From: a virus | IMG/VR virus record: IMGVR_UViG_3300045988_141150 | Reading direction: 5' to 3' (one strand) | Length of the DNA stretch: 64,000 nt | Shown here: piece by piece, positions 1 through 64,000 of the stretch | Layout: the number at the start of each line of letters is the position of its first letter | Numbering within the stretch: the stretch's first letter is position 1 | The notes under the pieces: model-generated | Databases searched by the model: none | What the model saw: the letters and a program-made list of their open reading frames with translations, nothing else | What the model was told of the DNA's origin: nothing | Made by a program: the position numbers and the translations under genes

Positions 1-1584
1 ATTAGTCCCAGAAGTAGTTATTTGAGTAACACCTTCAGCATTTTTCCACTAATATTCATAAATTCCATTTCCTAACTCACTAGTATTAGTGATATTAACA
101 ATATATTTTCCATTTTCAGTTTTTACTTCACCAGTAGGCACTAAATTGATAGGATCAAAATAATTAGTAAAATTAATTGGACCATAATCTATATTATCTT
201 TATTTTTATACCCATGAACTGTTAAAGTATAATTATCTTCTTGAGTTAAAGTTACAGTTTTTTCATTGCTAAATTCAGACCCATTCTTTGTCCAAAGATA
301 AGTACATTGAACTCCTTCATCATTCTACCCAATAGCAGTAATTGTATTAGAAGAGCCATAATAACATCCATTATCAGGAGAGGGATCAAGAATAATTTTA
401 AAATCTTCACTAATACCTTCCACAACAACACTTAATCCTACCCATTTAACTTCTCTACTTACTTGATTTGCGGTCGTACCATAGGCAGTTACACTATAAC
501 TTCCGCACCCGTCGACTTCACAATATTGGACTTTTAAATAAAGATCATTCTTTTTAGCAACATAATTCTCAAGATTAATATCGCTACTACTATTAATATA
601 AGTATCTCCATTTTTAGTGAAATAAGTCAATTTTTCGTTATAGGCCATATCTCCGCTAAAAATACTATTATCATCAACAATTTTTTTGTATTCATAGCCA
701 ATACCATTTTTTAATTCAGTATTAGTTCCTCTATAATTACAAATCCATTTATATTCAATAGTAGTATTGTCTGGATTGTTTAAAGTATCATTATAAGCTA
801 AAGCATATAATTTATCACCAGTTAAATAAACTGATTTATTATTTAAAATACTTGTCAAGAAAGCCACATTATCAGGGACTCCAAAGCCCGCAGATTTCTT
901 TGAATCAATTAAACTTTCTAAATACCCAGTTAAATAATCAACAGGTTGCGCGGTAATTAAGTCTTCATCAATGTCTAAAGTTTTATTAATAACCATTTGC
1001 GCGGGTAATGTATTAAATACATACATTAAATTATTATTATCTTTTGGATTTTTTTTGAAGAAAATAATAGAAAACTATAAAGTACCAGGTTCACTAGTTA
1101 CTTCATCACTAATTTGCCAACCAAAAATTAATTTTCCAGCAGTACCAATATCGGGGCAAATAGCTTCAGAATAACCTTGAATTTGATCGTTCAAATAATA
1201 CTAAATATAAATTTTAATATCATCAGCTGCTAAATCTTGTAAATCAAAATATCTATCAATTTGGAAATAAATTGTTTCTGCCAAATGATCATTTTCAACA
1301 GTAAGTAGTTGAGTTTTTCCAAATTCTTTAGTTAATTCAATTTGACGAGTATCAGCATTTATATTTATAATAGGCTCATCTAAGGGTATGCGAAGAACAG
1401 ATGGATCTAGTTTCTTCATTTGAACAATACCAGTGATGTTACTATAATAGTCTTCAATAGATTTTATTTCAACGATTTTTCCATTAACGTTTTTTATTTT
1501 ATTATCTTTAGCTAAAGTATTAATTTTCTTTTGAAGTTCTTCCCACTTAGCTTGTTCGATAACACTATCATTTTTAACTATCAA
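1..1584 (-). CDS. large virion/host-interaction protein with in-frame TAG codons, N-terminal part only; C-terminus lies left of the window
   Basis: ORF fragments 325..1026 and 1201..1584 share a frame and both end in TAG (cta on + strand); TTG start at 1584 with AGGAAGAG-like RBS; Gly/Asn/Thr/Tyr-rich beta-type composition. Confidence 0.4.
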
Positions 1585-1606
1585 ATCTATCTCTTCCTTT
1601 CTAAAA

Positions 1607-1650
1607 AAATTAGGTTAAATAGTTTTTTTCCTATTTAACCTAATTTTTTT
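1607..1650. terminator. bidirectional rho-independent terminator (A-tract, 13-bp stem, T-tract)
   Basis: aaaaaaattaggttaaatag-ttttttt-cctatttaacctaatttttttt palindrome directly downstream of minus-strand gene 1680..1880. Confidence 0.55.
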
Positions 1651-1679
1651 TATATTTAAATCAATGTATTCTGGCCTAT

Positions 1680-1880
1680 TTAAACCTCATACCATTCTTT
1701 TAATTCATTTTCAGGAACTAAAGGAGAGATGGAAAAGAATTCTTTTCCATCTCTTGTTAATTTTTTATTGTAATCTGCTATTAATCTATATAAAGTAGTT
1801 GCAGGAATTCCTGTTAATTGAATAGAAGATTCAATAATACCATTAGAACCCATATATCTATAAACAATTTCTTTTTCCAT
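1680..1880 (-). CDS. small protein (66 aa), possible HTH DNA-binding protein
   Basis: intact ORF; ATG at 1880 with GAGGAC RBS 7 nt upstream; TAA stop; segment GIPATTLYRLIADYNKK is HTH-like; no TAG. Confidence 0.5.
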   Translation of the reverse strand: MEKEIVYRYMGSNGIIESSIQLTGIPATTLYRLIADYNKKLTRDGKEFFSISPLVPENELKEWYEV

Positions 1881-1889
1881 AATTTGTCC

Positions 1890-4800
1890 TCACTTTACAA
1901 TAGGCTCTTCTTCAAAATTCGCTCTATTGGATATCATTGCTTCATAAATATTATGTAAAGTATTTTTAACACTTTCACCATAACTAGCCACATAATAATA
2001 TCTAAAACGACCTGTGTATCCATTAGCAACAGTAGGCATACCAGTTTGACGAGGAGTAAAAATATTACCAGAACTATCTGCTGTAATTTGTTTAATTGGG
2101 TGTTTATTAGTACCAATCTATACTTGGATAGCACCAGTATAACCTTTAAACTAATTACCAGACATATTTAAAATTGTCTGGCCAGAAAATGCATTTATAT
2201 CAAAATTAAGAATACCGTCTTTGCATCCCTCTATAATTAAATTATAAGGAGAATAAGAACCCATCTTACTTTGATAAAATGCTTGAGCTCCAAAAGTCAA
2301 ACCTTCAGTAGAAGAAGAATAAGGAATTATGTTATTACGGCTTAAAGGACATTGATAAAATGCTTTAGTGCCAATTTTCTTTAAACAATCACTAAATTGG
2401 AAATATTCTAATCCGCTATCTAAAATAAAGGCATAATCATCTATTACAGAAATTTTATTACTATCTTTTGGAGCAAAGAATATAGCAGTAATATTAGGAT
2501 TTACCTGAATACCAACTGCTGCTGAGGGGTTAACTTGACTATATTTAATTCTTGTAATTGGCTAACCATTATAAGTTGTAGGTAAAGTAATTTTGCCTTT
2601 TAAATTCTTAGCTAAGTCAGTCATTGCAAATGATAATTCTCCATCAGAGTTTATAATATCATAATATTTATGAGTAGCATCATTAGTTAAAATATTATCA
2701 TAAACACTAATCGGCTCTCCAACAGCATAAAATTCGCGGTCAGCATAGGCTAGTTGTTTAGTTAAATCAATTTTAACTCCATCCTTATCCGCCCATCCCG
2801 TCTATCTCCAAGTCCACTCTAATGGGTCTTCGCCTTCTGGTAAATCAGATACTTCTGTATTATTAAAATAATAGAATTCTTTTGGAACAGTAATTTTTTC
2901 ACCATAATTAAATACTTTCTTTACAGTTGAATCATTAATAATGCGGTCACCATTAACGAAAGTGATCGTATAAGATTTACGCTCAAATCTCGCTTTAAAA
3001 ATATAATCCATTTTATTAGGTTGTAAAGACAAAGAATTCCAATCGCTTTTTAAAACAACGTCTTCTTCATTTACATTTTTTCCAACAGTAATTACTAATT
3101 CTCCCGTATCATCTTCCCAACCTTTAAAATCATAAGTTGGCATTTTTTCTTGTAAGCTACCAAAAGAAATATAAGTTTCACTAGAAGAATTTGTTGGATC
3201 ATCAAAGAATTCACTGCTAGATAAGGGTAATTTCTAAGTTTTTAGAACCTCCTAAATTAACACTCCATCAATATCTTCTTTTTCTAAAATAAACTTGGCA
3301 GAACATTCTTGTTTAACGTTTTCTACAAAAATTATTAAATCAGGGTATTTATTCTATAACTCAGTCTAGATAATAGATTCATCAATCTAATTATTATTTT
3401 TTATATACATAACACCAGATATTTCTGGCTTATTAGTATTAAGACCCCTATAATTATTATAAATATCAATTAATAAATTATAATCAGTTATTATACTATG
3501 ATTATTATTGTCTCCATTTATTGTATCTAAATAATAAATCTGATTATTTTTAATATCAGATTTTGTTATTTTATTAACCTAATCTTTTGGAATAGCTACC
3601 AACTAAAAATGTCCATTATCTCTATAATAAGATTTTCTTTCTGGATCAAGAGTTGTTTTAGTGTCAGTCAGAAGTCTATATGGACTCCACTAAACATTAT
3701 TTAAATTAATAATACAATTAGATAAATCTAATTTACTATTTTTACTAGCTGAAATATATTTGCGTAATAATTTATAACTATTATAGCCTAAATTGCCACC
3801 TCGAATATCAAAAGTTCTTATCTCAGTTTTTTCTTTTCCTTCTTCAGCATCGGTAAGACCTTGAATATATAAACCACGATTTTCATCTAAAATCTCAAGT
3901 TTTCCAGTAATCGGATTTTTTTTAGGATATACATAATTAGTTATTAATTTCGTTAATAAATTAGCTTCTATTAAACTTAAATAATTTGTTCGATTAGTTA
4001 AATATAAAGTATTTAAAGCTACTCCAGGAGCGAAATTAACTCTCGGAATATTAGATTTAGTATTTCTAAAGTTTTCAAGTTTTTCACTTTTAGTTAAATC
4101 TAATGCACCCTAGTCTTTTTTAAAGTTAATATTACAAAGATTCATTTCTTTAAGTAAAGGCATTCCACCTTTTGGGAAGGACCAGTCATTTACATCATTA
4201 TTAAAATATTCATTACCGCTTTCATCTTTTCCATCATATCCTAATAATAAATCAGTTAAACGCTCCATTTTTCCTTCAGCTGCAAACTCTTGGAAATATA
4301 ATTTACTTAAATCACCAAGGGATTTCATTTGATCCATTCCATAAATATAATATAATTGTTCTTTATAATTACCGCTACTCATAATTCCTTTTTTAATATC
4401 AGGAGCTACATATTTAACCGGTTCTAAACCATTATATTTTTTTGAAGGAAAATTTTCTCCATCTGTACCAATAGTAACATAGGCATTACGCGCGGGTTCC
4501 ATGTTGATCCAATATTCACCATCAAACATATGATTTTTTTCTTCGAATTCAGCACCATTTTTCCAATACTGAGAATTTGTAATTAATCCTTCCATATTTT
4601 GAGTGTTAGTACCTTCAATCCATTTATCTGATGTATTCTTAGGATTGTTCGCGGAAATACGACTTCTAATATAGCTTCCTCCACCGTTTCTGGCATAAGT
4701 GCCAACAGTCAACCAAGAGTCAATGTAATTAAGACGATTAGCTAAAAATTGCGCGCGATAAAGATTTCTATCTCCTTGCAAAGCATAAAAATATTTATCA

Positions 4801-7800
4801 TCTTCAACCTCATATGAACCTCCATCAGTTAAACGGCCAAATACTGGCATATTTTCAGCTTTAGAATTTGTTGGAATAATATATTTAAATTCTTCATCTA
4901 AGCTTAAAGCAATAATTGGTCGATCTCCTAAAGCGGCATAACTATCAAGAAATACTGATGGATCAGTACGATACCATTTATCTACAATATCGCTCTTTTT
5001 AGCCCCTGCTCCTGCGCCTTTAGTAAAAATTTTATTTACTCTTGAATCATTTGGGCTATAAGAATTATTTTGAGTTCCCATTAATTGCTTATATTTATCT
5101 ACCATTTTATTCTTAAAGAAAGTATAAAAATTATTCCAAAGAACACTATCATTAGTCGAAAAACTTCCTTCTTCAGTAGCATCAATATAATATTCAAAAG
5201 ATGGGATACCGGTATTATTAATACCTAGTTGAGTATCAATATCATAAAAGATAGGATACCAAATATAATGCTATTTACCGGTAGATTTTTGAACATTGCC
5301 TTTTTGCGGACCCCAAGAAGCAAACATTGCATTTTTTCCACGAGAATCATAACATTCAAAAATTTCCGTCATCAAAAGATAAGAAGCCAAATATTCGATA
5401 TCAAAGAAATTACTTAATTCATTTTTAAATTTAGCTTGACGGTATTCTTTACTATCTTTAGTATAAGTAATAGAATCATAAGTTACTGGTTTAGGCAATC
5501 TCCATCTTTCATCAATAAGATCTTCATTTTTAACAAAAGAATAATAATCTAAAGAAGAATTAAATTTATCAGAACTTAATACATAAATTTCATTTTTACT
5601 ATCAACTAAAAGGTAGTAAGTATTTGTTTTATATACTTTACTCAAATCATTTGTAAGTTTTATACTTATATAATTTACTTTATTATTTTCATTAATCTAT
5701 TTATAATACCTTAATTCAGGATTATAATCTTCAGAAGCTAATTTATAAATAATTTTTCCATCTTTATTAACCCCATCTTCGATGTAATATTCATTAGGGG
5801 TGTATATAGCTGCTGCAAGTCCTTCAACTTTAGTATAAGTACCCATAGATTGAAGCTCTAATTTCTATCCATCCTCAAACTCAATCTTACCACAATCTAA
5901 ACAGGTACTCCATACCCAACTAACTGCATCTTCCCAGTTAGACATTAAAGCTAAGAGCAATTCTTGTTTACTTGTATTATTACCAACATTAAATTCTATT
6001 TCTTCTCCATCTGGATTTTTTATAATCCATTTAATAGATTTTACACCAGTAATTTCATCAATTATTTCTTTTTTAATAAGCCTATCAGGAGCTACATTTT
6101 TTAATTCTTCTCCAACAATCTTAGTCTATGTTCCATCTGGGTCATCCCAGTCTTTTAAATTAAATAACTATTCAGCAATTAAATCATCATTTGGATTATA
6201 TCTTGGTTCAAAAGAATCAACAACTTTTGGAGCGCCTTTAACTAATTCAGGATTATCTCCATCTGGAGGAATTACCATATTAGGATTCCTAAATGATAAT
6301 TTATAACGATTCCAAGGGTCGCGGAAAGAACAATATGTTCTTGAATTATTCTAAAATTCCCAACATTCAGCAATATCTCTTACTTTTGGAGTTCCATTAA
6401 TTTGATTCTATAAAACCTTTTTATCAGGCTTAAATCCATAGCATTCATCTGACCCTTTGTCTAATAGCATATTATATTTACCAATAAAAATACAATTACT
6501 GCTATTTTCTTTAGAATATGTATTATCATCATTAGACATATAATGGAAAGCTAAAACTGGGAATCCTTTCACTGAAGTACGATAATCTTCTAAATTTCCA
6601 TATAAATTATAATTATCAAAAGAATCTTTATAATCTTCTACGGGATGTTTAGAATAAATTTCATTAACTAAATTAGCAAACCCTCTATTATAATCTCCTG
6701 AAGATTCCATAAAATCTATTTTTAAAGTAAACTTAGTAGTACCAACTGTTTTATTATCCATATAAAACCATTCTAAATAACAAGGATGTTTAGTTATATC
6801 TTCATTATACTAATCTCCTGCTTTTTTATAAGCCTCAGCAAATGGGCCTCTATTTAAAAGCATTGATTTTTTACATTTAGCCTTATAATTACGACGAGGA
6901 TAAAATTGTGAAGAAGTGCCTTGGACTTGAAAAGTACATCCATTAAGAACAGTTATAAAACTAGGGCAATGATGTATATAATAATTCTATACAGCAGTAT
7001 ATTTTATTGTTTCTATCCCAGTCTCTTTATTTTTTTCAATTACAGGTTTCCATCCTTCTTTTATAGCAACTTTTTCTAATTCGCCACTATTATAAGCAGC
7101 ATCTAAAGCCGTATTAACAAATTCTAAAGTTCCTTCCTAACTTCCTTTTGCTTTAGAATAAGGTAATCTATTATCTGTGTTGTTTTTATTATTTTTAGTA
7201 GTTCTTAAAATAATATAAGGCATTAAAGGATCAGTAGGATGATTATCATTATACTTTTTCATTTTAGTATAAGAGAATACATCATCTTTTAATACCGTGT
7301 TATTCTCGTAAAGGTCTTTTTGATCCCATTGTTTTATACTTCTTTTATCAAAAGCATAATTTTGGACTATTTCAGGAATAGTTAAATCTGTATCATAAAC
7401 TCTAATACTATAAATATCAATATCACAAGTATTAGACATAAATTTAATGGAATCAGAATCAATATTCCAAACATCACTATTACAACGTACAACACTAGTT
7501 AAAACGCCATTCATAAAAATTTCTAATAATTTAGAATTTCCGCCTTCTATATCGCTTTTCTTTTTAGTATAAACAAATGAAAGATTTAGCATTTCATTTT
7601 CAATAAAATCAACTGAAACTGTTTCTTGAGCGCCATTAGCCGTAAATACAGCATCCTATGGACTAAAATAAATACCAGGAGAAACGGAACTTCCTAATTT
7701 ACCATACACACAAACTAAATTCTTTAAATTAAAATCTTGTTCTATTTTATTATACTCTAAATCATCATAACTATAATTAGTTGTCGGTAAATATTCTTTA

Positions 7801-9638
7801 ATTAAAAACTCATCATAATTAAGATATTTATTTTGAGCTTTAAATTTATCCCAAGCATCATCATCTTCCCAATTATCTTTACTTACTTTATATCTAGTAT
7901 ATTTAGTTATAACTTTAGCATAATTTTGAGGATTTTTTATTTTAAATTGAACCTCAATAGTAGCAGATGATGATCCATCTTTAAAAGCCATTTTCCCAAT
8001 TGGGATAGACACCTCGGCACCATTACTTACTCGCAAACAAGTCGTATTGTTTTCATCGAAAATCCAGCCATTATTATACCAATTAAAATTTTTAAATTCT
8101 ACGTATTTATTATTATTAATTAAATAAGTTTCACGACCTAATTTTCCCTCTGAGTTAGAACGACCAGTAGCTATAAAATTAACTTTTAAATTATCTTTTT
8201 TTGCTAATTTCATATCTCTTAAAGGATCAATTAAAATTGTAAAATTAAAATTACGAGAATAAGAATAAGGATCAGTACCAACTTTAATAGTATAATAAGA
8301 ACTATCATCTACAGTTAAATTAGTAATTTCCCAATATTGCCATTCTCTAACTTGTGAACTATCTAATTCTCTAGTTCCTACTTGGACGCCATTCTTATAA
8401 AGAGTTATAAAAGCTCCATTATTATTTGGGTCTAATACTTTAAAAGGAATTCTTATTGTCTCATAAGTATAATATTCTGTCTTAAAATCTTGCACCCAAA
8501 TTAAAGGCATTTTATTGCCTGGTTCTTGAATAACAATTTCCTTTTGAATAAAATCTGTTCCCGCGCCTTTTTTAGAATTATTCATTAAATATAACTTTGC
8601 TTTTATTATATGCTCACCATGAGTAAAATAATTTTTTAAAGTAGAAACTTTGTCAATCCCTAATATATTTGTATCAGGAGTAATAACAAAAGAATCTTCA
8701 GAAGAAGAATCAGTATCACTATAAGTTCTATCTAAAACTAAATAGTCATCAAAATAAACTTCAACAGATCTAGCGATATCTTCAGACATTAACCAGCTAA
8801 CAGATATTTGTCCGTTATCAATTGGACTATCATTACTAAAACTACTTTCTTTCCAACTGAAAGAAAGATGGTGCTTATTAATATTAATAGTGTCAGAGTT
8901 TTTCTAAAATCTATTATTTTCTTCATCAGGATTATAATAAATGCTAAAATTAATCTCACTAGAACATGAATTTCTTAAAATATTAGTTAAATCAATTTCT
9001 TGTGGAACATTATGTTCATAAGTAGTAGGAGGAGAAGTATAATATACTTCTTTTTCTGTAGCACTTTTAATTTCACTTATAGTTATAATTCCTTGCACAG
9101 AAGAAGATTGCGGAATACCACCAACAGTTCTACATTTAACCAAAACTTTTACTTTAACATTTTCTTCATTTAAGATATCAACAGGGCTGTCAGATGGAAT
9201 TCTTGTTAAAGAAACAGTTCCTAAAACTTTTTGTTCAGAGTCTCCTTCTCCGCCACCGCCCGCCCCGGCGACAGTTAATTTTTCACATCTCGCACATTCT
9301 TCGCGGTTTTCATTTAAAGCAAAACCTAAAATTCGATAAAAACATCCATCTAAATTTAAAATTAAATCATCTATATGACAATTTGTTATAGATAATTTTG
9401 ATAAAAGAATTAAATAAGCCACTGGGTTTTCATCCGCATCATATTCAATTTCCACAGTATTATCTGTACCGTAAATTACCTGAACACCACTAGACCCTAT
9501 TGGCATTTTATTTTCAGTTGCTGTATCTAAATAAACTCGGCCTGTATCTGTTGCAACATAAAAATATCCATCGCTTTGAGGATATTCTTTTATTTTTTCT
9601 TCTGGGCCCTATACAGGACGAAAACGTATTTTAGACAT
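1890..9638 (-). CDS. tail fibre / host-specificity region: one or more very large TAG-dense CDS in a single frame (up to about 2,580 codons); internal boundaries unresolved
   Basis: ATG at about 9638 with CTCC RBS 7 nt upstream; ORF fragments 8904, 7656, 7137, 6408, 5271, 4110 and 2802 are all in the same frame and all end in TAG; the gaps I translated (5106-5270, 6762-7136, 7593-7655, 8790-8903) hold no TAA or TGA; TGA stop at about 1890. Confidence 0.35.
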
Positions 9639-9666
9639 AATTTACTCCTTTCTATCCTAAAAAAAA

Positions 9667-9700
9667 TATGGGGAAAGAATATTTCATCTTTCCCCATAAA
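9667..9700 (-). terminator. rho-independent terminator after the fibre gene
   Basis: minus-strand hairpin tggggaaag..ctttcccca followed by a T-run, just downstream of the TAA at 9757. Confidence 0.55.
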
Positions 9701-9756
9701 AACATTCTTCTATATAAAATAGAAAAAATTATATTTATTATTAAATAGTATTGCCC

Positions 9757-11418
9757 TTAGAATGTTCCCCACTCTAGCTCAAAATTAACTTTAGCATCAT
9801 CAGTCTTAGTTGCCGCGGAAACATTAACCTTTAGACTATTACTTGCGAAAACAAGCGGTTTACCTTCAAGAACAGCACCCGCAACTTTAAGATTAGGAAT
9901 TAAAGTATTAGTACCATTTACCGTATAATCTGCATTAGCAATTTCTTGATGAGTATTTTTTACAGTAAAAGTTTTTTGAGTAGATTTAATTACATGCCCT
10001 TGAGCATCAATTTCAGTTGGCTCATTAATAGTAATAGTTTGTTCATCAGCATAAGATTGAGAAACTGGATCATTTACAGTTAAAGTATTACTATGTTTAA
10101 TAGTAACAACTTTAGAATTAGTAGGTTGACCTTTTGAATCTGTTAAAACTTCTGTTTCTAAAACAATACCACTTTCACCATGAAGAGCATAATCTAAAAG
10201 TTTTCTGGTAGACCCAAGTTTAATAATAAAACCAGCAGTACTATTATCATTGGCTCCTTCAATTTCAGTAACAGGATCATTAGCAGAAGGAACATAAGTC
10301 CAATTAATAGTACCAGTAATAACGCCATTAACCTCTTCCCCAGAAGCAATAATTAAATCACCAGGGCGTAAATAATGACCATTCCAAAGAGTATCTTCAG
10401 CTCCAGTATAAATAAAGGTATTACCTTCAGTAATTTCAGCAATATCAGAATTATCATAGGCAATAGCTCCATCTTTAACTTGGAATCCGCCACGGAATAC
10501 CATAGCATTAATAGTTCTAAGTTGATTATCAATATCTTGCTTACTATAAACAGGAAGAGTTAAAACACCATCTTTAAATTTGTAGCTACCAGTTTTACCT
10601 TCTAAAGCAATTTCCGGATCAATATCAGCAGATAAAGTTGTATTATTACCAGCCCCTTGAACACCAGGACCACTAATAGAAGCAGTAAAACCAGTACCAG
10701 TAGCATGATTAGCTACATCAATACTATCAACAGCTTTATTTACACTTAAAGTATAATTTCCAGTAGAAGTTTCAGCAATATTAACATTACTACCGGCGGT
10801 AATATTAAAATTACCTGCACCAGTATCGCCATTATTTAAATTAACATTTAAAGTTTTTTCGTTTAAAGAAGAATTTAATTGATAATTAATTCCTTTTAAA
10901 CTCAATTTAACAGTGTCTACACCGTTATCACCAATAGCAGGAACTGCTTCAATTTGGATATAATCGCTACCTATAATATCATAAGTTTCAGTAATAATAT
11001 TACCACTACTATCAGCAATAGTATTAGTTATAGAAGCTCCATTAGGTCTTTCAGGATTGTTATTTACTGATACATTACTATTCTCTTTTCTAGTATCTAA
11101 AACAGTATCAGTATTAGTTTGAATCCAATTTTTACCATTATTGATACATAAAATATTTTTATCTTTTATATAATAAAATTCGCCAGCAGTATTTTGGTTA
11201 AAACTTTGAGGTAAATCTGCGGTAGTATCAACTACATTAATGCCTTGATTTACAGGGACGCAATTATTTTCATCTACACCATAATAAAGACGGCTTGGTT
11301 TTTTATAGTCTTCGGCGGACTTATTGTCATTAATTACTAAATAAAACGCACCAGGTTTATATCTACCTGCCACCTTTTCAAATTCGGCTTGAGAGCCTTT
11401 TAAAAACTTAACGTTCAA
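9757..11418 (-). CDS. tail fibre / receptor-binding-like protein (553 aa), TAG-free
   Basis: intact ORF; TTG start with GGAGTG RBS 7 nt upstream; TAA stop; Gly/Asn/Thr-rich repetitive beta-type sequence typical of fibres. Confidence 0.6.
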   Translation of the reverse strand: MNVKFLKGSQAEFEKVAGRYKPGAFYLVINDNKSAEDYKKPSRLYYGVDENNCVPVNQGINVVDTTADLPQSFNQNTAGEFYYIKDKNILCINNGKNWIQTNTDTVLDTRKENSNVSVNNNPERPNGASITNTIADSSGNIITETYDIIGSDYIQIEAVPAIGDNGVDTVKLSLKGINYQLNSSLNEKTLNVNLNNGDTGAGNFNITAGSNVNIAETSTGNYTLSVNKAVDSIDVANHATGTGFTASISGPGVQGAGNNTTLSADIDPEIALEGKTGSYKFKDGVLTLPVYSKQDIDNQLRTINAMVFRGGFQVKDGAIAYDNSDIAEITEGNTFIYTGAEDTLWNGHYLRPGDLIIASGEEVNGVITGTINWTYVPSANDPVTEIEGANDNSTAGFIIKLGSTRKLLDYALHGESGIVLETEVLTDSKGQPTNSKVVTIKHSNTLTVNDPVSQSYADEQTITINEPTEIDAQGHVIKSTQKTFTVKNTHQEIANADYTVNGTNTLIPNLKVAGAVLEGKPLVFASNSLKVNVSAATKTDDAKVNFELEWGTF

Positions 11419-11432
11419 TTTTTTTCACTCCT

Positions 11433-12014
11433 TTAAATATCAGCCCAAGAAACAGTTTGTTCAACCGCTTCAACACGAGTTACCAAATTATCAGGACCCT
11501 TATCTACTAAATATTTATTAGCTATACTAATTGTTTCAATATCTCCCTAAGTTAATGTTCCTACTGGCATATCAATCCATGTACCAGCATCAGTGAGGAT
11601 ATGTTTTCCTTTAGTTTCATGCAAAGAAACTGGAACTAAACCTGGAACTCTACCCTTAAAAACAGGAGCTAATTTAGCTAAATTTTCTTCTGTAGATAAT
11701 TTTTCAACAATAGAATTAATTAAAGTCTCATTATTTTCTAAACTCTAATTAACCCATTTTTTTTGTTCTTCATTATAAGTTAAAACTTGATTTGTCTTAA
11801 CTTCATTGAGGACAATATCGCTTAAATCACTTAACTTACCTGCGGAACTAATTCCACCACAAATTAGACGACTACCTAAATAAAGTTCTCCAGAAGAATC
11901 ATTTTCCCCATAAATAAAATATAAAGTATCATTGTCTCTTTTTGTTCCTAAACTTTCAAAAGCAGTTTTAGAACCTCTGACAAATTTTACATATTTATTT
12001 AATGTATTAGGCAA
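11433..12014 (-). CDS. hypothetical virion protein (about 193 aa, 3 in-frame TAG)
   Basis: TTG start at 12014 with GGAAGGAG RBS; frame followed by hand through TAGs to TAA at about 11433. Confidence 0.45.
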
Positions 12015-12063
12015 GATAATCGACTCCTTCCTATTATTTATAAAATCTTTTTAATCAATACTA

Positions 12064-12096
12064 AAAGGGTTTGGCCTGTTAAGACCAAACCCTTTA
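12064..12096 (-). terminator. rho-independent terminator
   Basis: aagggtttgg..ccaaaccctt hairpin followed by a T-run on the minus strand, directly after the TAA at about 12103. Confidence 0.5.
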
Positions 12097-12102
12097 TTTA
12101 AA

Positions 12103-14376
12103 TTAAGTCGTCTCAGATGGAGTATCAGTATTATTTGAGCTATTTTTTAAAGCATCAACATCAGTTCTTAATCCAACAATTAAATTATTTAATTCAATGT
12201 CTTTATTCTATAATGCTTTGATGGTTGTATTTAACTACGTATTTTTATTCTATAATTCTACAATTAAATCAAACATTTCTGCTATTGTTTTAGCTCCATT
12301 ATTTCCAGAAGTCGCATTATATGTAAGACTGCGCACCGCGCTTTCATTTAATTTACTATTTGCTAAAGTATTTACATCAGCTAATGTGCCAGTATAACCA
12401 CCTAAAAGATTTGCTTTTAAAGTATTTAAACTACTCATAGTAGCAACTTTATTACTATTACTATAAGTTCCATCAAAAGTAATAGGCAAATCACTTTCTT
12501 GTAAAGCACTTCTTGAAACAGTTATTAAACCATCTTTTTCTTCTACCGCCGTAACAAATTGTTTATCTACCTTGTTATCAGCTTTATCTAATTTATCAAT
12601 AGCCTATTTAATACTATAAGCAACAGAATTAGTAGTAGATACATCTCCATTTAAAATATCAATTTTACTACTTAAATTACTAATACTAGTTCTATCACTA
12701 TTAATTCCTTGTCTTAAACCATAAAGAGTTGGGACAGTATCTTTACCAAAACTATTATTAGTTTGACCTAATAAAGTATTATATTTACTATCGCTATTAT
12801 CAATCAATTTAGTAATACTATCATTAAGAGTTGTATCTTTAGTGATAGTATTTAATTTATCGTTAGTAATATATCCAGTTCCTAATGTTAAAGTACCTAA
12901 ATAAGATTTCTCACTACTTAAAGCTCCAGTAGTATCAATAAAACTTAAAGAAGTAAGAACATTACCTTCTTTAGTATTTTCATAAGAGCCTTTTGGGATA
13001 CTAATTGAGAATGTTTCTTCTTTTACAACATGCCCAGCTCTATCAGTAAACAATTTAGGTAAATTAATGGAAGAACCAAAAGTATTAAAATCAACATCTT
13101 TACCATAACTTTTTGATGCTTTATTTACATCTAAATTATTATGGGTAATTATAATAGCTCCACCATTTTTTTCAATATCTGCATCTATTGAAATTAGATT
13201 ATCTCCCTAAATAGTTGCAGATTTCATATAATTATCATTAATATCATTGTCAGTTTCAGTAGAAAAGTAAATAAGTTTATTGGTCTCTAATTTTTCTAAA
13301 TTCATTTTTTTATTAAGAGTATTTAAAGCTCCCTTAACATTAGTTTTATCAAAATTAGTAACAGAATCATTACGATTTTGACCATAAAGTAAATCATAAG
13401 TTTCACATACCGCATTACCAAGAGCAGGAAGCTTTACTACAAGTGATTTGCGATCATAGCCATCTTCAATCGGTTCACCAACAACATTATCCTATTCTAC
13501 ATTATAATAAAATTTATATCCTGACTAACTTAATTTATAATTAATACTATTTTCTGTAATATTATCATAAGAGCGTTTTGTTTTACTAAATCCTTCTTTA
13601 TTATAATAAATATTATTATTATCTAAATCAAGTTGAAAATTAGTAGGAACTCTTAATTTATAAAGTAAATTTGTACTACTTTGATCAGCAGTTATTGCTG
13701 GTCCAAGTTCGCTTTCTAAATAATAAACGCGCCCTTCAGTTTTAGTATCATTATTATCTAATTTATAATGACTGTCAGCTTCATCGTAATAATAATACCT
13801 ACCTGGCTGATATACAATATTAGTACTATCAACCGCAACATATGGGTCTTGAGGAAGTAATGGATAAATTGAAAAATTCGGAACAACAGTATTTAATTCA
13901 GCAATCTAAATATAAGTTTCTTGGTTATTAACATATTGTTTTATCCAAACTGTAGAATCATATCCTCGTCCATAAACTGGATAATCTATTTGATAATTTT
14001 TATTATACTATTCATCATCAACTCTGTCATTAGTGATTCTAGTAAGATATCTCCAATATGGAGACCCATCAGATTTGGTATCTCCGGTATATAAATACCA
14101 ATATCTATTTCTATTAACCTTTACCATTTTACCTTTTTCACATAAAATAATGTGAGAATCACTTCTATCAACAGGATCATCATACATAATCTCATTATTG
14201 TCAAGGTAGCCTATTATATACTAAGAAGCCGGAAGGCCATACTCAACTAAAACATAGCGACCTAAAAATACTCCATCGCTTGCGCAATTGTTATCCATTT
14301 GAAGTCTATTATTATAAATCCTATCAAAAGTGAAGGTCGTTTTTGAAGTATTACTTATATTACCATAAAAACCCAT
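12103..14376 (-). CDS. baseplate / tail-associated protein (about 757 aa, multiple TAG)
   Basis: ATG at about 14376 with GAGGAGGG RBS; same frame as ORFs 12604..13053 and 12250..12489; I translated the whole frame by hand and found no TAA or TGA before the TAA at about 12103. Confidence 0.45.
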
Positions 14377-14378
14377 TA

Positions 14379-14723
14379 TCAACCCTCCTCAAATAAATAA
14401 TCTATAATAAGATATGCTTCTTTATTTTGATTAATCAAATTCATAGAACTTCTATCAAATTTAATTAAATTAATAGTAGAAATACCTTCTAAATCTAACT
14501 CATAAATACCAGTATTCCCAACAATAATAGCATTAGCACTATCATTCAAATAAAATTTTGTTCCTGGTAAAGTCTAAATACCCAACTGAGTAATCAACAC
14601 ATTTTGATTATTATTTTTAAATGCAGTTCCTGTAATTAGTTTACTCATATTGACATCACTTGGATAGTTCTTAGAATTAAGACCTTCACCATAATATCGA
14701 ATTTGTCTTATCTTTCTTGCCAT
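14379..14723 (-). CDS. small tail/baseplate protein (about 103 aa); the start-codon frame and the evident coding frame differ
   Basis: perfect GGAGGA-7nt-ATG at 14723 opens a 26-codon frame ending in TGA; the evident coding frame (ending TGA at about 14379) is -1 and has no start codon before an internal ATG. Confidence 0.3.
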
Positions 14724-14736
14724 TTAGTGATCCTCC

Positions 14737-17043
14737 TTAATATACTCTTGATATTGCTTTGGTGGCACTAATAGACATTAAACCATTATAAGTTAATGGA
14801 ATAGTTATTTTATTAACTAAATATTCTCCTTCAACGCCACTTCTTTTATCTTCAATATAAATTCTATTATTAGGTTCTAAATAATAAACTGGAATAGTAG
14901 AAATTGAAACACTTTCCGTACAATAGGCTGTTGTATAAAGCAAATCTTCAATTTCATCAACTGCGCTCTTACCTTTAGGACTAATTTTAAAATAATTATC
15001 ATATCCAGAAGGAATATTAATCCAAATATACCCACTTTCTGTTGGATAATTATTCTAAATAATAGAATCATAATCTGTCTATGTCATAAATAATACATCA
15101 GGTGTATCTCTATAACATATAACTTTTATATTAGTATCATTAATTGCTTTTGTTCTATCTCCAATTAATTGAACTGAGTATTTAGCGATATCCGCGTTTT
15201 CTTCCCCAATAAAATCAAACCAAAAATTTAAATTCTCAGGATTATTCTTTACTTCTTCTTTAAAATCTAATTTATCATAATCATAGATATCTCTCCAAAA
15301 AGAAAATAAATCTACATAATAAGTTTCATAGCCAGTTATTCCAGAAGGATAAAAATCAGGATTCGCGGCTGCCACTTTACTAGTAAAATCATCTGCATAA
15401 TTATATTGGTAATAATCTACAGCCATACGATATAAAACTTCACGCCAATCGCAATAAATAACTCCCGGCTCATTTTCACTTTGATACCATTTGTTTTTAT
15501 AAGTTTTTTGCTCTAATTGTGGATTCATAGTATCAAAAATATCATTATTATACATTGTAGATTTATACCTATTTATATCATTATCATTCACAATAATTGT
15601 AGTATATTGAATAGGTTTTTGATCTATTGCATATCTTAAATGAATAGGAATTTCCGCCCCACTGGCGCTTTCTCTCTATCCCCAAATAGAAAAATCATTT
15701 CTTAGATTAGCAATCTATGGAGTATTATTAAAAGAAATAACCGTCTATCCATCTCTAAAAGAATAAATTGAAGAAGAAGAATAAACCGCAGGCTCAATAT
15801 AATTATCTCCATTAGAATTCTTTACTATATTATTCCAAGATTGGTATTCATAAAATTTCTTTCGCTAAAAAATGAATCTACCATCTATATCATAGTAATA
15901 CTCAAAACAACTTAACATATTTTTAATTTTGTCTAATACGCTAGTTATATTTTCACCAACACTTGTAATAAGTTCTCCTGCATAGACTAAATCACAAATA
16001 CGATAACCAACTGTTTCATTAGTTACTCGACTTATAATAGTGTAAATAGTTCCATTATTTACCAGCCTTACTTTAGTCGGTTCAGAAACGTCATCTAATA
16101 ATTTATTACTATCTAAATTATCAAATTTAATACTACTTATATCAGTTATTTCATTATTGTTTATATCTAATAAAGTAGGCATTGTCCCTATCGAAGCATT
16201 AACTATTCTATTCGTTTGCGCATCTTTAAAGAAATACATAGTTTCATCACATTTATTAGCTAATAACTCATAACCATATTGATCTAAATCATTAATAATT
16301 ATATTACTTTCTTTTTCTTTGCCATAAACTGTAAGAAGTTTTTTAATAATAGTCTAAATAGGGATTGAAATTAAATTCAAATGACTCTCCCTTAAATAAT
16401 ACTCTTTATTACTAAACTCTTCTTCATCTAAAACATAATAAGTAGTTCGTTTATTCTAAGTAGAAATATAATAAATATTATGTTTTTTAGCTTCTTCTTC
16501 ACTATTAACAATATAACAATATTTACCTTTTATATAATTATCTTTAGTTATATTATTTTGTTTATTATAGCTATAAGTAATTACTTCTTCTTTTCCAAAA
16601 TCTACAGAAGCAGGTAAATCTCCTCCTAAGTCTCCGTTTAATAGACACATCTTATCTTTACCTTGGATAGAAATATTATATGAGCTAGCACTTTGAGAAG
16701 TATTAAAAGACGTAATTAAATAAATGCCTTGATTAAACCAAATAATATCTGGATATTTATTATCAATTTTATTTTCTAATCCAATAGCCAAACTAAATTT
16801 AGAATTTAAACCCCAAGAATATTGTTTATATAATTTCTCATTCGTGACCATAGTAAGAGAACAAGACCGGCGGACCGCAGATGTCCCATCAATATTAATT
16901 GATCCGCCGGTTATCTTACCCTCTATACTTTCTATTGGTAATTCATCAAATGTTAGTAGTTCAATACGAGCATAAACTACTTTATGTTTAAATTCATCTA
17001 ACTTTTTAAGAAAATCGGTATCATATTGTCTTTGAGTTTTCAT
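14737..17043 (-). CDS. tail/baseplate protein (about 768 aa, at least 4 TAG)
   Basis: ATG at 17043 with AGGAG RBS; ORFs 16456, 15865, 15079 and 14737 share one frame; gap 14944-15078 translated with no true stop; TAA at 14737. Confidence 0.45.
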
Positions 17044-17152
17044 ACTCCTCTACCGCCTTTCTTAAAGTATCAATAAATAAAGTATAAGTTTCATCTATAG
17101 TCTTTTGTAATTCTACTACTCTTCTATTGTATTTTTTTATACAATCCTGAAT

Positions 17153-19900
17153 ATTACTTTGATTTACATTATAAAATGGATCATCATTAGAAAAATCAGG
17201 ATTGCTTTTATCTTGTTCTAATTCTTTAAAATCTTTTAAAGCCTTTTTAGCTCTTAACCAATTTTGCTTTAATTGATAAATAGTTGTTGTAGTATAAGTC
17301 TAACCATTAAAAATTCTATAAGTAGTTTGATTATCATTTTCAAAAGAATAAACTATTTCTTGACGTTGTACTGATAATTCACATAAAACGCCAGGATCAA
17401 TTTCAATAGAAGTAATATCAGTCAAATCTTTTATTTGATATTCATTTTTATGGTCTATACCAATAATCTATTTATTATCTTCATTTATTCTAATATTACA
17501 TGCCCAGTTTTTCTCATCTACTAAAATACCTGAATCATAAATTTCCTTTTTAGTATAACCATCAATATAATAATCTCTTTCTTCATTTTCTTTAACTACA
17601 TACACATGATAAATTAAGGTTGGATCAAAATCTTCGCGCTTAATCTCCATGGTATAATTATTATCTTCCAATGCCCTATCAGGAGCTATATAAAAATTAA
17701 TTCTATTATTAGTATATAGTTTCTATACTTCGCGTTTCGTAAAACGTAAGAAATAAATTTTTGTGATTTTATATTTGAAATTATCATTATAAAGATTTAA
17801 AATATTACCTTCAGTACCATAATATTGTTCTAAAGGTAAATCAGCAACTTGAATATCACTAACGGTATCAAATTTACTTGCTTGTTTACCATAATAAGAA
17901 TATACAATAGTTCCTTGCTGTAATCCTATGTCGGATAATTCAATTATTTTTACACTATGAATAGGAGCTACATGATCTATTAAATAAGCTCCTGTAATAC
18001 CAATAACAATTTCTTCTCCATCAACATTAAATTTATCTCCAGGAGCAAAACCTTCAAATCGAATAGTTATCGCAGGAGAATTAGCCAAGATATCTTTAGT
18101 CTATAAACTATAATGATCTCCATTATAAAGTAACTCAAACATAGGATAAAAACTTAATGTTTGTAATAAATTGTCTAAACAAGTTTGTTTATTCGCTTGT
18201 AATTTCTTAATTTCTGCCTAAGTTAAATTTTCATTTTTTAAATTATCAATATAAGTATTTACATCATCAATATAGCCATTAATTTTATACCATCCATCAA
18301 AAGATACACTATCCCATTTAAGAATTTCACTTTCAGGCGGGTCCGCATCAATAAATCCATAAGTAGTAAGATTATCAAAACTAACTTTATCAATTTCATA
18401 TGCGGTTCCACTAAATGTGTGAAGCATACGACCTAATTTATCTTCTGGACTTAAACTCACATTCAATAAACGTACAATGAAATTTCCTTCTGTTGGAGAT
18501 TTAAATAATTTAGGTTCTCCATCAGTTAAAAACTCTAAAGCCTTAGTTTTAAATTGACGTTCTATATTAATATTATAATCAGTCAAATCAGTTGATGTAA
18601 AATCTTTAATTTCATCATCGCCCAATTTGTCCATAAATAAATGATCTTCATCCATAAGGTAAGAAATTAAACCACTTATAGGAAATTCGTGATAATAAGT
18701 ATTTCCATTTCTAAAAATATAAGGATATTGACTTCCAATAGTATCAGTTTTACTTTCAAGAGTATTGATTTTAAAACTACTTACTTTTGGATTAAATCTT
18801 ATTTTTAATAACTGCCCATTACTGTATAAAAAACTATCTTCAAAAATACTATATATCGTATTAGAAAAAATTTTATTACTGCGGATAGCGGTTTCATCGC
18901 TATATTGCTACACCGCATATTGATAACTAAATCCATGCTCAACAGTAAAATCTTTATACAATTCTCTTGAAGGAGTTTCACCAATTAATTTAAACTTTAA
19001 TATTGTATTCCAAGTATTAAAATCATCTTCGCTACTGGCTCTTAATAAAGCAAAAGCTCCTGTCGCGGGAATTTCTAATCCTGTCTTTTTATCACGAATT
19101 CCGTTTAAATTAATTTTTACATATCCATTATTTTCATCCATAATCGCAGAAAGAGTTGCTTGTAATTCTGGGTTAATAGTTTCTCTATTAATAATTTGAT
19201 AACGAATACTTTCTGCTTCATAGTTATTAATAGTGGTTATAGAATATTGAATAAAATAATTTTTATTCTTTTGTAATTCTTTATTTAATTCAAAACTATC
19301 ATAACTTTCATTTAATTCTGTATCATTAATTGAATTATGTAATTGCTCTCCGCTATCAGCAAAAATATTACCATTTTCATCATATACTTTAAATCTATAT
19401 GAATAAACTTTTTCAGTAATATCATCATTTTTTTCTTTTTGACTATATACTCCAATAAAATTTGTTTTATTTATTCCTACTAAATTATCTTCAAAACCTT
19501 TTATATAAACTGCGGGCTTAGTCGTGCATTTAGCAATACCAACCGTAGAATAATATCCAACTACTCCATTAGTATTAATATATGCTAACTGAACTTTGTA
19601 AGACTATCCTGGATTTAATTTATATTGGATAGGTTTTCCGCTATTAGTAATTGATTTAAGATTTATATTGAAAGTAATAGACCCTTGTTCCAAACAACCG
19701 CGGACTTTGCTTGGAGTAAAATCCGCGGTTGTCCCCTAAGCAATTACGACATTGCTTGACACTGTTTTAATTATATAACATAATCCTGAAACTTCTACCA
19801 TACTAACTGCACGATTCATTTGAAATGGAATAGTAATTTCCTATCCAACAAATGCTGGTAAAGTTCCAGGTATAATAGGTGGATATAATTTATTAACCAT
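17153..19900 (-). CDS. tail protein (about 915 aa, multiple TAG)
   Basis: ATG at about 19900 with GGAGGG RBS; ORFs 18908, 18218, 17723 and 17468 are in frame; frame followed to TAA at about 17153. Confidence 0.45.
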
Positions 19901-19915
19901 TTTATCCCTCCTAAT

Positions 19916-20078
19916 TATTTTCGTTATTCTTCTCCTCTTGAAGACTTACTAATCTATTTGTAAAATCTCTTAATTGTTTTAAACATTCTCCCATAAGAAT
20001 AGTATCTTCTCCTTTAGTTGTCACTAAAGAAAGAGTATTATATAAAACTTTTAAAAAATTAATATCTCGCTCATTCAT
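19916..20078 (-). CDS. small protein (about 55 aa)
   Basis: ATG with AGGAG RBS at about 20078; one TAG; the TAA abuts the ATG of the next gene. Confidence 0.3.
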
Positions 20079-20095
20079 TTTCCTTTTTCTCCTTC

Positions 20096-23000
20096 TTATT
20101 ATATTTAACCTGTTATGTCTCGTCCATTAAGAGTTAATGAACCATTTATTACAACAGGGCCGTCTAAATAAATAGAGTTATTAGTTACATTTAAATAATA
20201 TCCTGAACCGCCCATCATACCAACTGTTCCATTTCCCTAAACAATAAATTTAGCGCCTTCTTCATTATTCCAATAATGTAAATAAACATTTCCTGACCCC
20301 TATTTATAATTAAGGATTTGGCTTACATATGCTAATTGGCTAATAGCGTCGTCCGCCCTTGCCTAAGCATTAGCTATATCTTGAGTCCATGTGATAGAAG
20401 CCGTTGCCAAATCACTAGCTTCTTTGGCGGCTTTTCCAATCTAATTTAAAATATAACTTAAACTTCGATCGCCATAAGTCCATTCATCACCCGTGCTACC
20501 GGTATAATTAATTATAATGTCGCCTTTAAATGTACCAGTATTGGCAGTAATAGAACCATCATTTAAATTTATATACATTCCTGTAGTTCCATCTGTAGTA
20601 TAATTTTTAGACTTTAAATAATAACTATTATCTCCTACATTCATTAAAGTAGTATTACTAACAGGGTCTTTAATTGTTAAATATGGACTAGATTTATTTA
20701 ATAAAAAAGCACTATAATTATTACTTTTACCATCTATTTTACTTTCTTTTAAATCAATTAAAAGACCATTACCGCTATCATAACCAGCGGATTTTATTTT
20801 CCCAGAATCGCCTTTAATTTCAATCTAACCATTTCCAGATTTACCAAATGTCGCAGTACCATCATCTTTTAAAGCATAAACCTATTTACCTTGGTAATAT
20901 CCATAAACACCAGTATTTTTACTAAGACTACTATCTGATTTATTATCACCAAAAGATCCCATTAAGACACCAGTAAATGTATTATTATTTTCTTTTTTAC
21001 CAGCCGCGATCTGAGCAACACCAATAAAATTATTATCACTATCTATATTTAACTATCCGTCCCACTTATTTACCATTGCTGATGGATATTTATTCTAAAT
21101 GACTAAAATAGGTTGACTCCAAACTATCTTGCTTCCCTATTTTCCTTGAACTCCATAAGTGCTTACTCCATCAACATAAAAGTTCATAGGACTTAATCTA
21201 TATTCTTTTTTCTTATCATTATATTTAATCTATCCAATAAATTTATCGGTAGATCCAGTGGGATAAATACTCCAAGCCGCAGTTTCATCTACTTCGCCAT
21301 CTATAAATAATTTATAAGGCTCTTTAGAAAATGTAGGTTCACCATTACTTAAATAAATTACCTCTGTTGGACCATTTATATAAGCATTATCTAAAATCGT
21401 AATAGGAACTGGATAATAAGCAGTTAAATCATAATCTCCCCACCCAGATAACTTTACCTATAAAATAATTAAATTATTCATTATAGAATTTGTGGTATTA
21501 ACTCTTAACACGCAATTCTAATTATTAGTATTCTATAAATCAACATTATTAACCGTTGATCCAGACATAAAGCTCCAAGTCCAATTACATTTTTTAAAAT
21601 CAGTAATTTCCTTACCTTCATTATCATATAGCTAAGCTCTAAAAGTATAATTATCTCTTACACCACTTTTTATAGCAGTAAATACTTTATTATTTAAATT
21701 CTCGTGAGCTATCATATCAATTACTAAAGTACAGTCAGTACCATTAGTTCCTGCCTATCCAAAAGTGAAATCTTTAATGGCGGTATAAACAATACCATCT
21801 TTTTCCACCTTGGCAATTACGGTATTATTAGATTTATTACTACTATAAAAAGTATTAATAGTATAATTTAAAGAAAATTCTCCAGGAGAAACATTGACGT
21901 TTTCATTAGTTAAATCAATAATAATTTCTTTATAAGTAGCATCAGTTTCATCATCTTTAACACCAAAATTAAGCATAGTATTTTTAATAGGAATTTGCCA
22001 AATTACTCTCTAAGCTTCAACTAATTTACTTTCTCCATCCTAATTTTTACCAATTATACCATTATTAATAGCATAAGTCTTAGAATCAAAATGTAAAGTT
22101 AATTTACGACTAATCTTTCCATCTGATCTATTCATCAAATAATTAGCCTAATTATAAATTAAATAATTACCGTTAGTCTAATCTCCACAGTGAATAGACA
22201 AAGCATTTAAACTATCAATAGTCGCATCATTAGGAACTTGTTTTTCATTATTAAAAGTAATTATATTACTTCTATAAACTTTTCCATTATATAAAATAAT
22301 TACTTTAACCTATTCTTGATTTTTATTAGAGCGCGGTTTTAGCTAATAATAAAAATTATTTTTATTATCTTCAATCGCAGTCCAATAGACACCAGAATAT
22401 TCGTCTGCGGACGGCGCTCCAAATTCATACCTATACCAACGGACTTCAAAAGTATCATCTTTTTTATGCTCGGTTATTTGAGTTCTATTGCCATCTTCAT
22501 CAAAATGAACCCATTTTAATCTAATAATTTTAGAATCAATCTAACCTTTATCATCAATTACGTAAGTACTTCCATCTAATGAATATAATCTTACATATTC
22601 ATTTTCAATTTCGTCCGCGGAAATACCTAATCCCATATATATATCTTTTACAAAGATATTATTAGGCGGAATTGACATATTAAAATCATTGGCATAACTA
22701 ATTAAATTATTATTACTATCTTTAAAATTACCTTTTTGATATAAAAATATTTTTATATTATATATTTTAGCTACTGCGCTAGTATCAATAACAATTTCTT
22801 GAGAATAGTATCCTTCAAAATTATAAGGATTGCCATACATATCATTAGTATCTAAATCAATAGATGCAATTAAAGGGATTTCTCCATTATTTTTAATACT
22901 ATTTTCTATTTTTTTAATATTATCCGCAGTATCATCTTTAATACCATATATATTTAATTTTAATCCATAATTACCACTTACTACGCCGAGCGTTTCAAGC

Positions 23001-23503
23001 CAGGCGCGGAAATCGGCACGCAGCCCTAACCGCGTAAATCCCTATTGCTCATCAGTAAAAGTAATTCCGCCATTTGGGGTAATCTCAATTTCCTCTTCAT
23101 TGCCATTAGCTAAGATACTCCAAACTTCTTTATTATTATCTTTGGCAATAAAGAAATTACCAGTTAAATCAATAAAAGTATTAAAAGGATTGACAAAATT
23201 ATATGGCTTATCTTCATTTTTATCTGTCTTTTTACCGACAATAAATTTAGTGCTATTATAATCTCCTTTTGGGATCTATACATAGACTTTATCGCCTTTA
23301 TTATAAGTGGTTATTTGGGAATAAGCATAAAATTCCGCATAAGATTCATTTTTAACCTTATACTTACCAATAAGTTTATCAGTTGCATCAATAATGGTAC
23401 ATTCAATGGTACTATCAAATTTAACTTTATCAACACTTGAATTAGCAATAATACTCATTGCTTGACATAAACTTTCTTGAATATTTAGTGCCTTATCAGC
23501 CAA
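20096..23503 (-). CDS. tail tip region (distal-tail / tail-associated-lysin-like), at least one CDS of up to about 1,135 codons with many TAG
   Basis: ATG at 23503 with AGGAGGG RBS; ORFs 23276, 22541, 21755 and 20441 are all in frame and all end in TAG; TAA at about 20096; internal boundaries not checked. Confidence 0.4.
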
Positions 23504-23584
23504 AATAATCCCTCCTTTTACTCATTACTCTATAATTTTCTAAAAAATTAATTAGTTTTATTCAATATAATTACCCAAAAAGAA

Positions 23585-23620
23585 AAAGGGTGAAGCCTAT
23601 AAGACTTCACCCTTAATTTT
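23585..23620 (-). terminator. rho-independent terminator after the tape measure gene
   Basis: agggtgaag..cttcaccct hairpin plus T-run on the minus strand immediately after the TAA. Confidence 0.5.
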
Positions 23621-23623
23621 ATT

Positions 23624-26600
23624 TTCTATTGGCATACTAAGAAGCTACATTAACTAATGTATTAAATGCTTCTTGAATTTCGTATCTATCAGTAGCGTTC
23701 GGGAAACTAGCTTCAATTCTAACATTCTGCTCTAATGTTCCATCTTGAGAATTAACAGTAAATCCAGAAGAAGAAAGAGTAGAGATTTGTTGACTATTGA
23801 AGTCTAATTGTTTTGCGATCTATCTAACTAATTGAATAGAAGCTAACATATTTTCCGTGTCATCAGCATTAAGAACTAATTCTTTCTAATGTAAGAACGC
23901 TAATTTTCCATCATCATTCCAAGTGCCAGTATAACCACCACTTCTAAATCCAACTAATTGTTTCCAAACATTATCAGGAATATCAGTAAAATGACTATAA
24001 GTTTTTCCATTATAACTAATCGGCAATGCTAATCCTTTACGATAAAAAGCATCAACACGGGCGGTAGTAGCAGCTTCAACGTCATATCCTCCCCTAATAA
24101 CGTCTTCACGATTCTAATAATATTCATTATATTTGTCAGAACCATATTCAACTTGACCCATTTTTTCAGACCAATCAACTCTTGTTAAAGAATTACTACT
24201 TCCACTACCAAATCCGCTCTAAGCGCGCAATGTTGCTTGAATAGCGTTCAAAAGCTCTTCATAAGCTCTAATAGTATCAAGTAATTGCTGACGATGTTGT
24301 GCCCAAGCTTCAGTAGCACTACGAACGGAACTTAACTCGTTTTCAAGAGCAGGAATAACTCTATTAGATACTTCTTGATAAAGTTTATTACTTTCATCAG
24401 TAACATCTTTAACTTTCTATTGAGTGTCTTTTAAATCATCCCCAACAATTTTACTAATTTCATCCATACTATCTTGCCATTCTTTAAATGTATCATTGAT
24501 AATATTAGTATTTTCAGTAATAGTGTCTTTCCAACTATTACTGTTATCTTTGATAATATCAAAAGAATTTACCCAAGCATCTTGAACTACTCTACTGTCT
24601 TCTTCTTGCGCTTTCGCATAAAGATTTCCAGCAGTAGTAATTAAATCAGTATATTGTTGAATTACTAATGCGCGTTCTTGCTGATATGTAGTCTCGCGGT
24701 AAACGGCATCTTCCGCGGCTTTCTAATCAAGTTCCGCAAGCTTTTCAGCCAACTCTTTCTCATATTGAAGTTTTTGTTGACCATATTTATTTGTCGCATC
24801 AAGGCGAATATTATATAAGTCATTTTCCGCGTCTGCCAAAGCCTATTGCGCGTCATTTACTTTCTCTTGGTCTGCGGTATACACATAACCAAAATTACCC
24901 TCATTATCACGTTGCAGTCTAACTGTAGACTTTGCGTTTTGAGCTTCCTCTAATGCAATTTGTGCTTCAAGCACTTTATATTTAGCCTAAGCAATTTCTA
25001 ATTCTAATTGACTTAATTTATCTTTATCTCTTAACTACTCAATTTCTTTAGTAAATTGCTGGTATCTATTTTTAGCTGCTTGATTATTTGTCTTATCAAT
25101 AGCCTAATTAACATTATTAAGTAGTTTATTCATTTCATAAATCTAATTAGTCTTTGTTAAATATTCATCTTGATAAGAAGACATTCTATCCAAAGCATCA
25201 TTTAAAGCATCCCAACCAGAAATATTAAAGTTATTACCATTAATACTCACTTTAGTAGTGCTCAATTGCTTATTCATTTCATCCGCAGCTTGTTCCATCT
25301 TTGTAGTAAGAATTTCTTTTAATGCTTCACCATATTCTTCCGCTTTAGAAAGCATATCCTCTTCCGCTTCATCGAACGCGGCTAATATAGCATCATAATT
25401 CTTTTGAAGCACTTCACGCTCAGCCTCATCAGTTGAACTGGCTAAAGCCGCGGCCGCTGCATCACGTTCACGTTTCAAACTTTCATACCATTGTTTAGAA
25501 GCATCAAAATTATTTTTCTTAGTCTAAGCAGTTCCATTTAAAACTGATAAAACTTTATCATAATCTTTATCTTTACCTAACAAAGTAATAATAGAACGAT
25601 AATGATCCAATACACTAGTCAAATGCTCCATATGATCTGTATATTTAGATAATTCATCATTTGCTAAATCTATAGTATTACCATAATATTCAAGCATTTC
25701 TTTATCTAAATCCTATAAAGCATTTAAATTATCTAATGTATTATCATATACATCTTGTAAGCCTTCAATATAATTTTCTTGAGAAATTTCTCCATTAGAA
25801 TAAGCATTATTTAACTGACCATAGAAATTTTCGTAAGTTCCTAACTGACTAATTACTGGATCAAATTGACCTTGTAAATATCCAAGAGCTTCAGCAGCTT
25901 TATAAATATTATCACTTAATTTATCAAAATAATATTCTAATTTCTTAGTATCATTTTCATCTAATTGGACTTTTACTTCAACTTCATAAGTAAGCATTTG
26001 ATAATTTTTATCTTGCCACTCATTTATTTTATCTTGAATATTATCAGTTAATTCTTCGACTAAATCTCTTGTATCTTCATATTGACTAATGGCGTCTTTT
26101 AACTCATCAATTTTCTTTTGAATCGGATCTAAAGTTGCTTCTTTATAAGCATCTTGAGCGTCTTTTGTAGAAAAAGAATTTGCTTTATCCTAAGCGGCTA
26201 CAAGCTAATTATAAAGTTTAGTCATCTAATCAGTATAATTAGAAATATCACCATCTTCATCAAATGTGAAAGTAATTCCAGCTTTTTTCGCAGCTTGCTA
26301 TAAAGTAGCTTTATCTGTCTTTAAATAAGCCTAAGCTTCTTTTTGCTTTTGTTTTAATAAATCAACTTCCTTAAGAGTTAATTTATTACTTTTAGCCATT
26401 GCATCAAGATGAGCTTTGCCCCAAAGCCTATCGGCAGATTTATTAGCTTTATCTAAAGCACGAGTAGTATCATTGATGCTATCAGTTATTTCTTTATATC
26501 TATCAACGACATCAGATTTTTTAGATTTATCAATTTTAGAAGGCTTAGAAGAAGAAGAACCACCACTTGATTTGCTTCCTCCTCCTGACCCTCCAGAATT

Positions 26601-29600
26601 AGTAGAAGAATGATTGTTCGAACTGCCGGTAGCTTTTCGATGAAATCCCTAAATTTTAGGAGGAGTTTTTCCGCCGCTAAAAGATACTAAACGCATACCG
26701 CCAGGAGATTTTGTAGGTTCCTCAGCTTTTGTTTCTGTTATTGTTGAAATTGAAGGTAAATTAATAGTATGTTTACCTAAGAATCCAAGATCAAAAGTTT
26801 TAGGATTGTCAGCCTTAATATCTACTACGCGAGTAATAGTTTCAGCATTTGGCATTTCCGCAGAGGTATCAATATCTTCTGCGTTATAGACTGGTTCATA
26901 GCCAATTCCTGCAAAATAAGCATTAGCTTCATCTGCAGTCATCTAAGATTCCTTAACTAAGTTATTAGCTGCTTCTAAGAAATCAGCATCATCAACTTTT
27001 GCTCCAATCTCAATGGTCGGATCAAGTTTAGAGCAAGCATCTTTAACTTTCTAGTCTAAAGAATTTATCTAAGCAGTAAATTCTTCATCTTGTCCTAAAG
27101 TGATTCTAGCAATAATCTCTTCATCCATTGAATTTCTTAAAGAATCAATAGCTTTTTCATCGCCTTTAGCTGCTTTAGCAATTTCATCTAAATGGCTAGT
27201 AACAAAATCATCTGAAATAAACTCTTCTTCAACATCAAGGACATCAGATAAAGCAGAACGGGTTTTAGTTAAAGCATTAAAATATTCTTGACTGCCCTTA
27301 GTACTATTCTTTAAAATATCATTCCAAGTTTCAAAATTACCTGATAAAGTTTCTACTCCTTTATTCATTCGAGTAATCTAAACTGCTAAACGGGCAGCTG
27401 CGTTAGCATTCTAAGAAACACTATCATCAAATTCTGATGAATTTTTAGATACTTCAAGAATATAAGAAGCATAATCTTTCATAGACTAAACTTCATCATC
27501 ACTTAGTCCCATTTCTTTACCGGCATTAGTAAAGAAATCAGACATACTATTTAATTCTCCGATAGCATTTAACTCTTTAAGACCATCTTTAAATTCATCA
27601 ATGGTTACCTATCCATTAGCTAATTGCTATACTAATCTTTGATAAGCTTCGCTTTGTTTGTCTATATATTTAATACTTTCACTAAAATTCTATAAATCTT
27701 CTTCAGAAGTACCATAGGCTTTAACGATTTTATTAAAATACTTAGTACCTAATTCTGTATCACCAAAAGATTCTTGTAAGCTTCTCTAAAAACTATCTAA
27801 ATAATTTAATTGATTTAAATCTAAATTACTTAAATCTATACCGTTTAAAGATTTCTGCAAAGTATTCTATAAAGCTGTAGTAAATTTTTCAGCTACTTCA
27901 GGAGAAGAATAAGCTTCTGCTAACTAACTATAAAATTGATCTGCACTAACTTTTAATTCTTCATCATCGACTTTCAAAATCATATTACCATTACGCTAAG
28001 CAACATAAGATACATCTTCATATCCTTGCTATTTAAGTAACTAAATATAATCTTGAATTTCTTGCTCATTACCACTATAATTTATATGTTTATTCCATTT
28101 AAAATCTTTCTATAATTTAGATTTCTAATCTGCAACAGTTTGACTATAAATATCTTCTCCATTAAATAAGTCATTTATTTCATCAGCAGTCCTATCACTT
28201 CCAAGAGCTGAAAATTCCGCTTCCAATAAATTATTATATAATAATTTTCCCTATTCTTTTAAAGAAGAATTTTTAATTATCTAATCTTTATTTTCTAAAA
28301 TAAATTGATAAAAAGCTTCAGCAGTCTCATCACTAATAGCTCCAATACTAGTTCCAGTGGCATCTACTATAGCAGTTAATAACTCTCTTGCTCCTTCTTT
28401 AGTATATAACATATTACCAAAGTTAGGATTATCAGCAGCATTCTAAATCATTTCACTTATACCTGCTTTAGTAAGAATACTTTTACTTGACACTAAATCA
28501 ATAATATTCTAAATACCCTAATCACTATCTTTAAATTGATTATAACTATTAGTAATTTGCTAATCATTTACCGCAATCTAGTCTCTTATTTTTGTCGCAG
28601 TAAAAATTTTAAGATTTTCTTTTTGAGATTCTCCTAAATATTTTCGCCCTTCATCACTAATATCCATAGCTCCATTTTCATCAATGCTGACGTATTTAGA
28701 TAACTCAGGATATTTCTCTAATAATTTAGTAATTTCAGCATTAACATCAGAAATGGCTTTATACCATTCAATTGTGCCAGGAACTAAATCACCAATTGTA
28801 TCTTTATAAGACTATAATTTTTCTAATGCTGAGTTAGTTTCATCAATATTATTATTTAATTTATCAAAAGCTTCAGAACTCGCTTTTGCATTCTCTTCTA
28901 ACTTTTTTAATTTTGCTTCTGGAGTGCTTTCCTGCATTTTTTTAAATCCAATAGCAATTAAAGTTACAGCTCCCGCTAAAGCAATAAAAGCTCCAGCCGC
29001 AATAAGCGCAGTTGCGGCAACTAAACTTATACCCATTTTTGCTGCTAATAAAGCTGCCGTCTAAATTAATAAACTATTAGCAAATTTTGTTGACGCAAGA
29101 GCAGCCTAAATCTCTGCTAAAGTCATCTCTTTAGTAATAACTATTTTGCCTTTTCCCGCTGCAGTATTAGCATTTATAGCAATAGTTTCAAGTAATGTCT
29201 ATGCTGTTGATTTTAATTGAGCAGCAGTTTTCTTTAATTCTGCTTGTTTAAATTGATTTACAGCAGAAGTTAAAGAAACTAAAGCCATACTTAAAGACAT
29301 AGTAATAGATAATAGTTTATCTCCAATACTCATATCTTCATCTTGTAAGGTATCAATAGCTCCTTTTAAAGACATTAACCCCATTGATAAAGAAGAAAGG
29401 GCTGTAAAACTCTAAGTAATTGATTTACCAAAATCATTTAAAGCACTTTGATATCCGCTAATAGCACTTTTTATCTCGACAAACTAATTACGTAATCCTT
29501 CGTGACCTTTTTTTACAATTTCAATTTTTTCTTTTAATTTTAATAGAGTATTTCCTAAAGCTTCAGCCAAATCGTCAAATTCTTTAGCAGCTTTACCAGT

Positions 29601-31877
29601 TATTCCAAACTATTCTTTTAAAAATTGTACTCGAGCACTTATTTCAATCGCAGTATCAGATAATAAATCCCCCGCATTTACATTTTCTAACTTTTCGAAT
29701 TCTTCTCTAAAAGCTTTGACATCTAATTCTCCATTTTCAAAACGAGCTGATAAATTTCTCACTGCTTTAGCGGATTCTGTTAAATGTACCTAATCTAATG
29801 CTTTAGCTAATATTTCAAACTCAGCATGAAGCTCGGTAGATCTATTTTTTAAAATCCCAATTTTTTCATTAATGGTATTTAAAGCAGCCGCTCCTTGGTA
29901 TCCTGTATCTACGACACCATTTAAACTTTGTCTTATTTGTGAATAACTTTTTAAATTATTTTCTATACTACCATTTTTAGAATCATTTCTTATAATTGAT
30001 CTTAAATCAGTATTAATGCTCTATAACTCTTCAGTTACCTAGTCTTTAGCCTAAGCCGCCTTAATAACCTAATCTCCATAAGCCTAATTAATTTTAATTA
30101 AATTTTCTAACTATTCTCTTTCTTGTGAAGTTATATCACCAGAAATTTTCTAAATTTCTTTTTTTAATTCTAAAGTATATTTTAATTGTTCACCAGAAAC
30201 AGCATCTGCTTCAGTAACATTATCAAAAGCCATATTAGATGCTCTAGTATAAGCTTCTTCTTTCATCTACTCAGCAGAGCGTTTAGTGTATCCTACCAAA
30301 GACTATATACCAAATCCAACATTACTTAATCCCTAAGCGATTTGCTTATTAAAAACTTTGGTAAATATAATTCCAACAGCAGCAATTACTCCTGGTAAGC
30401 CACCCATACTTTCTATTAAATCATTTATTTTATCTAAAACGTCGGCTAATAAATCGTTTAATGTAATAAAAAATTTATCATTAATCAGCTCAGCATAGAC
30501 GCTCTATGCAGCTGCTTTTACTCTGTTACTAGCAGCTTCCCAAGATTCCGCATAAATATCAGCTTGTTTTTGAAGAGATCCATCAGCACTCTATGCTCTA
30601 GCAAGATTTTCTTTATAATAATCAAAATGGTCCATCAAAGCAATTAATTGAGTATATTGACGGACACCCGCAACCTATTGTGCTAAAGCCACTTGCTAAT
30701 CTTTATTAATACTCTGCCATTTATTACCCATTTCTTCGATGATGTTATCCATATCTTTTAATTCACCATTAGAATCTTTGATATTAATTCCAACTTTTTC
30801 AAGAGCCTATGAGTATTGATTTAATGTAGTACCATCTTCTAAAGTTTCGCCAAGCTTCAAGCCTTGAATACGAGCAAAGATAGTTTTTAAAGCTGTACCT
30901 ACGACATCTTCACTTTGACGAGTAGTAGCAGTAATAGTAGCTAACGCGGCAGCTGCGTTATCAAAGCTTAAACCAATAGTATCAGCGACAGCGGCGAATT
31001 TTTCAAGACCGCCAGCAATTTCGTCAGAGCTAGATGCGGTATCTACACCTAAGCGCACCATCGCATCAGCGTAATGCTCTAATGATTGACTTCCATCATA
31101 AAAGTTATTCCAAACAGCAGTCATCTGATCTGAAACTATTTCAGCACTTTCACGAGCTACATTTGCCATTTTAATAGTAATATCAGTGCGTTCTTTTACC
31201 TATTCATCATTTAAACCCTATTGATAATAAATTAAAGCAGCGTCAGTATATTCAGTAGTAGTTGTGCTTAAAGTTCTGGCCGCGATATTTGCCTATTTAG
31301 CAAATTTAGCCATCTAATCAGAGCTCTAACCTGTAACAATACGGATATTATTTAAAGATTTATTTAAATCTTGAGCGTATCCATAAGCAGTCTAAACTGC
31401 TCCCATAAAACTATGAATTGCACTTGAAGAAATCTGCCAACGAACTGTATTCTTCATAACAGTCCACATTTCAGATACTAAAGCACTTGTTCTTTTTAAT
31501 GGAACGTCAGCCTCAATAATAGATTGAGATAAAGTCATAAAGGCCTTTTGGCCTTCTGGTCCTAATTCCATTAAATTACTCTATAATTTTTCTAAGTTTA
31601 AATTACTCTATCTTAAAGACTAAGAGAACTTAGTCAAATCCATTTTCCCAGTTTTTATATTTACCGTTTGAGATAAAATAGTCTATAACTTAGAAGCGGC
31701 TATTTGTGCTTCCGTCAATTCTTTTGTTATAGGTAATTTTTGAGTTTGAACTTCATTTATTGAAGACTTCAATAAATTATCTAACTAAAATTGCAAATCT
31801 CTAATTTGATTCTAAGCTGATTTAGCATCAGTAGTAAATTGTAAATTAACCTAATAACTATTTAATTGTTTAGCCAT
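23624..31877 (-). CDS. tail tape measure protein (about 2,750 aa, TAG about every 80-100 codons)
   Basis: ATG at about 31877 with AGGAG RBS; N-terminal segment (ORF 30807..31169) resembles the TP901-family tape-measure core; Ala/Gln/Glu-rich helical repeats; transmembrane segment (ORF 28812..29036); same frame from 30807 to 25143, then followed by hand to TAA at about 23624. Confidence 0.7.
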
Positions 31878-31924
31878 AGAAATCTCCTTTCTCTCCAAGT
31901 TTTATCTTTATATAAAAATAAAAC

Positions 31925-31953
31925 GGGGATAAGAGCAATTATACTCTTATCCC
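31925..31953 (-). terminator. rho-independent terminator
   Basis: ggggataagag..ctcttatcccc hairpin followed by gttttattttt on the minus strand after the TAA at 32000. Confidence 0.5.
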
Positions 31954-31999
31954 CATCACTCTATTATTTTTCAAAAAATAATATTATTAACTAATTTAA

Positions 32000-32533
32000 T
32001 TAGCCCAATTTAGTAAGCACATCTTTCAATAAAGCCATATTATCTGGATCATTTAACTTCTTTTGAATGTCTGTCGCATCCAAATCTAAATTACTGTAAT
32101 CTGCGGAAATTGCTTCCATAATACCCATAGCAGAATTGCGATATGTCACAATATTATTAGCCATTTCATGAGTCGTTTTATTTAAATAATAAAATTCTCC
32201 ATCTGGCACAAGACCAATAATAAGATTAAGCACTTTAGAAGCATTAAGCATATCATAAAGCTTCATTGGATCTTCCTTTTGTTTTTCAGTAAATGAAATA
32301 TTACTATAAGCATAAACAATCTCTAAACCAAGATTCATATCTAACTTTAAAAGATTATAATATCCAGTATTTTCATCCACTGAGTTATTCAATACACGAG
32401 TAATCAATTCACTCTTTTCCGCAATGGGAAGATATTGCTTTACTTCAATAGTCTAATCATTGTATTCAACAGTTTGAACTTTATTAAGTTCATCCTTAGT
32501 AATTCCTAATTTATTATATGAAATTTTAGCCAT
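32000..32533 (-). CDS. tail assembly chaperone-like protein (about 178 aa, 1 TAG)
   Basis: ATG at about 32533 with GGAGG RBS; in frame with ORF 32000..32407; TAA stop; position between major tail and tape measure. Confidence 0.4.
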
Positions 32534-32596
32534 AATTAGCCTCCTTTTACTCTTTATTATATTATACAAAAAATTTTTTATTTAGTCAAAATTCAA

Positions 32597-33622
32597 TTAT
32601 TTTTTATTAAATAATAATTCTTCAGTTAATTTTTCGCCATGATAGCGGACTAATCCATCAATACTTTTTTGACTTAATTCTCTTATCTAACTAATTCTTT
32701 TTTCTTTTTCTTCAATAGTGAAACGATTTATGAAATCAGCAAAACTTTGAGGTGAAAACTATTTATCTCTTAAAATTTTTAACCATTTTATTATAGTAGT
32801 ATATTTCTATGGAGATCCGCCTTCACCCTTAACTGCATATTGGATTTTCCCTCCAGATACATCTCCAATTAAAAATCCATTCATATTATCAGCATTAATC
32901 GCACCCATAGTAGGATCTAACATAAAATAATCAATATTTGTTTCAAGATCTGAATTAAATTTAATATTATTTATATAAAAAGATACAAATGCTTCATTAA
33001 TAGGACCACGAGTAGACATTGTATATCCTTTCCACGAATCTTTATACCATAATATTCTCTTTTTATATTTATTATATCTTAATTCTACTTGCATTGCTGT
33101 ATTCTATAATCCTTTATTATCATCATCCGGCAAAGCATTTTTTAAATTTTCATAATGCTAATTCATATCATATTCTAATTTAGCATAATTATAACCCTAT
33201 ACAGACGTTTTTTTAACTGCTTGAATATTTTTTATATCATTATCCATTAATCTAATTTCTCTTTGGCCTGTAATTGGATCGACATAGACAGCAGTAATTT
33301 TTATTTCTTGATTTAAAAACTCATTAATTAAATTCTATAAATTAAAAAATTCCTAATAGATTAATATTTTTTTCTACTCTAATAGATTTAAAGTCATAGT
33401 CATTGATTTATTTATTTTACTATTATACTTTTTCTAAATATTATCAAAAATAGTAAAATGATTAATTAATATTTCTGATGATTTTCTTATTTTTTCATAT
33501 AATTCTTTAAAATGTTCCTACTATAACTACTCTTTTACCATATCTTCAGTCCAATAAATAAAATCTTCGGCAATTTTCTAACTTTCTTGACTATTATCGC
33601 TATAATTATTTTTAATTACCAA
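32597..33622 (-). CDS. hypothetical tail protein (about 341 aa, about 10 TAG including a TAG-TAG pair)
   Basis: TTG start at about 33622 with AGGAGGA RBS 7 nt upstream; frame followed by hand through ORF 32807..33094 to TAA at about 32597. Confidence 0.4.
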
Positions 33623-33642
33623 ATTTAATCCTCCTTTTCCGC

Positions 33643-33675
33643 ATAACAAAAAAATGGGAGAGAATATTTTTATTC
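33643..33675 (-). terminator. rho-independent terminator
   Basis: atgggagagaata..tattctctcccat hairpin plus T7 on the minus strand after the stop at 33687. Confidence 0.5.
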
Positions 33676-33686
33676 TCTCCCATTAA

Positions 33687-33869
33687 TTAATCTTTTTTAT
33701 CTAATTCAGATAAAATCTTACTTACCTCATCTTCCTCTTGAAGAATTACTTCCTCAATAGGTTCGATAAGCTCTTTCTTTACAGCCTTTTCTACTTTTGG
33801 CTGCTTTTTAGTAGATTCTTTTTTAGGCTGTTTTGGTGGAGTATATTTTACTGGACCTTTTACAACCAT
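33687..33869 (-). CDS. small Lys/Glu-rich protein (60 aa)
   Basis: intact ORF directly downstream of the major tail gene; TAG-free. Confidence 0.45.
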   Translation of the reverse strand: MVVKGPVKYTPPKQPKKESTKKQPKVEKAVKKELIEPIEEVILQEEDEVSKILSELDKKD

Positions 33870-33874
33870 ATTAA

Positions 33875-34858
33875 TTAGCCTCCAATAGCAATGGTGCTAT
33901 TAGCAGCGGTCTTTCTACGAATATCGTTGTCAACAGTTTCGTCTTCTTCAATAATCTGAATAGCAGCCAAAACTTTCTTACTATGATCGAAACGAGTATA
34001 ATCAGGGAATGCGTCCATAGTAAAAGTGAAAGTGGAAGGATCACCAGAAGAAGCCATTGTAAAGTTAAAGTTGGATTGAATCTTGCAGTTAGGAATAATA
34101 AATTCAGCAGGCATATCTACGCCGTCTTGATTGCGGAATAAGGTAGAAGCTTCAAGATAGTAGTTACCACCGAACTTATCAGCAGTAATTTCAATCTGCT
34201 TAGCGCCAGATTCACGCTCAGTATAATAATCAACCATTACGGAGTCGCATTTAGCATAATCATTCTCTAAATCGTTAGTGGTATAAGCCACTCCACTAGC
34301 ACGATCAAATCCTTTTACGGTAATACTAAAACCAGTCTCTCCCGTAGTAACTCCTTCATGCGCCAGATAAGGCTCAGAAATAATTTCGCCATCTTTCATA
34401 AAGAAAACATAAACATAATCGTCATCTTTATGCTCATTATCAAGATAAGGGGCATAAGAAACAGGAACGATTAGTCCATCAGTCTTAATGTTTTTTCCAG
34501 CGTTAGCAGGGACAATGTCTTTAGTCTTATCAACAGTTTGAGTAATATGTTGCTTAATCTTATTATCAGCAGAAGCCTCAACAAGACCAGCACCGGAAAG
34601 AATCATGAAACCTTCAGGAGAAATAAGAGCATCTTCCATTGTGAAGGTAACAGTACGCTCGCCTTCCCATGCGACTAAGTTAGTATTACCACGACCACCT
34701 TGTGCGTATACGGTGGTAGCAGCGCCTTCCATACTGGAAGTCTTTAAAGTGTCGAAATAAATAACTGGCTCATTCTTATAAAATTGCTTATTACCAATCT
34801 TTTGATTAGCCTTTGCCTTTAAAACGACATCGCAAATTTCGCGTACACCAAATTTCAT
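33875..34858 (-). CDS. major tail (tube) protein candidate (327 aa), TAG-free and GC-richer
   Basis: intact ORF; position upstream of the chaperones and tape measure; roughly 40% GC against roughly 28% for its neighbours; TAA stop. Confidence 0.5.
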   Translation of the reverse strand: MKFGVREICDVVLKAKANQKIGNKQFYKNEPVIYFDTLKTSSMEGAATTVYAQGGRGNTNLVAWEGERTVTFTMEDALISPEGFMILSGAGLVEASADNKIKQHITQTVDKTKDIVPANAGKNIKTDGLIVPVSYAPYLDNEHKDDDYVYVFFMKDGEIISEPYLAHEGVTTGETGFSITVKGFDRASGVAYTTNDLENDYAKCDSVMVDYYTERESGAKQIEITADKFGGNYYLEASTLFRNQDGVDMPAEFIIPNCKIQSNFNFTMASSGDPSTFTFTMDAFPDYTRFDHSKKVLAAIQIIEEDETVDNDIRRKTAANSTIAIGG

Positions 34859-34882
34859 AGGTTTTTTTCCTCCTTAAAAAAT

Positions 34883-35605
34883 TTAATGGATATTTTTCAT
34901 CCAGTTATCCGGCTTATTATCAGGCTTTGCGCCTGCTAATCTAGACCGGATATCAATATCCCAATTAATATAAAGTTGATATCTTTCAACAAGGTCATAG
35001 AGTTGGAACATTGTTAAATCCATTAAATCCTGTAAAGACATTGAATCAAGACCTATAGTAAGCATTGAAAGATACTAACTAAATATACTAGCATTAGCCG
35101 TGCCGTTTAATTCAGCGACACGTTGTCTACCTCGCATTAATTTATCGGCTATCTTTTTCGCGGCCGCACTTCCAGGATTAAATCCCATTTCTTGCGAAGC
35201 ATTAGATTTAAAACAAAATATTTCTTTAATATATTCCTATAATATATTAAAATTGCTTTCGTCAATCATTATTTGTGGGTCACCTTGTAAAACAATTGAC
35301 CTAGGGGTAAATAAAACATTTTGCTTTGGAAACAATAATGTAAGAACCTACATAGATGCTTGTTTTTTATCGGCCATCTCTTTTTCTTTCATCATTGTCA
35401 TAAATATCTAAAAATTATTTGTTTCTCTTAAAAGACTTTCGCCCGAATTCTCTATTATGTTTTTATCAATACATAAACACTAAATCCCCAAGAAAAGATC
35501 TTTTTCACCTATAAAAGAAATTTCTTTTATAGATGGCTAATGAATAGTGACTTCTAATTCAGGTATTGGTAAATCAATACCTGTCATTAATCCAAGTCTG
35601 ATATC
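34883..35605 (-). CDS. hypothetical neck/tail completion protein (about 241 aa, about 7 TAG)
   Basis: ATG overlaps the stop of the upstream gene (TAATG); frame followed by hand into ORF 34883..35065; TAA stop. Confidence 0.4.
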
Positions 35606-35607
35606 CA

Positions 35608-36189
35608 TTACTCTTCAGTTCTTTTTTTAAAATCTTCTATAAATCTTTCCTCGTCATTAGGATTTGGCATAGATTTTTTATCTTCTTCACCATGAACTGC
35701 CTGATACATAAGACACAAACCCGCATATTCATCAGTTAAAATAATTTGATTTGCTCCAAGAAATTCTAACTTACCAATACCGGTTAAATGCGTTTTATCT
35801 ATCATGCTATCAATTTCTGCGGCAATACGATAAGGGCGCAATTGGTAATCTTTTAAATGCCATTGATCAAAATGACAAATAATATCGAATTCAATAATAT
35901 TGTCTCTAAACTCAGGATTTCCACTTTGTGTAAAATTATCAAAATTAATAATTAAATAATTTAATACACTTCCATCAACATAAAGCTTAGGAATTAATTT
36001 AATATTTTTATTAAATAATTGAATCATTTGTTCATCATTTAGATCTGGCTTATCAATAGCATCTTTTGTTGTATAATACAATAATCGCTTTAATCTCTCA
36101 TTTTTACAGAGATGTCTTACAATAATTTCTAAATCTTTTTCAACAGAAAGAAAACTTGATTTAGGTAAATTTACACCATTAATTTTCAT
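35608..36189 (-). CDS. hypothetical head-tail joining protein (193 aa), TAG-free
   Basis: intact ORF; TAA stop. Confidence 0.5.
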   Translation of the reverse strand: MKINGVNLPKSSFLSVEKDLEIIVRHLCKNERLKRLLYYTTKDAIDKPDLNDEQMIQLFNKNIKLIPKLYVDGSVLNYLIINFDNFTQSGNPEFRDNIIEFDIICHFDQWHLKDYQLRPYRIAAEIDSMIDKTHLTGIGKLEFLGANQIILTDEYAGLCLMYQAVHGEEDKKSMPNPNDEERFIEDFKKRTEE

Positions 36190-37550
36190 AACACCTTTTA
36201 CTCCTTAAAACAATGATTGAACTACAATCGTTTTCTTATAATCTCCATAACATAAATCGAACTATCCACTATATCCAGAAGTCCAACTTATTTCAACTGT
36301 TGGCTTTTTTGCTTCTTTAATAACTTTTAAAGAAACTGGCAACTTTTTATTATTCTTTATTTTCCATTCTAGAACAACTTCACCATCAAAATAATAAGTA
36401 TAAGTTTTCTTTGGGAAAATAAATGTTTCCCCTATAATATCAGTTGTCGTAGGATTTGGATCAATTGGTTCCGCAATTAAAGAACCAACAGTCTTATTAT
36501 CTAAATTATCTTCCTACTCATTAATATAATATTCAGTCGCATTAACTTCTAAAATACCTGGCATACTTATTGAATCTACAGCTTCAACACGCCAACAAAT
36601 TAAATTGTCTCCCTCATCCTAACCATCTAAATAAAATTTAGTATAACGCCTAAAATAACTTAAAGTATCTTTATTTTTTGGCATTAAAATATTTAATGAA
36701 TAATTAGGATTATCTACACTAATTTCATGTTTCTAAATATAATTAATTTTCGTTTCTACCGGACCGCGGATTGCTGCATAAGTAGATTTTTTCTCTCCAT
36801 TATCTACCCAATTTATTTTATAAGAGCATTTTCTAATATCTCCTCTAAAATAAGCCAATTCAGTTAAATCCTAAAGATAACAAATCCAATAGGTATTAGT
36901 TCCGCACCATTCAAAGATATCTCCCGGTTTAAACTAATACTCATTTCCAACAGACAAAATCTTGTCATCATAATCCTATTTTAATTTATTGGGATTAATT
37001 AAACACCTAATAGGTTTTTTATATTCCGCATCCTATTTAATAATTTCTGCGGCTTGATATGAATTCCATACTGCTCTATCCAAGCTTCTGCGCTTAGATA
37101 AAATCATACGCTCTTGTTGGCGGTTTCCGCCCATTTGACCGAGCCGAACCGCCATATAATTAACGCCTTCAACAGGGCTACCTTCAAAGGGTGGTTTATC
37201 ATAAATTCCTAAGCGACCTTGCTATAATCTAAAAGGTTGCTTACTACTATAATCAAACCCTGACGCCATAATTTATCTCCTATAAAAGACTGATCGTTTC
37301 AAATACAGTCTTACGATAAAAATTAAAATCAGTATCTCGATTCTACAATCCCTCAAGTTTATTTAATAACTATAAATAAAGGGGTTCAGCGTTAAAAATC
37401 ACACTAAACCCCACAATTTCATTTATAACAGTTTCTAGCTATTTATGCCAATCTTCATTATTTTCGCGCATTGGAATTAATTTCCATAATTGATTGGTTA
37501 AGCGCAAACAATTTACCTTTATACTCTCTATTGGAATATCAAAATTATAT

Positions 37551-38124
37551 TTAGTAATCATATCGACTTTTAAACACATCCCAATTAGATTCATACTCAC
37601 CTTTGTCATTTAGACGTCTGCGTTTATATAAACGCTACATATGGTGAGATTGTCTTTGGCATTCACTTAACAAACTTAACAGCTTTGATAGATGATTTGC
37701 CTAAGAAGTAAATTTAAAATCAGAGCCACTATATTTCATTCGAGTATTCTCAATTGAAGTGACTTGCCTTTGCGTCCAACCGCACATCATTAAAATAGCT
37801 AAAATATTAATTTCTTCTTCAGTTAGATCACAATTAAAACTAGATCTATCAACTAAAACTTGAGGTTCTTCACCCGGTTCTGGAAGTTCTCCCCATACCG
37901 TTCCTACAATAAAATCATCCGGCATAGCATCAGATTCATTAATAGTAGCAACATCTAAATTATAATCTAAAAGATTTTTTCGCGGAAATTCAAATCCAGG
38001 AATAGCATCTATTATAAGATTCTATAAATCTCTTAAAGTATCTTCAGGAGTCAACTCCAGATACATGTCATCAGTAACCTTGTTTAGAAAGCGATTATAA
38101 ACAGCTGAGAATAATGTTCCCACT
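37551..38124 (-). CDS. head completion / connector-like protein (about 191 aa, 3 TAG)
   Basis: GTG start with GGAGGG RBS 6 nt upstream; frame includes ORF 37701..37925; TAA at about 37551. Confidence 0.35.
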
Positions 38125-38142
38125 TAATCGCCCTCCTATAAA

Positions 38143-38736
38143 TTATTTCTTGGAGGAAGTTTCCTCGGTTTTATTAATTACTTTATATCCAGAACCGCTT
38201 GTGCGACGACCTTGAGTAGTAGGTTCTTCTCTTACTACACGGCGCTTAGCTGCTGGTTCTTTCTCTACAATAGTATCTTCTTCTTTACTAGCGATATCAT
38301 TAGCAATAGCTTTATCAACATCAAACCCAGTTTTTTCCTTCAAAGCTCTACGCTTATTAATATCAGTAATAGGAAGGCTAACAGATAAATTCTTGATTAA
38401 GTCAATAATTCCAATAGGAGCAAAATCAAGAGCATCTAAGAAAGCATCTAATGAGCCATTAAGAATTAAATCAGCAACTTGTTGCTCTGACATATTATAT
38501 TCAGGTTCAGTATGAACATTAAGAGTATGAGTTACTTCTGGCTCTAAAATTTGTAAAAAATTAGCAATCAATTCGCGGCCGCCTGCCTGATAAGTTAACT
38601 TCTCTAACTCACCAAATGGAATACGTTTAGTTTCACCGGGCGCAAATTCACGACGCAAATTAGTATCAGGAATAGTATAAACAACTACGCTAGTGCTTCT
38701 ATTTTTTACATTATAAATATCTTCATTATTAATCAT
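38143..38736 (-). CDS. hypothetical head protein (197 aa), TAG-free
   Basis: intact ORF with RBS; follows the terminator after the capsid gene. Confidence 0.45.
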   Translation of the reverse strand: MINNEDIYNVKNRSTSVVVYTIPDTNLRREFAPGETKRIPFGELEKLTYQAGGRELIANFLQILEPEVTHTLNVHTEPEYNMSEQQVADLILNGSLDAFLDALDFAPIGIIDLIKNLSVSLPITDINKRRALKEKTGFDVDKAIANDIASKEEDTIVEKEPAAKRRVVREEPTTQGRRTSGSGYKVINKTEETSSKK

Positions 38737-38771
38737 TATTCAATTTCTCCTTTTACTCATAAAACAAAAAT

Positions 38772-38804
38772 ATGGGGAGAGGGAGTTTAATCCCTTCTCC
38801 CCAT
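38772..38804 (-). terminator. rho-independent terminator after the capsid gene
   Basis: atggggagagggag..tcccttctccccat hairpin plus T-run on the minus strand. Confidence 0.5.
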
Positions 38805-38822
38805 GGAATAATTTATATTAAA

Positions 38823-39929
38823 TTAGACATTGCCATCAAGACGGCCATCATAAGTGACAACCTTACCGGTGACTCCATCATAATTCCAAGTATACATCTG
38901 ACCGAGAAGTGAAGTATCAACATAGGCACAGATGTTATTAGCAAGCATACAAACTACGCCAACCTTCTTGTAAACCTGAATCTCACGAGAACGATCATAA
39001 TTGTTAAACTCGTCAACAATAGTGCCGCCTTCGAAAGCAATCTTTACAGGCTTACCATCAGCGCCCGTAGGAATAACCCAAGCATAACCAGGATCAATAA
39101 CCTTACGAGTATTGGTTTCATCTTCAAAGCCCTGCTCAAGAATAATAACCTTAGTGCCCTTGTAAGTAGCAAGACGACCATTATTCCAAAGCTCGTTCTT
39201 CATAGCTTCAGTATATCTCCAAGCCTCATGAGGAATCATCTTAACAGCGAACTCATAAGTGCAATAAATAGTAGGAGTACCATAAGCAGAAGCAATAGTA
39301 ATCAAACGATCCATAGCCGCTTCATCAAATCCGGCAGCCGCAACGCGGTTAGCAGGAGGAAGTTGATTGATAGAAGATCTAAGAGCAGCAGCAACTTCTT
39401 TATAAATAAGTTCATCCATACCATCCATGATGATCTTGGTTACTTCACCAAAATCAACACGACCATCAAGGAACTCTTCGAAGCCAATCTGAGCAGCTCC
39501 GCCGATAGCGCTAGTACGTACCTCGAAGGCTTCATTCTCTTTAGGTCCGAGCTTGAAGACTTCATAAATACCAGCAAGACCAACGCGAGTTACAAACTGT
39601 TTAGCACGAGCACGATTATTAAGAGGACGACGGAAGACAGGCTTATCACCCTGAGCGAAAGTCTTAACCTCAGCAAACTGATCATATTGCTGAATAACTT
39701 TCTTAGGAAGAACCTCATCAAGAGTCTCCTCAATCATAGAGAAAATAAGATTCTTATTTTCACGATAAAGAGCGTAAGTACCAGCCAACTCATTCATTTC
39801 ATTACGAAGAGTTTCATTTAAGGCTTCATAACTAAGATTTTTTCCCTCATAACTATAAGCAACAGGAGCAGAAGGATCAGCCTTAGCAACTTGCTTCATA
39901 AGAGCAACTAAATTATTTTTATCTAACAT
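38823..39929 (-). CDS. major capsid protein candidate (HK97-fold-like, 368 aa), TAG-free and GC-richer
   Basis: intact ORF; size, composition and a helical N-terminal segment typical of HK97-type capsid proteins; follows the scaffold; roughly 42% GC. Confidence 0.5.
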   Translation of the reverse strand: MLDKNNLVALMKQVAKADPSAPVAYSYEGKNLSYEALNETLRNEMNELAGTYALYRENKNLIFSMIEETLDEVLPKKVIQQYDQFAEVKTFAQGDKPVFRRPLNNRARAKQFVTRVGLAGIYEVFKLGPKENEAFEVRTSAIGGAAQIGFEEFLDGRVDFGEVTKIIMDGMDELIYKEVAAALRSSINQLPPANRVAAAGFDEAAMDRLITIASAYGTPTIYCTYEFAVKMIPHEAWRYTEAMKNELWNNGRLATYKGTKVIILEQGFEDETNTRKVIDPGYAWVIPTGADGKPVKIAFEGGTIVDEFNNYDRSREIQVYKKVGVVCMLANNICAYVDTSLLGQMYTWNYDGVTGKVVTYDGRLDGNV

Positions 39930-39946
39930 TATCCTTTTCTCCTTTC

Positions 39947-40864
39947 TTACTTAATACGCATTACCTTGACGCCCTTTTGACCATCAGGCATAGTATAAAC
40001 TTTAACAACCTGCCAGATCATTGAATCGTCACCAGTTTTGCTAAGAATACCCTTTGTAGCAGCAGAAGGAGAAAGTTTATCTCCAACAGCAAGAGTCTCT
40101 TCATTAATCATATTAGTAGTGTAAAGATCACCAATCATGGTCTTAAATACACGAGGAACCATAGAAGTGCCAGATTCCATGAACTTCTCATGATAGATAC
40201 CTAACTTATGATATGGATCATTGGTCCAATTTGCTTCATATATATCAGGAACATCAGTAAGAAGTTTATCATAGTAATACTTTACAGGAACATTAGCAAC
40301 CTGATGATTACTATCAAGAGTATATTCATTACCATCATAAGTAAACTTGCCAGTTTCATCAACATCATAAACACGGCCAGCAATAGTAACAGTCTTTAAA
40401 CCCTGATCAGCGGAAACGGTCTGATTGATCAATTTATAAGTTTGACCCTTATCATCAACGCCGTTCCAGAAACGACCACCATATTCAACCTCGGTATGCT
40501 CCCAATCATAAGGGCTATAAACACGAGCCTGATAGTCATCCTTAAGCATAGCAAATTCGCAATCCCACTGCTTACTGCCATCAGAATGATCACGATAAAG
40601 CTTAATCTCGTTATAAACGAGCATCCATTCACCTTCGCCAGTAAAGTTGACTTCGCCGATACCATTACCATTAGCAGCATAGTCATACTTTACAAACTGA
40701 CCGTTTTCAAGAATCTCAATGTCTTTATTGGCGGGAAGTTGAGCATAGATTTGAGCATTTCTTTGTGCGGAAAGGTGATTAGGCTCGACCTGACCGTAAC
40801 CAAACTCAACATACTTTGCCTGAGACTTAATAGGAAGATTCTTATTCAAAAAGTCTTTAAACAT
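39947..40864 (-). CDS. abundant head protein of unknown function (305 aa), TAG-free
   Basis: intact ORF between the scaffold and the capsid gene; higher GC. Confidence 0.4.
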   Translation of the reverse strand: MFKDFLNKNLPIKSQAKYVEFGYGQVEPNHLSAQRNAQIYAQLPANKDIEILENGQFVKYDYAANGNGIGEVNFTGEGEWMLVYNEIKLYRDHSDGSKQWDCEFAMLKDDYQARVYSPYDWEHTEVEYGGRFWNGVDDKGQTYKLINQTVSADQGLKTVTIAGRVYDVDETGKFTYDGNEYTLDSNHQVANVPVKYYYDKLLTDVPDIYEANWTNDPYHKLGIYHEKFMESGTSMVPRVFKTMIGDLYTTNMINEETLAVGDKLSPSAATKGILSKTGDDSMIWQVVKVYTMPDGQKGVKVMRIK

Positions 40865-40881
40865 TTAGTATGTCCTCCTTA

Positions 40882-42471
40882 TTAATTTTTGTTGGCGGTA
40901 GCAAAAGCCGCCTTCACCCAAGCGGGCATATCATCATCTTCTGAACCATTATTGTTCAAATTAAAAGTAGTAGCACCATTGGGCTTATTATTTTCGTCAA
41001 GGTCGAAACTCACCTTGTTGCGAACACAAATAACAGATAATTTAGCTTCAATATCATCAAGAGAATATTTATCAATATTTTTAACAACATCAGCCTTATC
41101 TTCATCAGAAAGCATATAGAATTTAGCAATCATATCTTCTTTATCTTTCTTCTCAGCAGCATTTTTAAATTCAGCAAGTGGAGCAATTTGCTCTTTCAAG
41201 CTATTATTTTCAGTTTCAAGAGCCGCGAATTTAGTCTGTAATTCATCATACTGAGCTTTAAGTTCAGTATATTCAACGACATCTTCAAGAGAATAATTTT
41301 TCTTTTTCTTTTTATCATCGTCATCATTCTCGCCTTTGTCGCCTTTGTCAGACTTATTAGAGGGTTCTCCATTATCAGGATTCTTCTTATTATCATTGCC
41401 CTCTGATTTATTATCAGGGTTTTGGCCATTAGATTTATTATTTTTGTCCTCTTCCTCAGCCTTTTTCTTTGAAGCATAATTAGTCTCAAAAGCTTCAATA
41501 TCAGCAAGAGCAAACTGAGGCTCTGCTGCCGGAGTATAAGACTTAGTTACTTCAGTTAAAGCGTCAGAAGGAACAAAGCCTTCTGCATCGGTAAGAGAAA
41601 AGTCCATGCGATAATATTTTTGATCTTGTCTATTTTGAAGAATAGCAAACTTTTGTCCAGCATCTTCATAAACGCCTTCAATGCGATAAATAGAACAATA
41701 ACTACTAGGCTCGCCAGGATACTTAGTCTCAATATAAGACCAGAGAGAATTCCACAAACTATCGCCAATTTCAACAGCATATTGTGTAAACACTTTGGGT
41801 CCTCCTTCTTTCATAAATTCTTTAAGTTCATTCATCATGGAGAACAAAGTGTTCTTAAAACCATCATCGAATGAAAAATTCACATTGATTTGGGAGCCTT
41901 CGAAACAAGGTTCATTTTCTTCTCCCAAAATACAAAGTTTAGAAATAATTGCCTTATTTATAATAAAAAACTAAGGCTTTCCATTACTATCTTTTGCCCA
42001 CGTAGCATTTAATGTTTTTTCATCAAGCTCCATAGAATGATTATTCCCTTTATCAACTACACGTTTACATTCAGGATACTAACCAGTCCACAAATAACCT
42101 TCAGTCATTAAATATTCACGTTCGACAACACCATCATCCAAAAATTTCTAGAACCAAACTTTAGCTCCAAGATCAACAAAACCATAAGGGCGAGTATTAT
42201 CTCTCATTCTAAATTCGCCATTAGATAATTCAATTATCCTATTATGTTCTTCAAAATCTTCGGTATTTTCGTTAAAAAAGCCAACAATAGGACTGCCTGG
42301 AAGACTATTAGCCATCTCAGTCGCTACATCTTTAGTGATTACGCTTTTATTACGATTAGGCTTATCATCTACATAGCAAACCTTAATTTGGCATTTAGAA
42401 ATTAAAGGATTTACAGGAGTTATATTTATAAACTCACAAGGTGTATTTAATTTAATACTTGTATGTTTCAT
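40882..42471 (-). CDS. scaffolding protein, possibly with an N-terminal protease-like domain (about 529 aa, 3 TAG in the N-terminal third)
   Basis: ATG at 42471 with GGAGG RBS; frame followed by hand through 3 TAGs into ORF 40882..41928; acidic, Lys/Asp/Glu-rich coiled-coil C-terminus typical of scaffolds. Confidence 0.45.
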
Positions 42472-42480
42472 AAATCCTCC

Positions 42481-44130
42481 TTATTTCATTGCTTCTTTAT
42501 TTTGAATAGTTTTTTCACTTTTCTAATCATCAGGTTTTTCCGGACGTCCTGCTTCGCCATTAGAAACTTTAGCAGTTCCAGAACCTGAGCTTCCTGAATT
42601 ATTTTGAGTTTTATTATTAGATGATGAACCTTTTAAACCCAAAATATCTTCACTACCCATAGTAGAACTCATAAGAGGAGGAATCATAATTTCACTTAAA
42701 TGTAAAATCTCATTTTCAAAATGAGCTGCATTAAGAATAAAACTCTATGAATGTCCAAGAGCAATCTAAGACAATAGTTTTGATTGTCCCATTTGCGCTT
42801 GTTCTTTATACATTTTAGAAAGTGTTTGATAATTATTCTGAGTAGTTTCTAATAAATAAAATCTAAAATTATATTTCTTATTACTACTCTTTTTTTCAAT
42901 AATTCTATTAAAGAATATATTAAACTATAAAATTAAACTTCTTATTGTAGATTCATCATTTAATACTGATTTTTCTAAAGCCATATTGCCATCAGTATTA
43001 AACAAATTCTATGAAATACCTAATGAATTATAAACACTACGTTCAACTTTAGCTAAATCATCTGTCGTTGTAGTAGTATTTTTATCAGACATATCAATAG
43101 AATCTACATCAGTAAATGTAGTTAAAACATCTACTCCAATAGCCCTCTATAACATCTAAACGGCATTATTATGGATATCTCTGGCTTCATCAACATCAAA
43201 TATCAAATCACCATTTTTATCCATTGGGAGCTTTTGGACTAAAATTTTAAGCAACTTCTACATTTGTTTCTTGCGGTCAAGATCTTGCGCTGCATCTAAA
43301 TCCATAATAGTAGGAATGGAATTTACAAAAATAGGAACATCACTATTATTAATATTAAATTTAATACAATTTTCTGGCTCAAGAACATACCAACTACCAG
43401 TATGCTAGCATCCAACCGCATCTTCTAAAGCAAGTTTTCCTTGCTTATATAAAACATAACCTTTAGCAAATTCTTCTGGGAATAATTTTAATACTTTTAA
43501 GCGATAATTCATATCTTTAAAAGTATCAAAAAATCGCATATCAAATTCGACAACTGGGATATTATTTACACTATAACGTGTTCTACAATATCTAACTGGC
43601 AATTCTTGTAAAATTAGATTTTTCTCTGAAGGAACTATATATCCATAATAGCATCCATTTTTAACAACTTGCAAAGCAATATCTCCACAAATCTTTTTAA
43701 TATAACTATTATCAAAATAATTCAACATTCTATAAAAATCTTTTAAAACTTTTTCTTCTTTTACATTATCATCATAAGTTTCGGCTGCAATATACCAATC
43801 ATAGCGGTATAAAAAAGCAACATAATTACAAACTCGTTGATATACACCACTTATATCATAATAAAAATTAGAAATGTATCGCAAAGTATTTAAATCTCTT
43901 TCTGCGAGTGCGCGAAGCACATCAGGTTTCGTAATAATACGATTTTGACCTGGGTATCTAATCTTACTATAATCACCAAGTTTTAAAATAGCATCATCTA
44001 AAGTTTTTGTGCCAACTTTTATTTTTCTATTGGCATAATCCGTAGCATCATTATAATTATATTCACAACGACCATTATAAATATCAAAACCTTTAGCATG
44101 AATCTAATCATTACGATCTTGCGTATCCAA
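42481..44130 (-). CDS. portal protein (about 549 aa, multiple TAG)
   Basis: TTG start with GGAGG RBS; frame followed by hand into ORF 43405..43920; TAA at about 42481; size and position between terminase and scaffold. Confidence 0.5.
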
Positions 44131-44143
44131 AGTTCCACCTCCT

Positions 44144-44500
44144 TTAATAACCTGCTAATTTCATTATATAATCATAAGAAATAAGGTTTTCGTCGGTATA
44201 TGGAATCTCTATTAATCTAAAATCATGTAAAGCGCAAAAACGTCTTTTTTGATTATCATTATATTGCTACTGGTATAAACCGCGTTTTCCGCCAAATTTA
44301 GAACTGGCTTCATAATGCTATTTTCCCTAATACTCAATAATGAAATCAATTTTTCCATCATCATCAAATATAACAAAATCAAAACGAAGCGGACGCCCGC
44401 TGGGGCTTTTTAAATCTGGAAAGATATATTCCATTTTAAAAGGTAGTCCTGCTTCTTCTAAGATTTCTTCAATTTTAATTTCTCCTCTTGAAGCACGCAT
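44144..44500 (-). CDS. small PD-(D/E)XK-type (Vsr/DUF559-like) nuclease-fold protein (about 118 aa, 3 TAG)
   Basis: ATG at 44500 with GGAGGG RBS; motif RFDFVIFDDDGKIDFIIEY*GK*HYE resembles the DUF559 core (vDF..iElDGgqH) when TAG is read as a sense codon; TAA stop. Confidence 0.35.
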
Positions 44501-44512
44501 TTTCCACCCTCC

Positions 44513-46066
44513 TTAATTTAAAAAGCACCAATCAGCTGCATTAAACTTTTTACGTTTTTTCTTTTTATCTTCTTCAAGTTTTAAATAATATAATCCATAT
44601 TCAAAAGCCGAAAATTTATCTTTACGAATTCCGCGATTTGCTTGTTTTAGAATAATATTAATACCTTCATTTTCTTCGCGTAAATTCATCATTTCTTCTT
44701 TTAATATGGAGGTTAAAGTAAATGGTTTTAAATAATCTGCCCTTTGTTCAGGAGTCATTTTTGAACCTTTTTGAGTAGCTAATAATTTTTCTTTAGCCGT
44801 TCTCTCATCTATTAAGAATTTTACCTTACCCGCTTGTAATTGAGTCTGAGCATTAGCATGACATTCAGTATTTATTGGAGCATTTGCTTTAATAACATAC
44901 ATAGCATCAAATTGAGTATTTGGTGTGCGATATTTTTTATAATATCCATCATCATCATTCTCAACGCCAAAATCAGGTAAAAATTCACCATCTTCATCAT
45001 TTTGAGATTTTACCATATAATCTAAAAGCCCAATACCTAAACCATTACCGTCTATAACTAAAGTTTTAGCTTTATATTTATAAAATAATTTCTTTAATTT
45101 AATAGCCTAATCTTCAAAATGATCATCTGACATAGTATACATATTTACTAATGATTTAATAGCTGGACCTTGAGCTTGTGGTGTTACTTTAAATACACAA
45201 ACTACTGAATCGCATCCCTTACGGCCTACATCTACAGAAAGCACATAATAAGCTTGCGCGCCCGCACGTCCAGAAGCTTCATACTCAGGCTATAATAATT
45301 TTCTATTTCTATCAAAATGCTCTCCATTAAAGAAAGCATCTTCAACAGTTCCTGACCACTTAGATTCATATTCACGCTCAAATGAGGCCTCGTTATAAGT
45401 TCCTTCATTCTTTTGGTCAGTAATAAATGTCTTACTTTGTAATCCTACCGCAACAGGAGTTCGCCATGTTCCGCCTAATACCATACAACGATCGGGCTAA
45501 GTTACCATACGAACTAAGAAACCAATAAGTCTATCATAAGGGAACGTGCCCTTATAACCAGCAGTAGTAATATAGATTTGTGATTTATTTAATGGCTCTT
45601 GCTCATTGGTAGTGCCATCTTTAGCTCTACGGGAAATTGCCATAACAGGAATAATAACTTCACGAAGGATGGCATCATCAATACCAACACACTCTTCCAT
45701 TAGTCCACCATGACGACGCTGACCACGAGTGCTTTCACGAGCTGCGAGGTTATCTAAAACTGAACCATTTTTAAATACATATCTAACTTTATCTTTTCCT
45801 TCAAGAGTTTTTCCTCGGCTCCAATCAATTTCTCGATTAAAACTTGGAATAAGTTCACATATTTCTTGAACTTTATCATGAAGAATACTAGCACCTTGTT
45901 CTTTACCTCCAGAAGTAACGAATAGATGCGCACCAGGATACAAAATACATCTAATCATTAATGCCATAACAGACAAAAATGATTTAGAATAAGCACGAGG
46001 AAAAACCGCGTAAACATACTAATAACGCATAACAGAACGGAGAAATACTCTCTAATAAAAATAAAA
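44513..46066 (-). CDS. terL: terminase large subunit (about 515 aa, at least 4 TAG)
   Basis: ORFs 45497..45976, 45290..45484 and 44513..45016 share one frame; ATPase-like N-terminal region and nuclease-like C-terminus; position upstream of the portal; TAA at 44513; start not resolved. Confidence 0.55.
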
Positions 46067-46251
46067 ATTAAATTCTCCATCTTTTATTTCAGTGCGTCTT
46101 CCTCGCACCATAAAATCTACAAATAAATCAGGATATTCTCTCCAAAAAGCAACGTATTTTCGGATGATGGGCATTACCGCCTCTACTCGCTCCGGTGATA
46201 AACCTATTTTTCTACGGCTATCACTTAACTACAGTAAATCTTGTAATGCCA

Positions 46252-47439
46252 TTATTTATTCAAACCCTATAAGAACTCATTATCTTGCGCGGACTCCTAT
46301 TCTTTAAATTCCTCAAAGTCCGCGTAATCACTATCTTTAATAGTTTTTTCAAGTTCTTCAATACTTAAATCAGCATCATCAACGATATCACTTTCCACGT
46401 TCTTTGCTTTCTCTTCATCTTCTTTAGCATTTTCGCGTAAAGCCTTTTCTACCATTGTGCTAATATTAGTTTCATCTTCAATAAGAGTGCGAGTATAACG
46501 TTGCATATCTTGAATAGTTAAATCCACTTTATCATGTGGCTATTCAACATAATATCTTTCAATATATCCTTCTTTTTCACACAATTCAATTAATTCACCA
46601 ATTGAATCAACAAATTCACCTGATTCTGCTTTATTTTGAGCAGCGGTAAATTTACCAGACTTCATTAAGCTATCGTATACTTTGCTCATCTTTTGGAAAC
46701 CTTCAATATCACCAATATCGATCAATTGATTTGCCTTTAAAGATGTCTTACATATTAATTTTAGCGTATCTTTGTGTCCGGCACCTTGAATATCATAAGA
46801 AGCCATCATTTCTTCATACAACTATTCAAGCTTAACCCATTCTTCAGGCTTATAAGTTTTGCCCCATTTAAGTCTTAAATAAGTGCGGTCTTCATCAGTT
46901 AAATCTAATTCTTGTTCCACTTCACCACTCTATTGTGCGAAATAATCTTCCGTAGGAGCATTAGGTGGTGGAGCATAAACCGGCTCTTTTAGTTCTCCTT
47001 CTGGAATAGCGATAGAACTTTTTTCAATAGCAGTTGCAATCTATTGAGCGTCATATCCTTGGCGTTTCATAGTTTGCTCTAATTTATTATTTGCCATCTA
47101 CTGTAAAAATTCTGTATCTTTCCAACGATAATCTTTAAACTATTTGAGTTTCATTTTTGACAAATAACGTCCAAGAATTGTCATACCGGTCATAGACTGC
47201 GGATCGCGCCCATATTTTTCCATTAATTTATTCCATTCGTCTGGGACATAAGGAACATCCGCTTCTTGTAAAATCCATAAATAAGTATCTGGATTCCAAT
47301 TATCGACGTGCATTGTCATACATTTTTTGCACACAGGGAATTTACCATCATTAGGATATTTTTCTAAATTATTAGATGAATAAAATTCCGTGCCATTCAT
47401 TGTGCGGTTACATTTTTCGCAATAATATGTTTCAGCCAT
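46252..47439 (-). CDS. hypothetical protein with N-terminal zinc ribbon (about 395 aa, about 9 TAG); possible small-terminase position
   Basis: ATG at 47439 with AGGAG RBS; CxxC..CxxC; frame followed by hand through ORFs 46540..46821 and 46297..46527 to TAA at about 46252. Confidence 0.35.
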
Positions 47440-47488
47440 AAATAAGATATTCTCCTTTCAATTATTTATTATAAACAAAAGGACAATA

Positions 47489-48544
47489 TTAAGATTTTTT
47501 GGCCTTAGAATTTCGACAACTTTTACAAATACTATAAAAGCCATCTTTACTTGTTTTATTTTTACTAAAATATTTATTGTGAGCTAATTTTATTTTGCCA
47601 CAACGACTACATTTTTTATATTTACCTTTTTCAACATTTAAATAATAATTATCTAAGTATTCATCTTCCGCAGTCGAAGCAATTAATTTTGGAATTTTAT
47701 TACGCCATAAACTTGAAATATATTCAAGGCTGTGCTTAATACCAAATTCCATTTGTATTTTCTCTTGAATGTCAATATTTTGTAAACCATCAATTTTATA
47801 TTCAACGATTCTATCATAAAGAGGATAATTAGCTAAAGCTTTATCACAAAGTTTATCAAAATCCTCCATTAAATACCATAAATCTTTATCATATTCGCCC
47901 CAACTATCTTGCTTTAATCGGGAATAATTACATAAAATCGCAGAACATATCTCAGGTCTTAATAAACTAATTCCATCAGGAATGGGAAAACCATCATCAT
48001 CAAAAATAAATGTTTCATCATCTAATGGAATATAAGACTTTGATCTGGTTAATTTTGTAGGCACTATTGGACGACGATAAGCATTTTTTATAACATACTA
48101 ATCTTTACGCATTTCAATAAGAGCCTTTTTAATAACAAAAGCATCTTTACCTTCTGTTACTTTTAATTTAGCCTCCCAAACATTAATGGCTTCTCTTAAC
48201 TAATTTAAACTTGGTATCTCTTCTAAATCTTTTTTTGTAATTGTAATATGTGGTTGAAATATTGTATTTCTATTATCTGTAATTAAATTATAAATTCCAT
48301 CTTCGCCATTTTCGAGTTGGGAAACAAGACCTTCAAAAGAAGTCTCACGTTTATTAACTGTAGCCATACGATTATCAGTTAATAATTTTTTCTCCTTTTT
48401 TTCTTGTTTCTCCATACAAAGAACCAAATAGTCTGCTAAAATTTCTAAATACTTTTCAGGCGGATCTGGATTATCAGCCAAAATTTGTTCGACTAATTGA
48501 TTTCTTTCTTCTGGAGTTTGTAAAGAATAATCAAGTTTTATCAT
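47489..48544 (-). CDS. first late-operon protein (351 aa if both TAG are read through; 114 aa if TAG terminates), C-terminal zinc ribbon
   Basis: ATG at 48544 with GGAGG RBS; TAG at codon 115 (48200) and a second TAG (48098); same frame continues into ORF 47489..48064; TAA stop. Confidence 0.5.
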
Positions 48545-48568
48545 TTTTTACCTCCAGTCTATGTTTAT

Positions 48569-48597
48569 ATTATACTCGAAAAAATTTTTTTTGTCAA
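48569..48597 (-). promoter_or_regulatory. sigma70/sigmaA consensus promoter for the late operon
   Basis: minus-strand TTGACA (48592-97), 17-nt spacer, TATAAT (48569-74), about 20 nt upstream of the RBS and ATG of gene 47489..48544. Confidence 0.55.
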
Positions 48598-48679
48598 GTT
48601 TCATTTAAAAATTTTTCTTTTTATATTTAAAAATTTTTTTAACAAAACAAATAACTTTTGCCCAATCACGCCCTACGAT

Positions 48680-48708
48680 TTGACATTTTTTATTTTTTAT
48701 TTTATTAT
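48680..48708 (+). promoter_or_regulatory. promoter for the first plus-strand gene
   Basis: TTGACA-17-TATTAT. Confidence 0.4.
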
Positions 48709-48736
48709 TATTATAAGAAAAAGAAAAGGAGTATTT

Positions 48737-49129
48737 ATGGAAATTATTTTTATTGTATTATTGAGTTGTGCGTTAGTAGTATCCCTCCTTTTTTTATGGT
48801 TATACAGAAAAGCCTTTTGGGTATTATACCAAAAAATGGCAAATCAGCAAAAAGAATTAAATAAATGGCCAATCGCGCAATATGAGTGTATGTTATTATT
48901 AAATATATTTTATAATTATGACTTTGAGGGAAGAGCAGTAGATTTTTCGCGATATGAAACGCAAGGACTAATTGTTTATAATTGTTTTCATGAAGCGAAA
49001 AATAGTCCAAAAGGAATTACAAATGATGGAATTGTTTCATCATTTTATAAACAAGCATTTGTATATGAATTAGATGATGGAACATTTGAATGGGAGGATA
49101 TTGAAAATGGGTCGGAACCAGCCTTTTGA
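48737..49129 (+). CDS. small membrane protein (131 aa)
   Basis: ATG with AAAGGAG RBS; N-terminal transmembrane helix; standard code; AT-rich. Confidence 0.55.
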   Translation: MEIIFIVLLSCALVVSLLFLWLYRKAFWVLYQKMANQQKELNKWPIAQYECMLLLNIFYNYDFEGRAVDFSRYETQGLIVYNCFHEAKNSPKGITNDGIVSSFYKQAFVYELDDGTFEWEDIENGSEPAF

Positions 49130-49502
49130 AGTAAGAGGAATAGATGCGGTAATATTTAGATTAGAACAAGAATATTCTAACGCAACAAGAGATAAAGATC
49201 CTTTTGTAAGAGATTGGAAATTATTTAAAACAATACGTATTGAGAAAAAGGATAATGGGTCAAGAACAATTACTTACAGACCTTTATCAGACGCGGAAAA
49301 GGCTCAATTAAGCACCAAAGAAGAACAAGAAGAATATCAGTTAAACAAATACAAATATGTATTAGAGCACTTAATGGAAAAATATGATATAAATACTATT
49401 AATAGATATATTGATAGTTGTAAATATAAAGATAAATTAATTGAATATATTGAGAAAAAATTAAATGCGGAAACCACTCAGCCCTTTGAAGGCAATTGCT
49501 AA
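49107..49502 (+). CDS. hypothetical protein (131 aa)
   Basis: ATG at 49107 with GGAGG RBS; overlaps the end of the upstream gene. Confidence 0.5.
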   Translation: MGRNQPFEVRGIDAVIFRLEQEYSNATRDKDPFVRDWKLFKTIRIEKKDNGSRTITYRPLSDAEKAQLSTKEEQEEYQLNKYKYVLEHLMEKYDINTINRYIDSCKYKDKLIEYIEKKLNAETTQPFEGNC

Positions 49503-49596
49503 AAAGTGTCAGCAGAAAGTCACTTATTCTGTTACTTCTGGATTATACACTCTTATGCAGGGTGAGAAACCTAAAAGAGGTAGAAAAAAGAAATCA

Positions 49597-49707
49597 TGAT
49601 TTGAAATTAAAAATTGATTTGTTGTTTTAACCGTATTCTGAAATTGAAAATTGATTTAGATAAATTTAAATTATTCTTCGTGATTTGAAATTGAAAATTG
49701 ATTTAGA
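49597..49707. repeat. three iteron-like direct repeats (tgatttgaaattgaaaattgattt), spaced about 42-45 bp apart
   Basis: copies at about 49597, 49637 and 49682 in the non-coding stretch where GC content switches. Confidence 0.6.
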
Positions 49708-49739
49708 TTGCGTTTTGACCACGCAAAAGGAAAAACACA

Positions 49740-50079
49740 AATAAAAAAAAATTTTTTCCCGAAATACACCCCCGCCCTATAAGGTTCTAACTTGTTTATT
49801 CTCTGAGAGTATACCAGCCTTACTCTCGCTCTTTTGCGGAACGCAAGACCCCATCCCGCATAAATGCCCCGGTAAACGTTGCTCGGCTCGCTGGCGGTAG
49901 TGGCGAGCCGAGTTTTATAAAAATCAGCAGTTTGCACAAATTTCTCGCCGAAACTTCGTCATAATGCACAAACATCAAAATGCCCGAAACTACGCCATCA
50001 CATTTGGGTAAAATGACTATTGACAATCCAGTAGCCATGTGCTATACTTGTATCATCAAAAAGAAAGAGGTAAATCAAA
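49740..50079 (+). repeat. partial, diverged copy of the early intergenic cassette (TTTTTTCCC box, GC hairpin, GCACAAA box, promoter)
   Basis: hairpin gctcggctcgc..gcgagccgag (49881-49913) followed by gagtttt; ttgcacaaattt box; ttttttccc at 49751. Confidence 0.4.
50020..50048 (+). promoter_or_regulatory. consensus promoter
   Basis: TTGACA-17-TATACT with TG extension (tgtgcTATACT). Confidence 0.55.
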
Positions 50080-50445
50080 ATGAAGAACATTTCCAAAATC
50101 ATCACCATGGCCATTGCTATCATTCTCTCCGTGTCTTTCTTTGGCCCGTTCCACGACCACACAACCGCGGAAGCCTGTGAGGAAGCGCCCCAGTCCTACG
50201 ACCTCTCGGTCATTGAGAATTGGTGCGGTTCAGGCACGGAGCGCGGAAGTATCCGTTTCGTCGGCGCAGAGGTCTATGAGCGCGAGGGCGATACACTGAC
50301 GCTCATTGATGAGCAAGGCAATCTGTGGGACGTGGAAGCACTCAACATTGATGACAACGACTTCTTGCTCTTGTGGATTAACGACAATGACACTGACACT
50401 GTGGAAGATGATACAATCATTAAGGTATGGAGAGAGGCTTACTAA
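50080..50445 (+). CDS. secreted or membrane-anchored protein with an N-terminal signal peptide (121 aa)
   Basis: RBS AAGAGG; hydrophobic N-terminus MKNISKIITMAIAIILSVSFF; acidic. Confidence 0.55.
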   Translation: MKNISKIITMAIAIILSVSFFGPFHDHTTAEACEEAPQSYDLSVIENWCGSGTERGSIRFVGAEVYEREGDTLTLIDEQGNLWDVEALNIDDNDFLLLWINDNDTDTVEDDTIIKVWREAY

Positions 50446-50476
50446 GTCTCTCTCTTTCTTGCGGATCGGCGAAGAT

Positions 50477-50494
50477 TGTTAAAAAATTAACAAG
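50477..50494. promoter_or_regulatory. perfect 18-bp palindrome TTGTTAAAAAATTAACAA (candidate operator or activator site)
   Basis: centre lies 29.5 bp upstream of the -35 box at 50515; identical copy at 50899 with identical spacing. Confidence 0.45.
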
Positions 50495-50514
50495 CAAAGA
50501 AGAGTAAAAAACTC

Positions 50515-50543
50515 TTGACAAATGCGCAATGATGTGCTACAAT
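50515..50543 (+). promoter_or_regulatory. consensus promoter
   Basis: TTGACA-17-TACAAT (tgtgcTACAAT). Confidence 0.55.
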
Positions 50544-50573
50544 GTAGATACAATAAGAAAGGGGAATACTCAG

Positions 50574-50864
50574 ATGACTAATAAGAATTTTTATAATGCT
50601 CTCAAAGCAGAAAAGGAACGGTTGATGAACGAAAGCAAGCAGGCATCCCGCGACTGCCAGATTAAGCATGGTGAGATGTCAAAGGCATGGAACATTGTCA
50701 ATGCCCTTGAAAGCTTGGGTAAGTTTGGCACGCAGGAACTCAGCAACGCGTATGATAACTATGAGGAAGCCAGCTACGCAAGTATGTTAGCAGACAACCA
50801 CTTCGATGACATTGATGAAGCCATTGATAAGATAAATGGATTGATGGGTCTTTACGAAGAATAA
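50574..50864 (+). CDS. small acidic protein (96 aa)
   Basis: ATG with AAAGGGG RBS; TAA stop. Confidence 0.55.
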   Translation: MTNKNFYNALKAEKERLMNESKQASRDCQIKHGEMSKAWNIVNALESLGKFGTQELSNAYDNYEEASYASMLADNHFDDIDEAIDKINGLMGLYEE

Positions 50865-50888
50865 GGGAGCAGTAATGCTCCCTTTCTA
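50865..50888 (+). terminator. rho-independent terminator
   Basis: gggagc-agtaat-gctccc then ttt. Confidence 0.5.
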
Positions 50889-50898
50889 ACGGCGTAGA

Positions 50899-50916
50899 TT
50901 GTTAAAAAATTAACAA
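50899..50916. promoter_or_regulatory. second copy of the palindrome TTGTTAAAAAATTAACAA
   Basis: identical sequence; centre 29.5 bp upstream of the -35 box at 50937. Confidence 0.45.
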
Positions 50917-50936
50917 AGATTTTTCTCAAAAAGGTC

Positions 50937-50970
50937 TTGACAAATCAGTTAGAATGTGGTATTCTATAAT
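50937..50970 (+). promoter_or_regulatory. consensus promoter
   Basis: TTGACA-17-TATTCT overlapping TATAAT. Confidence 0.5.
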
Positions 50971-50994
50971 CACAAAGGGAAAGGGGAAAGAAAA

Positions 50995-51204
50995 ATGATT
51001 TATGGCATTGTTTATTATACTAAGGGCGGTCAGGGCTATCTCTTCCAGCAAGCGTTCGAAGAACAGCGCGCTATGGAGATTGCAGGTAAGATGAACGACT
51101 TACTCGCGACAGGTGCTACGATGTATAATGATAAGTCCTATGGCAAGCTCGACTTGCGGAACGTTGAGTATTTCACAGTTGAACCCAGTAGCGAAATGTA
51201 TTAA
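50995..51204 (+). CDS. small protein (69 aa)
   Basis: RBS AAAGGGGAAAG; TAA stop. Confidence 0.5.
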   Translation: MIYGIVYYTKGGQGYLFQQAFEEQRAMEIAGKMNDLLATGATMYNDKSYGKLDLRNVEYFTVEPSSEMY

Positions 51205-51208
51205 GGGC

Positions 51209-51236
51209 GGGAGCGGGCTCCCCGCTCTTTCTCTTG
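51209..51236 (+). terminator. rho-independent terminator
   Basis: gagcggg-ctcc-ccgctc followed by tttctctt. Confidence 0.5.
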
Positions 51237-51327
51237 CGCCGTGGGGCGCGTGTAGAGCGTCCCAGCCCGAACTTTATCACAGTAAAGCATTAAAGCAAAA
51301 TTTTTTCCATTTTTTGCCAAAAACCAC

Positions 51328-51356
51328 TTGACATTCCTATCCCGAAATGCTATAAT
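51328..51356 (+). promoter_or_regulatory. consensus promoter
   Basis: TTGACA-17-TATAAT (tgcTATAAT). Confidence 0.55.
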
Positions 51357-51389
51357 AGTATCATCAAAAGAAAGAAAGAGGTAAATCAA

Positions 51390-51512
51390 ATGTCTATTCA
51401 CGATGGTCTTGTTCTTCTCGCTATCTATGTTGGTGTTATCGGCGCGGGCGCGCTCATCGAATACGTGGAGCACCGCGTAAAGAGAGCGGTTCATCGCAGA
51501 AAGAGAAGTTGA
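51390..51512 (+). CDS. hydrophobic micro-protein (40 aa, single transmembrane helix with basic tail)
   Basis: RBS AAGAGG; MSIHDGLVLLAIYVGVIGAGALIEYVEHRVKRAVHRRKRS; below the ORF-track size cut-off. Confidence 0.4.
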   Translation: MSIHDGLVLLAIYVGVIGAGALIEYVEHRVKRAVHRRKRS

Positions 51513-51530
51513 AAAACTTCTCTTTTTTTA
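51502..51530 (+). terminator. rho-independent terminator
   Basis: agagaagtt-gaaaa-aacttctct then T7. Confidence 0.5.
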
Positions 51531-51540
51531 TAAAAAACAC

Positions 51541-51574
51541 TTGACAAATCCAACAGCCGGTGCTATACTATAAT
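51541..51574 (+). promoter_or_regulatory. consensus promoter driving a transcript of about 140 nt with no convincing ORF
   Basis: TTGACA-17-TATACT/TATAAT; transcript begins tTGTCAAGAGGGG. Confidence 0.5.
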
Positions 51575-51726
51575 TGTCAAGAGGGGAAGAGATAAGTTAC
51601 TTCCCAAAGGGTGTGTGGCAAGTAGCCATTTCCTTTGATAAAACGCTTAGTTGGAGCGACCAGACAGGGCGCGCACTGTCCGCAAAAGTAGAGAATAAAA
51701 AAATTCCAACTTCTCAAAAAAACCTC

Positions 51727-51755
51727 TTGACAGACCCCTTAGAGTGTGATACAAT
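51727..51755 (+). promoter_or_regulatory. consensus promoter flanked by the 9-bp inverted repeat CTCTTGACA ... TGTCAAGAG
   Basis: cCTCTTGACAgacccc..TACAAT..aTGTCAAGAGg. Confidence 0.5.
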
Positions 51756-51759
51756 AAGG

Positions 51760-51813
51760 ATGTCAAGAGGCAGACAGGAGCGAACAACCTCTCCCCAATG
51801 CGTAGTTGGGTGA
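51760..51813 (+). CDS. leaderless micro-ORF MSRGRQERTTSPQCVVG (17 aa)
   Basis: ATG 5 nt after the -10 box with no RBS; one of a family beginning MS(R/G)G. Confidence 0.25.
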   Translation: MSRGRQERTTSPQCVVG

Positions 51814-51859
51814 AGTAAAACAAAATCTCCCTACCGAACAAAAAAGTTCAAAAAACCTC

Positions 51860-51888
51860 TTGACAAACCCCTTAGAGTGTGATACAAT
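51860..51888 (+). promoter_or_regulatory. consensus promoter driving the tRNA-like RNA
   Basis: cCTCTTGACAaacccc-17-TACAAT. Confidence 0.5.
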
Positions 51889-51900
51889 AAGGGTACAGAT

Positions 51901-52012
51901 GGCGGTGAGGTAGAACGGTTCTACTTCCACAAAGATGGCTGAGATACAAAAGTGTCGCTCACTTGGAAACGTTCGCTATTGGAAAATGTGGGTTCAACTC
52001 CCACCACCGCCT
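51901..52012 (+). ncRNA. tRNA-like small RNA (about 112 nt): 7-bp acceptor stem, D-arm with GG, canonical TTCAACT T-arm, but an aberrant 34-nt anticodon region
   Basis: ggcggtg pairs with caccgcc; D-arm gtag-aacggtt-ctac; T-arm gtggg-ttcaact-cccac; own promoter; no ORF; stem ttcca/tggaa (25-29 with 64-68) encloses 34 nt; no CTA triplet in the loop. Confidence 0.35.
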
Positions 52013-52032
52013 CAAAATTTTTTGAAAAAACA

Positions 52033-52061
52033 CTTGACAAATCCAAAAGTAGATGTTATAA
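52033..52061 (+). promoter_or_regulatory. consensus promoter
   Basis: TTGACA-17-TATAAT (tgtTATAAT). Confidence 0.55.
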
Positions 52062-52093
52062 TGTAGATACAATAAGAAAGGGGATAAAAACCA

Positions 52094-52356
52094 TGACTAC
52101 TTACAACATTCTCACTATTGGCCCTTCTCGTGAACCGAAGCTCGCGGGCAAGTTCAACGTTGCGGATACTGAAAACTTCCTTGACCGGTTAGAGGAAACG
52201 CTCTACATTCTCTTTGAATTAGAGCCGAAATCCCGCGAATGGAAACGCGAATTTCTCAAACATCTTTTTGCGGAATTCACTTATCACTTTTGCGAAGATT
52301 CCCGCGTTGAAAAGCAAGGCAACAATATTATCGTTTATGAAGAAAATGAGGGCTGA
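52094..52356 (+). CDS. hypothetical protein (87 aa)
   Basis: RBS AAAGGGG; TGA stop. Confidence 0.55.
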
Positions 52357-52375
52357 AAAAGCCCTCATTTTTTTT
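52348..52375 (+). terminator. rho-independent terminator
   Basis: gagggct-gaaaaa-gccctc then T8. Confidence 0.55.
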
Positions 52376-52396
52376 CAAACTTTTTTCAAAAAACTA

Positions 52397-52428
52397 TTGA
52401 CATTTACTGCCCTAAGTGGTATTATAAT
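52397..52428 (+). promoter_or_regulatory. consensus promoter
   Basis: TTGACA-17-TATTAT/TATAAT. Confidence 0.55.
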
Positions 52429-52472
52429 ATCAGAAAGGGAAAGGAAAATCCCGAACACCAGAAAGGTTAGCT

Positions 52473-52664
52473 ATGGATACTTTCGAAATGTATTACGAGA
52501 AATTCATGAAGATGCGCAAGGCTGACATTATTCGCGAGGGTCAGACTTGGGATATTTGGGCAAACTGCCAAAGCACTGCCGATAGCCTGATGAAGTGGAC
52601 AAAGCCCGTTCTTGCGAGAGTTCTTGCTGGACGCCTGGACCGTTTGGAAAAGCGGGGCTACTAA
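52473..52664 (+). CDS. hypothetical protein (63 aa)
   Basis: RBS AAAGG; TAA stop. Confidence 0.5.
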   Translation: MDTFEMYYEKFMKMRKADIIREGQTWDIWANCQSTADSLMKWTKPVLARVLAGRLDRLEKRGY

Positions 52665-52680
52665 GCCCCGCTTCTTTCTT
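52650..52680 (+). terminator. rho-independent terminator
   Basis: aagcggggc-tacta-gccccgctt then ctttctt. Confidence 0.5.
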
Positions 52681-52691
52681 GAAAAAAGTTC

Positions 52692-52720
52692 TTGACAAAT
52701 CTCGAATCTATGGTATAATA
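52692..52720 (+). promoter_or_regulatory. consensus promoter
   Basis: TTGACA-17-(tgg)TATAAT. Confidence 0.55.
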
Positions 52721-52749
52721 AGAGTATAAAAGGAAAGGGGATAAACAAA

Positions 52750-52989
52750 ATGACTTTGGACATGATTAAAAATGTAATTGGCACGGTAAAAGGCGCGCTG
52801 ATGTTCTATGAGGGGAATGGCGTCGAAGTGATAAACGAAAACACTTGCGGTCGCTATCTCAAAGACCGCAAAGGTCGCATGACTTTGAATGGTGATGTGT
52901 TAGACGCAAGCGAAGAGTGGGTGCTGGGATTGCCGGTCAGCGATTTGAAAGCCAGAGATAACGTTCTCATTATTTATGTTGATGGCTAA
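52750..52989 (+). CDS. hypothetical protein (79 aa)
   Basis: RBS AAAGGGG; TAA stop. Confidence 0.5.
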   Translation: MTLDMIKNVIGTVKGALMFYEGNGVEVINENTCGRYLKDRKGRMTLNGDVLDASEEWVLGLPVSDLKARDNVLIIYVDG

Positions 52990-53004
52990 AATTAAATTTT
53001 TTGA

Positions 53005-53250
53005 ATTAAAAATCTCCCCAAAAATGGGGAGATTTTTTTGTACATTTTATCTATTGACAATCCCAAAACTTCATGGTATAATCGGCCGGCGCGCGAACGG
53101 ACCTGGCGCGCCGAGTTTTTGTCAATAGGCGGGTTGCACAAATTTTTGGGGCAAATCTTTGTGCATAATGTCAATAGACAGAATCCCGAATTGGTGCTAT
53201 ACTATAATCACAGTAAGGGAAGGAAAACCTACCAAACCGGAAAGGGATAA
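53005..53250 (+). repeat. early intergenic cassette, short type: terminator, promoter P1, GC hairpin plus T-tract, GCACAAA box, promoter P2
   Basis: terminator 53009-53040; P1 TTGACA 53045 with TATAAT 53068; hairpin cggcgcgc..gcgcgccg 53078-53104 then agttttt; P2 TAGACA-17-TATACT 53166-53194. Confidence 0.6.
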
Positions 53251-53254
53251 CAAC

Positions 53255-53563
53255 ATGATTAACATTCGTTCTATTCTCAAACTCGCTGAAAATGACGGTC
53301 TGACCCTCAAACATGGCAAGAAGGTCAATTACAAGTCCGGCTGGCAGGTCGCCACTAATGGCGTTGAATGTAAGACCGCCCGCGAAGCCATTAACGCGGT
53401 CAAGGAATATGGCGGCAACTGCGGCGTGTGGTTTGCGAACGGCATTTATTATGTTGACAAGTCCAAGAGGGTGCAGACCAAGAAGCAGGCGCTTGAAATC
53501 GGCAAGGCGTGCAACCAAATCAGTGTATATGGCTGGGCGCGCGGCAATCTGGCTTACTGCTAA
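53255..53563 (+). CDS. hypothetical protein (102 aa)
   Basis: true start at the internal ATG 53255 with AAAGGGA RBS; TAA stop. Confidence 0.5.
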   Translation: MINIRSILKLAENDGLTLKHGKKVNYKSGWQVATNGVECKTAREAINAVKEYGGNCGVWFANGIYYVDKSKRVQTKKQALEIGKACNQISVYGWARGNLAYC

Positions 53564-53573
53564 AAAATTAAAT

Positions 53574-53609
53574 AGAGGGCTTGACAAAACAAGCCCTCTA
53601 TGCTATAAT
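53574..53609 (+). promoter_or_regulatory. promoter whose -35 box sits in the loop of a 7-bp hairpin (agagggc-TTGACAAAACAA-gccctct)
   Basis: TTGACA 53581-86, 17-nt spacer, TATAAT 53604-09. Confidence 0.5.
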
Positions 53610-53641
53610 AAAGGCACAATAAAGGAAAGGGAGAAAACAAC

Positions 53642-53911
53642 ATGGAAATTAAATATGCTCACGAAATGGCGGCTATCGCTAAGGACATCCGCACCGCCAA
53701 GCGCGCCAAAGATACTGCTACGGCCCGCGCCTATCTTGAAGAAAACCTGATGAAAGATATTGAAGACCACGCGGAAAAAGGCGAGAATTATCTGTCTCGC
53801 TGTCTCGTTGCCATTGAAGATGAAGCCGTGAAAGAAGCCTTAAAAAATCTTTTGCGGAATTATGGCTATACAACTTCTTATTCAAACGGCGTTCTCACCG
53901 TAAGGTGGTAA
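53642..53911 (+). CDS. hypothetical protein (89 aa)
   Basis: RBS AAAGGGAG; TAA stop. Confidence 0.55.
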   Translation: MEIKYAHEMAAIAKDIRTAKRAKDTATARAYLEENLMKDIEDHAEKGENYLSRCLVAIEDEAVKEALKNLLRNYGYTTSYSNGVLTVRW

Positions 53912-53916
53912 GGTAA

Positions 53917-53946
53917 AAGAGGGAAAATTTTTCCCTCTTTTTCTAA
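53917..53946 (+). terminator. rho-independent terminator
   Basis: agagggaaaa-ttttt-ccctcttt then ttc. Confidence 0.5.
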
Positions 53947-53954
53947 AAAACTTC

Positions 53955-53983
53955 TTGACAAATCCAAAAGCAGATGTTATAAT
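53955..53983 (+). promoter_or_regulatory. consensus promoter
   Basis: TTGACA-17-TATAAT. Confidence 0.55.
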
Positions 53984-54015
53984 AAAAGCACAATAAAGGA
54001 AAGGGGAATAAATTA

Positions 54016-54087
54016 ATGGAATGTCCTTATTGCGATGGAAAGTGCGGAACACATGCTCAATGCGTTAAATGCGGAAAAGGGAAATAA
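54016..54087 (+). CDS. zinc-ribbon micro-protein MECPYCDGKCGTHAQCVKCGKGK (23 aa)
   Basis: RBS AAGGAAAGGGG; four Cys arranged as CxxC..CxxC; overlaps the RBS of the next gene. Confidence 0.35.
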   Translation: MECPYCDGKCGTHAQCVKCGKGK

Positions 54088-54089
54088 AA

Positions 54090-54446
54090 ATGGGAACGGA
54101 ATTCTTAATTATTGGCGGAATTTTTAGCGCAGTCCTTGCGCTGTTTGTCTGCCTTGTCTGTTGGTGCCGCATGGAAAAGTCTCACCCAATAGTCAGATTG
54201 TTAGTTGGTATCCTTATTTCGTGCGCCATCGGTTATGGCATGACGGGCGCGTTAGTCGCAGAACATAATGCCGATAGAAAAGCATGGAACAACGGCTATT
54301 GCTCCATTTGCGGAAATGAAATGGAATTTGTAAATGCTTCTCATGGTCGGCATGGAACAGTTTATTACTATTGGTATTGCGATGAGTGCGGTCATACGTT
54401 AGAGTTAACTTCTAACTTTGCAAAGGGGGAAACAGATAATGAATGA
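54090..54446 (+). CDS. membrane protein with two transmembrane helices and a C-terminal zinc ribbon (118 aa)
   Basis: internal ATG 54090 with GGGAAATAAAA RBS; CSICGN..CDECGH. Confidence 0.5.
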   Translation: MGTEFLIIGGIFSAVLALFVCLVCWCRMEKSHPIVRLLVGILISCAIGYGMTGALVAEHNADRKAWNNGYCSICGNEMEFVNASHGRHGTVYYYWYCDECGHTLELTSNFAKGETDNE

Positions 54447-54645
54447 AAAAACTATCCCACAGGCTTTGAGAGAACAGGCAGACGCCATTGAAAAGTTAGC
54501 TCAAAGAATTGCGAAAGAAAGCAAGGAATTTCCAGACGAGGAAGACCGCAGAGACGGCGGAGAACTTGCGGACGCTTTATTTGCGATTCAATCAAAGCTC
54601 CGCTATGAGTACTCTTGGATTGCGGAAACCATGTGGGACGTGTAA
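54439..54645 (+). CDS. small acidic protein (68 aa)
   Basis: ATG 54439 overlaps the upstream gene by 8 nt (operon); TAA stop. Confidence 0.5.
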   Translation: MNEKTIPQALREQADAIEKLAQRIAKESKEFPDEEDRRDGGELADALFAIQSKLRYEYSWIAETMWDV

Positions 54646-54646
54646 T

Positions 54647-54688
54647 TTTCAGGCGAGATTTAATTATCTCGCCTGAAAATTTTTTTCA
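54647..54688 (+). terminator. rho-independent terminator
   Basis: ttttcaggcgagat..atctcgcctgaaaa then T7. Confidence 0.55.
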
Positions 54689-54729
54689 AAAAACTATTGA
54701 CAAACTCACCCCGTTGTGGTATTATAATC

Positions 54730-54798
54730 ATGTCAAGAGGAAGTGGTAAGCCTCTTGAAGTAGTGAACAAATTTCTCATACTATGGTTTGCGCGGTAG
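54730..54798 (+). CDS. leaderless micro-ORF MSRGSGKPLEVVNKFLILWFAR (22 aa) that ends in TAG
   Basis: ATG immediately after the -10 box; one of only two early-region reading frames terminated by TAG. Confidence 0.25.
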   Translation: MSRGSGKPLEVVNKFLILWFAR

Positions 54799-54830
54799 CC
54801 GATAATTACCGCGCCCTTTCTATTTCATTT

Positions 54831-54848
54831 TTGTTAAAATTTTAACAA
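54831..54848. promoter_or_regulatory. third palindrome TTGTTAAAATTTTAACAA (variant of the 50477 and 50899 site)
   Basis: perfect 18-bp palindrome; same half-site TTGTTAAAA. Confidence 0.35.
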
Positions 54849-54893
54849 TGATTGTTCGGCCGGGCGCGCACGGACCACGCGCCCGGAATTTCA

Positions 54894-54922
54894 ATTATAT
54901 CACAGGGCCAGCAATTTGTCAA
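54894..54922 (-). promoter_or_regulatory. reverse-strand consensus promoter firing leftward into the GC hairpin
   Basis: plus strand reads ATTATA-17-TGTCAA, which is TTGACA-17-TATAAT on the minus strand; the only minus-strand signals in a plus-strand region. Confidence 0.5.
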
Positions 54923-55048
54923 GCAAAAAGTCGCGAAAATTTGCATAAATTATTTTTCCCAATTTTGTGCGATCCGTCAATAGACAAATCTCTAAGAGTG
55001 TGTTATATTATAATTGTTCCAAGGGAACAGAAAGATGAGGTAAATAAA

Positions 55049-55255
55049 ATGACTAACTACAACATTCACTCTTTTATCAAGACCCAGCTTCTCCATGCCG
55101 AGCAGATGCCCAGCGATGCCGAACTTTTCAAGCATAACGCCTATGGCGCAGTCTCGTGGGAGTTATATCGCACGAATGACCATGCCCTTGAAGAACAGTG
55201 GGCAAATGTATATGCTCCCAAGTTCGACGCCATCATCAGAAATTATCATTTCTGA
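55049..55255 (+). CDS. hypothetical protein (68 aa)
   Basis: internal ATG 55049 with GAGG RBS; TGA stop. Confidence 0.5.
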   Translation: MTNYNIHSFIKTQLLHAEQMPSDAELFKHNAYGAVSWELYRTNDHALEEQWANVYAPKFDAIIRNYHF

Positions 55256-55261
55256 TAAAAA

Positions 55262-55296
55262 GGGCTTGACAAAAGCCCTTTCGCATGATATAATAC
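55262..55296 (+). promoter_or_regulatory. promoter with its -35 box in a hairpin loop (aagggc-TTGACAAA-gccctt)
   Basis: TTGACA 55268-73, 17-nt spacer, TATAAT 55291-96. Confidence 0.5.
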
Positions 55297-55324
55297 ATAT
55301 ACAATCAAGAAAGAGGTAAAACAA

Positions 55325-55663
55325 ATGCTTATCAAAATGTCAAAACACGCCACGCAAGACCGCATTGACCGCCTGCTCTTCATCTACGATAATGTAGGAA
55401 TCGGCGAACCGTATATCGACAGTGTTGAGGACGATGTTCTCTACACTATCACTACAACAGGTATTCTTCTTGTTCGTAGTGCTAAGGACGGAACACTCAT
55501 TACAGCCTATATCGCGGATATTGATAAAATCACCGCAATATGGAGAAATAAGCACGGCGAGCGCCCTATGCCTGATAACCTTTACAAGCGGGTTCTCGCA
55601 AACGCGTTCTTTGATAGAATGTGGAATAAGCAAGAAAAGGAGAAAAAGAAAAATGTTCGGTAA
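55325..55663 (+). CDS. hypothetical protein (112 aa)
   Basis: RBS AAGAGG; TAA stop; first gene of a 3-gene operon. Confidence 0.55.
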   Translation: MLIKMSKHATQDRIDRLLFIYDNVGIGEPYIDSVEDDVLYTITTTGILLVRSAKDGTLITAYIADIDKITAIWRNKHGERPMPDNLYKRVLANAFFDRMWNKQEKEKKKNVR

Positions 55664-56006
55664 GAAAAAGAAGCCTTTCAATCCATATGAAAAACGCGCG
55701 GACGATGCGCTTTATGAAGTATGGGAAACGCGCGACCGCCTTTATGAAAAGACAAGGCAAGTCATTACGCGCGTAGGGGTGATTAACCTTTACCCCAATG
55801 GCGCTGACCGCGAGAAAGCCGTCTCTGACGCCGAAGAAGCGAAGCACGCTTTGCTTGTAGCTATTGGAGCATACGACACCGCGCGCATGGAATACAATGA
55901 TTATGTTGAAAAAAACGCGGAAAAGTTTGACAACCATAAAGAAAAATGGACTACCACGAGCCATGAAATTATCGAATGGGCTTACAAATACTATTATAAA
56001 GGGTGA
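55653..56006 (+). CDS. hypothetical protein (117 aa)
   Basis: internal ATG 55653 with AAGGAG RBS; overlaps the upstream gene by 11 nt. Confidence 0.5.
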   Translation: MFGKKKKPFNPYEKRADDALYEVWETRDRLYEKTRQVITRVGVINLYPNGADREKAVSDAEEAKHALLVAIGAYDTARMEYNDYVEKNAEKFDNHKEKWTTTSHEIIEWAYKYYYKG

Positions 56007-56011
56007 ATAAA

Positions 56012-56245
56012 ATGAAGATTACTATTAAGAATAATAAACTCGCCCCCTTTGGAGAAATTGCCAAGGGCGTAGTTTTCAAAGACCCGACCGCCGAAGATTA
56101 TTACATCAAAATCGCCGCAGAGGTCGATGAAAATACCGGTGATGATGAATGGAATTGTCTCCATTTGGACAATTACGCTCTCGACTGTTTCGGCCTAAAA
56201 GATATGGTTCTCCCCATCTACGATGCGGAACTGATTATTCCCTGA
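56012..56245 (+). CDS. hypothetical protein (77 aa)
   Basis: ATG 56012 with AAAGGG RBS; the ORF-track start at 56003 is GTG. Confidence 0.45.
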   Translation: MKITIKNNKLAPFGEIAKGVVFKDPTAEDYYIKIAAEVDENTGDDEWNCLHLDNYALDCFGLKDMVLPIYDAELIIP

Positions 56246-56358
56246 TAAAACCGGACTTTGTCCGCGTTTCTCTCCCCCTTTCCTATGGCTTTGGCGGTTG
56301 TACCCCAAAAAACAACCGCCACCCTTTCCAAAAAATAAATTGAATGGAGATAAAAAAG

Positions 56359-56535
56359 ATGAAGAATGAGAAACTTAGTGAGGTTGTTAAAACTGTGTGC
56401 TTGATGGCACGATACGGCATTCAGAAGGGATATCCCTCGGGCGGGACAGAAGCAAATGACATGATTGAACGTGTCGCGCTTCTTGAAAACAAGCTCGTTC
56501 CCATTCTCGTCGACCTTGAAGCCGTAGAAAACTAA
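56359..56535 (+). CDS. hypothetical protein (58 aa)
   Basis: ATG 56359 with GGAG RBS; the alternative ATG at 56344 lacks an RBS. Confidence 0.4.
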   Translation: MKNEKLSEVVKTVCLMARYGIQKGYPSGGTEANDMIERVALLENKLVPILVDLEAVEN

Positions 56536-56757
56536 ATGAAAAATCACCCAATTTGGGTGATTTTTTTTGTTTACTTTCACTATTGACAAAGTTCCTTGAA
56601 TGTGATAAAATCGTCGGCGCGCGGACGATTGTGGCGCGCCGAGTTTTTTGTCAAGAGGTAAGTTCAACAAATTTTCGCACGAATTTTTGTGTAAAATGCC
56701 AATAGACAAAAATCCTATAATGTGGTAAGATGTATACAACAAATAGAGGGGGCTAAA
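56536..56757 (+). repeat. early intergenic cassette, short type (terminator, P1, GC hairpin plus T-tract, GCACGAA box, P2)
   Basis: terminator 56540-68; P1 TTGACA 56583 with TAAAAT 56606; hairpin cggcgcgc..gcgcgccg 56615-41 then agtttttt; P2 TAGACA-17-TAAGAT 56703-31; same stem sequence as the copy at 53078. Confidence 0.6.
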
Positions 56758-57105
56758 ATGATGGTTGCATGGTATTGGTTAATTCTCGCGTTTTGCGTGG
56801 GTATTGCGTTCGCTACAATCACTGATGAGTGGTATGATTGGGAAAACACTTTAACTGACATTCTTGCATGGATTGCTCTGATTATCGGCTTCGTTCCTTT
56901 GACTTTCTATTGCATATTTCTCAAACTGACGGTTTTCCACCCCACTACGCGAGAGAAGTTTGAGGAAGTCAAAAAGGTTAGCGAAGAAACTTGTAAAATC
57001 TATCGAGTATGCGGAAACGTGTATTTCTGGATTGACCTTAAAGCAACAAAAATCTATAACAAGGTATTCTTTATTCGAGTAAAGGAAACTGAAAACAATG
57101 GGTGA
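56758..57105 (+). CDS. membrane protein (115 aa, two transmembrane helices)
   Basis: internal ATG 56758 with AGAGGGGG RBS. Confidence 0.5.
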   Translation: MMVAWYWLILAFCVGIAFATITDEWYDWENTLTDILAWIALIIGFVPLTFYCIFLKLTVFHPTTREKFEEVKKVSEETCKIYRVCGNVYFWIDLKATKIYNKVFFIRVKETENNG

Positions 57106-57256
57106 AAGAGTTAATGTTTTATGTTTAATTGAGTGGTTGCGCGCTTGGACGGAAACCTTTAATGACTGCGCTTGTTGTCCTTTGTCCAACGAGTGCGACC
57201 GCCGGAGCATCAGTTATGAATGTGCTGATGACCTATTAGAAAAATTAAAGGAGTAA
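57098..57256 (+). CDS. Cys-rich micro-protein (52 aa)
   Basis: ATG overlaps the end of the upstream gene; 6 Cys; weak RBS. Confidence 0.25.
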   Translation: MGERVNVLCLIEWLRAWTETFNDCACCPLSNECDRRSISYECADDLLEKLKE

Positions 57257-57271
57257 ATTAAAAACTCTCTA

Positions 57272-57306
57272 TTGACATTTTTGTTATAATATGATATTAT
57301 TATAAT
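57272..57306 (+). promoter_or_regulatory. consensus promoter
   Basis: TTGACA-17-TATTAT/TATAAT. Confidence 0.5.
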
Positions 57307-57329
57307 AGAAAAAGGAAAGGGTGATAATA

Positions 57330-57803
57330 ATGAATACAATTCTTCTGTTCGCGCTTTGCACGGCGGTGAATGTTATTCTGTCAACTATCAAAAGCATTTT
57401 GACTGTTAAGGGCGGAAAACTTAGCGCGTCTTTCATCAACGCTCTCACTTATGGTTTTTATTCCTATGTGATTGTGCTGACTTCTGCGGACGGTATGCCT
57501 ATTTGGTTAAAAATGGCTATTACTGCCATTTGTAATTTCGTAGGCGTTTACCTTGTCAAGTGGATTGAAGAAAAAGCGCGTAAAGATAAATTATGGAAAG
57601 TCGAGCTTACCGTACCGACAAGATACACTAATACCATTGACTTTGACTTACATGATGTTCCACATTCTTACATTGAATTGAGCGATAAACATACGCTTTT
57701 CAATTTTTACTGCGCGACCCAAAAGGAAAGCGCAAAAGTCAAGGCTATCGCTAATCAGTATGAAGCAAAATATTTTGTTGCGGAAAGCAAAAATCTTGAA
57801 TAA
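57330..57803 (+). CDS. membrane protein (157 aa)
   Basis: ATG 57330 with AAAGGGTG RBS; multiple transmembrane helices; TAA stop. Confidence 0.5.
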   Translation: MNTILLFALCTAVNVILSTIKSILTVKGGKLSASFINALTYGFYSYVIVLTSADGMPIWLKMAITAICNFVGVYLVKWIEEKARKDKLWKVELTVPTRYTNTIDFDLHDVPHSYIELSDKHTLFNFYCATQKESAKVKAIANQYEAKYFVAESKNLE

Positions 57804-57837
57804 AGGGCTTGACAAAAGCCTTTTATTCTGCTATACT
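57802..57837 (+). promoter_or_regulatory. promoter with its -35 box in a hairpin loop (aaagggc-TTGACAAA-gcctttt)
   Basis: TTGACA 57809-14, 17-nt spacer, TATACT 57832-37. Confidence 0.5.
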
Positions 57838-57867
57838 TAACGTATCAAGTGAAAGGGGAAAATTAAA

Positions 57868-58320
57868 ATGAAAGCTACTGGTATCGTTCGCAGAATTGAT
57901 GACCTTGGACGTGTGGTCATTCCGAAAGAGATTCGCCGGACTTTGAAGATCCGCGAGGGCGACCCGCTTGAAATCTTCCTTGGAGAGGACAACTGCGTTT
58001 GCTTCAAGAGGTATTCAGTGCTTGGTTCGTTGACCGAAGAGGCTCTGCGAACCGCTATTACAATGGCGTCAAATTCCGGTCTACGCCCTATCGCAATTTA
58101 TGATACTACTGTAAAACTGCGGGGCATGGAAAACTTTTCGGCCTATGTCCCGACCCAGTGGGAATTTGAAAGAAAGCCATTTGTTTTCAATAATACCTAT
58201 GGCGTTTATCCGGTTTGCGCGGACGGCGACCTTGTGGGTTATGCGGTTTGCGACCAGCAAGACATGGGGTGTGAAATGGACATGATTGTTCGCTACCTCA
58301 GCATTGTGTCTGAACGTTAA
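57868..58320 (+). CDS. abrB-like: AbrB/SpoVT-family swapped-hairpin transcriptional regulator (150 aa)
   Basis: N-terminus MKATGIVRRIDDLGRVVIPKEIRRTLKIREGDPLEIF closely matches the AbrB/SpoVT N-domain (MKSTGIVRKVDELGRVVIPIELRRTLGI...); about 100-aa C-terminal extension. Confidence 0.7.
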   Translation: MKATGIVRRIDDLGRVVIPKEIRRTLKIREGDPLEIFLGEDNCVCFKRYSVLGSLTEEALRTAITMASNSGLRPIAIYDTTVKLRGMENFSAYVPTQWEFERKPFVFNNTYGVYPVCADGDLVGYAVCDQQDMGCEMDMIVRYLSIVSER

Positions 58321-58327
58321 AAAAATA

Positions 58328-58367
58328 GCACAAGGGGCTTGACAAAACAAGTCCCTTGTGCTATAAT
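58328..58367 (+). promoter_or_regulatory. promoter with its -35 box in the loop of a 9-bp hairpin (gcacaaggg..cccttgtgc)
   Basis: TTGACA 58339-44, 17-nt spacer, TATAAT 58362-67. Confidence 0.5.
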
Positions 58368-58396
58368 AAAACCATCAAAGGAAAGGGGCAAATAAA

Positions 58397-58573
58397 ATGG
58401 AAATTGAAAAGAAATTCCAGGTTGATTATAGCGGTAAAAATCCTTGGGACCAGTATTACGACAATCGGGTTAATTTTGATTCCGAAGAAAAAGCCGATGC
58501 TTTTATCCAAAAGTTGATGGAAGATGAAAATATCTATCAAATTTTCAAAACCATTACTGCCAGATACAGATAA
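58397..58573 (+). CDS. hypothetical protein (58 aa)
   Basis: RBS AAAGGGG; TAA stop; below the ORF-track size cut-off. Confidence 0.45.
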   Translation: MEIEKKFQVDYSGKNPWDQYYDNRVNFDSEEKADAFIQKLMEDENIYQIFKTITARYR

Positions 58574-58811
58574 AATTTGAGGTGAAAATTCACCTCATTT
58601 TTTTGGTTATTTTGCCTATTGACAAAAATCCAATAGTGTGATAAAATGGCCGGCCGTTTACGTATGCCACGGCCGGAACTTCAATTATACCAGAAGCCAG
58701 CAAATTTGTCAATCGGCAAAATGCACAAAAATCTAATTAGTTTTTTTCCCAAAATGTGCTTGACAAAATCCAGCAGATGCGCTATAATGTATTTAGAAAG
58801 AGGTGAAAAAC
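58574..58811 (+). repeat. early intergenic cassette, long type: terminator, P1, GC hairpin, reverse promoter, GCACAAA box, TTTTTTCCC box, P2
   Basis: terminator 58576-58606; P1 TTGACA 58619 with TAAAAT 58642; hairpin ccggccg..cggccgg 58650-76; reverse promoter 58684-58712; P2 58760-58788. Confidence 0.6.
58684..58712 (-). promoter_or_regulatory. reverse-strand perfect consensus promoter converging on P1 across the hairpin
   Basis: plus strand ATTATA-17-TGTCAA; the predicted minus transcript is hairpin plus UUUUAU (about 40 nt). Confidence 0.5.
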
Positions 58812-58970
58812 ATGGATAATTTCAAGAAAGCCACTGTAAAAGATTATACTGCTTGGGATTTGAATTGTAGAAACATTTGCCCTCACGATAAATCTTCTAA
58901 TAAACTGGAAAAGCGTATCAAGCGCAAGGCTCGCAGAAGTCTTAAACAAAATTTGAAAAAAAAGTATTGA
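58812..58970 (+). CDS. basic micro-protein (52 aa)
   Basis: RBS AAGAGGTG; its stop codon overlaps the -35 box of the next promoter. Confidence 0.4.
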   Translation: MDNFKKATVKDYTAWDLNCRNICPHDKSSNKLEKRIKRKARRSLKQNLKKKY

Positions 58971-58995
58971 CAAAATACAGCAAATGCGCTATAAT
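58967..58995 (+). promoter_or_regulatory. consensus promoter
   Basis: TTGACA-17-TATAAT (gcgcTATAAT). Confidence 0.55.
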
Positions 58996-59027
58996 GTAAG
59001 TACAGTAAAGGAAAGGGGTAAACACCA

Positions 59028-59528
59028 ATGAAAATCACTTACATCAAGTCTCACGTTGTGACCACTCGACGCTCTATCAACTTTGACATGGACGGCACTA
59101 TCGCTGACCTCTACGGCGTCAAGGATTGGCTCGCGCTTCTCCGTTCGGAAAATCCCACACCCTATCGGACTGCCGCTCCTATGTGCGATATGGCTGAATT
59201 GAATGAGGTTTGCGAACTTCTCCGCGCCGAGGGTTGGGAAATCAACATCATCACTTGGCTTTCCAAAGATTCGAGCGAGGAATACAAAAACCTCGTGCGT
59301 AAAGCAAAGCGTGCGTGGCTTGAAGAACAGGGCTTCCACTATGACCACTTCCACGGCGTCCAGTATGGCGCGACCAAAGCCGACAGCGTGCGCGACCGCT
59401 ATGACGTGTCCATCTTGGTTGACGATAATGAAAAGGTTCGGAATGGTTGGCACTTGGGCGCTACCATTGACCCGACCGCAGTAAACATTATCGAAAAACT
59501 TTCGGAACTTTTGGAGAAAAGGGCTTGA
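59028..59528 (+). CDS. HAD-superfamily 5'(3')-deoxyribonucleotidase-like phosphatase (166 aa)
   Basis: motif I INFDMDGTIADLYG (DxDGT); size and layout of the NT5C-type dNMP phosphatases common in phages. Confidence 0.55.
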   Translation: MKITYIKSHVVTTRRSINFDMDGTIADLYGVKDWLALLRSENPTPYRTAAPMCDMAELNEVCELLRAEGWEINIITWLSKDSSEEYKNLVRKAKRAWLEEQGFHYDHFHGVQYGATKADSVRDRYDVSILVDDNEKVRNGWHLGATIDPTAVNIIEKLSELLEKRA

Positions 59529-59553
59529 CAAAGCCCTACTCCAATGGTATAAT
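59520..59553 (+). promoter_or_regulatory. promoter with its -35 box in a hairpin loop (agggc-TTGACAA-agccct)
   Basis: TTGACA 59525-30, 17-nt spacer, TATAAT 59548-53. Confidence 0.5.
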
Positions 59554-59582
59554 AAATACATCAAATGAAAGGGGAAAATAAA

Positions 59583-59792
59583 ATGTTTGTTCTTTTAATT
59601 CTGCTGTCTCTCACAATTTCGTTCCTGCTTATCTCTGGTTTAGTTTGGCTTCTCTGTTGGCTTCTCCCTGCCATTGGTATCACCGCAATCGGCACTTTCA
59701 CCATCGTGTTCTCGTGGAAGCTGGCACTCGCAATTTGGATTATTCTCCTGCTTCTGAGCACTATCTTCCCGAGCGGTAGTAATAGGGGGTGA
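59583..59792 (+). CDS. small membrane protein (69 aa, two transmembrane helices)
   Basis: ATG 59583 with AAAGGGG RBS. Confidence 0.5.
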   Translation: MFVLLILLSLTISFLLISGLVWLLCWLLPAIGITAIGTFTIVFSWKLALAIWIILLLLSTIFPSGSNRG

Positions 59793-59795
59793 AAA

Positions 59796-59939
59796 ATGAT
59801 GCCTTATTTTTGGCTTACTCTTGGCGTTCTCGCCAAAGTGACCGGACGAACTGCCGGTGGTAATTATCGCTATGAAACGGTTGTCTCTAAGGAAATCGGA
59901 CTTGTGACCGCAGACTGGGTCAATACTCATCTGCTGTAA
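59796..59939 (+). CDS. micro-protein (47 aa) with a hydrophobic N-terminus
   Basis: RBS AGGGGGTG; TAA stop. Confidence 0.3.
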   Translation: MMPYFWLTLGVLAKVTGRTAGGNYRYETVVSKEIGLVTADWVNTHLL

Positions 59940-59957
59940 AAGAAAGGGGAAACAAAA

Positions 59958-60215
59958 ATGAAAGTAAATTTTGGCACTAAGGGTCAGGTTCAGATTATTA
60001 ACATTCTCAGCGGTGGCACATTCACCGACCCGCGCACCAATGGTAACGGTATGGGAATGTATCTCAAAATTGACAGCCATAACAACACGCCGTTTGTCCG
60101 GTCGAGAGGTTCGCAGTTTTGCTATGCTGTGAATCTTGAAACGGGTCAGATTCGCGAGTTCCCGCGCGAAAAGATGGTAACGCCAGTCAAGACCGAGGTC
60201 AATGTAATTGGCTAA
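59958..60215 (+). CDS. hypothetical protein (85 aa)
   Basis: RBS AAAGGGG; TAA stop. Confidence 0.55.
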   Translation: MKVNFGTKGQVQIINILSGGTFTDPRTNGNGMGMYLKIDSHNNTPFVRSRGSQFCYAVNLETGQIREFPREKMVTPVKTEVNVIG

Positions 60216-60451
60216 AAGAAAATCTCCCCAAAAATGGGGAGATTTTTTTGTTTACTTTGACTATTGACAAAGTTCCTTGAATGTGATATAATGGGCCGGC
60301 CGTTTCCGCGCGCTACGGCCGGAATTCACCATTATACACCCTGCCAGCATTTTTGTCAAGAGAAATTTCGCACAAATTTCAATTTTATTTTTTCCCGTTA
60401 TTTGGTCATTTTACCAATAGACAAATCAAGACCAATCTGTTATACTACATA
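60216..60451 (+). repeat. early intergenic cassette, long type; its terminator is identical to the one at 53009..53040
   Basis: terminator 60219-50; P1 60264-92; hairpin ccggccg..cggccgg 60296-60322; reverse promoter 60331-59; P2 TAGACA-17-TATACT 60418-46. Confidence 0.6.
60331..60359 (-). promoter_or_regulatory. reverse-strand consensus promoter
   Basis: plus strand ATTATA-17-TGTCAA. Confidence 0.5.
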
Positions 60452-60571
60452 ATGTCAGGAGGAAAGAGTAAGACCTACGGAAAGGCAGTTCCCTTGACCA
60501 TTATACCAGAAGCCGACACAAGGAATGTTCCAAGCGTGGCATGCCGAACAAACTTTCAAAAAAAAGTTTGA
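60452..60571 (+). CDS. leaderless micro-ORF MSGGKSKTYGKAVPLTIIPEADTRNVPSVACRTNFQKKV (39 aa)
   Basis: ATG 5 nt after the -10 box; related in sequence to the micro-ORF at 62767. Confidence 0.3.
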   Translation: MSGGKSKTYGKAVPLTIIPEADTRNVPSVACRTNFQKKV

Positions 60572-60579
60572 AAAACCCC

Positions 60580-60608
60580 TTGACAAACCGCTCGACTTAT
60601 GGTATAAT
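60580..60608 (+). promoter_or_regulatory. consensus promoter
   Basis: TTGACA-17-(tgg)TATAAT. Confidence 0.55.
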
Positions 60609-60639
60609 GAATACATCAAATGAGAGAGGTAAAAACAAG

Positions 60640-60669
60640 ATGACTTCTAATGCTCGCCCACCGCCTTAA
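60640..60669 (+). CDS. 9-codon micro-ORF MTSNARPPP ending Pro-Pro-Pro-stop (candidate leader peptide)
   Basis: RBS AGAGGTAAAAACAAG; a tandem related copy follows at 60721. Confidence 0.25.
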   Translation: MTSNARPPP

Positions 60670-60720
60670 AAACTGATTTGATTTCTTGACTTAAAGATTG
60701 TAGATAGAGGTATAAACAAG

Positions 60721-60753
60721 ATGTATAGTAATAAAGCTCGCGACCGCCCCTAA
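60721..60753 (+). CDS. 10-codon micro-ORF MYSNKARDRP ending Pro-stop
   Basis: RBS AGAGGTATAAACAAG; same context as the 60640 micro-ORF. Confidence 0.25.
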   Translation: MYSNKARDRP

Positions 60754-60771
60754 AAAAATTCGCAAAACCTA

Positions 60772-60800
60772 TTGACAACCTGCTCCGCATATGATATAAT
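60772..60800 (+). promoter_or_regulatory. consensus promoter
   Basis: TTGACA-17-(tga)TATAAT. Confidence 0.55.
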
Positions 60801-60851
60801 AACTACATCAAAGACAAGGACAGTCTCAAAAACCAGAAAGGAATTGATACT

Positions 60852-61226
60852 ATGGCTACTTCTACTACTAAGAAGCTCACTAAGCGTGACCGTTTCGAGG
60901 CTCTGCTCAAAATGTCCGAGGTTCAGGCAAATCCTGATATGGTGGCGTTCATCGAGCATGAGATTGAACTGCTCGCCAAGAAGAACGCGGGCGACAAGAA
61001 GCCCACGGCTAAGCAGATGGAGAACGACGCCGTGAAGCAGGTCATTCTGGACGAGATGATCGCAAACCCTGACAAGCTCTACACTGTAACCGAACTCATC
61101 AAAGGCGTTCCCGAACTTGCGGAGTATTCCAATCAGCGCGTTTCCGCTCTTCTGCGCCAGATGATTGACGCCAACGCGGTTGTCAAGACGGTTGACAAGC
61201 GCAAGTCCTACTTCTCCCTCGCGTGA
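60852..61226 (+). CDS. hypothetical protein, paralogue A (124 aa)
   Basis: RBS AAAGGAATTGATACT; about 70% identical to the protein at 63203..63580. Confidence 0.55.
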   Translation: MATSTTKKLTKRDRFEALLKMSEVQANPDMVAFIEHEIELLAKKNAGDKKPTAKQMENDAVKQVILDEMIANPDKLYTVTELIKGVPELAEYSNQRVSALLRQMIDANAVVKTVDKRKSYFSLA

Positions 61227-61233
61227 GGGCAAG

Positions 61234-61262
61234 GGCAGGGGATAAAAAAAATCCCCTGCCCT
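61234..61262 (+). terminator. hairpin with an A8 loop (gggcaggggat-A8-tcccctgccc), atypical terminator
   Basis: follows the paralogue gene; no 3' U-tract. Confidence 0.3.
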
Positions 61263-61274
61263 ATAAAAAAACTG

Positions 61275-61303
61275 TTGACAAACCAATAGCAAAGTGCTAT
61301 ACT
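61275..61303 (+). promoter_or_regulatory. consensus promoter
   Basis: TTGACA-17-(tgc)TATACT. Confidence 0.55.
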
Positions 61304-61325
61304 ATTATCAGAGGTTGAGAGAACG

Positions 61326-61355
61326 ATGGTAAATCTCAATCTACTTTTCCAATAG
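61326..61355 (+). CDS. upstream micro-ORF MVNLNLLFQ terminated by TAG inside the RBS of the exonuclease gene
   Basis: the TAG at 61353-55 overlaps the AGGAG RBS of the gene starting at 61367. Confidence 0.25.
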   Translation: MVNLNLLFQ

Positions 61356-61366
61356 GAGATGGTAAA

Positions 61367-62143
61367 ATGGGTATTGATAGGCGCAAAAACTACGGCATTA
61401 TGCTGGACACGGAAACCGCAAACACCATTCAAGACGGCGATAAGCTGGATATGTCAAATGTGCTTCCATACGACTTCGGCTGGGCGGTCATTGATTCCAA
61501 GGGAAATGTTTATGAAACTCATTCTTTTGTGAATCGCGATATTTTCTGCTACGAGCGCGACCTCATGCAGTCTGCCTACTACGCCGACAAAATTCCCCGC
61601 TATGTCGAGGATATTAAGAACGGCACTCGCATTATGGCTGACCTTTACGAAATTCGTCTTGCATTCTGTGAATGTGTCGAGCGTTATAACTGCTCTTTTG
61701 TCTGCGCTCATAATATGCGGTTCGACCTTAACGCCTGTAATAACGCGCAAAGATGGGATACGAAAAGCAAGTATCGCTATTTTTTCCCCTACGGCCTTGA
61801 AGTTTGGGACACGCTGAAAATGGCGCGACAGGTTATTGGCAAAATGCCCACTTACCGCGACTATTGCGAAAAGAATGGCTACAAGACCAAAAACGGACAG
61901 CTCCGTTTTACAGCAGAAATTCTTTACCGCTTTATCAGCGGTGAAGATAGTTTTGATGAGTCCCACACGGGACTTGAAGATGTCCTCATTGAAGTTGAGA
62001 TTTTGCGCTATTGCGTCCGACAGCACAAGAAAATGGAAAAGTCCCTTTTCAAAAATTCCACGGTGGAACGCCCTAAGCCTACCGAGTTTCAGCGCGCGCT
62101 CATGCGAAACATTAAGGAAAATCCTATGATAAACATGAGCTAA
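61367..62143 (+). CDS. DEDDh 3'-5' exonuclease (DnaQ / RNase T-like, 258 aa)
   Basis: Exo I motif IMLDTETAN, Exo II motif FVCAHNMRFDLN, Exo III motif SHTGLEDVLIEVEIL. Confidence 0.6.
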   Translation: MGIDRRKNYGIMLDTETANTIQDGDKLDMSNVLPYDFGWAVIDSKGNVYETHSFVNRDIFCYERDLMQSAYYADKIPRYVEDIKNGTRIMADLYEIRLAFCECVERYNCSFVCAHNMRFDLNACNNAQRWDTKSKYRYFFPYGLEVWDTLKMARQVIGKMPTYRDYCEKNGYKTKNGQLRFTAEILYRFISGEDSFDESHTGLEDVLIEVEILRYCVRQHKKMEKSLFKNSTVERPKPTEFQRALMRNIKENPMINMS

Positions 62144-62149
62144 AAAAAT

Positions 62150-62190
62150 AGGGAATAGGGCTTGACAAGTCCTATTCCCTATGGTATAAT
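62150..62190 (+). promoter_or_regulatory. promoter with its -35 box in the loop of a 10-bp hairpin (agggaatagg..cctattccct)
   Basis: TTGACA 62162-67, 17-nt spacer, TATAAT 62185-90. Confidence 0.5.
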
Positions 62191-62219
62191 CAATACATCA
62201 AATGAAAGAGGTGTTCCAC

Positions 62220-62498
62220 ATGACTGCTAAACAAGTCCTTTTTGTAGTCCCCGATGAAAATGACCCTCACATGGGCATTTTAATCAACCATGACTATGTT
62301 ATCTGCGCTGAATGCGGTGGCGTCTTTGAAGTCGATGAGGTTTTCATCATCAAGACCTATGACGTTTGGGTAAACTTTGAAGACGAAATTGCGGACGAGC
62401 TTGACCTGCTGACCGCAAAAGACATTGGCAAAGAGCTGAATAGCAAGGGAGAATCCGGTCGTTACGCATGGAAAGAAGCAATTAAGAGGGAGTTTTGA
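62220..62498 (+). CDS. hypothetical protein (92 aa) with a CxxC pair
   Basis: internal ATG 62220 with AAGAGGTG RBS; TGA stop. Confidence 0.5.
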   Translation: MTAKQVLFVVPDENDPHMGILINHDYVICAECGGVFEVDEVFIIKTYDVWVNFEDEIADELDLLTAKDIGKELNSKGESGRYAWKEAIKREF

Positions 62499-62520
62499 AA
62501 ATGGATTTGGATTTCCACCT

Positions 62521-62766
62521 GCTGGAATAAATAAAAAACTGCCCAAAAATGGGCAGTTTTTTTTTGTCTATTTTGCCTATTGACAAATGCGGATTTTTGT
62601 GATAAAATGGTCGGCCCGCTAACGCCCAAAGCGGGCCGAACTCACCATTATACCACGCCCCGCCAATTTTGTCAAGAGAAAAGTTGCACAAAAATGAAAA
62701 AAATTTTTTCCCGTAATTTGGCTATTCTGTCAATTGTATTCTGTGGGCAATCTGCTATAATAGATA
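62521..62766 (+). repeat. early intergenic cassette, long type
   Basis: terminator 62536-66; P1 TTGACA 62579 with TAAAAT 62602; hairpin tcggcccgc..gcgggccga 62610-38; reverse promoter 62646-74; TTTTTTCCC box; P2 with extended -10 tgcTATAAT 62756-61. Confidence 0.6.
62646..62674 (-). promoter_or_regulatory. reverse-strand consensus promoter
   Basis: plus strand ATTATA-17-TGTCAA. Confidence 0.5.
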
Positions 62767-62865
62767 ATGTCAGGAGGGAACAGTGAATTGCCGAACGGCT
62801 TCGCTGATGGGTGTGATAACTCGGTAACTGACCCGTTTTCAAAGAAATTTGAAATTCCCTCTTGA
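62767..62865 (+). CDS. leaderless micro-ORF MSGGNSELPNGFADGCDNSVTDPFSKKFEIPS (32 aa)
   Basis: ATG 6 nt after the -10 box; related to the micro-ORF at 60452. Confidence 0.3.
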   Translation: MSGGNSELPNGFADGCDNSVTDPFSKKFEIPS

Positions 62866-62890
62866 CAAACCCCTGCGAGTGTGCTACAAT
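62862..62890 (+). promoter_or_regulatory. consensus promoter flanked by the inverted repeat CTCTTGACA ... TGTCAAGAG
   Basis: TTGACA-17-TACAAT; aTGTCAAGAGgg at the start site. Confidence 0.5.
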
Positions 62891-62895
62891 AGAAA

Positions 62896-63009
62896 ATGTC
62901 AAGAGGGAGTAGCCCAAGAAATCCGAGGGCGCGCGACCTTGAGAAAGTACAGGAAGTAAACATAATACACCACGTTGTAAAGCCAAACGTTGAACGCGAA
63001 AGTGAGTGA
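62896..63009 (+). CDS. leaderless micro-ORF MSRGSSPRNPRARDLEKVQEVNIIHHVVKPNVERESE (37 aa); alternatively the 5' end of a small RNA
   Basis: ATG 5 nt after the -10 box; followed by about 90 nt of structured non-coding sequence. Confidence 0.25.
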   Translation: MSRGSSPRNPRARDLEKVQEVNIIHHVVKPNVERESE

Positions 63010-63123
63010 GAGTGAGCCAGCTATACTTGAAGCGATTTTCGCTGACAGATAGACTGAGCCAACGGGCAATACCTTATCCGTCAGGTCGGGGTAGTAATTC
63101 GTGTAAAAAGTTTGCGAAACCTC

Positions 63124-63152
63124 TTGACAAACATTTCAAAGTGTGGTACACT
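63124..63152 (+). promoter_or_regulatory. promoter
   Basis: cTCTTGACAaac-17-(tgg)TACACT. Confidence 0.45.
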
Positions 63153-63202
63153 TAATATATCAAAAGGGTAGCGACCTACCGCCAAAGAAAGGAATTGATA
63201 CT

Positions 63203-63580
63203 ATGTCTACTTCTACTACTAAGAAGCTCACTAAGCGCGACCGTTTCGAGGCTCTGCTCAAGATGTCCGAGGTTCAGGCTGACCCCGCCATGGTTGAGTT
63301 TATCAATCACGAGATTGACCTGCTGGCTCGCAAGAATGCCGGTGATAAGAAGCCGACCGCGAATCAGATTGCCAACGATGGTTACAAGGACATTATCTTT
63401 GCCGAGCTGTCCGCCAATCCTGACAAGCTCTACACTGTGACCGAACTCATTAAGACTGTGGACGGTTTGGGTGACCTCTCCAATCAGCGCGTCTCCGCTC
63501 TTCTGCGTCAGATGATTGAAGCGAACGGTGTCGAGAAGATTGTCGACAAGCGCAAGTCCTATTTCCGTCTCGCCCACTGA
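63203..63580 (+). CDS. hypothetical protein, paralogue B (125 aa)
   Basis: internal ATG 63203 with the same RBS context as 60852; about 70% identical to paralogue A. Confidence 0.55.
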   Translation: MSTSTTKKLTKRDRFEALLKMSEVQADPAMVEFINHEIDLLARKNAGDKKPTANQIANDGYKDIIFAELSANPDKLYTVTELIKTVDGLGDLSNQRVSALLRQMIEANGVEKIVDKRKSYFRLAH

Positions 63581-63586
63581 TTCAGC

Positions 63587-63616
63587 GGGAGCGCCTAAAA
63601 AAAATTAGGCGCTCCC
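63587..63616 (+). terminator. hairpin with an A6 loop (gggagcgcctaa-A6-ttaggcgctccc)
   Basis: same architecture as the hairpin after paralogue A. Confidence 0.3.
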
Positions 63617-63627
63617 AAAAATTTCTC

Positions 63628-63656
63628 TTGACATTTGCTAACGGCGGTGTTATAAT
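63628..63656 (+). promoter_or_regulatory. consensus promoter
   Basis: TTGACA-17-(tgt)TATAAT. Confidence 0.55.
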
Positions 63657-63680
63657 CATACTTGAAAGGGGGCAAAGAAA

Positions 63681-64000
63681 ATGCCTAAAATGAGTGAAAA
63701 AGACTTTCAGGCAAAGATTGATAATCTGATGAAAAAGTTGGATTGTACTGCCGAGGAAGCAAAAGAAATTCTCATGGACGATGATGACATTGACCATGGA
63801 ATTGCCAAAGATTTTGACCTGTCCGCGGAAAAGCTCAAAGAAGCTAACAAGTACTCTAAGACTGGAACGCGCAAAGCGCCGACCGCTTATAAGTTTGAGA
63901 AGCGACAGCGCAAGGAAAATCCCACAAAACGCTCGATTATCGCTGAACTTGCAACTTTTTTGCGTGAAAACAGCGAAAATGCGTGTGAAAACGTGGAAAT
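63681..64000 (+). CDS. hypothetical acidic protein, 5' part only (runs off the right end of the window)
   Basis: ATG 63681 with AAGGGGG RBS; open to the window end; absent from the ORF track because no stop is reached. Confidence 0.5.
   Translation, partial: MPKMSEKDFQAKIDNLMKKLDCTAEEAKEILMDDDDIDHGIAKDFDLSAEKLKEANKYSKTGTRKAPTAYKFEKRQRKENPTKRSIIAELATFLRENSENACENVE

Follow-up and report, generated by a model that had tools for sequence, protein, structure and literature searches.

The virion genes in one stretch of human gut phage DNA fall, under the standard code, into short same-frame fragments separated by TAG. This raises the question of whether TAG is read there as an amino acid, which amino acid that would be, and how the codon is decoded. 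The stretch (IMG/VR record IMGVR_UViG_3300045988_141150; 64,000 nucleotides, hereafter the window) comes from a phage of ~191 kb, and it holds a late block of virion genes on one strand and an array of early genes on the other (Table 1). We consider it very likely that this ~191-kb gut phage uses code 15, with TAG encoding glutamine in the late genes, and that it carries an SPbeta-like siphovirus virion module. The phage belongs to a family with at least 481 relatives in IMG/VR.

The rise in GC content from 29% to 43% near 49 to 50 kb first suggested a junction between a prophage and its host. That reading was ruled out, since the 43% island is only ~16 kb long and consists of phage early cassettes, and since the island and the late module are adjacent in relatives too.

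Table 1. Features of the window, with coordinates, strand, and in-frame TAG content
Feature	Coordinates	Strand	Details
Late (virion) gene block	1..48544	-	229 in-frame TAG in 26 ORFs; GC ~29%
Tail or baseplate-region protein, 2582 aa	1890..9638	-	26 TAG; ends TGA; 2582 aa in public assemblies
Tape measure protein, 2752 aa	23619..31877	-	80 TAG; Pfam PF10145 PhageMin_Tail on identical public gene call
Tail tube protein (YomU family), 327 aa	33875..34858	-	no TAG; Pfam PF27173 YomU_Tube, PHROG phrog_2729
Major capsid protein (YonB family), 368 aa	38823..39929	-	no TAG among 11 Gln codons; Pfam PF27364 YonB
Head protein, 305 aa	39947..40864	-	no TAG among 14 Gln codons
YonD-like protein, 529 aa	40882..42471	-	3 TAG; Pfam PF27290 YonD_N
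Portal protein, 415 aa from first ATG	42481..43728	-	9 TAG; PHROG phrog_2739
Large terminase (TerL), 579 aa	44513..46252	-	6 TAG; PHROG phrog_2 (terminase large subunit), phrog_15503, phrog_24618
YonG-like protein, 395 aa	46252..47439	-	8 TAG; Pfam PF27269 YonG_N on public gene call
Sigma-factor-like protein, 351 aa	47489..48544	-	2 TAG; PHROG phrog_5767 'sigma factor', E=3e-54
Perfect host-type promoter (TTGACA, 17 nt, TATAAT)	48569..48597	-	12/12; upstream of sigma-like gene
Early gene array	48680..64000	+	32 consensus promoters; no TAG as sense or stop; GC ~43%
tRNA-like gene, 112 nt	51901..52012	+	Rfam tRNA 37 bits; 50 nt replaces anticodon loop

TAG in the late genes

To compare genetic codes, we measured how much of the minus strand between positions 1 and 48500 was covered by stop-to-stop ORFs of at least 100 aa. 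Coverage was 54% under code 11 and 97.7% when TAG was treated as a sense codon, and it reached only 55% when TGA was treated as sense instead. The longest ORFs with TAG read through span 2,761 and 2,584 codons, in DNA of 29% GC. Across the 26 late ORFs, TAG accounts for 36% of all glutamine codons. TAA and TGA are absent in frame from these ORFs by definition; in these genes, the two remaining frames contain 738 and 2,326 of them. At all 20 breaks that the original prediction had placed at TAG, the plus strand reads CTA and the coding strand therefore TAG. Likewise, the gene ends that it had assigned to TAA read TTA on the plus strand, and position 1890 reads TCA, that is, TGA. This TGA end is not the only one, as had been thought, because at least four late genes terminate in this way (1890, 14379, 17021, and 37253). 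TAG never serves as a terminator in the window, where all late and early genes end in TAA or TGA. The further claim that TAG was reassigned across the whole late module applies to 20 of the 26 late ORFs; the other six have no TAG at all.

Reading through TAG restored full-length homologs, including the tape measure, terminase, and portal proteins. For TerL, single tblastn alignments span the TAG positions and extend to standard-code phages of Enterococcus, Geobacillus, and Alicyclobacillus. Moreover, a public protein collection already calls these genes at full length (e.g., TerL and the tape measure protein, at the lengths in Table 1), i.e., under code 15. The predicted sizes were met to different degrees. 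The tape measure protein had been expected at about 2,750 aa and proved to be two residues longer, while the terminase, put at about 515 aa, was underestimated by the original prediction. The portal protein is shorter than the predicted 549 aa or so when counted from its first ATG, but its frame stays open for ~140 codons upstream, to ~44120, so that translation from a non-ATG start could plausibly give a portal of ~545 aa.

The restored proteins make up a recognizable SPbeta-like virion module, with the Pfam families YonG_N, YonD_N, YonB, YomW, YomV_2nd, YomU_Tube, and PhageMin_Tail present in order. These assignments came from PHROGs and from precomputed matches to newer Pfam families; in our own Pfam scan of ten late proteins, nine had no match. 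The first gene of the late strand encodes the sigma-factor-like protein, and the promoter upstream of it is the only one of host type on this strand to the left of 48.6 kb.

Fragmentation under code 11, which leaves little more than half of the strand covered, could also arise if the late genes were truly broken, either in a decaying prophage or through nonsense errors in the assembly, so that the fragments would be pseudogenes or small independent genes. We give this explanation next to no chance, because the breaks are exclusively TAG, never TAA or TGA, and because more than 60 relatives, each assembled independently, show the same pattern, with protein sequence conserved across the TAG positions. 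The capsid protein of the window is also found as an exact copy in 90 blocks of public assemblies. Nor did the fragments between TAGs behave as independent genes. Their median length is 31 aa, and an in-frame start with a Shine-Dalgarno motif occurs within 30 codons after 6 of the 229 TAGs (2.6%), which is no excess over random in-frame positions (2.5%). ORF structure, homology through the TAG positions, and codon comparison with standard-code relatives thus support a sense reading of TAG in the late module and its absence from the early genes.

The residue at TAG positions

We aligned the late proteins to their homologs, as had been proposed, and found that the residue at TAG sites is glutamine. 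In 20 close standard-code relatives, the TAG sites of the window align to Gln in 50.3% of cases, compared with 54.9% for true Gln sites (CAA or CAG) and 2 to 6% for Glu, Lys, Ser, and Asn sites. The codons opposite the TAGs in standard-code relatives are CAA in 39% of cases and CAG in 10%. Three cultured standard-code phages gave the same answer: Gln was the top residue at TAG positions (16.7% versus a background of 5.4%; P = 9e-9), and in a likelihood fit it was the best residue, 18.5 natural-log units ahead of Ser. At residues 67 and 382 of TerL, both encoded by TAG, all three of these reference phages have Gln.

It is very unlikely that TAG specifies some other residue, such as pyrrolysine, Ser, Lys, or Glu. 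ARAGORN does by default name tRNAs with a CUA anticodon 'Pyl', and Lys and Glu are the residues next most often aligned to TAG sites. However, Glu and Lys are the same runners-up at true Gln sites, so that the substitution profile of TAG sites is that of Gln and fits no other residue, in keeping with the likelihood lead. The tRNA(CUA) genes of relatives are also unlike tRNA-Pyl, having an ordinary GG D-loop, a TTCGAAT T-loop, and G73, and no pyl genes were seen.

Early genes and the decoding of TAG

Recoding is concentrated in the late genes. Downstream of each of the 32 promoters in the early array lie a Shine-Dalgarno site and a small ORF, and in the ~30 genes behind these host-type promoters none of the 58 Gln codons is TAG. 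Replication genes farther left, beyond the window, contain about one TAG apiece. The right-hand 15 kb had been described as using the standard code. This holds insofar as TAG is not used there as a sense codon, but TAG is avoided as a stop as well, so the array is better called neutral: with TAG in neither role, the early genes are readable under either code. Recoding of TGA in this part was also considered, because coverage there rises with any relaxed code. It was ruled out, as the genes are merely short, each with its own promoter, Shine-Dalgarno site, and TAA or TGA end.

We searched for a suppressor in the window and its flanks, which were reached by walking public contigs from -18.3 kb on the left to +82 kb on the right. 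ARAGORN and Rfam found no tRNA in these ~100 of ~191 kb. Among recoded relatives, 11 of 16 have a tRNA(CUA) in their tRNA arrays, compared with none of six standard-code relatives (63 tRNAs), and the array that holds it lies ~60 to 75 kb from the capsid gene. By synteny, a tRNA(CUA) of the present phage would be expected at about +100 to +115 kb in window coordinates, equivalent to -90 to -75 kb on the circular map. Along with their G73, these tRNAs share with tRNA-Gln a mismatched 1:72 pair. Their identity to the phage's own tRNA-Gln(CTG) or tRNA-Gln(TTG) is only 60 to 70%, and we therefore see no evidence of recent descent from either. A specific tRNA(CUA) pattern run against IMG/VR matched only in a subgroup with a 90%-identical capsid protein, and the type of tRNA(CUA) found in that subgroup was absent in IMG/VR from the nearest subgroup (99%). 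Using the neighbors of the array as queries (DUF2828, RlaP-like, and 116-aa proteins) led only to other subgroups. A gene for release factor 2 is an optional trait that only some recoded phages have; the precomputed Pfam matches of neighboring genes included no release-factor family, and within the window the scans against Pfam and PHROGs covered ten late proteins.

The early array does contain a tRNA-like gene of 112 nt, which Rfam recognizes and ARAGORN does not call as a tRNA. It is the sole tRNA-like gene in ~100 kb and has its own strong early promoter, and recoded phages that lack a detectable suppressor are on record (10.1101/2021.08.26.457843), so this RNA, or another noncanonical factor, might be thought to decode TAG in this subgroup. 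That would be extremely improbable. The RNA is missing a 7-nt anticodon loop and has no properly placed CUA. Furthermore, the gene sits within 470 inserted nt that none of the 80 examined relatives has, among them equally recoded ones with a 98 to 99%-identical sigma-like protein. With no anticodon loop and no counterpart in relatives, it was rejected as the suppressor.

Alternatively, the host itself might read TAG as an amino acid, in which case the phage would simply match its host and there would be no switch between early and late genes. The explored half of the genome contains no suppressor tRNA. The only clue to the host is that some Bacillota MAGs include phage contigs in their bins. 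Bacillota are probably the hosts of the family, and code 15 is not known from any Bacillota lineage. We give this explanation a small chance, because the total avoidance of TAG in early genes, where Gln is common, would be unexpected for an ordinary host codon. In addition, recoded relatives carry their own tRNA(CUA), and standard-code relatives with an 87 to 88%-identical capsid protein do not.

Related systems and a possible checkpoint

The recoding of TAG to Gln in the late genes is real but known, having been published for Lak phages, crAss-like phages, other gut phages, and phAss-1. An early-late split in a siphovirus-type genome had been put forward as new, but phAss-1 and its relatives already show it: these are siphovirus-type gut phages of 133 to 138 kb in which TAG encodes Gln, with tRNA-Sup(CTA) genes (PMC10607447). 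Like the present phage, phAss-1 (proposed Phassvirus; Babkin et al. 2023, PMC10607447; NCBI 'Caudoviricetes code 15 clade') is a siphovirus type from the human gut with a very long tape measure protein, with TAG as Gln in terminase, portal, tape measure, and other late genes, and with a major capsid gene free of TAG. The two terminases belong to the same YonF/SPbeta-like lineage, with 44% identity. Unlike phAss-1, the present phage has a genome of ~191 kb and a different gene order. The suppressor tRNAs of phAss-1, which lie in tRNA arrays, are directly upstream of nrdD; by analogy, we checked the nrdD neighborhood here and found no tRNA in it. Megablast against a phage collection gave no match, nucleotide similarity to phAss-1 was nil, and the phage thus falls outside Phassvirus, for which nucleotide identity of ~80% or more and synteny with phAss-1 would be expected.

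Further TAG-recoded clades have been described (Lak, crAss-like, Garnet, Amethyst, Sapphire, Agate, and Topaz; Borges et al., 10.1101/2021.08.26.457843). Their recoding affects the late structural and lysis genes but spares the early ones, they have a suppressor tRNA, and TAG no longer terminates their genes; as in our family, GC is low and close relatives differ in code. By size (~190 to 200 kb) and presumed Bacillota host, the present family would fit among the large-genome clades. The virion families of the window (YonG, YonF-type terminase, YonD, YonB capsid, YomW, YomV, and YomU tube) also occur in SPbeta-like Bacillus phages, in Enterococcus phages EF1, VRE9_4, and H1, and in Geobacillus virus E3, but these phages keep to the standard code in all their genes.

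In classical amber suppression (E. coli supE), a mutant tRNA-Gln reads UAG through its CUA anticodon and adds Gln there, competing with release factor 1. Whereas supE is a weak host mutation, suppression here would be built into the program of the phage and involve 229 codons. Early genes would be translated by the unmodified host machinery, and a phage-encoded suppressor tRNA(CUA) would be charged with Gln by host enzymes. As this tRNA accumulated, it would out-compete release factor 1 at TAG, and full-length late proteins might be made only then. Such a mechanism has been described before (10.1101/2021.08.26.457843, PMC9523058, PMC10607447). Since the gene for the sigma-like late regulator has a host-type promoter yet contains two TAGs, late transcription may also await the code switch.

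The density of TAG runs opposite to expected copy number, from zero in the capsid and tube genes to 3% of codons in the tape measure gene. In 47 to 60 relatives, the capsid and tube genes likewise avoid TAG, and TAG makes up 1.4% of the Gln codons of the major capsid gene across 60 recoded relatives. This suggests that TAG density tunes protein output; ordinary decoding is presumably faster or less leaky than suppression, which would explain why the most abundant virion proteins avoid TAG. From the sigma-like gene, these TAG densities, and the code transitions described next, we propose only tentatively, and with more doubt than confidence, that the code switch acts as a developmental checkpoint in this family, beyond mere codon preference.

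In the family, transitions from one code to the other, standard or code 15, have occurred several times among relatives with 87 to 90%-identical capsid proteins. They go along with whether the same tRNA array contains a tRNA(CUA), and lightly recoded intermediates exist. Under code 11, two thirds of the virion genes of this phage are annotated as fragments, and pipelines that handle this abundant gut phage family therefore need to apply code 15 to the late block. The TAG-recoded phages now include a large family that has an SPbeta-like virion module and probably infects Bacillota. With its recoded, lightly recoded, and standard-code members side by side, the family could serve to study the origins of the switch; if the checkpoint reading is true, it would be a natural series on how a code change evolves.

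TAG in the late genes

The original prediction held that TAG is a sense codon across the minus-strand late module (positions 1 to 48544) and that the breaks between same-frame fragments there are TAG. All 20 of the listed break positions read CTA on the plus strand; the gene ends listed as TAA read TTA, and the one listed as TGA, at 1890, reads TCA. When stop-to-stop ORFs of at least 100 amino acids were scored on the minus strand of 1-48500, coverage was 54% under the standard code, 97.7% with TAG as sense, and 55% with TGA as sense. In this DNA of ~29% GC, the longest open stretches span 2761 and 2584 codons, and stretches this long without TAA or TGA could not have arisen by chance. Beginning each ORF at its first ATG, we obtained 26 non-overlapping late genes with 229 in-frame TAGs, while the other two frames of these genes contain 738 and 2326 TAA and TGA codons.

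The fragments between TAGs could instead be independent genes with their own starts, the alternative that the original prediction set against itself. However, the median fragment is 31 aa, and an in-frame start with a Shine-Dalgarno motif follows 2.6% of TAGs, which is the rate at random in-frame positions. With no excess of start signals, the reassignment survives. In addition, the terminase aligns unbroken across six TAGs with homologs from Enterococcus phages VRE9_4 and H1 (47% identity), Geobacillus virus E3 (46%), and phAss-1 (44%). ORF structure, homology across TAGs, and codon-level comparison with standard-code relatives bear out the core interpretation: TAG is a sense codon in the late module, and it is read as glutamine.

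The exact capsid protein is present in 90 blocks of public assemblies, where gene calls are already full length (TerL, 579 aa; tape measure, 2752 aa). Pfam families on these calls (YonG_N, YonD_N, YonB, YomW, YomV_2nd, YomU_Tube, and PhageMin_Tail) together identify an SPbeta-like siphovirus virion module. There was no nucleotide-level match to the window in the phage collection. The portal frame is open for ~140 codons 5' of its first ATG (42481-44120, minus strand), and two tail-fiber-like ORFs (10503-12103, minus strand) lack an ATG start and were missed by the first-ATG gene model; several late genes apparently use a start codon other than ATG.

Coordinates of annotated late genes and of the repeated early cassette
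Feature	Position	Strand	Basis
Large terminase	44513-46252	-	PHROGs
Portal	42481-43728	-	PHROGs
Virion structural protein (tube; TAG-free)	33875-34858	-	PHROGs
Sigma-factor-like protein	47489-48544	-	PHROGs (PHROG 5767)
Capsid protein	38823-39929	-	Exact match in public assemblies
305-aa head protein, beside capsid gene	39947-40864	-	
Five-copy cassette	53004-53260, 56533-56790, 58569-58825, 60214-60470, 62530-62786	+	

Residue at TAG and distribution across the family

At 198 TAG positions aligned with three cultured standard-code relatives, glutamine was the commonest residue (16.7% versus a background of 5.4%, P = 9 × 10^-9), and a likelihood comparison of all 20 amino acids placed it best by 18.5 natural-log units. 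All three references agreed at two TAG sites, both glutamine. In 20 standard-code relatives, the codons opposite the window's TAGs were CAA (39%) and CAG (10%). Glutamine aligned to 50.3% of TAG sites and to 54.9% of true CAA/CAG sites, with Glu and Lys as runners-up at both, whereas Glu, Lys, Ser, and Asn sites aligned to glutamine in only 2 to 6% of cases. Because the profile of TAG sites resembles that of true glutamine sites and not that of the other four residues, TAG behaves as a glutamine codon.

TAG makes up 36% of glutamine codons in late genes (240 TAG, 367 CAA, and 54 CAG, the TAG count including 11 from a spurious ORF overlapping the tape measure gene). Six late genes, among them those for the capsid, 305-aa head, and tube proteins, are free of TAG (0 of 53 glutamine codons). 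Across 47 to 60 recoded relatives, TAG accounts for 1 to 3% of glutamine codons in these three genes, compared to 26 to 53% in most neighbors. The three genes also have the highest GC content of the late module (38 to 41%). A small minus-strand cluster directly past the early array, at approximately 66 to 68 kb in window coordinates (14892-17048 of the flanking locus L011), is TAG-recoded as well (genes in the matching part of locus L097 have 1 to 5 TAGs each), so that recoded genes occupy more than one genome block.

Capsid proteins at least 76% identical to the window's are encoded by 121 IMG/VR contigs, many of 190 to 201 kb. Among the 80 relative loci fetched, 60 were fragmented under the standard code like the window and 20 were intact. 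Heavily recoded, lightly recoded (standard-code ORF coverage of 0.75 to 0.90), and standard-code members occur side by side in the family, at 72 to 90% protein identity. Late-module GC is higher in standard-code members (0.36 to 0.39) than in recoded ones (0.33).

Suppressor tRNAs and the early array

ARAGORN found no tRNA in the window. Rfam reported one 112-nt tRNA-like gene (51901-52012, plus strand) whose acceptor, D, and T arms are canonical but whose anticodon loop is replaced by a 50-nt irregular hairpin. A consensus promoter of its own (51860) precedes the gene and a T run follows it, and the surrounding 470-nt insertion (51546-52018) is confined to identical copies of the window phage. 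We rejected the gene as a suppressor because it has no anticodon loop and the insertion is absent from all 80 IMG/VR relatives; it might be a decoy or processing signal. On a 190,948-bp scaffold from public contigs, there was likewise no tRNA between window coordinates -18.3 kb and +82 kb, an interval holding further recoded late genes and genes for dUTPase, NrdG, NrdD, DNA polymerase III alpha, and a RecD-like helicase, these five with about one TAG each.

Among recoded family members, a pattern scan did recover genes for tRNA(CUA). Those of the subgroup with a 90%-identical capsid protein are 72 to 74 nt long (TCCGGCTTGGAGTAATGGTAGCCCGCCTGACTCTAAATCAGG...), with a mismatched 1:72 pair and G73, and are embedded in a 14-tRNA array. 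Near a conserved array-neighbor gene, at least one tRNA(CUA) was present in 11 of 16 recoded relatives versus 0 of 6 standard-code relatives (63 tRNAs; hypergeometric P of ~0.006), and arrays of a standard-code subgroup bear tRNA-Gln(TTG) and tRNA-Gln(CTG) in its place. Judging from these relatives, a tRNA(CUA) would decode TAG in the window phage. The relatives' arrays comprise 5 to 37 tRNAs interspersed with small genes and adjoin a DUF2828 protein, a major-vault-protein-like protein of 829 aa, and an RlaP-like nucleotidyltransferase; a tmRNA gene is present as well in four loci. Array anticodons mostly begin with U in the recoded subgroup with the 90%-identical capsid protein.

The right-hand 15 kb had been assigned to the standard code. 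TAA and TGA are the only stop codons of its ~30 early genes, and TAG occurs at 0 of 58 glutamine codons. With TAG neither sense nor stop, these genes are readable under either code. We rejected host DNA as an explanation for this region, which is a 16-kb island of ~43% GC (29% in the late module) carrying early cassettes. Between 48680 and 63628 on the plus strand are 32 near-perfect promoters (TTGACA, 17 nt, TGnTATAAT), about one per 470 bp, each lying ~30 nt ahead of a strong Shine-Dalgarno site with its small ORF, and many followed by terminators. Promoter-like sites numbered 92, compared to 36 ± 7 in shuffles. The array is a mosaic of present or absent cassettes among near-identical relatives and also occurs in standard-code relatives. 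One five-copy cassette combines a terminator hairpin and a consensus promoter with a transcript that opens with a GC-rich hairpin, the arms of which covary between aligned copies (CGGCGCGC/GCGCGCCG, CCGGCCGT/ACGGCCGG, and CGGCCCGC/GCGGGCCG); this hairpin is followed by conserved TTTGTCAAGAGG...GCACAAA and by another promoter-like site. It may represent a structured leader or small RNA family.

Known recoded phages and the sigma-like gene

Late-gene TAG-to-glutamine recoding, with suppressor tRNAs and loss of the TAG terminator, is known from Lak phages, crAss-like phages, and six other gut-phage clades (10.1101/2021.08.26.457843), was confirmed by metaproteomics (PMC9523058), and extends to siphovirus-type gut phages, namely, phAss-1 and its relatives (PMC10607447). 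The window phage is a further case. It shares a terminase lineage with phAss-1, but we rejected its placement as a Phassvirus, since it has no nucleotide similarity, differs in genome size and gene order, and has no tRNAs beside nrdD. Related contigs were binned into Bacillota MAGs, and the style of promoters and Shine-Dalgarno sites is compatible with a Bacillota host.

On the late strand, only the sigma-factor-like gene (47489-48597 with its promoter) has a perfect host-type promoter (12/12), and it carries two in-frame TAGs. Among 49 relatives, 31 keep a promoter of that type, and the gene contains one or more TAGs in 40. This combination suggests that late transcription, too, may be gated by suppression, by way of the TAG-bearing sigma-like gene. 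Early genes legible in either code are what a phage needs before it alters the decoding of the cell. Such TAGs in a regulator behind a host-type promoter are among the most interesting aspects of the family, together with the coexistence of standard-code, lightly recoded, and heavily recoded members and the family-wide avoidance of TAG in abundant virion proteins.

Follow-up and report, generated by a model that had tools for sequence, protein, structure and literature searches.

Avoidance of a reassigned stop codon in the capsid, head and tail tube genes of a recoded phage: probable selection for efficient translation

The locus described here raises a simple question: why, in a module of phage genes where TAG is a sense codon, are a few genes free of TAG and their neighbours rich in it? 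The window (the whole 64,000-nt stretch of DNA that was analysed) is best explained as a section of a large Bacillota phage that covers the late (virion) module and a portion of the early region; among the relatives of this phage are phAss-1, Enterococcus EF1 and SPbeta-like phages. The source has been called a gut phage, with TAG read as glutamine in the late genes. These lie on the minus strand between positions 1 and 48544, with curated starts (strong ribosome-binding sites, several TTG starts), and their 15,830 codons hold 233 in-frame TAG. TAG encodes glutamine in the late genes: at the TAG positions of the window, standard-code relatives carry CAA or CAG in 808 of 1,558 aligned codons, with Glu and Lys next in order. 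Neither a suppressor tRNA gene nor a release-factor gene was found in the window, whose general layout is as follows.

48680..64000, plus strand: early region, with divergent transcription and small standard-code ORFs that need no in-frame TAG
48569-48597, minus strand: perfect TTGACA-17-TATAAT promoter, upstream of the sigma-factor-like gene
47489..48544, minus strand: sigma-factor-like gene that opens the late module (phrog_5767 'sigma factor' match, 9e-55); 2 TAG
33653..33684, minus strand: strong intrinsic-terminator-like hairpin (14-bp stem and T-run), directly downstream of the tail tube gene and a 60-codon ORF (33687-33869)

The early region has a GC content of ~0.43 and a GC3 of 0.51, a level matched in close relatives, where early region and capsid gene share a contig, and the 20 early stop codons checked are TAA or TGA only. 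Within the late module, the TAG-free or partly depleted genes, followed by three low-copy genes for comparison, are these:

33875..34858, minus strand: putative major tail (tube) protein gene; 327 codons, 0 TAG, GC 0.389, GC3 0.30
38143..38736, minus strand: small head-module protein gene, immediately downstream of the capsid gene; 197 codons, 0 TAG, GC 0.347
38823..39929, minus strand: putative major capsid protein gene (HK97-fold family); 368 codons, 0 TAG, GC 0.409, GC3 0.30
39947..40864, minus strand: head-module protein gene; 305 codons, 0 TAG, GC 0.383, GC3 0.31
40882..42471, minus strand: scaffold-like gene; 529 codons, coiled-coil, acidic/Lys-rich C-terminal part, phrog_3313 match
9757..11418, minus strand: tail-module protein gene (putative 'fibre'); 553 codons, 0 TAG among 17 Gln codons
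42481..44130, minus strand: portal gene (phrog_2739 'portal' match, 9.5e-82); 549 codons, 10 TAG (1/55)
44513..46174, minus strand: large terminase gene (phrog_2 and other matches); 553 codons, 5 TAG (1/111)
23619..31877, minus strand: tape-measure-sized gene, a putative label given by size and position; 2,752 codons, 80 TAG (1/34), TAG/Gln 0.42

Counting bears out the preliminary description in that all five ORFs it named as lacking in-frame TAG (tail tube, capsid, head, 'scaffold C-domain' and 'fibre') do lack it. The 'scaffold C-domain' (40882-41928) is, however, not a separate ORF; it is the C-terminal part (last 349 codons; 0 TAG, GC 0.353, GC3 0.27) of the 529-aa scaffold-like gene, whose 3 TAG all fall within its first 181 codons. 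Two further genes are TAG-free, 35608-36189 and the small head-module gene, which was missing from that earlier list; only the latter is depleted in relatives. The late genes other than the five named ORFs hold 233 TAG in ~14,600 codons, equivalent to 34-36% of Gln codons, and the flanking genes do carry TAG, but the spacing of 80-100 codons once ascribed to them is too uniform for a measured range of 1/34 to 1/111 (1/47 in gene 20105-23503, 1/99 in gene 1890-9638). Expressed per glutamine, TAG is used at 0/39 positions in the four head and tail tube genes versus 233/641 elsewhere (Fisher p=7e-8). Uniform TAG density, which would have undone the argument, is not what is seen across the 27 late genes (chi2=78, df 26, p=4e-7), and a simulation correcting for the post-hoc choice of TAG-free genes gives p<1e-4. 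Heterogeneity persists among the remaining genes (p=0.002), so expression level is not the sole factor.

The earlier names for the capsid and tail tube genes are upheld in part by homologs; 'head protein' and 'fibre' were names by position alone. The capsid gene matches phrog_4088, five of ten members of its family give sub-threshold matches to NCBIfam NF042927 ('HK97-fold major capsid protein'), one member matches Pfam Phage_capsid_4 (6.9e-7), and the homolog in Bacillus phage PJN02 is annotated major capsid protein; weak HK97 profile matches and an annotated homolog thus support the label in part. The tail tube gene matches phrog_2729 'virion structural protein', and its label is likewise suggested, in part, by homologs: those of Bacillus Tsamsa-like phages are annotated as major tail or tail tube protein, and those of the Lactococcus 949 group as structural protein. 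Its product has a variable central domain between conserved N- and C-terminal cores. Predicted structures were of low confidence (pLDDT 41.5 for the capsid, 53.5 for the tail tube). The head-module gene sits between the scaffold-like and capsid genes and possibly encodes a decoration or cement protein, of which the C-terminal ~90 aa alone are conserved with Enterococcus phages and phAss-1. Pfam matches of the scaffold-like gene are of coiled-coil type, and the fibre-like gene has no match in Pfam, PHROG or NCBIfam. Judging from their roles, the capsid, head and tail tube proteins would be those made in the largest numbers.

The TAG-free genes had also been described as richer in GC, at roughly 40%. 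This holds for the tail tube, capsid and head genes (GC3 ~0.30), where the gap to all other late genes pooled (GC 0.298, GC3 0.169) persists on exact calculation; it is weak for the scaffold C-terminal part and for the fibre-like gene (GC 0.320), in which GC3 is 0.12, under the module mean, and codon adaptation is high (0.64). The TAG-free genes are not shifted evenly toward GC; their bias is the classic one for optimal codons. They favour GCT (0.80 vs 0.55), CGT (0.70 vs 0.27), CCT (0.83 vs 0.50), CTT (0.56 vs 0.18) and AAG (0.66 vs 0.17), and all but exclude ATA (0.01 vs 0.22). More broadly, high-output genes prefer GCT, CGT, CCT, CTT, ACT, GTT, C-ending two-fold codons and AAG/GAG/CAG, and avoid ATA, AGA, GGA and TTA; this codon choice and a composition rich in Ala, Gly and Val raise their GC. 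The early genes, at 43% GC, have a different and flatter codon set. Codon adaptation is highest in the capsid gene (CAG:CAA = 8:3), and across the module codon adaptation, with TAG excluded, falls steeply against TAG per codon (Spearman -0.79, p=5e-6), a value scored leave-one-out with the TAG-free genes as reference set, such that circularity is lessened but not abolished.

Translational selection shapes the codon usage of highly expressed phage structural genes, and has also been studied in bacteria. The genes of the window resemble such cases in their narrow optimal set, with C-ending two-fold and T-ending four-fold codons, in their avoidance of ATA and AGA and in reduced synonymous divergence; they depart from ordinary codon selection in that one of the codons they disfavour is a reassigned stop codon, the decoding of which would depend on a suppressor tRNA and compete with termination.

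The same pattern recurs among relatives, of which 80 were grouped into 23 lineages. Abundant genes are TAG-depleted in 19/19 other recoded lineages, with an overall TAG/Gln of 22/828 (2.7%) versus 852/2,373 (36%). By gene, the ratio is 0.01 for the head-module protein (3 TAG in 5,551 codons, 19 lineages) and for the capsid (3 in 6,924, 19 lineages), 0.03 for the tail tube (4 in 4,735, 15 lineages), 0.09 for the small head-module protein (18 lineages), an intermediate 0.19 for the scaffold-like gene and 0.22-0.52 for other genes; as loci were retrieved without the head, tail tube and small head proteins, retrieval bias cannot account for the depletion of those three. The fibre-like gene has 0-3 TAG in 19 close relatives (TAG/Gln 0.08 vs ~0.2-0.4 in most neighbours). 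Avoidance is not absolute, and 1-2 TAG occur in the capsid, head or tail tube genes of a few lineages. The codon-bias signature is present in every lineage, including those with the standard code, which show the same GC excess in these genes; the preference at Lys flips in a lineage-specific manner.

We consider that TAG avoidance most probably reflects selection for efficient translation of highly expressed genes, and put this at roughly 80%. One of the two explanations originally offered, it has gained ground, since the depletion tracks codon adaptation and recurs in all 19 lineages and in phAss-1. We suggest that tolerance of TAG in a gene would drop as the required protein output climbs. 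The capsid, head protein and tail tube, of which each particle presumably needs hundreds, have essentially no TAG; the small head, scaffold-like and tail-fibre-like proteins are partially depleted; and in the portal, terminase, tape measure and baseplate-sized genes, with presumably a few to a dozen copies, 20-60% of the glutamines are encoded by TAG. If UAG is read by a scarce suppressor tRNA that has to compete with RF1, a release factor of the host, every such codon would cost time and give truncated product, a cost that should grow with the number of molecules made; for self-assembling proteins, fragments may additionally poison assembly. Purifying selection would purge CAG-to-TAG changes in high-output genes, and elsewhere in the module drift under AT pressure may fix them.

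An alternative that we regard as unlikely, albeit the best of the remainder, is that the bulk structural genes are TAG-free for reasons of timing or gating: they could be translated independently of a suppressor-tRNA switch, which would itself gate assembly by way of a few low-copy essential proteins. This agrees with the published proposal that late and lysis genes are controlled through recoding (10.1101/2021.08.26.457843), and the TAG-bearing set does include portal, terminase and tape measure, each of them essential for particles. Graded depletion that follows codon adaptation is, however, predicted by a translational cost and not by a simple on/off gate, and the same genes are codon-optimised in standard-code relatives, where no gate exists. 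Gating and cost are not mutually exclusive, and both can hold.

The other explanation originally offered, that the TAG-free genes recently recombined in from a higher-GC, standard-code phage and have yet to accumulate TAG, is largely refuted and, to our minds, very improbable. Donors would have been available, given that standard-code relatives are interspersed among recoded ones in the portal+terminase tree; that tree and the capsid+head tree differ at some deep branches, and the tail tube is mosaic among close relatives (68-97% identity, against 99% for the terminase of the same relatives). Yet tail tube variants of whatever origin are TAG-free, and the proposed search for mosaic ancestry returned the same recoded sister lineage, L024, in both trees. 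Close relatives match the window at 98-99% identity in the capsid, 98% in the head protein, 97-98% in the portal and 99% in the terminase, with similarly low divergence at four-fold sites. The TAG-free genes do not form one block, since TAG-bearing genes split the tail tube gene, the head block and the fibre-like gene from one another; G-ending four-fold codons are rarer in them, so the shift is not toward the usage of a higher-GC genome; and depletion in 19 further lineages and phAss-1 would require repeated identical transfer. Codon signature, replication across lineages and ancestry shared with flanking genes thus support selection for translation, and do not support recent acquisition.

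It is just as improbable that fewer TAG are a passive by-product of higher GC. Three TAG-free genes are indeed the GC-richest of the module, but GC3 and TAG density are uncorrelated (Spearman 0.09 for all genes, -0.07 for those of at least 150 codons), the fibre-like gene lacks TAG despite its low GC3, and lineages without raised GC3, such as L048, avoid TAG equally. Moreover, abundant genes raise AAG, GAG and CAG (capsid orthologs hold 706 CAG, 320 CAA and 12 TAG), and as CAG is one transition from TAG, the opportunity for TAG is high, yet it is avoided. Chance absence from short or Gln-poor genes probably explains 35608-36189 (7 Gln codons; orthologs at a normal TAG/Gln of 0.42), but is refuted for the capsid, head, tail tube and small head-protein genes by the heterogeneity and simulation tests and by the 19 further lineages, and as a general account is hardly credible.

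Late-gene recoding is documented in code-15 gut phages (Borges et al. 10.1101/2021.08.26.457843; crAss-like phages, PMC7886860), with proteomic proof (PMC9523058). The window resembles them on several points: late genes are full-length once TAG is read through in frame, TAG positions line up with Gln, the early genes can be read in the standard code, GC is low across the late module, and some close relatives use the standard code. In those three papers the emphasis is on lysis and structural genes as a whole being enriched in recoded codons, and none of them reports a strong depletion in the virion proteins of highest abundance; elsewhere, 407 of 475 identifiable capsid genes of code-15 phages could be called with the standard code (PMC11210395). 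A close parallel is phAss-1 (proposed Phassvirus; EF1 / PMBT10 / SPbeta-like group, PMC10607447), with a capsid 50% identical to that of the window, homologous tail tube, portal, scaffold-like and other head genes, and TAG likewise read as Gln. Its terminase and tape measure carry TAG and its capsid gene is not listed among TAG carriers (PMC10607447); its capsid, head, scaffold and tail tube genes are TAG-free and GC-richest, as in the window, and the paper does not discuss TAG avoidance. phAss-1 differs in its 44% GC, its 136-kb genome and its gene order, the clade of the window having a late module of ~30% GC and contigs of up to ~197-200 kb.

A 2026 preprint on one amber-recoded crAss-like phage (Crassvirales) reports a TAG-free capsid gene and gives as the reason that the pressure to suit host translation is greatest on capsid genes (10.64898/2026.08.21.746148): the same observation and the same proposed reason as here, from a single genome, for the capsid only, and without statistics or replication across lineages. 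The present case differs in that four to six genes are concerned, in a graded manner that tracks codon adaptation, across 20 lineages of an unrelated phage family. The principle was therefore already known from one crAss-like capsid gene (10.64898/2026.08.21.746148), and what the present case adds is statistics and breadth.

The avoidance of in-frame TAG by the head and tail tube genes of this phage is real, statistically strong and evolutionarily conserved, and its explanation is an ordinary one: as we best read it, genes that must deliver the most protein are under purifying selection against decoding that depends on a suppressor. The window falls into two parts:

1-48544, minus strand: virion (late) module, all on one strand; GC about 0.29; broken up in the standard code, contiguous with TAG read-through
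48680 onwards, plus strand: small early ORFs, intact in the standard code; GC up sharply to about 0.43

With TAG read through, ORFs of 150 aa or longer add up to 20,386 aa over the window, as against 9,414 aa in the standard code, and the portal, the terminase and a 2,752-codon gene of tape-measure size are intact only in this way. PHROG matches in the late module comprise a sigma-factor-like gene, a large terminase, a portal and virion structural proteins; late genes have strong Shine-Dalgarno sites, with TTG as the start codon in several. Two minus-strand ORFs of this module, 37551-38123 and 37253-37609, share 59 nt (37551-37609) that they read in different frames, which reflects either a mis-set start of the downstream gene or a programmed overlap. 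In standard-code relatives the codon opposite a window TAG is CAA or CAG in 808 of 1,558 aligned positions, followed by Glu and Lys codons, and TAG therefore stands for glutamine, as has been reported for phAss-1.

All 233 in-frame TAG codons lie in the minus-strand late module (15,830 codons, counted from curated gene starts), and the early plus-strand ORFs end in TAA or TGA; among 20 early ORFs checked we counted 12 TAA, 8 TGA and no TAG, and among late genes 25 TAA and 4 TGA. Loss of TAG as a terminator thus seems to extend over the entire window, beyond the recoded part. ARAGORN found no tRNA, a CUA suppressor included, within the 64-kb window (the contigs of relatives reach about 197-200 kb), and tRNA searches of the early-region loci of relatives found no suppressor.

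The compositional split within this one genome is pronounced (GC about 0.29 and GC3 0.17 over 1-48500; about 0.43 and 0.51 over 49500-64000). The split is not an assembly chimera, since contigs of close relatives that carry the capsid gene also have an early region of 0.41-0.45 GC. Some 29 near-consensus sigma-70-type promoters (TTGACA, 15-19 nt, T[AG]N[AT]AT, in most with TG directly before the -10 box) are spread over 15 kb of the plus strand (48680-63660), roughly one per small early ORF, and their common sequence is visible as repeated peptide motifs in out-of-frame translations. Two early plus-strand genes (60852-61226 and 63200-63580) are paralogs, 77% identical over 124 aa. The region also holds one RNA-like feature:

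51901-52015, plus strand: tRNA-like element with its own consensus promoter; Rfam tRNA match of 37 bits, none by ARAGORN

Its acceptor stem, D arm and T arm are normal; an abnormal central arm of about 58 nt replaces the anticodon arm, leaving no readable anticodon, and the element did not turn up again in the loci of relatives.

The preliminary description had singled out five ORFs as free of TAG, and all five are: the tail tube gene (33875-34858), the capsid gene (38823-39929), the head protein gene (39947-40864), the C-terminal 349 codons of a scaffold-like gene (40882-42471) and a fibre-like gene (9757-11418). The small head protein gene (38143-38736) likewise lacks it. Across the four head and tail tube genes TAG accounts for none of 39 Gln codons, as against 233 of 641 elsewhere (Fisher p=7e-8). 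Heterogeneity among the 27 genes is strong (chi2=78, df 26, p=4e-7) and a permutation that allows for the after-the-fact choice of TAG-free genes gives p<1e-4; a density that is uniform once gene length is considered is therefore ruled out. The earlier figure of one TAG every 80-100 codons in flanking genes is too even, as measured densities spread from 1/24 to 1/176 codons. Some low-copy genes stand out for very heavy use of TAG, with 80 TAG in the 2,752 codons of the tape-measure-sized gene (23619-31877; 1 per 34) and 14 in the 341 codons of 32597-33622, where they make up 64% of Gln codons. As a sixth TAG-free gene, 35608-36189 was considered and rejected as chance; its orthologs have TAG at the normal rate.

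Assignment of the capsid and tail tube roles is reasonably supported by comparison of protein sequences. Five of 10 members of the capsid family give sub-threshold matches to HK97 capsid profiles, one has a Pfam capsid match, and there is one annotated homolog; many homologs of the tail tube protein are annotated as major tail or tail tube protein. PDB sequence and profile searches returned nothing for the capsid or head protein and, for the tail tube protein, no more than a match to tail tube proteins at E=0.1; Pfam had no match for any of the capsid, head, tail tube and fibre-like proteins of the window itself. AlphaFold2 models proved too low in confidence to rely on for both the capsid protein (pLDDT 41.5, 25-sequence alignment) and the tail tube protein (pLDDT 53.5, 52 sequences; the variable central domain alone confidently folded), and Foldseek searches of the PDB with them gave nothing below E=0.01. 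The head protein, small head protein and fibre-like protein assignments are putative. The tail tube gene and a 60-codon ORF are immediately followed by a strong terminator, which stands between the head-to-tail-tube genes and the tail genes beyond it and may act to part them.

The capsid protein as query against IMG/VR yielded 80 loci (capsid identity 76-99%), which cluster by portal and terminase into 23 lineages; 20 of these are recoded, the window's included, and at least three use the standard code. As the loci were retrieved with the capsid protein only, the other genes are free of retrieval bias. TAG is scarce in the abundant genes of every one of the 19 other recoded lineages, with a total of 22 of 828 Gln codons versus 852 of 2,373, and the depletion is graded from gene to gene:

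TAG as a fraction of Gln codons across the other recoded lineages
Head: 0.01
Capsid: 0.01
Tail tube: 0.03
Ortholog of 38143-38736: 0.09
Scaffold-like: 0.19
Remaining genes: 0.22-0.52

The fibre-like gene, present in the close clade only, carries 0-3 TAG there (0.08 of Gln codons, as against about 0.2-0.4 in most neighbours). The closest deposited relative, the code-15 gut phage phAss-1 (capsid 50% identical), holds homologs of the window's head-module genes. TAG is again absent from its genes for the scaffold-like, head, capsid, small head and tail tube proteins, which have the highest GC of their region, while neighbours have 6-25 TAG. More distant are the Enterococcus EF1-like phages (capsid 40% identical) and SPbeta-like phages of Bacillus, Staphylococcus and Mammaliicoccus (22-28%); the head region had no megablast match among deposited phages. 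The standard-code lineages (the L028 group, L059, L064 and also L081) are scattered among recoded ones in the portal and terminase tree, which implies that TAG recoding was gained or lost repeatedly inside one phage family.

A scan of bacterial genomes for a host gave metagenome bins only, with inconsistent taxonomic labels, and no host was obtained from it. One relative, L128 (CAMELE010000001.1, 163,874 bp; capsid gene 99% identical), is deposited as a MAG of an ‘uncultured Mollicutes bacterium’, and others sit in bins labelled Clostridia, Lachnospiraceae, Erysipelotrichaceae and Muribaculaceae, among further taxa; they appear to be phage contigs placed in bacterial bins by mistake.

The claim that the TAG-free ORFs are GC-richer than their neighbours holds for the tail tube (0.389), capsid (0.409) and head (0.383) genes against 0.298 for the other late genes pooled, and is weak for the scaffold C-domain (40882-41928; 0.353) and the fibre-like gene (0.320), the latter having zero TAG with a GC3 of 0.12 and a codon adaptation of 0.64. 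Third positions contribute slightly less than half of the GC excess of 0.098; first and second positions supply the remainder, through more Ala, Val and Gly, less Asn, Leu, Ile and Ser, and synonymous shifts from TTA to CTT and from AGA to CGT. The TAG-free genes are not merely shifted to higher GC but draw on a restricted choice of codons:

Codon use in TAG-free genes versus other late genes
GCT: 0.80 versus 0.55
CGT: 0.70 versus 0.27
CCT: 0.83 versus 0.50
CTT: 0.56 versus 0.18
AAG: 0.66 versus 0.17
ATA: 0.01 versus 0.22
AGA: 0.15 versus 0.46

TTC, AAC, ATC and TAC are also commoner in the TAG-free genes, and the G-ending four-fold codons (GCG, CCG, ACG, GTG) rarer. A narrow set of this kind is what selection for translationally optimal codons usually leaves behind; the early genes, at 43% GC, have a flatter set unlike it. 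Codon adaptation, scored leave-one-out against the capsid, head and tail tube genes with TAG excluded, falls as TAG per codon rises (Spearman -0.79, p=5e-6). The bias (GCT, CGT and TTC up, ATA near zero, CAG up) recurs in all lineages, standard-code ones included, and the standard-code relatives show the same GC excess in these genes. The preferred Lys codon flips from lineage to lineage, which suggests adaptation to different hosts.

Judging from the roles of their proteins, the TAG-free genes are probably the most highly expressed of the module. The proposed cause of TAG avoidance is that a scarce suppressor tRNA would compete with host RF1 at each UAG, and truncated subunits might in addition poison assembly. 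Mutational opportunity is ample, and TAG is missing from the abundant genes nonetheless: these genes are CAG-rich (capsid orthologs have 706 CAG, 320 CAA and 12 TAG), and CAG to TAG is a single transition.

Of the alternatives, a role in timing, whereby TAG-free genes escape a gate imposed on the rest, fits less well; the portal (42481-44130), needed as early as the capsid protein, has 10 TAG, and depletion is graded rather than all-or-none. One elaboration, which we consider unlikely, is that translation is ‘two-tiered’: bulk virion proteins would be written in host-optimal, code-independent codons, and low-copy assembly and tail proteins in AT-rich codons, TAG included, that depend on phage tRNA, such that a suppressor switch gates particle completion via a few cheap, essential proteins and the differences in TAG use between genes are an evolved regulatory design. 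If true, the switch would gate particles at almost no cost to bulk protein synthesis, and the pattern would be more than relaxed versus strong purifying selection.

Recent acquisition of the TAG-free genes from a standard-code phage, offered in the preliminary description beside selection on high-expression genes, is rejected. In close relatives, identity to the window is alike for terminase (99%), portal (97-98%), capsid (98-99%) and head (98%), and four-fold-site divergence is equally low in all four. Neighbour-joining trees of portal and terminase and of capsid and head both place the recoded lineage L024 as the window's sister and mostly agree in their shallow clades, with no conflict that would put the TAG-free genes with standard-code donors; nor is the pattern limited to this phage or its closest kin, extending as it does to every other recoded lineage and phAss-1. 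At greater distances the capsid, head and tail tube genes do diverge less at four-fold sites (0.26-0.43, versus 0.5-0.6 in neighbours), and lower synonymous divergence in biased genes is an expected feature of translational selection; these values probably approximate the saturation level under the strong codon bias of abundant genes, so they give no evidence of recent transfer. The tail tube gene is mosaic between the window and the orthologs of L002-L016, with protein identities of 68-97% despite 99% identical terminases; the N- and C-terminal cores are invariant and the differences fall in the central domain that joins them (about residues 92-226), and the variants are all TAG-free and of one family. 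Base composition does not account for the pattern either: a simple dependence of TAG density on GC or GC3 was tested across genes and rejected, GC3 being uncorrelated with it, and GC3 elevation differs by lineage and is missing in some recoded lineages that avoid TAG nonetheless.

The idea of TAG-poor capsid genes is already in the literature, albeit anecdotally. Yutin et al. noted one crAss capsid gene, intron-rich, without alternative coding; Cook et al. (PMC11210395), in predicted code-15 phages, found 407 of 475 table-15 capsid genes already with table 11; the TAG-bearing genes listed for phAss-1 (PMC10607447) are terminase and tape measure, the capsid gene not among them; and a 2026 preprint (10.64898/2026.08.21.746148) describes the capsid gene of one amber-recoded crAss-like phage as lacking alternative codon usage, ascribing the absence of TAG to host translational bias. 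The Borges preprint (10.1101/2021.08.26.457843) covers late-gene TAG recoding, low GC as its precursor, close standard-code relatives and selection that enriches or depletes stop codons in gene families, capsid genes being unmentioned. To these reports the present analysis adds numbers, widens the effect to four to six genes, shows its graded relation with codon adaptation, replicates it in 20 lineages of an unrelated phage family, and explicitly rejects transfer and composition as explanations.

That a phage's capsid or tail tube gene reads intact in the standard code is thus no proof that the phage uses this code; code predictors resting on markers such as the capsid gene will under-call recoding, and local shifts in GC and codon use in such genes are not to be taken for horizontal transfer. 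The share of Gln held by the recoded codon, set against virion copy number, offers a simple, testable measure of the cost of suppressor decoding in nature. Within a recoded phage, the reassigned stop does not act as just another, neutral glutamine codon; genes use it in a graded manner, according to how much protein they have to supply.

Follow-up and report, generated by a model that had tools for sequence, protein, structure and literature searches.

The two in-frame TAG codons of gene 47489..48544 are, with high probability, ordinary glutamine codons of a phage that uses genetic code 15, and the recoding covers the whole late block. The DNA analysed here, which we call the window (64,000 nucleotides, from IMG/VR record IMGVR_UViG_3300045988_141150), comes from a large phage of the SPbeta/EF1-like group that has Firmicutes-type hosts and a code 15 (TAG→Gln) late module. 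For annotation this means that the window needs translation table 15; with table 11 almost all structural genes fall into fragments. In biological terms the window adds one more amber→Gln late module, in a large lineage with Firmicutes-type hosts and close standard-code sisters. Code 15 recoding of phage late modules is already known, and so are its block-wise layout, its standard-code relatives and the hypothesis on timing. Three small points go beyond the literature consulted, namely an ancestral host-type promoter on the packaging and head operon, abundant capsid-type genes that are free of TAG, and a suppressor tRNA that was not found in the regions examined. They leave the general picture unchanged.

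TAG as a glutamine codon in one gene and across the late block

The gene lies on the minus strand and runs from an ATG at 48544 to a TAA at 47491-47489; with TAG read as glutamine it encodes a protein of 351 amino acids. The ribosome-binding site, GGAGG at 48551..48555, is located 6 nt 5' of the ATG inside a conserved GACTGGAGG motif and begins 13 nt past the -10 element of the promoter. The two TAGs are codon 115 (48200..48202) and codon 149 (48098..48100). A preliminary description of this DNA had given these positions together with the coordinates of the promoter and a C-terminal CxxC..CxxC ribbon, and all of them are as it stated. It had also noted that the full-length product needs decoding of TAG, and this holds. 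Its count of 191 more codons after the second TAG has to be corrected, as 202 codons follow before the TAA. Under code 11 the gene reads as two open reading frames of 114 and 191 amino acids, and the second of these, which begins at an internal GTG, is where the figure of 191 belongs.

A profile search with the read-through product returns a single match to phrog_5767 (amino acids 31-347, E 9e-55) that extends across both TAGs. The family has 6887 homologs in a large protein database, and of these the best 120 listed have, with few exceptions, a length of about 350 amino acids. Full-length orthologs from standard-code Enterococcus phages (41-42% identity) are uninterrupted reading frames. Among 100 homologs, Q149 is conserved in at least 90%, invariant residues are found on either side of the TAGs, and purifying selection is clear across them. 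The stretches that span the TAG-encoded glutamines are PSLNQLREAINVWEAK and KDQYVIK. The preliminary description had raised the possibility of two independent genes with a functional start site between the TAGs. This was examined and is excluded by the one profile match that bridges the TAGs and by the uninterrupted standard-code orthologs. Sequencing errors are likewise out, since the two positions are TAG in 35 and 38 related contigs, respectively. Judged from these comparisons, 47489..48544 is shown to be one gene for one predicted protein of 351 amino acids.

For the identity of the encoded amino acid we collected 81 related loci and took the codons at the aligned columns straight from their nucleotide sequences. 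In these loci and the window together, the column of codon 115 holds CAA or CAG 47 times and TAG 35 times, and that of codon 149 holds CAA or CAG 44 times and TAG 38 times; nothing else occurs in either. Further TAG columns in the relatives are mostly glutamine columns too. Some database proteins had evidently been called with code 15 (P0004, for instance, fails to translate to itself under table 11), and we therefore checked a cultured standard-code relative, Enterococcus phage VRE9_3. Its ortholog, 42% identical over the full length, has glutamine at both aligned positions. Both TAGs are one transition away from CAG and lie at conserved glutamine positions, that of codon 149 being nearly invariant in the family. 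At the level of aligned codons, TAG is thus shown to stand for glutamine in the late block of this phage. Proof of TAG→Gln by proteomics has been reported for crAss-like phages only (PMC9523058).

The recoding is centred on the structural genes, and the early genes are compatible with the host code. The late block (1..48544, minus strand) comprises 29 genes with about 230 in-frame TAGs at a GC content of 30%; its products include a YonG-like protein, the large terminase, an HNH endonuclease, the portal, YonD-like and YonB-like head proteins, virion structural proteins and tail proteins. The early block (48991..64000, plus strand, GC 42%) consists of small genes with their own consensus promoters; its plus-strand genes have no in-frame or terminal TAG, and it gives the same reading under either code. 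The longest stop-to-stop reading frame of the window grows from 556 amino acids under code 11 to 2761 when TAG is taken as a sense codon. Reading TGA or TAA as sense instead extends it only to 577 and 591, and recoding of these codons can be dismissed. One reading frame of 2752 amino acids holds 80 TAGs and another of 2582 amino acids holds 26. TAG terminates no predicted gene in the window and is never a stop in the late genes, many of which have in-frame TAGs although their homologs run uninterrupted. The 29 curated late genes contain 230 TAG, 375 CAA and 56 CAG, so that TAG makes up 35% of the glutamine-type codons. In gene calls based on ribosome-binding sites, 216 TAGs fall in 14,359 late codons (late codons number about 14,400-14,900 overall) and four in 2,950 early codons, all four in doubtful reading frames on the minus strand or with a TTG start. 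The difference between late and early is highly significant (Fisher p about 1e-16), and no plus-strand early gene contains an in-frame TAG or ends in one, over roughly 2,600-2,950 early-block codons.

The split between the blocks is sharp in composition as well. The late block has 30.3% GC and prefers CAA over CAG (375 to 56), whereas the early block has 42.3% GC and uses CAG slightly more than CAA (42 to 30). TAG is spread unevenly over the late genes. Several genes for capsid-type or other virion structural proteins are free of it (38823-39929, 39947-40864, 33875-34858, 35608-36189, 38143-38736 and 9757-11418) with 5-17 glutamine codons each, and several of these are significantly depleted of TAG; genes 20105-23503, 32597-33622 and 23619-31877 are significantly enriched. 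Such a pattern suggests that TAG is selected against in the proteins with the highest expression. An HNH or homing-endonuclease gene with three TAGs (44144-44500, minus strand) lies between the terminase and portal genes; the terminase match of Enterococcus phages EF1 and EF5 is broken into pieces at the equivalent place by an HNH gene.

The promoter, the operon and the 351-amino-acid protein

The promoter of the gene (48569..48597, minus strand) is a sigma-A/sigma-70 consensus with the -35 element TTGACA at 48597-48592, a 17-nt A/T-tract spacer and the -10 element TATAAT at 48574-48569; an extended -10 (TGn) is absent. The host-type consensus TTGACA-17-TATAAT reported in the preliminary description is thereby confirmed. 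Perfect TTGACA-N16-18-TATAAT sites occur 21 times in the window against an expectation of 0.11, 20 of them in the early region and one at 48569..48597, and the promoter is therefore more than a chance occurrence. On the coding strand, no other perfect site is found in the late block, and between 31 and 48.6 kb it alone matches there at 12 of 12 positions. Of 80 relatives, 77 have a promoter with at most two mismatches 23-30 nt 5' of the start codon and also keep the A/T-tract spacer and the GACTGGAGG motif. A perfect copy of TTGACA-17-TATAAT also precedes the ortholog of the standard-code phage VRE9_3, and hence the promoter is ancestral and independent of the recoding.

Downstream of the gene, the apparent transcription unit continues through 33653..47488 on the minus strand, with genes for a YonG-like protein, the large terminase, the HNH endonuclease, the portal, a YonD-like protein, a YonB-like capsid protein and virion proteins. 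Since the first strong minus-strand terminator lies at 33684-33653, the packaging and head genes, about 15 kb in all, make up a single apparent unit, and the earlier placement of the gene at the head of a structural operon is borne out. Two strong intrinsic terminators are present inside the late block in all (33653-33684 and 31922-31957, minus strand). No high-scoring promoter is among those listed between the terminator at 33684-33653 and the next gene at 33622, and the tail genes further downstream would therefore depend on read-through or antitermination.

In the early region, between 51328 and 63656, mostly on the plus strand, twenty perfect TTGACA-N16-18-TATAAT promoters are packed into about 12 kb (some 0.1 would be expected for the whole window), and 17 of them have an extended -10 (TGn), as read by eye from the listed sequences. 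Each fronts a small gene, usually with a hairpin terminator behind it. Such cassettes of promoter, gene and terminator are swapped in and out even between relatives that are about 90% identical in the flanking DNA.

The 351-amino-acid protein belongs to PHROG 5767, which is annotated 'sigma factor'. Its helical domain (amino acids 190-305; 47630..47977, minus strand) has a helix-turn-helix like that of sigma region 4 or LuxR, and a fold resembling region 4 of the sigma-70 family is thus present in the protein. A zinc ribbon forms the C-terminus (47516..47611, minus strand; strands at 309-340 in the model), with the pairs C312-x2-C315 and C340-x2-C343. In 100 homologs C312, C315 and C343 are invariant and C340 is conserved in at least 90%. 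The ribbon has weak PHROG matches to the zinc-ribbon regions of HNH and endonuclease VII proteins. Sigma region 2, the domain for core polymerase binding and for recognition of the -10 element, was not detected in the protein, and Pfam and NCBIfam gave no match for it or for any of 100 family members scanned singly. As no sigma region 2 is detected, we do not file the protein as a sigma factor; the PHROG label is only half supported, by the sigma-4-like fold but not by a sigma-2 domain. The most conserved motif of the family, NRMATVNKRETSFEGLVSQLENGEDG at amino acids 56-81 (48302-48379), contains many invariant residues. AlphaFold gives a pLDDT below 50 for amino acids 52-73, which cover most of this motif, and only about 50 for the rest. 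The segment may be one that binds a partner. The gene has a conserved place directly 5' of the YonG-like and terminase genes, and this synteny is compatible with a role in transcription and, equally well, with one in DNA packaging.

These features allow a reading in which the TAGs of this gene matter through its product. The sigma-4-like zinc-ribbon protein would be a late activator, sigma factor or antiterminator, and its gating by TAG would create a feed-forward timer. The label of PHROG 5767 would fit, as would the position of the gene as the first of an operon with a constitutive-looking promoter. The terminator at 33684-33653, after which no high-scoring promoter is listed before the next gene, fits control by read-through. 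Further, none of the recoded relatives lacks a TAG in this gene; however, one TAG or more is expected from drift alone because the gene has 12 glutamine-type codons and the TAG share is 35%. Neither a sigma-2 domain nor a Pfam or NCBIfam sigma signal is seen across the 100 family members, the gene is co-transcribed with its supposed targets, and the neighbourhood of the terminase genes would suit a packaging protein just as well. We consider such a timer unlikely, with a small chance left to it. The fuller proposal, that the protein is the sigma-like or antiterminator-like late-transcription factor of the SPbeta/EF1-like clade and that its TAGs tie late transcription to a code change made without a canonical suppressor tRNA, none having been detected in about two thirds of the genome, is quite improbable in our view. 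If it were true, late transcription and not only late translation would depend on the code change in the recoded lineage.

TAG positions among the relatives

The preliminary description had proposed a built-in translational switch, in which TAG115 would be a regulated stop that yields a functional 114-amino-acid protein early and the 351-amino-acid fusion late. Before a code change, the N-terminal fragment of 114 amino acids would indeed be the default product of a strong host-type promoter, and it would include the most conserved motif of the family. The comparison with relatives speaks strongly against this gene-specific, programmed read-through. Among 67 recoded relatives the first TAG is at codon 9, 16, 20, 76, 93, 97, 114, 115, 149 or 244, and the predicted truncated product would span anything from 8 to 243 amino acids. 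The number of TAGs per ortholog ranges from 0 to 6. As number and position both vary, a 114-amino-acid isoform is not conserved. The gene is also not enriched in TAG, with two of its 12 glutamine-type codons (a share of 0.17) against a block average of 0.35, and TAG recurs about 230 times over the late genes. Standard-code relatives have no TAG here and would make the full-length protein only. In all, 13 orthologs lack TAG; the 12 relatives among them that could be assessed are also practically free of TAG over the following 9 kb and are standard-code sisters with 72-79% protein identity. A fixed stop position and context and a conserved short product, the marks of programmed read-through, are not found. 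The comparison leaves a switch specific to this gene largely refuted and, to our judgement, very improbable.

Known cases of read-through look different. In the Qbeta A1 protein and in retroviral gag-pol, a single stop with a fixed position and a conserved context yields two products, both functional, in a defined ratio. The likeness is that the long product requires decoding of an in-frame stop codon; here, in contrast, the reassignment extends through the whole late module, the positions of the codon drift, and there is no conserved short isoform.

The weakest reading takes the TAGs as genuine stops between independent or decaying reading frames, or as products of misassembly, and although the two separate code 11 frames of 114 and 191 amino acids would suit it, its chance is negligible and sequence comparison has already refuted it, with TAGs that recur in 35-38 related contigs, purifying selection and invariant residues on both sides of them, one profile match that bridges both, and the consequence that all large late genes would need to be pseudogenes.

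The standard-code sisters bear on the age of the code change. IMG/VR contigs L062-L074, which are 72-74% identical in the 351-amino-acid protein, are standard-code sisters inside the clade that also holds the TAG-recoded lineages, and sisters of this type have about 0-1 TAG per 1000 codons downstream versus about 10 in the recoded lineages. Since such sisters occur inside the same clade, the code change is evolutionarily recent here, as has likewise been reported for Agate phages (Borges et al.).

Decoding of TAG, its proposed timing and known systems

The search for the factor that would change the code was extended outward from either end of the window; ARAGORN covered the window plus about 150 loci, and Rfam covered it plus 23 loci. 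ARAGORN and Rfam found no canonical tRNA in the 64-kb window. None was present within 10 kb on either side of the 351-amino-acid gene in 55 relatives, nor, by ARAGORN, Rfam or both, in loci that tile 65.0-188.5 kb (about 64%) of the 194-kb close relative IMGVR_UViG_3300045988_118866. Suppressors are detectable in only about 40% of TAG-recoded genomes (published surveys; Borges et al.).

The early region does encode a tRNA-like RNA with its own promoter (51901-52012, plus strand), which matches Rfam RF00005 with 37 bits against a gathering score of 29. It also occurs in L199 (469-492) and L260 (1881-2000). The 7-bp acceptor stem, the D-arm and the T-arm are intact, and an irregular hairpin of about 50 nt takes the place of the anticodon loop; ARAGORN misses the element even with introns allowed. 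The second known copy differs by a single substitution, which strengthens the predicted extended helix, where G-C replaces a G.U pair, and takes away the only CTA. Lacking an anticodon loop and having lost its only CTA in that copy, the element was rejected as an amber suppressor. By BLAST it is absent from the roughly 200 loci searched and was found in one IMG/VR contig and in one 164-kb contig of a metagenome-assembled genome (MAG); it is strain-specific and rare. The latter contig (L260, CAMELE010000001.1, 163,874 bp) has the same cassette of early promoter and tRNA-like RNA and belongs to the bin of a MAG named 'uncultured Mollicutes bacterium'. Co-binning of a phage genome with the MAG is the probable explanation, and the binning may be a weak clue to the host. 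Directly 5' of the tRNA-like RNA, at 51541-51890 on the plus strand, are two more short and apparently non-coding units, each with a consensus-like promoter. One of these promoter sequences (CCTCTTGACA...GATACAAT) is present twice, and Rfam gave no match for the units.

Recoding has been proposed, as a genome-wide hypothesis, to delay late proteins until the code changes (Borges et al.). Following this proposal, a TAG-based delay of late proteins is plausible here. Early in infection the host machinery would stop at TAG. A code-change factor made by the phage, normally a suppressor tRNA-Gln with anticodon CUA, would then accumulate until TAG is read as glutamine, and most late proteins, the 351-amino-acid protein included, would be full-length only later in infection. 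Host RNA polymerase would transcribe the packaging and head operon from the conserved sigma-A promoter. Because this promoter looks constitutive to the host polymerase, the translational gate may matter for timing. With the packaging and head operon behind a conserved host-type promoter, transcription alone may not make the operon 'late', and the published idea of translational gating is given something concrete to act on. The gate would act on the whole late module and not on gene 47489..48544 in particular. Thus, the translational gating of late expression that the preliminary description had suggested survives as a plausible and already published genome-wide idea (Borges et al.), but not as a local device. 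Any gating must be incomplete at the protein level, given that TAG is missing from several abundant structural genes.

The contigs of relatives reach about 195 kb, and the neighbouring genes match Pfam YonG_N, YonD_N and YonB. The terminase is 45-47% identical to those of Enterococcus phages EF1, H1 and VRE9, of Geobacillus phage E3 and of the code 15 phage Phass-1. A Firmicutes-type host is likely because of the sigma-A promoter, the strong Shine-Dalgarno sequences and the hosts of the relatives (Enterococcus, Bacillus, Clostridioides and Brevibacillus). Stop-codon recoding in phages with genetic code 15 (TAG→Gln) is said to have been described by Ivanova in 2014, and NCBI taxonomy includes a 'Caudoviricetes code 15 clade'. 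Phage clades with this code are the crAss-like, Lak, Garnet, Amethyst, Jade, Sapphire and Agate phages (Borges et al. 2021/2022; Peters et al. 2022), and block-wise dual coding in phages is described in the Mgcod paper. The window resembles code 15 phages in that in-frame TAG aligns with glutamine, TAG is not a terminator and GC is low. It also shares with them the confinement of recoding to the structural, late module, with early genes readable in the standard code, and the standard-code sister lineages within the same clade. A difference is that the examined part of the genome yielded neither a suppressor tRNA nor a release factor or tRNA synthetase. The late operon has a perfect host sigma-A promoter here, whereas neither 'promoter' nor 'sigma' appears as a word in the Borges preprint.

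Phass-1 (OQ749652), a distant relative, is a gut phage of 136 kb with TAG→Gln recoding, in which 28% of the reading frames are interrupted by TAG and 36 tRNA genes include three tRNA-Sup(CTA) (Babkin et al. 2023, PMC10607447). The ViPTree analysis in the same work includes Enterococcus phage EF1, and EF1 carries an ortholog of the 351-amino-acid gene. Phass-1 and the window have TAG→Gln recoding in common, and their terminases are 45% identical. Unlike Phass-1 with its three tRNA-Sup(CTA), the window and its relatives gave none in the regions examined. No ortholog of the 351-amino-acid protein lies within 9 kb of the Phass-1 terminase, and Phass-1 was therefore set aside as a close model in spite of the related terminase.

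Orthologs of the gene in standard-code phages occur in Enterococcus phages VRE9_1 to VRE9_4, EF1, EF5 and H1, in Brevibacillus phage Sundance, in Geobacillus phage E3 and in phiCD211, and their annotations vary between sigma factor, LuxR family and response regulator. The Enterococcus phage orthologs belong to the same family over the full length, at the 41-42% identity given above, and the similarity is weaker in the other standard-code phages. In VRE9_3, whose locus we examined, the gene likewise lies 5' of the genes for the YonG-like protein and the terminase, and its promoter is the same perfect TTGACA-17-TATAAT. What distinguishes the standard-code orthologs is the codon itself: CAA or CAG stands there where TAG stands here, and their genomes are not recoded.

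Follow-up and report, generated by a model that had tools for sequence, protein, structure and literature searches.

Does an abrupt change of base composition and genetic code within a phage contig mark the joining of two genomes, or a boundary inside one? The question is raised by a stretch of 64,000 nucleotides from the IMG/VR virus record IMGVR_UViG_3300045988_141150, hereafter the window. A sequence-only reading had described an AT-rich, minus-strand part left of about 48.5 kb that uses TAG as a sense codon, and a GC-richer, plus-strand part in the standard code from about 50 kb rightward. It had considered a single phage genome, a mosaic of two lineages and an assembly chimera. We find that composition and TAG usage jump at a genuine and conserved boundary within a single human-gut phage genome of ~191 kb. 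The main features on either side are as follows.

1-48,544, minus strand: late (virion) operon, TAG-to-Gln recoded, GC 30.3%, GC3 0.18 (from ORF coverage and PHROG and Pfam matches)
42,481-43,728, minus strand: portal gene, in the late operon
44,513-46,252, minus strand: TerL gene, in the late operon
47,489-48,544, minus strand: first late-arm gene, 351 aa, in-frame TAGs at codons 115 and 149, C-terminal Zn-ribbon
49,776-64,000, plus strand: hyperplastic early arm, ~30 small genes (47-258 aa) and apparent small RNAs, GC 43%, GC3 0.53, TAG-free

The early arm extends to ~66.3 kb in the source genome and totals ~16.5 kb. We infer the temporal classes, early and late, solely from promoters and gene content.

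Two codon-usage regimes and a reassigned stop codon

The GC content is 30.3% in the left arm (1-48,540) and 43.0% in the right arm (50,081-64,000), corresponding to 0.303 ± 0.036 versus 0.430 ± 0.026 per kb (Mann-Whitney p = 2e-8). With exact values the step is real and not modest, although the 45-50% estimated for the right arm was too high. The maximum-likelihood change-point of composition is 49,758 (2-lnL support 49,747-49,817), which lies within the supposed non-coding stretch and ~1.2 kb to the right of the strand switch near 48.55 kb, where the boundary had previously been placed. The same reading had also overlooked the promoter/hairpin cassette system described below and the synonymous-site character of the shift. 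GC at the first, second and third codon positions is.41/.32/.18 in the left arm versus.50/.35/.53 in the right arm. The step sits almost entirely at synonymous sites, and the jump in composition is therefore a jump between two codon-usage regimes. At four-fold sites GC is 0.16 on the left, where non-coding DNA has 0.28, and 0.54 on the right, where non-coding DNA has 0.37. Because four-fold sites deviate further than non-coding DNA in either arm, codon-level selection is favoured over regional mutation bias; the difference between the two non-coding values indicates that part of the shift is background composition. The major virion genes without TAG follow the classic pattern of translational selection, and the early arm avoids A-ending codons as these genes do (shift correlation r = 0.64).

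Across the genome, GC3 declines gradually from the early genes (.53) through TAG-free middle genes (.25-.45) to the late genes (.18). Early GC3 exceeds late GC3 in 41/41 distinct relatives, with a delta of 0.09-0.40. The asymmetry is also found in the standard-code relatives (delta 0.12-0.25), so the GC3 split is older than recoding. TAG density rises as late-arm GC3 falls (rho -0.48, p = 0.0015), whereas early-arm GC3 is uncorrelated with it (rho 0.06). The L077/L078 lineage is recoded, yet the step is almost absent there. The plus-strand backbone genes at the junction (GC3 0.215) belong compositionally to the AT-rich side despite a sigma-70 promoter and the lack of TAG, so that "early = GC-rich" is not an absolute rule and composition also follows the distinction between backbone and flux region. 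A gene-by-gene coupling of GC3 and TAG beyond the island was discarded as uninformative, since the AT-rich, TAG-rich outliers are HNH homing endonucleases.

The left arm proved to be AT-rich, minus-strand and TAG-sense as described: reading TAG as a sense codon raises its coverage by ORFs of at least 100 aa from 56% to 98% and lengthens its longest ORF from 556 aa to 2,761 aa, and TerL, portal and further genes reach full length. In all, 25 genes carry 225 in-frame TAGs (15.6 per 1000 codons). At 84 of the 141 aligned positions (60%) TAG stands opposite Gln in standard-code orthologs, compared with 56% at canonical CAA/CAG positions; these alignments indicate that TAG encodes Gln in left-arm genes. 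The 29 confident genes of the right arm (2,874 codons) are free of TAG, both within the reading frame and at the stop, and end in TAA (17) or TGA (12). The claim that early genes never end in TAG, originally based on 25 stops (14 TAA and 11 TGA), thus holds for all 29. The right arm is also compatible with the standard code assigned to it, but TAG is simply unused there and its code cannot be read from the sequence. TAG-stop avoidance is likewise found in standard-code relatives (11/151 versus 24/659, p = 0.07), making it a family trait and no specific sign of "anticipation". We dropped the idea that it is specific to recoded members because the difference is not significant. A single genome with early genes fitting TAG suppression is supported, but the argument from TAG stops is unspecific, applying to non-recoded relatives too.

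No tRNA, suppressor tRNA included, was found in the window or in ~10 kb to the left and 28 kb to the right in relatives, out of a genome of ~191 kb; the search comprised three rightward walking steps, one leftward step and a sweep of about 85 fetched loci. Lys-UUU and Cys tRNAs are present in the early arm of more distant relatives.

Besides TerL and portal, the late operon encodes YonD_N and YonG_N proteins and has major-capsid-like genes as well as two giant ORFs (2,582 and 2,752 aa). The virion module is SPbeta-like, judging from YonD_N, YonG_N and a TerL with relatives in Gram-positive phages, and the host is presumably Gram-positive. A host search through GTDB genomes returned only mis-binned MAGs with incoherent taxonomy. 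The label "sigma factor" for the first late-arm gene comes from PHROG 5767 alone; neither sigma-70 region 2/4 domains nor the corresponding fold were found in this gene, leaving the label uncorroborated. A candidate late-promoter motif, GAAAAwTAwTAGAGTrATG, was rejected (3 matches versus 0.73 expected; 7/100 shuffles reach 3).

The junction hub and the cassettes of the early arm

The junction between the arms contains the following elements.

48,569-48,597, minus strand: consensus sigma-70 promoter, TTGACA-17-TATAAT, 12/12, predicted to drive the first late-arm gene
48,680-48,708, plus strand: divergent sigma-70-type promoter, 11/12, predicted to serve the small AT-rich plus-strand genes
48,737-49,599, plus strand: two, possibly three, small, AT-rich, TAG-free backbone genes, annotated in public assemblies as well
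48,737-49,129, plus strand: backbone gene 1, 130 aa, N-terminal TM helix
49,107-49,502, plus strand: backbone gene 2, 131 aa, clade-restricted ORFan
49,465-49,599, plus strand: possible backbone gene 3, 44 aa, basic tail
49,595-49,708, plus strand: three iterons of ~30 nt, core GAAATTGAAAATTGATTT, spacing 37 and 47 nt
49,709-49,775, no strand: conserved hairpin TTGCGTTTTGACCACGCAA, A/T tract and boundary motif AAATTTTTTCCCGAAATACAC, from a 16-relative alignment
49,776-50,019, plus strand: degenerate regulatory-cassette copy, GC 43%, aligned to six other copies
49,883-49,918: GC hairpin and T-run within the degenerate cassette
50,020-50,048, plus strand: first early promoter, extended -10
50,080-50,445, plus strand: first early gene, 121 aa

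The two AT-rich plus-strand genes and the iterons that had been noticed between the arms are thus present, at 48,737-49,129, 49,107-49,502 and 49,595-49,708. The leftward promoter lies 53-59 nt 5' of the first late-arm gene in 19 of 20 diverse relatives, and a divergent plus-strand promoter is found within 60-143 nt, again in 19/20. Searches with the backbone genes gave no Pfam, PHROG or NCBIfam match. Backbone gene 2 has 63 homologs only, all at least 78% identical except one partial 57% match, and its structure model (pLDDT 69) yielded no significant fold match (best Foldseek E = 0.5).

The iteron core is absent from the rest of the window's plus strand. Most close relatives carry 1-4 copies (none was detected in L001), the orientation of the motif is kept in divergent relatives, standard-code ones included, and in several divergent relatives the motif lies at the GC upshift. 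This comparison indicates that the iteron-like site is a conserved cis-site marking the start of the early arm. Our best guess for its function is a replication origin or a regulator-binding site. The origin-like features comprise 1-4 repeats with an A/T tract and a minimum of the cumulative GC skew at 48-49 kb, which is confounded with the strand switch; domain, PHROG and structure searches recognised no initiator near the iterons. The interval 49,709-49,775 is the last collinear sequence in the alignment of 16 relatives. Beyond ~49,775 they diverge into separate haplotypes, and this split coincides with the compositional change-point at 49,758. The boundary motif is also the right-end motif of the cassettes dispersed over the early arm.

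Early-arm genes each have a near-consensus sigma-70 promoter, often a terminator, and strong Shine-Dalgarno sites. Promoter-like sites number 94, versus 35.7 ± 6.4 in shuffles, at a density of 2.39 per kb, 11-fold above the 0.21 per kb of the left arm; terminator-like sites number 37, versus 16.4 in shuffles. The earlier description of the right arm as entirely plus-strand is correct for confident protein genes, but four consensus promoters face leftward (54,922; 58,712; 60,359; 62,675) and probably drive short antisense RNAs. A composite regulatory cassette of ~190 nt occurs in seven copies, including the degenerate one at the boundary.

53,000-53,210, no strand: composite regulatory cassette with bidirectional terminator, promoter, +1 GC hairpin, and T-run or antisense promoter
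54,760-54,970; 56,530-56,740; 58,570-58,780; 60,215-60,425; 62,530-62,740: further cassette copies

A hairpin follows the promoter in 160/1037 distinct contexts in relatives, versus 2/1037 after shuffling, and is built from ~30 different GC-rich stems; the stems were detected copy by copy, as a MAFFT alignment left the hairpins out of register. Rfam searches of the junction and the whole right arm gave nothing at gathering score, the matches to fstAT, STnc230 and leaders being terminator look-alikes.

Close relatives are collinear and 95-97% identical over the late arm, whereas 50-80% of the early arm is alignable between them, at 83-92% identity. Homology breakpoints fall outside coding sequences in 39 of 57 cases (p = 1e-6), and a breakpoint lies a median of 47 nt from a promoter, against 122 nt for random positions. 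The breakpoints indicate that the early arm is a mosaic in which related phages exchange single gene cassettes. Three of the seven largest early-arm proteins had no match in PHROG, and the matches found for the others were not SPO1 takeover genes. Where small ORFans of the right arm have matches, these are to phage families only (AbrB/MazE-like, a polynucleotide-kinase-phosphatase-like protein and PHROG 20187).

One genome weighed against its alternatives

Positions 40,080-60,445 of the window are 100% identical to a 190,948-bp ENA scaffold and positions 40,080-53,038 to a Logan contig, and a separate SPAdes contig from another submission covers 48,778-53,356 with a single mismatch over 4,579 bp. 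Dozens of related IMG/VR contigs from many metagenomes, at 70-99% identity, share the GC step and the code switch 5' of the same gene. An unchanged junction in independent assemblies, together with a layout shared by all 41 distinct relatives examined, refutes the suspected assembly chimera, in which an AT-rich recoded phage contig would have been misjoined to a mid-GC contig of another organism at 48.5-50.1 kb. The abrupt shift of composition and codon usage had suggested such a misjoin, and the related contigs L001 and L003 do stop within or just after the iterons, as if assemblers struggled there; but phage DNA with TAG-recoded genes resumes past the GC-rich block, and we give the chimera practically no credence. 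That phage genes, including HNH endonucleases with in-frame TAG, resume after ~16.5 kb also speaks against a prophage-host junction, with the AT-rich recoded part as prophage and the GC-rich part as bacterial chromosome. Although Borges et al. report rising GC where recoded prophages end (bioRxiv 10.1101/2021.08.26.457843) and the right arm has host-type promoters and host-like codons, we found no integrase, attachment-site features or bacterial housekeeping genes, and the right-arm ORFans point to phages only. In addition, the offset of the junction varies among full-length contigs of ~190-200 kb, as in permuted or circular phage assemblies. A prophage end is therefore hardly conceivable here.

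The proposal of a mosaic built from two lineages fares differently in its parts: the right arm is indeed mosaic by gene cassettes, but the layout is ancestral family-wide and GC3 changes gradually. In its recent form, the GC-rich arm would be one block acquired from a GC-richer standard-code phage or host and not yet ameliorated. Such a history would fit the high variability of the arm, the low alignable fraction between strains with near-identical late arms, and the start of at least two unrelated haplotypes at exactly one point. The codon usage of the arm resembles that of average genes of a mid-GC genome, its non-coding DNA is GC-richer too, and a short early-arm segment of L073 is 85.7% similar to the window, versus 74% for the late arm, which suggests exchange between lineages. 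A single recent acquisition is, however, insufficient to explain a GC3 asymmetry seen in every relative, recoded or not. Both haplotype families are equally GC-rich and nearly without TAG stops, the 57 breakpoints reflect cassette-wise exchange instead of transfer of one block, one promoter consensus serves both sides of the boundary, middle genes have intermediate GC3, and the four-fold sites of the arm are GC-richer than its intergenic DNA; we judge a recent block transfer improbable. Another possibility is that the boundary is a physical genome end, with the iterons as a pac site, terminal-repeat boundary or injection-stop site and with the arm entering first, as in SPO1 and T5. The distinct composition of the arm would then reflect a special status, for example as a long terminal repeat. 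The small early genes with strong promoters do resemble the SPO1 host-takeover module (PMC6873191), the conserved iteron site lies exactly at the arm edge and near the terminase genes, and two contigs terminate at iterons. Still, contig ends are not clearly enriched there (~3 of roughly 50 long contigs, counted from the contig table), motif and contig ends do not coincide in other lineages, and neither backbone gene 2 nor the first late gene bears a terminase-small-subunit signature. Termini are not readable from assemblies, and a genome end alone leaves the synonymous-site shift unexplained; we consider it unlikely.

What we regard as very probable is one ~191-kb gut phage in which a host-like, shuffling early arm meets an AT-rich, TAG-Gln virion operon at a control hub. 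The back-to-back sigma-70 promoters at 48.57-48.71 kb would be the meeting point of two expression programmes. From the leftward promoter the first virion-operon gene would be expressed, fully translatable only once TAG reads as Gln, and the rightward promoter would serve two or three backbone genes leading to the conserved iteron-like site. The conserved backbone ends at 49.76-49.78 kb, where the ~16.5-kb hyperplastic and presumably immediate-early region starts, with dozens of promoter-gene-terminator cassettes for small proteins and probably small RNAs. Having consensus sigma-70 promoters, strong Shine-Dalgarno sites, G/C-ending codons and no TAG, these cassettes should be readable by an unmodified host, whatever its identity, and they are swapped among related phages, probably by recombination at shared regulatory sequences. 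Early genes would have been kept host-like (GC3 0.53), and late genes would have drifted or been selected towards A/T-ending codons (0.18) and gained TAG-Gln. Late genes likely rely on a phage-altered translation apparatus, for example a suppressor tRNA or phage tRNAs; the absence of tRNA from the searched region counts against this explanation.

More tentatively, and with considerable doubt, the GC3 split and TAG recoding could together form a translational switch with two layers. Early genes and host mRNAs would share G/C-ending codons served by the host tRNA pool. The phage would remodel this pool by early-arm tRNA or tRNA-like cassettes, a suppressor tRNA and possibly depletion of host tRNAs, upon which the A/T-ending, TAG-containing late mRNAs would become translatable and host and early messages would be turned down. 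The boundary, with its iterons and recombination motif, would divide an exchangeable "host-language" arm from a "phage-language" core, and recoding may have become possible once the late arm of a genome already so partitioned drifted towards AT. Because the early/late architecture is common to standard-code and TAG-recoded members, the family lends itself to tracing the steps toward recoding, which would run from partition through AT-drift of late genes to TAG capture. Even a very large break of composition in a metagenomic phage contig can be genuine biology, which bears on chimera filters, on binning (the MAGs under which relatives have been deposited include "Mollicutes" and "Treponema") and on gene callers assuming a single code and codon model per contig. 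The unexplored early proteins and RNAs are candidates for host takeover or anti-defence.

Likeness to known phages

A megablast search of INPHARED phages with a 24-kb junction-spanning query gave no match. Phages with standard-code early and recoded late genes are already known, and low GC has been described as preceding recoding (Borges et al., bioRxiv 10.1101/2021.08.26.457843); within such known kinds of system, the novelty here lies in how large and sharp the codon-usage split is and in the cassettes. Like the code-15 (TAG to Gln) crAss-like, Lak, "gemstone" and phAss-1 groups (PMC10607447), the present phage comes from the gut, has its in-frame TAGs mostly in structural genes, carries early genes that the standard code suffices to read, and combines TAG-stop depletion with low GC in both the recoded lineage and its standard-code relatives. 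Its TerL is distantly related to that of phAss-1 (about 45% identity), a phage with an overall genome GC of 44.5% (PMC10607447). Unlike in those phages, no suppressor tRNA was found in the window plus ~38 kb of flank in relatives, the recoded and non-recoded parts differ by 35 GC3 points with base-pair sharpness, a feature absent from those papers' descriptions, and the GC3 split precedes recoding in the family.

The cassettes resemble the PeSL cassettes and hyperplastic regions of T4-type phages (PMC2839356; PMC4122927), in which strong sigma-70 promoters and stem-loops likewise flank small ORFans and which are likewise the main site of indels and replacements among close relatives, with breakpoints within cassettes. 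In contrast to those, the cassettes described here occur in an unrelated lineage with apparently SPbeta-like virion genes and are PeSL-like in working without being a family member. Their hairpins lie at transcript +1, have CGGCnnGC-type stems and are in some cases placed between face-to-face promoters; the arm itself is single, large and contiguous, with a dedicated boundary motif and iterons, and its composition is distinct from the core genome. Promoter/stem-loop cassette shuffling, so far a matter of T4-type phages, is thereby extended to unrelated large gut phages.

[quoted passage not shown] PHROG scans found no homology to SPO1 genes, and SPO1 is not recoded, nor is a comparable GC3 split described for it (PMC6873191). 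Differences in codon usage between early and late genes have been reported for tRNA-bearing phages (Mioduser et al. 2017, cited in PMC12482277), and in Shigella phage Sf14 GC3 is 39% in early, 37% in middle and 32% in late genes, the late genes being adapted to phage tRNAs (PMC12482277). The gradient has the same direction in both phages, early genes being more host-like and higher in GC3, and the same reason is proposed for it, a tRNA pool supplied by the phage. In Sf14 the difference is about 7 GC3 points; here it is 35, comes with a sharp boundary and is coupled to stop-codon reassignment.

Genetic code and composition of the two arms

The junction is best supported as the hub that controls early and late expression in one recoded phage, at which the jump in composition would be a jump between two codon-usage regimes; the temporal classes, late for the minus-strand left arm and early for the plus-strand right arm, are inferred from promoters and gene content only. 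The sequence-only reading had proposed that TAG is a sense codon in the left arm, which both ORF cover and the alignment of Gln residues bore out. Reading through TAG raised the left-arm cover by ORFs of at least 100 aa from 56% under the standard code to 98% and lengthened the longest ORF from 556 to 2,761 aa. Read-through of TGA or TAA gave no such gain in left-arm ORF cover, and the right arm needed no read-through. The 25 left-arm genes contain 225 in-frame TAGs (15.6 per 1000 codons, about 36% of all Gln codons) and end in TAA (21) or TGA (4). In alignments of five late proteins with their orthologs in six standard-code relatives, Gln occupies TAG positions (84/141, 60%) as often as canonical CAA/CAG positions (56%), and TAG therefore stands for Gln (code 15) in the late genes. 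The 29 confident right-arm genes, that is, plus-strand genes with an ATG start and a Shine-Dalgarno site, have no in-frame TAG and stop at TAA (17) or TGA (12). The right arm had been described as using the standard code; it is TAG-free and requires no read-through, although TAG-free is, strictly, not demonstrably standard code. Early arms have few TAG stops, whether the relative is recoded (24/659) or standard-code (11/151; p = 0.07).

No tRNA was found within the window or about 38 kb of flanking sequence in relatives. Single tRNA genes, Lys-UUU twice and Cys-GCA once, occur inside the early arms of more distant relatives (loci L095 and L096), and Lys-UUU tRNA decodes AAA, the Lys codon preferred in late genes (83%). 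The three genes, without regard to which is which, are:

L095:7,559-7,634, tRNA gene
L096:2,157-2,232, tRNA gene
L096:6,633-6,704, tRNA gene

The composition jump reported earlier is genuine, with its size and position corrected. GC is 0.303 over 1-48,540, 0.306 over 48,541-50,080 and 0.430 over 50,081-64,000, so that the right arm is at 43% instead of the 45-50% estimated by eye; measured per kb, the left arm has 0.303 ± 0.036 and the right arm 0.430 ± 0.026 (Mann-Whitney p = 2e-8). A two-segment likelihood scan placed the change-point at 49,758 (2-lnL support 49,747-49,817), with the same outcome for 12 kb, 20 kb or the whole window. The step had been located at the divergent junction. The change-point indeed lies inside the stretch then called non-coding, but the strand switch (48,545-48,737) is about 1.2 kb further left. 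AT content peaks in the interval 48,545-49,775 (GC 0.275), which holds the two plus-strand genes along with the iterons; GC is already 0.434 over 49,776-50,079.

Organization of the junction within a single genome

Two back-to-back promoters lie at the strand switch, with counterparts of both in 19 of 20 diverse relatives:

48,597->48,569, minus strand, leftward promoter (12/12 match)
48,680-48,708, plus strand, rightward promoter (11/12 match)
47,489-48,544, minus strand, first late gene
48,737-49,129, plus strand, backbone gene
49,107-49,502, plus strand, backbone gene (junction ORFan)
49,465-49,599, possible third backbone gene

The leftward promoter is predicted to drive the first late-arm gene, in which two TAGs, at codons 115 and 149, are aligned to invariant Gln; a full-length product would hence be expected only once TAG is suppressed. 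Rightward, the two (possibly three) backbone genes are followed by three iterons, whose core GAAATTGAAAATTGATTT has no other plus-strand occurrence in the window. Close relatives carry one to four copies, and the orientation is the same in lineages with late arms only about 70-75% identical, including standard-code ones; in several such divergent lineages the iterons lie at the GC rise. Sixteen close relatives are collinear in alignment up to ...TTTTTTCCCGAAATACACCCCC (about 49,775), past which they fall into at least two unrelated haplotype families, both GC-rich. This haplotype breakpoint coincides in position with the compositional change-point. Our best guess is that the iterons are an origin or an operator, and the same site may conceivably be a pac site or terminus instead. 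The junction ORFan (within 49,107-49,599) has a similar peptide at both ends (GRNQPFEV... and ...AETTQPFEG), and its 3' end is overlapped in another frame by an ORF of 44 aa, which has a basic tail and a stop codon within the first iteron.

An abrupt step of this kind could also arise from misassembly, and an assembly chimera had been offered as an alternative. Window 40,080-60,445 is 100% identical to the ENA scaffold ERZ28595197 scaffold_23 (190,948 bp), 40,080-53,038 to a Logan contig of ERR414507, and 51,367-64,000 to a MEGAHIT contig of 152,315 bp. These three may share one sample, whereas a SPAdes contig from a different ENA submission covers 48,778-53,356 with one mismatch. Moreover, IMG/VR contains 481 relatives of the first late gene, on contigs of up to about 200 kb from many metagenomes, and the step in GC and the change in TAG usage are seen again just upstream of this gene. 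The matching assemblies and the recurrence of the step in relatives rule out a chimera. A junction between prophage and host, in which the GC-rich block would be bacterial, is likewise ruled out because the block has a far end: about 2.3-3 kb past the right edge of the window, in the source genome as in all close relatives, it stops after about 16.5 kb in total, and further phage genes lie beyond.

Phage relatives were also found on GTDB genome contigs (loci L116-L137) inside MAGs labelled Mollicutes, Tenericutes, Treponema, Bacteroidales, Lachnospiraceae and others, including one 'Mollicutes' contig of 163,874 bp with a TerL 99% identical to that of the window; these placements look like binning artefacts. 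Two diverged junction copies (loci L046 and L055) lie about 204 kb apart on IMGVR_UViG_3300032167_000002 (402,311 bp), which may be two related phage genomes concatenated.

Codon usage within the arms and among relatives

The composition shift is one of synonymous sites: GC1/GC2/GC3 are 0.41/0.32/0.18 for late genes, 0.40/0.29/0.22 for the plus-strand pair of backbone genes and 0.50/0.35/0.53 for early genes. Four-fold sites have a GC of 0.16 in the left arm and 0.54 in the right arm, whereas the gap is far smaller in non-ORF DNA (0.28 and 0.37); synonymous sites are thus displaced from the non-coding background around them, downward on the left and upward on the right. Within the left arm, GC3 is highest (about 0.30) in the TAG-free major virion genes at 38,823-40,864 and 33,875-34,858, which favour GCT, CGT, CCT, CTT, GGT, AAG and CAG and avoid ATA, TTA, AGA and GGA, a pattern typical of translational selection. 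The early arm shares these avoidances (shift correlation r = 0.64), with a general enrichment of C/G-ending codons in addition. A purely expression-class account of the contrast is opposed by the two backbone genes, which are on the plus strand with a sigma-70 promoter and lack TAG, yet are AT-rich; the contrast is therefore in part one between conserved backbone and exchangeable arm.

All four major virion genes on the minus strand (38,143-40,864 and 33,875-34,858) lack TAG and use CAG over CAA; three have GC3 of about 0.30 and the fourth (38,143-38,736) 0.19. It appears that late genes with high expression avoid the reassigned codon. Further to the right in relatives, genes free of TAG have a GC3 of 0.25-0.45 until ones with TAG (GC3 about 0.15) return, and the isolated AT-rich, TAG-rich genes within this middle stretch are HNH homing endonucleases, as in the related locus L107, about 20 kb right of the window:

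L107:12,186-13,115, HNH homing endonuclease gene
L107:15,685-16,203, HNH homing endonuclease gene

Both sit in a middle region that is otherwise TAG-free and of intermediate GC, yet their own sequence is very AT-rich (GC3 0.16-0.18), and one has nine in-frame TAGs. They are mobile genes in the 'late' codon dialect.

Early-arm GC3 exceeds late-arm GC3 in 41/41 distinct relatives with enough sequence, by 0.09-0.40; the gap is 0.12-0.25 in standard-code relatives and 0.21-0.40 in most recoded ones. Among these relatives, which are not phylogenetically independent, TAG density correlates negatively with late-arm GC3 (rho = -0.48, p = 0.0015) and not with early-arm GC3 (rho = 0.06). Because standard-code relatives already carry the gap, the early/late partition is probably older than the recoding and was later amplified by GC loss of late genes, in agreement with the proposal that low GC precedes recoding (bioRxiv 10.1101/2021.08.26.457843). 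Loci L077/L078 are an exception, with a recoded late arm and no GC-rich early arm; in its place, 2.4-4.5 kb upstream, is a block that is very rich in AT (GC 0.15-0.22), and no promoter was found ahead of the first late gene. Partly recoded phages whose early genes use the standard code have already been published, and modest early/late differences in codon usage are known (Sf14, GC3 39, 37 and 32%; PMC12482277). In the literature we found no prior description of a split of this size (35 GC3 points) and sharpness, of a GC3 split in standard-code relatives, or of a split that coincides with a recombination boundary marked by a conserved site.

Promoter cassettes, candidate small RNAs and gene content

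Near-perfect extended -10 sigma-70 promoters (TTGACA-17-TGnTATAAT) are exceptionally frequent in the right arm. It contains 94 promoter-like sites (35.7 ± 6.4 in shuffles) and 37 terminator-like hairpins against 16.4 expected. With at most one mismatch allowed, the density is 2.39 sites per kb against 0.21 in the left arm. Seven mutually alignable copies of a composite element of about 190 nt are built in the order bidirectional terminator, GTTTACTTTGACTA-TTGACA-17-TAwAAT, GC-rich hairpin at +1, T-run or antisense promoter, and the end ...TTTTTTCCCGnnATTTG; this right-end motif is also the motif at the haplotype breakpoint. In relatives, a perfect hairpin of at least 8 bp follows 160 of 1037 distinct promoter contexts (2/1037 when shuffled) with about 30 different GC-rich stems, so that structure is kept while sequence changes. 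Between close relatives the late arms are collinear throughout at 95-97% identity, and the early arms are just 50-80% alignable at 83-92% identity. Homology breakpoints fall outside CDS in 39 of 57 cases, with CDS making up 63% of the arm (p = 1e-6), at a median of 47 nt from a promoter centre (122 nt for random positions). This behaviour matches the T4-type promoter-early stem-loop (PeSL) cassettes and hyperplastic regions (PMC2839356; PMC4122927), and the style of gene content is similar to the SPO1 host-takeover module (PMC6873191). A PeSL-like system in this phage group appears undescribed so far. Features of the arm are:

49,800-50,010, degenerate copy of the composite element, inside the junction interval
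51,570-51,700 and 51,760-51,850, plus strand, promoter-driven stretches
51,860-51,888, promoter of the tRNA-like RNA
51,901-52,017, plus strand, tRNA-like RNA (about 117 nt), terminator after
58,619/58,712, 60,264/60,359 and 62,580/62,675, face-to-face consensus promoter pairs about 95 bp apart
54,922, minus strand, lone promoter with the same kind of hairpin

The tRNA-like RNA has a 7-bp acceptor stem (GGCGGTG/CACCGCC), a D-like arm, a canonical T-arm (GGGTTCAACTCCC) and a central arm that is too long and shows no obvious anticodon loop. ARAGORN made no call, and in Rfam the sole match was to the ends of the tmRNA model (16.8 bits, E = 0.002); folding gave z = -3.0, and the RNA is present in exact-strain loci only. 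Both promoter-driven stretches start with ...GTCAAGAGG and have no convincing ORF or ribosome-binding site. The motif also follows promoters at 54,697, 56,583 (past its hairpin) and 62,862, and such stretches may be a family of small early RNAs. Transcripts of the face-to-face pairs would overlap exactly across one GC-rich hairpin, a layout reminiscent of the sense/antisense RNA pairs of type I toxin-antitoxin loci; no Rfam family matched.

The left arm is a virion operon with TerL, portal, major-capsid-like and other structural PHROGs, and also encodes Pfam YonD_N and YonG_N proteins. TerL is akin to those of large Gram-positive phages (Enterococcus, Geobacillus, Bacillus) and about 45% identical to that of phAss-1, a recoded gut phage (PMC10607447). 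Two giant late ORFs are on the minus strand, at 23,619-31,877 (2,752 aa, 80 in-frame TAGs) and 1,890-9,638 (2,582 aa, 26 TAGs). Right-arm genes are small (47-258 aa), and the only annotations are AbrB/MazE-like, HAD/polynucleotide-kinase-phosphatase-like and an exonuclease-like PHROG 20187 protein. Two early paralogs of 124 and 125 aa (60,852-61,226 and 63,203-63,580) share 79% nucleotide identity, pointing to a duplication inside the early arm.

Follow-up and report, generated by a model that had tools for sequence, protein, structure and literature searches.

Gene Context of the Junction

The window (the whole stretch of viral DNA that was analysed, 64 kb in length) is made up of two compartments, TAG-recoded AT-rich late genes versus a host-like, promoter-dense early arm, and this two-compartment organisation is more striking than the element at their border described below. 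Positions 1 to ~49757 (30.2% GC) carry minus-strand late genes that are readable only with TAG translated: stop-free coverage of this arm rises from 40% to 92% with TAG->Q, and there are 2–80 in-frame TAG codons per gene, the 80 being present in one 2752-aa ORF. Positions 49758–64000 (43.1% GC) hold small genes on the plus strand that use the standard code and have individual promoters and RBSs, and the GC composition changes within ~50 bp at a C-run. Recoding of TGA in this right arm was rejected, since the gain in stop-free coverage came from overlapping spurious frames, as was an assembly chimera at the GC switch, since many independent contigs, some of ~192–201 kb, share the junction. ARAGORN identified no tRNA, and hence no suppressor tRNA, in the 64 kb. 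Relatives with the junction were recovered by exact-core and protein-anchored scans of viral contigs, and the full genome is probably ~197 kb, because the junction recurs in contigs of ~192–201 kb. The features of the junction, from left to right, are:

42481–43728, minus strand: portal protein (phrog_2739, E=3e-70)
44513–46252, minus strand: large terminase (TerL) of the SPbeta YonF type (full-length BLASTP against YonF, E=1e-45)
46252–47439, minus strand: YonG-like protein (phrog_3314; N-terminal CxxC..CxxC; BLASTP against SPbeta YonG, E=1e-11)
47489–48544, minus strand: phage sigma factor, first gene of the late operon (phrog_5767, E=9e-55; 2 in-frame TAG)
48569–48708, no single strand: divergent consensus promoters at the true strand switch (48597–48569 minus, 48680–48708 plus)
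49465–49599, plus strand: basic 44-aa ORF, AT-hook-like, C-terminus KPKRGRKKKS, ending at repeat copy 1
49595–49624, plus strand: repeat copy 1, a block 1 duplicate that is degenerate (CAT for CGT, core G>A)
49632–49661, plus strand: repeat copy 2, which reproduces block 1 well; the "long" spacer AGATAAATTTAAATTATTCTT comes after it
49679–49777, plus strand: full conserved boundary element, defined by the R1 profile match, gap-free alignments and the information profile
49679–49681, plus strand: CGT of block 1 (block 1 being repeat copy 3)
49708–49726, no single strand: small inverted repeat TTGCGT-N7-ACGCAA, spanning the CCAG-type box (−5.1 kcal/mol, z=−2.55)
49720–49721, plus strand: CA of the CCAG-type box
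49740–49757, plus strand: A/T run
49758–49764, plus strand: C-box, CCCGAAA
49769–49777, plus strand: C-run
49882–49917, plus strand: GC-rich hairpin CTCGGCTCGC-N11-GCGAGCCGAG followed by TTTT, terminator-like (−13.3 kcal/mol, z=−3.97)
50020–50048, plus strand: first sigma-70 promoter of the early arm, TTGACA-17-TATACT with extended −10 TG, upstream of an RBS and the ATG at 50080

The late operon runs leftwards in the order sigma factor, phrog_3314 protein, TerL, portal and capsid protein. The YonG-like (phrog_3314) gene lies directly upstream of TerL, i.e. in the small-terminase position. Pfam PF27269, a recent family, is assigned in precomputed annotation to near-identical homologues of its product, for which no PDB relative was found by sequence; its database homologues are all at least 99% identical and so provide no alignment depth. 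The TerL is 47% identical to that of Enterococcus VRE9_4/H1, and by this protein the nearest isolates are large Firmicutes siphoviruses, with the SPbeta-like phages further off. Near-identical (at least 99%) copies of the YonG-like protein occur on hundreds of ENA, Logan and NCBI gut-assembly contigs, the longest ~198 kb, and the phage is clearly very common.

Elsewhere in the late arm, a free-standing homing/HNH-type endonuclease ORF (44144–44500, minus strand; phrog_9084, E=1e-26) is situated between TerL and portal, and in VRE9_1 a homing endonuclease follows a TerL N-terminal fragment. Of two giant TAG-containing ORFs on the minus strand (1890–9638 and 23619–31877; 2582 and 2752 aa), one presumably encodes a tape measure protein and its counterpart a large structural protein, by the precedent of phAss-1, a code-15 phage opened at its PhageTerm terminus (PMC10607447). 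As a guide to the boundary element phAss-1 was too distant, and it gave no module-like match.

At the strand switch, the minus-strand promoter (48597–48569) drives the sigma gene and the plus-strand promoter (48680–48708) drives three small genes, which occupy the DNA between the switch and a 480-bp non-coding stretch. Neither Pfam nor PHROG gave a match to the first early genes or to the ORFs of 44, 131 and 149 aa. The 44-aa ORF is kept in several lineages but not in all of those that have the element, and L040-type and L056-type relatives have related ORFs (RGRPKK..., KPKRNRKKKD) ahead of the element. Unlike the element, the genes flanking it are not conserved across the family. The preliminary description had located the repeats at a "switch point" between modules; the GC composition does switch at the repeats, but the strand switch is at 48545–48679, ~0.9 kb to the left.

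The Repeat Copies and the Conserved Boundary Element

Three direct repeats are present on the plus strand, at this one place in the window, as had been described, and they fall in 480 bp of non-coding DNA (49600–50079) that is indeed the longest non-coding stretch. The repeat array is itself non-coding, with stop codons in all six frames under table 11 and TAG->Q alike, so that the concern that the repeats might be part of a coding gene can be set aside. The 24-mer originally put forward as a threefold repeat, tgatttgaaattgaaaattgattt, is exact at 49681–49704, has one mismatch at 49597–49620 and three at 49634–49657, and copy 1 is degenerate. A 19-nt core, TGAAATTGAAAATTGATTT, describes the copies on the plus strand more closely (49602, one mismatch; 49639 and 49686, none) and has no further match in the window with up to three mismatches allowed (0.40 expected), while repeat detection gave a 30-nt family starting at 49595, 49632 and 49679. 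The start-to-start spacings are 37 and 47 bp, rather than the 42–45 bp (about four helical turns) first proposed; these amount to about 3.5 and 4.5 helical turns, which puts adjacent copies out of helical phase. TRF reported nothing for the array, because two different spacers separate the copies, which hence do not run head to tail. Copy 1 overlaps the TGA stop of the 44-aa ORF and has CAT at the position of the CGT that is invariant elsewhere in the family.

When a sequence-only profile of the conserved element (R1) was run against the window, copy 1 (49593–49622) matched model positions 5–34 with 14.9 bits, copy 2 (49627–49666) matched positions 2–41 with 25.8 bits (E=1.4e-6), and the full element that begins with copy 3 (49676–49776) scored 80.6 bits (E=1e-23). 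The array contains one, two, three or four copies among relatives with 97–99% identical sigma factors, with two spacer types, and the repeat unit length (37, 38 or 47 nt) differs between near-identical relatives; across relatives the spacing between copies is 25–47 bp. In distant relatives (72–85% sigma identity) the architecture is kept while the repeat sequence has diverged, and there is frequently one copy. Compared in this way, the "iterons" are lineage-specific tandem duplications of the 5′ block (~30 bp) of a longer element.

That element, of ~96–99 bp, is single-copy and has sharp edges in a comparison with ~75 related contigs. Its parts are block 1 (CGT..TGAAAT..AAAA..GATTT), a CCAG box, an A/T run located inside a stretch of ~18–23% GC, and a CCCGAAA..CCCCC box. 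The distance from the CGT of the last copy to the C[C/A]CGAAA..CCCC box is 78–79 nt in nearly all of the ~75 contigs (116 nt in two loci), and alignments of 18 and of 28 diverse copies are virtually gap-free across ~106 columns. An information profile from 48 unique copies, pairwise <93% identical, places the edges at positions 1 (CGT) and ~96 (C-run), with values near zero outside and strong blocks at positions 1–26, 42–43 and 75–94. The element occurs once in the window and at one locus per contig, ~197 kb contigs included, and is conserved across a large family of roughly 195–200 kb TAG-recoded gut phages. Among 15 close relatives it is 85–97% identical, and the DNA to the right of the C-run has been replaced in seven. 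No description of this element was found in the literature on phAss-1, in stop-codon recoding surveys or in that on SPbeta. As a 96-bp signature, it can be used to find the late/early junction in metagenome fragments; of 60 pattern matches in viral contigs, about 50 were true elements.

The element is discrete and acts at the DNA level. A structured RNA was rejected: RNAalifold found 0 pairs with 18 diverse copies, the DNA fold did not surpass that of shuffled sequences (z=−0.6), and Rfam gave no significant match, the only one at E<=1 being a sub-threshold hit to fstAT (23.6 bits versus a gathering score of 72, E=0.26). Relatives also have hairpins at the CCAG-type box, but their registers differ and RNAalifold finds no conserved pairing among them.

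The iteron layout seen in the preliminary description had suggested a replication origin or, alternatively, a packaging site. As an origin, the block 1 copies would be initiator-binding iterons, the A/T run an unwinding element, and the hairpins an aid to loading. Iteron origins, such as lambda ori and those with plasmid RepA iterons, likewise have direct repeats of ~20–30 bp beside an A/T-rich tract, and here the direct repeats do lie beside such a tract and small palindromes, in an element that is single-copy and conserved; in addition, the small ORFs nearby that lack an assigned function could include an initiator. In contrast to iteron origins, however, the copy number varies (one to four in close relatives, and one block 1 in many relatives), the spacing is unphased (37 and 47 bp here, 25–47 bp in relatives), no initiator gene adjoins the repeats, and the repeats are one end of a composite. 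No recognisable initiator, helicase loader or primase is found nearby, the right arm consisting of small early genes, and the flanking genes vary across the family while the element is kept. The cumulative GC skew, which the preliminary description had put forward as a check, has its minimum within ~1 kb of the repeats; on a fine scale the flip is at ~48650–48700 (near 48650), at the transcription strand switch and not at the repeats, and is for this reason uninformative with regard to an origin. Because the copy number is variable, the spacing unphased and no recognisable initiator located nearby, the iteron layout and the origin derived from it are without support, and we consider an origin unlikely.

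The absence of promoter-like features bears on regulatory roles. Two conserved hexamers at 16–18 bp spacing are absent from the information profile of the element, the closest sigma-70 promoters lie at distances of ~250 bp and ~900 bp, and the motif is used once in the 64 kb; a sigma-70 promoter or dispersed operator was accordingly rejected. The conserved positions of the element likewise misfit sigma-70/ECF-type promoters and CodY, Spo0A and cre boxes. Since there is no sigma-70 promoter within ~250 bp and the motif is not reused, the element is unlikely to be an operator.

A broader role at the level of transcription would make the element a platform for a phage regulator (the 44-aa protein or a phage sigma factor) or an insulator/terminator unit, which would keep the early arm apart from the small plus-strand operon or set the timing of the early-to-late switch. 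Consistent with this, the element lies between the plus-strand operon and the early promoter array and is followed by a conserved terminator-like hairpin, several lineages have a small, basic, AT-hook-like ORF that terminates at the array, and the early arm is rich in other regulatory repeats. Block 1 may also loosely resemble two-part phage-sigma promoters, e.g. the SPO1 late promoter (CGTTAGA..GATATT). However, the motif is present once per genome and is upstream of no late gene in the 50 kb late operon, there is no hexamer pair at a promoter-like spacing, and the nearest sigma-70 promoters are distant as noted. The adjacent small ORF is missing from some element-bearing lineages, and ~96 bp strictly conserved at fixed spacing exceed what an operator or terminator needs. 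A transcription boundary is, in our estimation, improbable to about the same degree as an origin.

Comparison with SPbeta and a Proposed Role in Packaging

The genome-opening point, or pac, of SPbeta-like phages has been mapped to the yonP-yonR gap, with headful packaging, by read mapping and by older restriction mapping cited in the same work (bioRxiv 10.1101/2021.11.22.469490). The layout of SPbeta is the same as that described here, with yonE (portal), yonF, yonG ... yonO and yonP on the minus strand, a 950-bp gap, and plus-strand early genes from yonR. YonF/TerL and YonG are homologous between the two (E=1e-45 and E=1e-11, respectively), and the pac slot is syntenic with the element. In the SPbeta-like phages, too, conserved non-coding DNA gives way abruptly to the variable early arm: when five SPbeta-like gaps are aligned, conservation ends at ...AATCGAAG, exactly at base 1 of the BUCT082 record, and the early side is unalignable. 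The first base of the BUCT082 record falls within the gap, and the two ends of this record adjoin each other in SPbeta; the choice of its start base is undocumented.

Weak sequence echoes of the element in the SPbeta gap speak for a pac site; the similarity is marginal and was noticed post hoc, which weighs on the other side. The gap (NC_001884, 14239–14463) contains five ATCGTAA motifs within 225 bp (three direct, two inverted), with 8 in 28 kb, and this cluster is the best R1 match in the gap, on the same strand, at a marginal 7 bits (E=0.012). The motif AAATAyACCCCC is common to the element and the gap on the same strand, and GTAAATATACCCCC in the gap bears a weak resemblance, seen post hoc, to the 3′ half of the C-box. 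A further motif of the yonP-yonR gap is ATATACCCCC, and a conserved GATGTAAATATACCCCC motif lies at about 14573; the latter and the ATCGTAA copies are candidate SPbeta pac determinants, apparently never dissected. The ATCGTAA cluster was rejected as an SPBRE/MrpR operator, since SPBRE, the repressor operator (PMC10516654), is AAAAAATATGTATAwA and is found elsewhere in the gap. SPbeta differs in several further respects. Its pac region, located by read mapping and not dissected, is ~650 bp rather than a compact 96-bp unit, and the motif geometry is 235 nt, against 79 nt in the element; YonO, a late RNA polymerase, is encoded where this phage has a sigma factor; and SPbeta is a temperate, standard-code phage of 134 kb, whereas this phage is ~197 kb and TAG-recoded. 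The SPbeta-like pac region is a possible distant counterpart of the element.

The SPP1 pac (pacL-pacC-pacR) and lambda cosB/cosN sites combine several short, fixed-distance recognition boxes for the small terminase with a segment that is bent or rich in A/T and with a nearby cleavage site, are unique in their genomes and lie upstream of the terminase genes. Their sequences are unrelated to that of the element, and in SPP1 and lambda the site is in or adjoins the small-terminase gene, whereas here it is ~2.1 kb from the YonG-like gene.

Of the two functions suggested in the preliminary description, the packaging site gains comparative support from the position of the element, upstream of a homologous YonG-TerL block and in a slot syntenic with the SPbeta pac, from its presence once per genome, and from its right edge, which is a boundary of recombination and conservation. 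The most likely reading is that the element, with its repeats, is a pac-type packaging-initiation region, and we put its chances at about even. Terminase, with the YonG-like protein as putative recognition subunit, would bind the conserved blocks, block 1 among them, with the A/T run as a bend or easily deformed segment, and would cut the concatemer at or near the C-box/C-run edge. Packaging would then proceed leftwards through the late operon by a headful mechanism, such that the promoter-dense early arm would be packaged last and injected first; the extra block 1 copies would be additional, dispensable recognition sites. Binding, cleavage and the direction of packaging are here what we infer by analogy with the SPbeta-like phages, whereas position, uniqueness, conservation and synteny are directly observed. 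Counting against a pac site are the ~2.1 kb (sigma gene and three small ORFs) between the element and the YonG-like gene, the dozens of metagenome and viral contigs that cross the whole element unbroken, and the VRE9 group.

In this Enterococcus VRE9 group, which comprises closer cultured relatives, no copy of the element was detected. A candidate module in Enterococcus phage VRE9_1, picked by eye for its 78-nt spacing, was rejected with a profile score of <5 bits with filters off, and none of the seven related records starts at it.

Contig termini were examined as indicators of DNA ends and proved uninformative. Several (L020, L022, L008, L121 and L256) end or start within tandem copies, and the ends clustered at block 1 are assembler breaks, because the tail of the previous tandem copy is present. 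One 4.6 kb contig (L098) ends within the C-box, a single case; L132 is not a contig end. Two contigs of one relative lineage (L128 and L144; IMG/VR 3300021387_001051 and 3300021399_001070) both start exactly 5352 nt upstream of the element, which could be a common assembly break or a real end.

The end of L098 in the C-box is among the points in favour of a fixed terminus, as opposed to a headful pac site. The element would then be a cos site, its C-rich box forming the cohesive ends, or else would bound a long direct terminal repeat containing the early host-takeover arm, in the manner of SPO1-type or T5-type phages. A GC-rich C-run set in AT-rich DNA looks like a cohesive-end sequence, and with its 33 near-consensus promoters the early arm is similar to host-takeover modules found in terminal repeats. 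On the other hand, the nearest studied terminase relatives (SPbeta-like) use headful packaging from pac, all contigs but L098 cross the C-box unbroken, and the element is at arbitrary coordinates in ~195 kb contigs. A fixed terminus is in our view very unlikely.

An extension of the pac reading is that the element is a compact "genome-start" module specific to code-switching phages, which would initiate packaging and fix the order of injection and may also insulate the arms or serve as an origin. The standard-code early arm, with its host-like GC content and >30 consensus promoters, would enter the cell first, and the TAG-recoded, AT-rich late arm last. We regard this wider role as quite doubtful. 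Should the element be a pac site in the ordinary sense, it would provide the physical genome start and the packaging direction for very abundant uncultured ~197 kb TAG-recoded gut phages and would account for where the late and early compartments meet; it would then be a packaging signal, an ordinary kind of element in an unusual genome.

Putative Regulatory Sequences of the Early Arm

The GC-rich, terminator-like hairpin (49882–49917) is present 100–135 nt past the C-box in many relatives, and in several diverged ones (L056, L116, L119, L120 and L122) its sequence is kept beyond the needs of a terminator. TGCACAA/TTGTGCA boxes are found between this hairpin and the first early promoter. From 50020 to 63656, 20 sites are perfect TTGACA-17-TATAAT, most of them with a TG-extended −10, and ~14 more match at 11 of 12 positions; these ~33 near-consensus promoters are nearly all on the plus strand, at about one per small ORF, and promoter-like sites in the early arm number 78 versus 27.5 expected. 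With this extraordinary density of promoters, the early arm looks like a host-takeover module.

Three pairs of convergent perfect promoters ~95 bp apart (58619/58712, 60264/60359 and 62580/62675) each flank one GC hairpin, and perfect promoters at 53054, 56583 and 54922 read into a GC hairpin and T-run with no ORF. Such promoter/hairpin units could give rise to tiny sense/antisense RNAs or could be RNA-polymerase decoy cassettes. The palindrome TTGTTAA-N4-TTAACAA is exact at 50476–50493, 50899–50916 and 54831–54848 (0.02 expected), each copy being just upstream of an early promoter, and arrays of it occur in the early arms of relatives L041, L045 and L056; an early-gene regulator probably uses it as its operator. 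A duplicated early gene encodes two paralogous proteins (124 and 125 aa; MxTSTTKKLTKRDRFEALLKMSEVQA...; 60852–61226 and 63203–63580) with a weak match to an Mnd1-type HTH.
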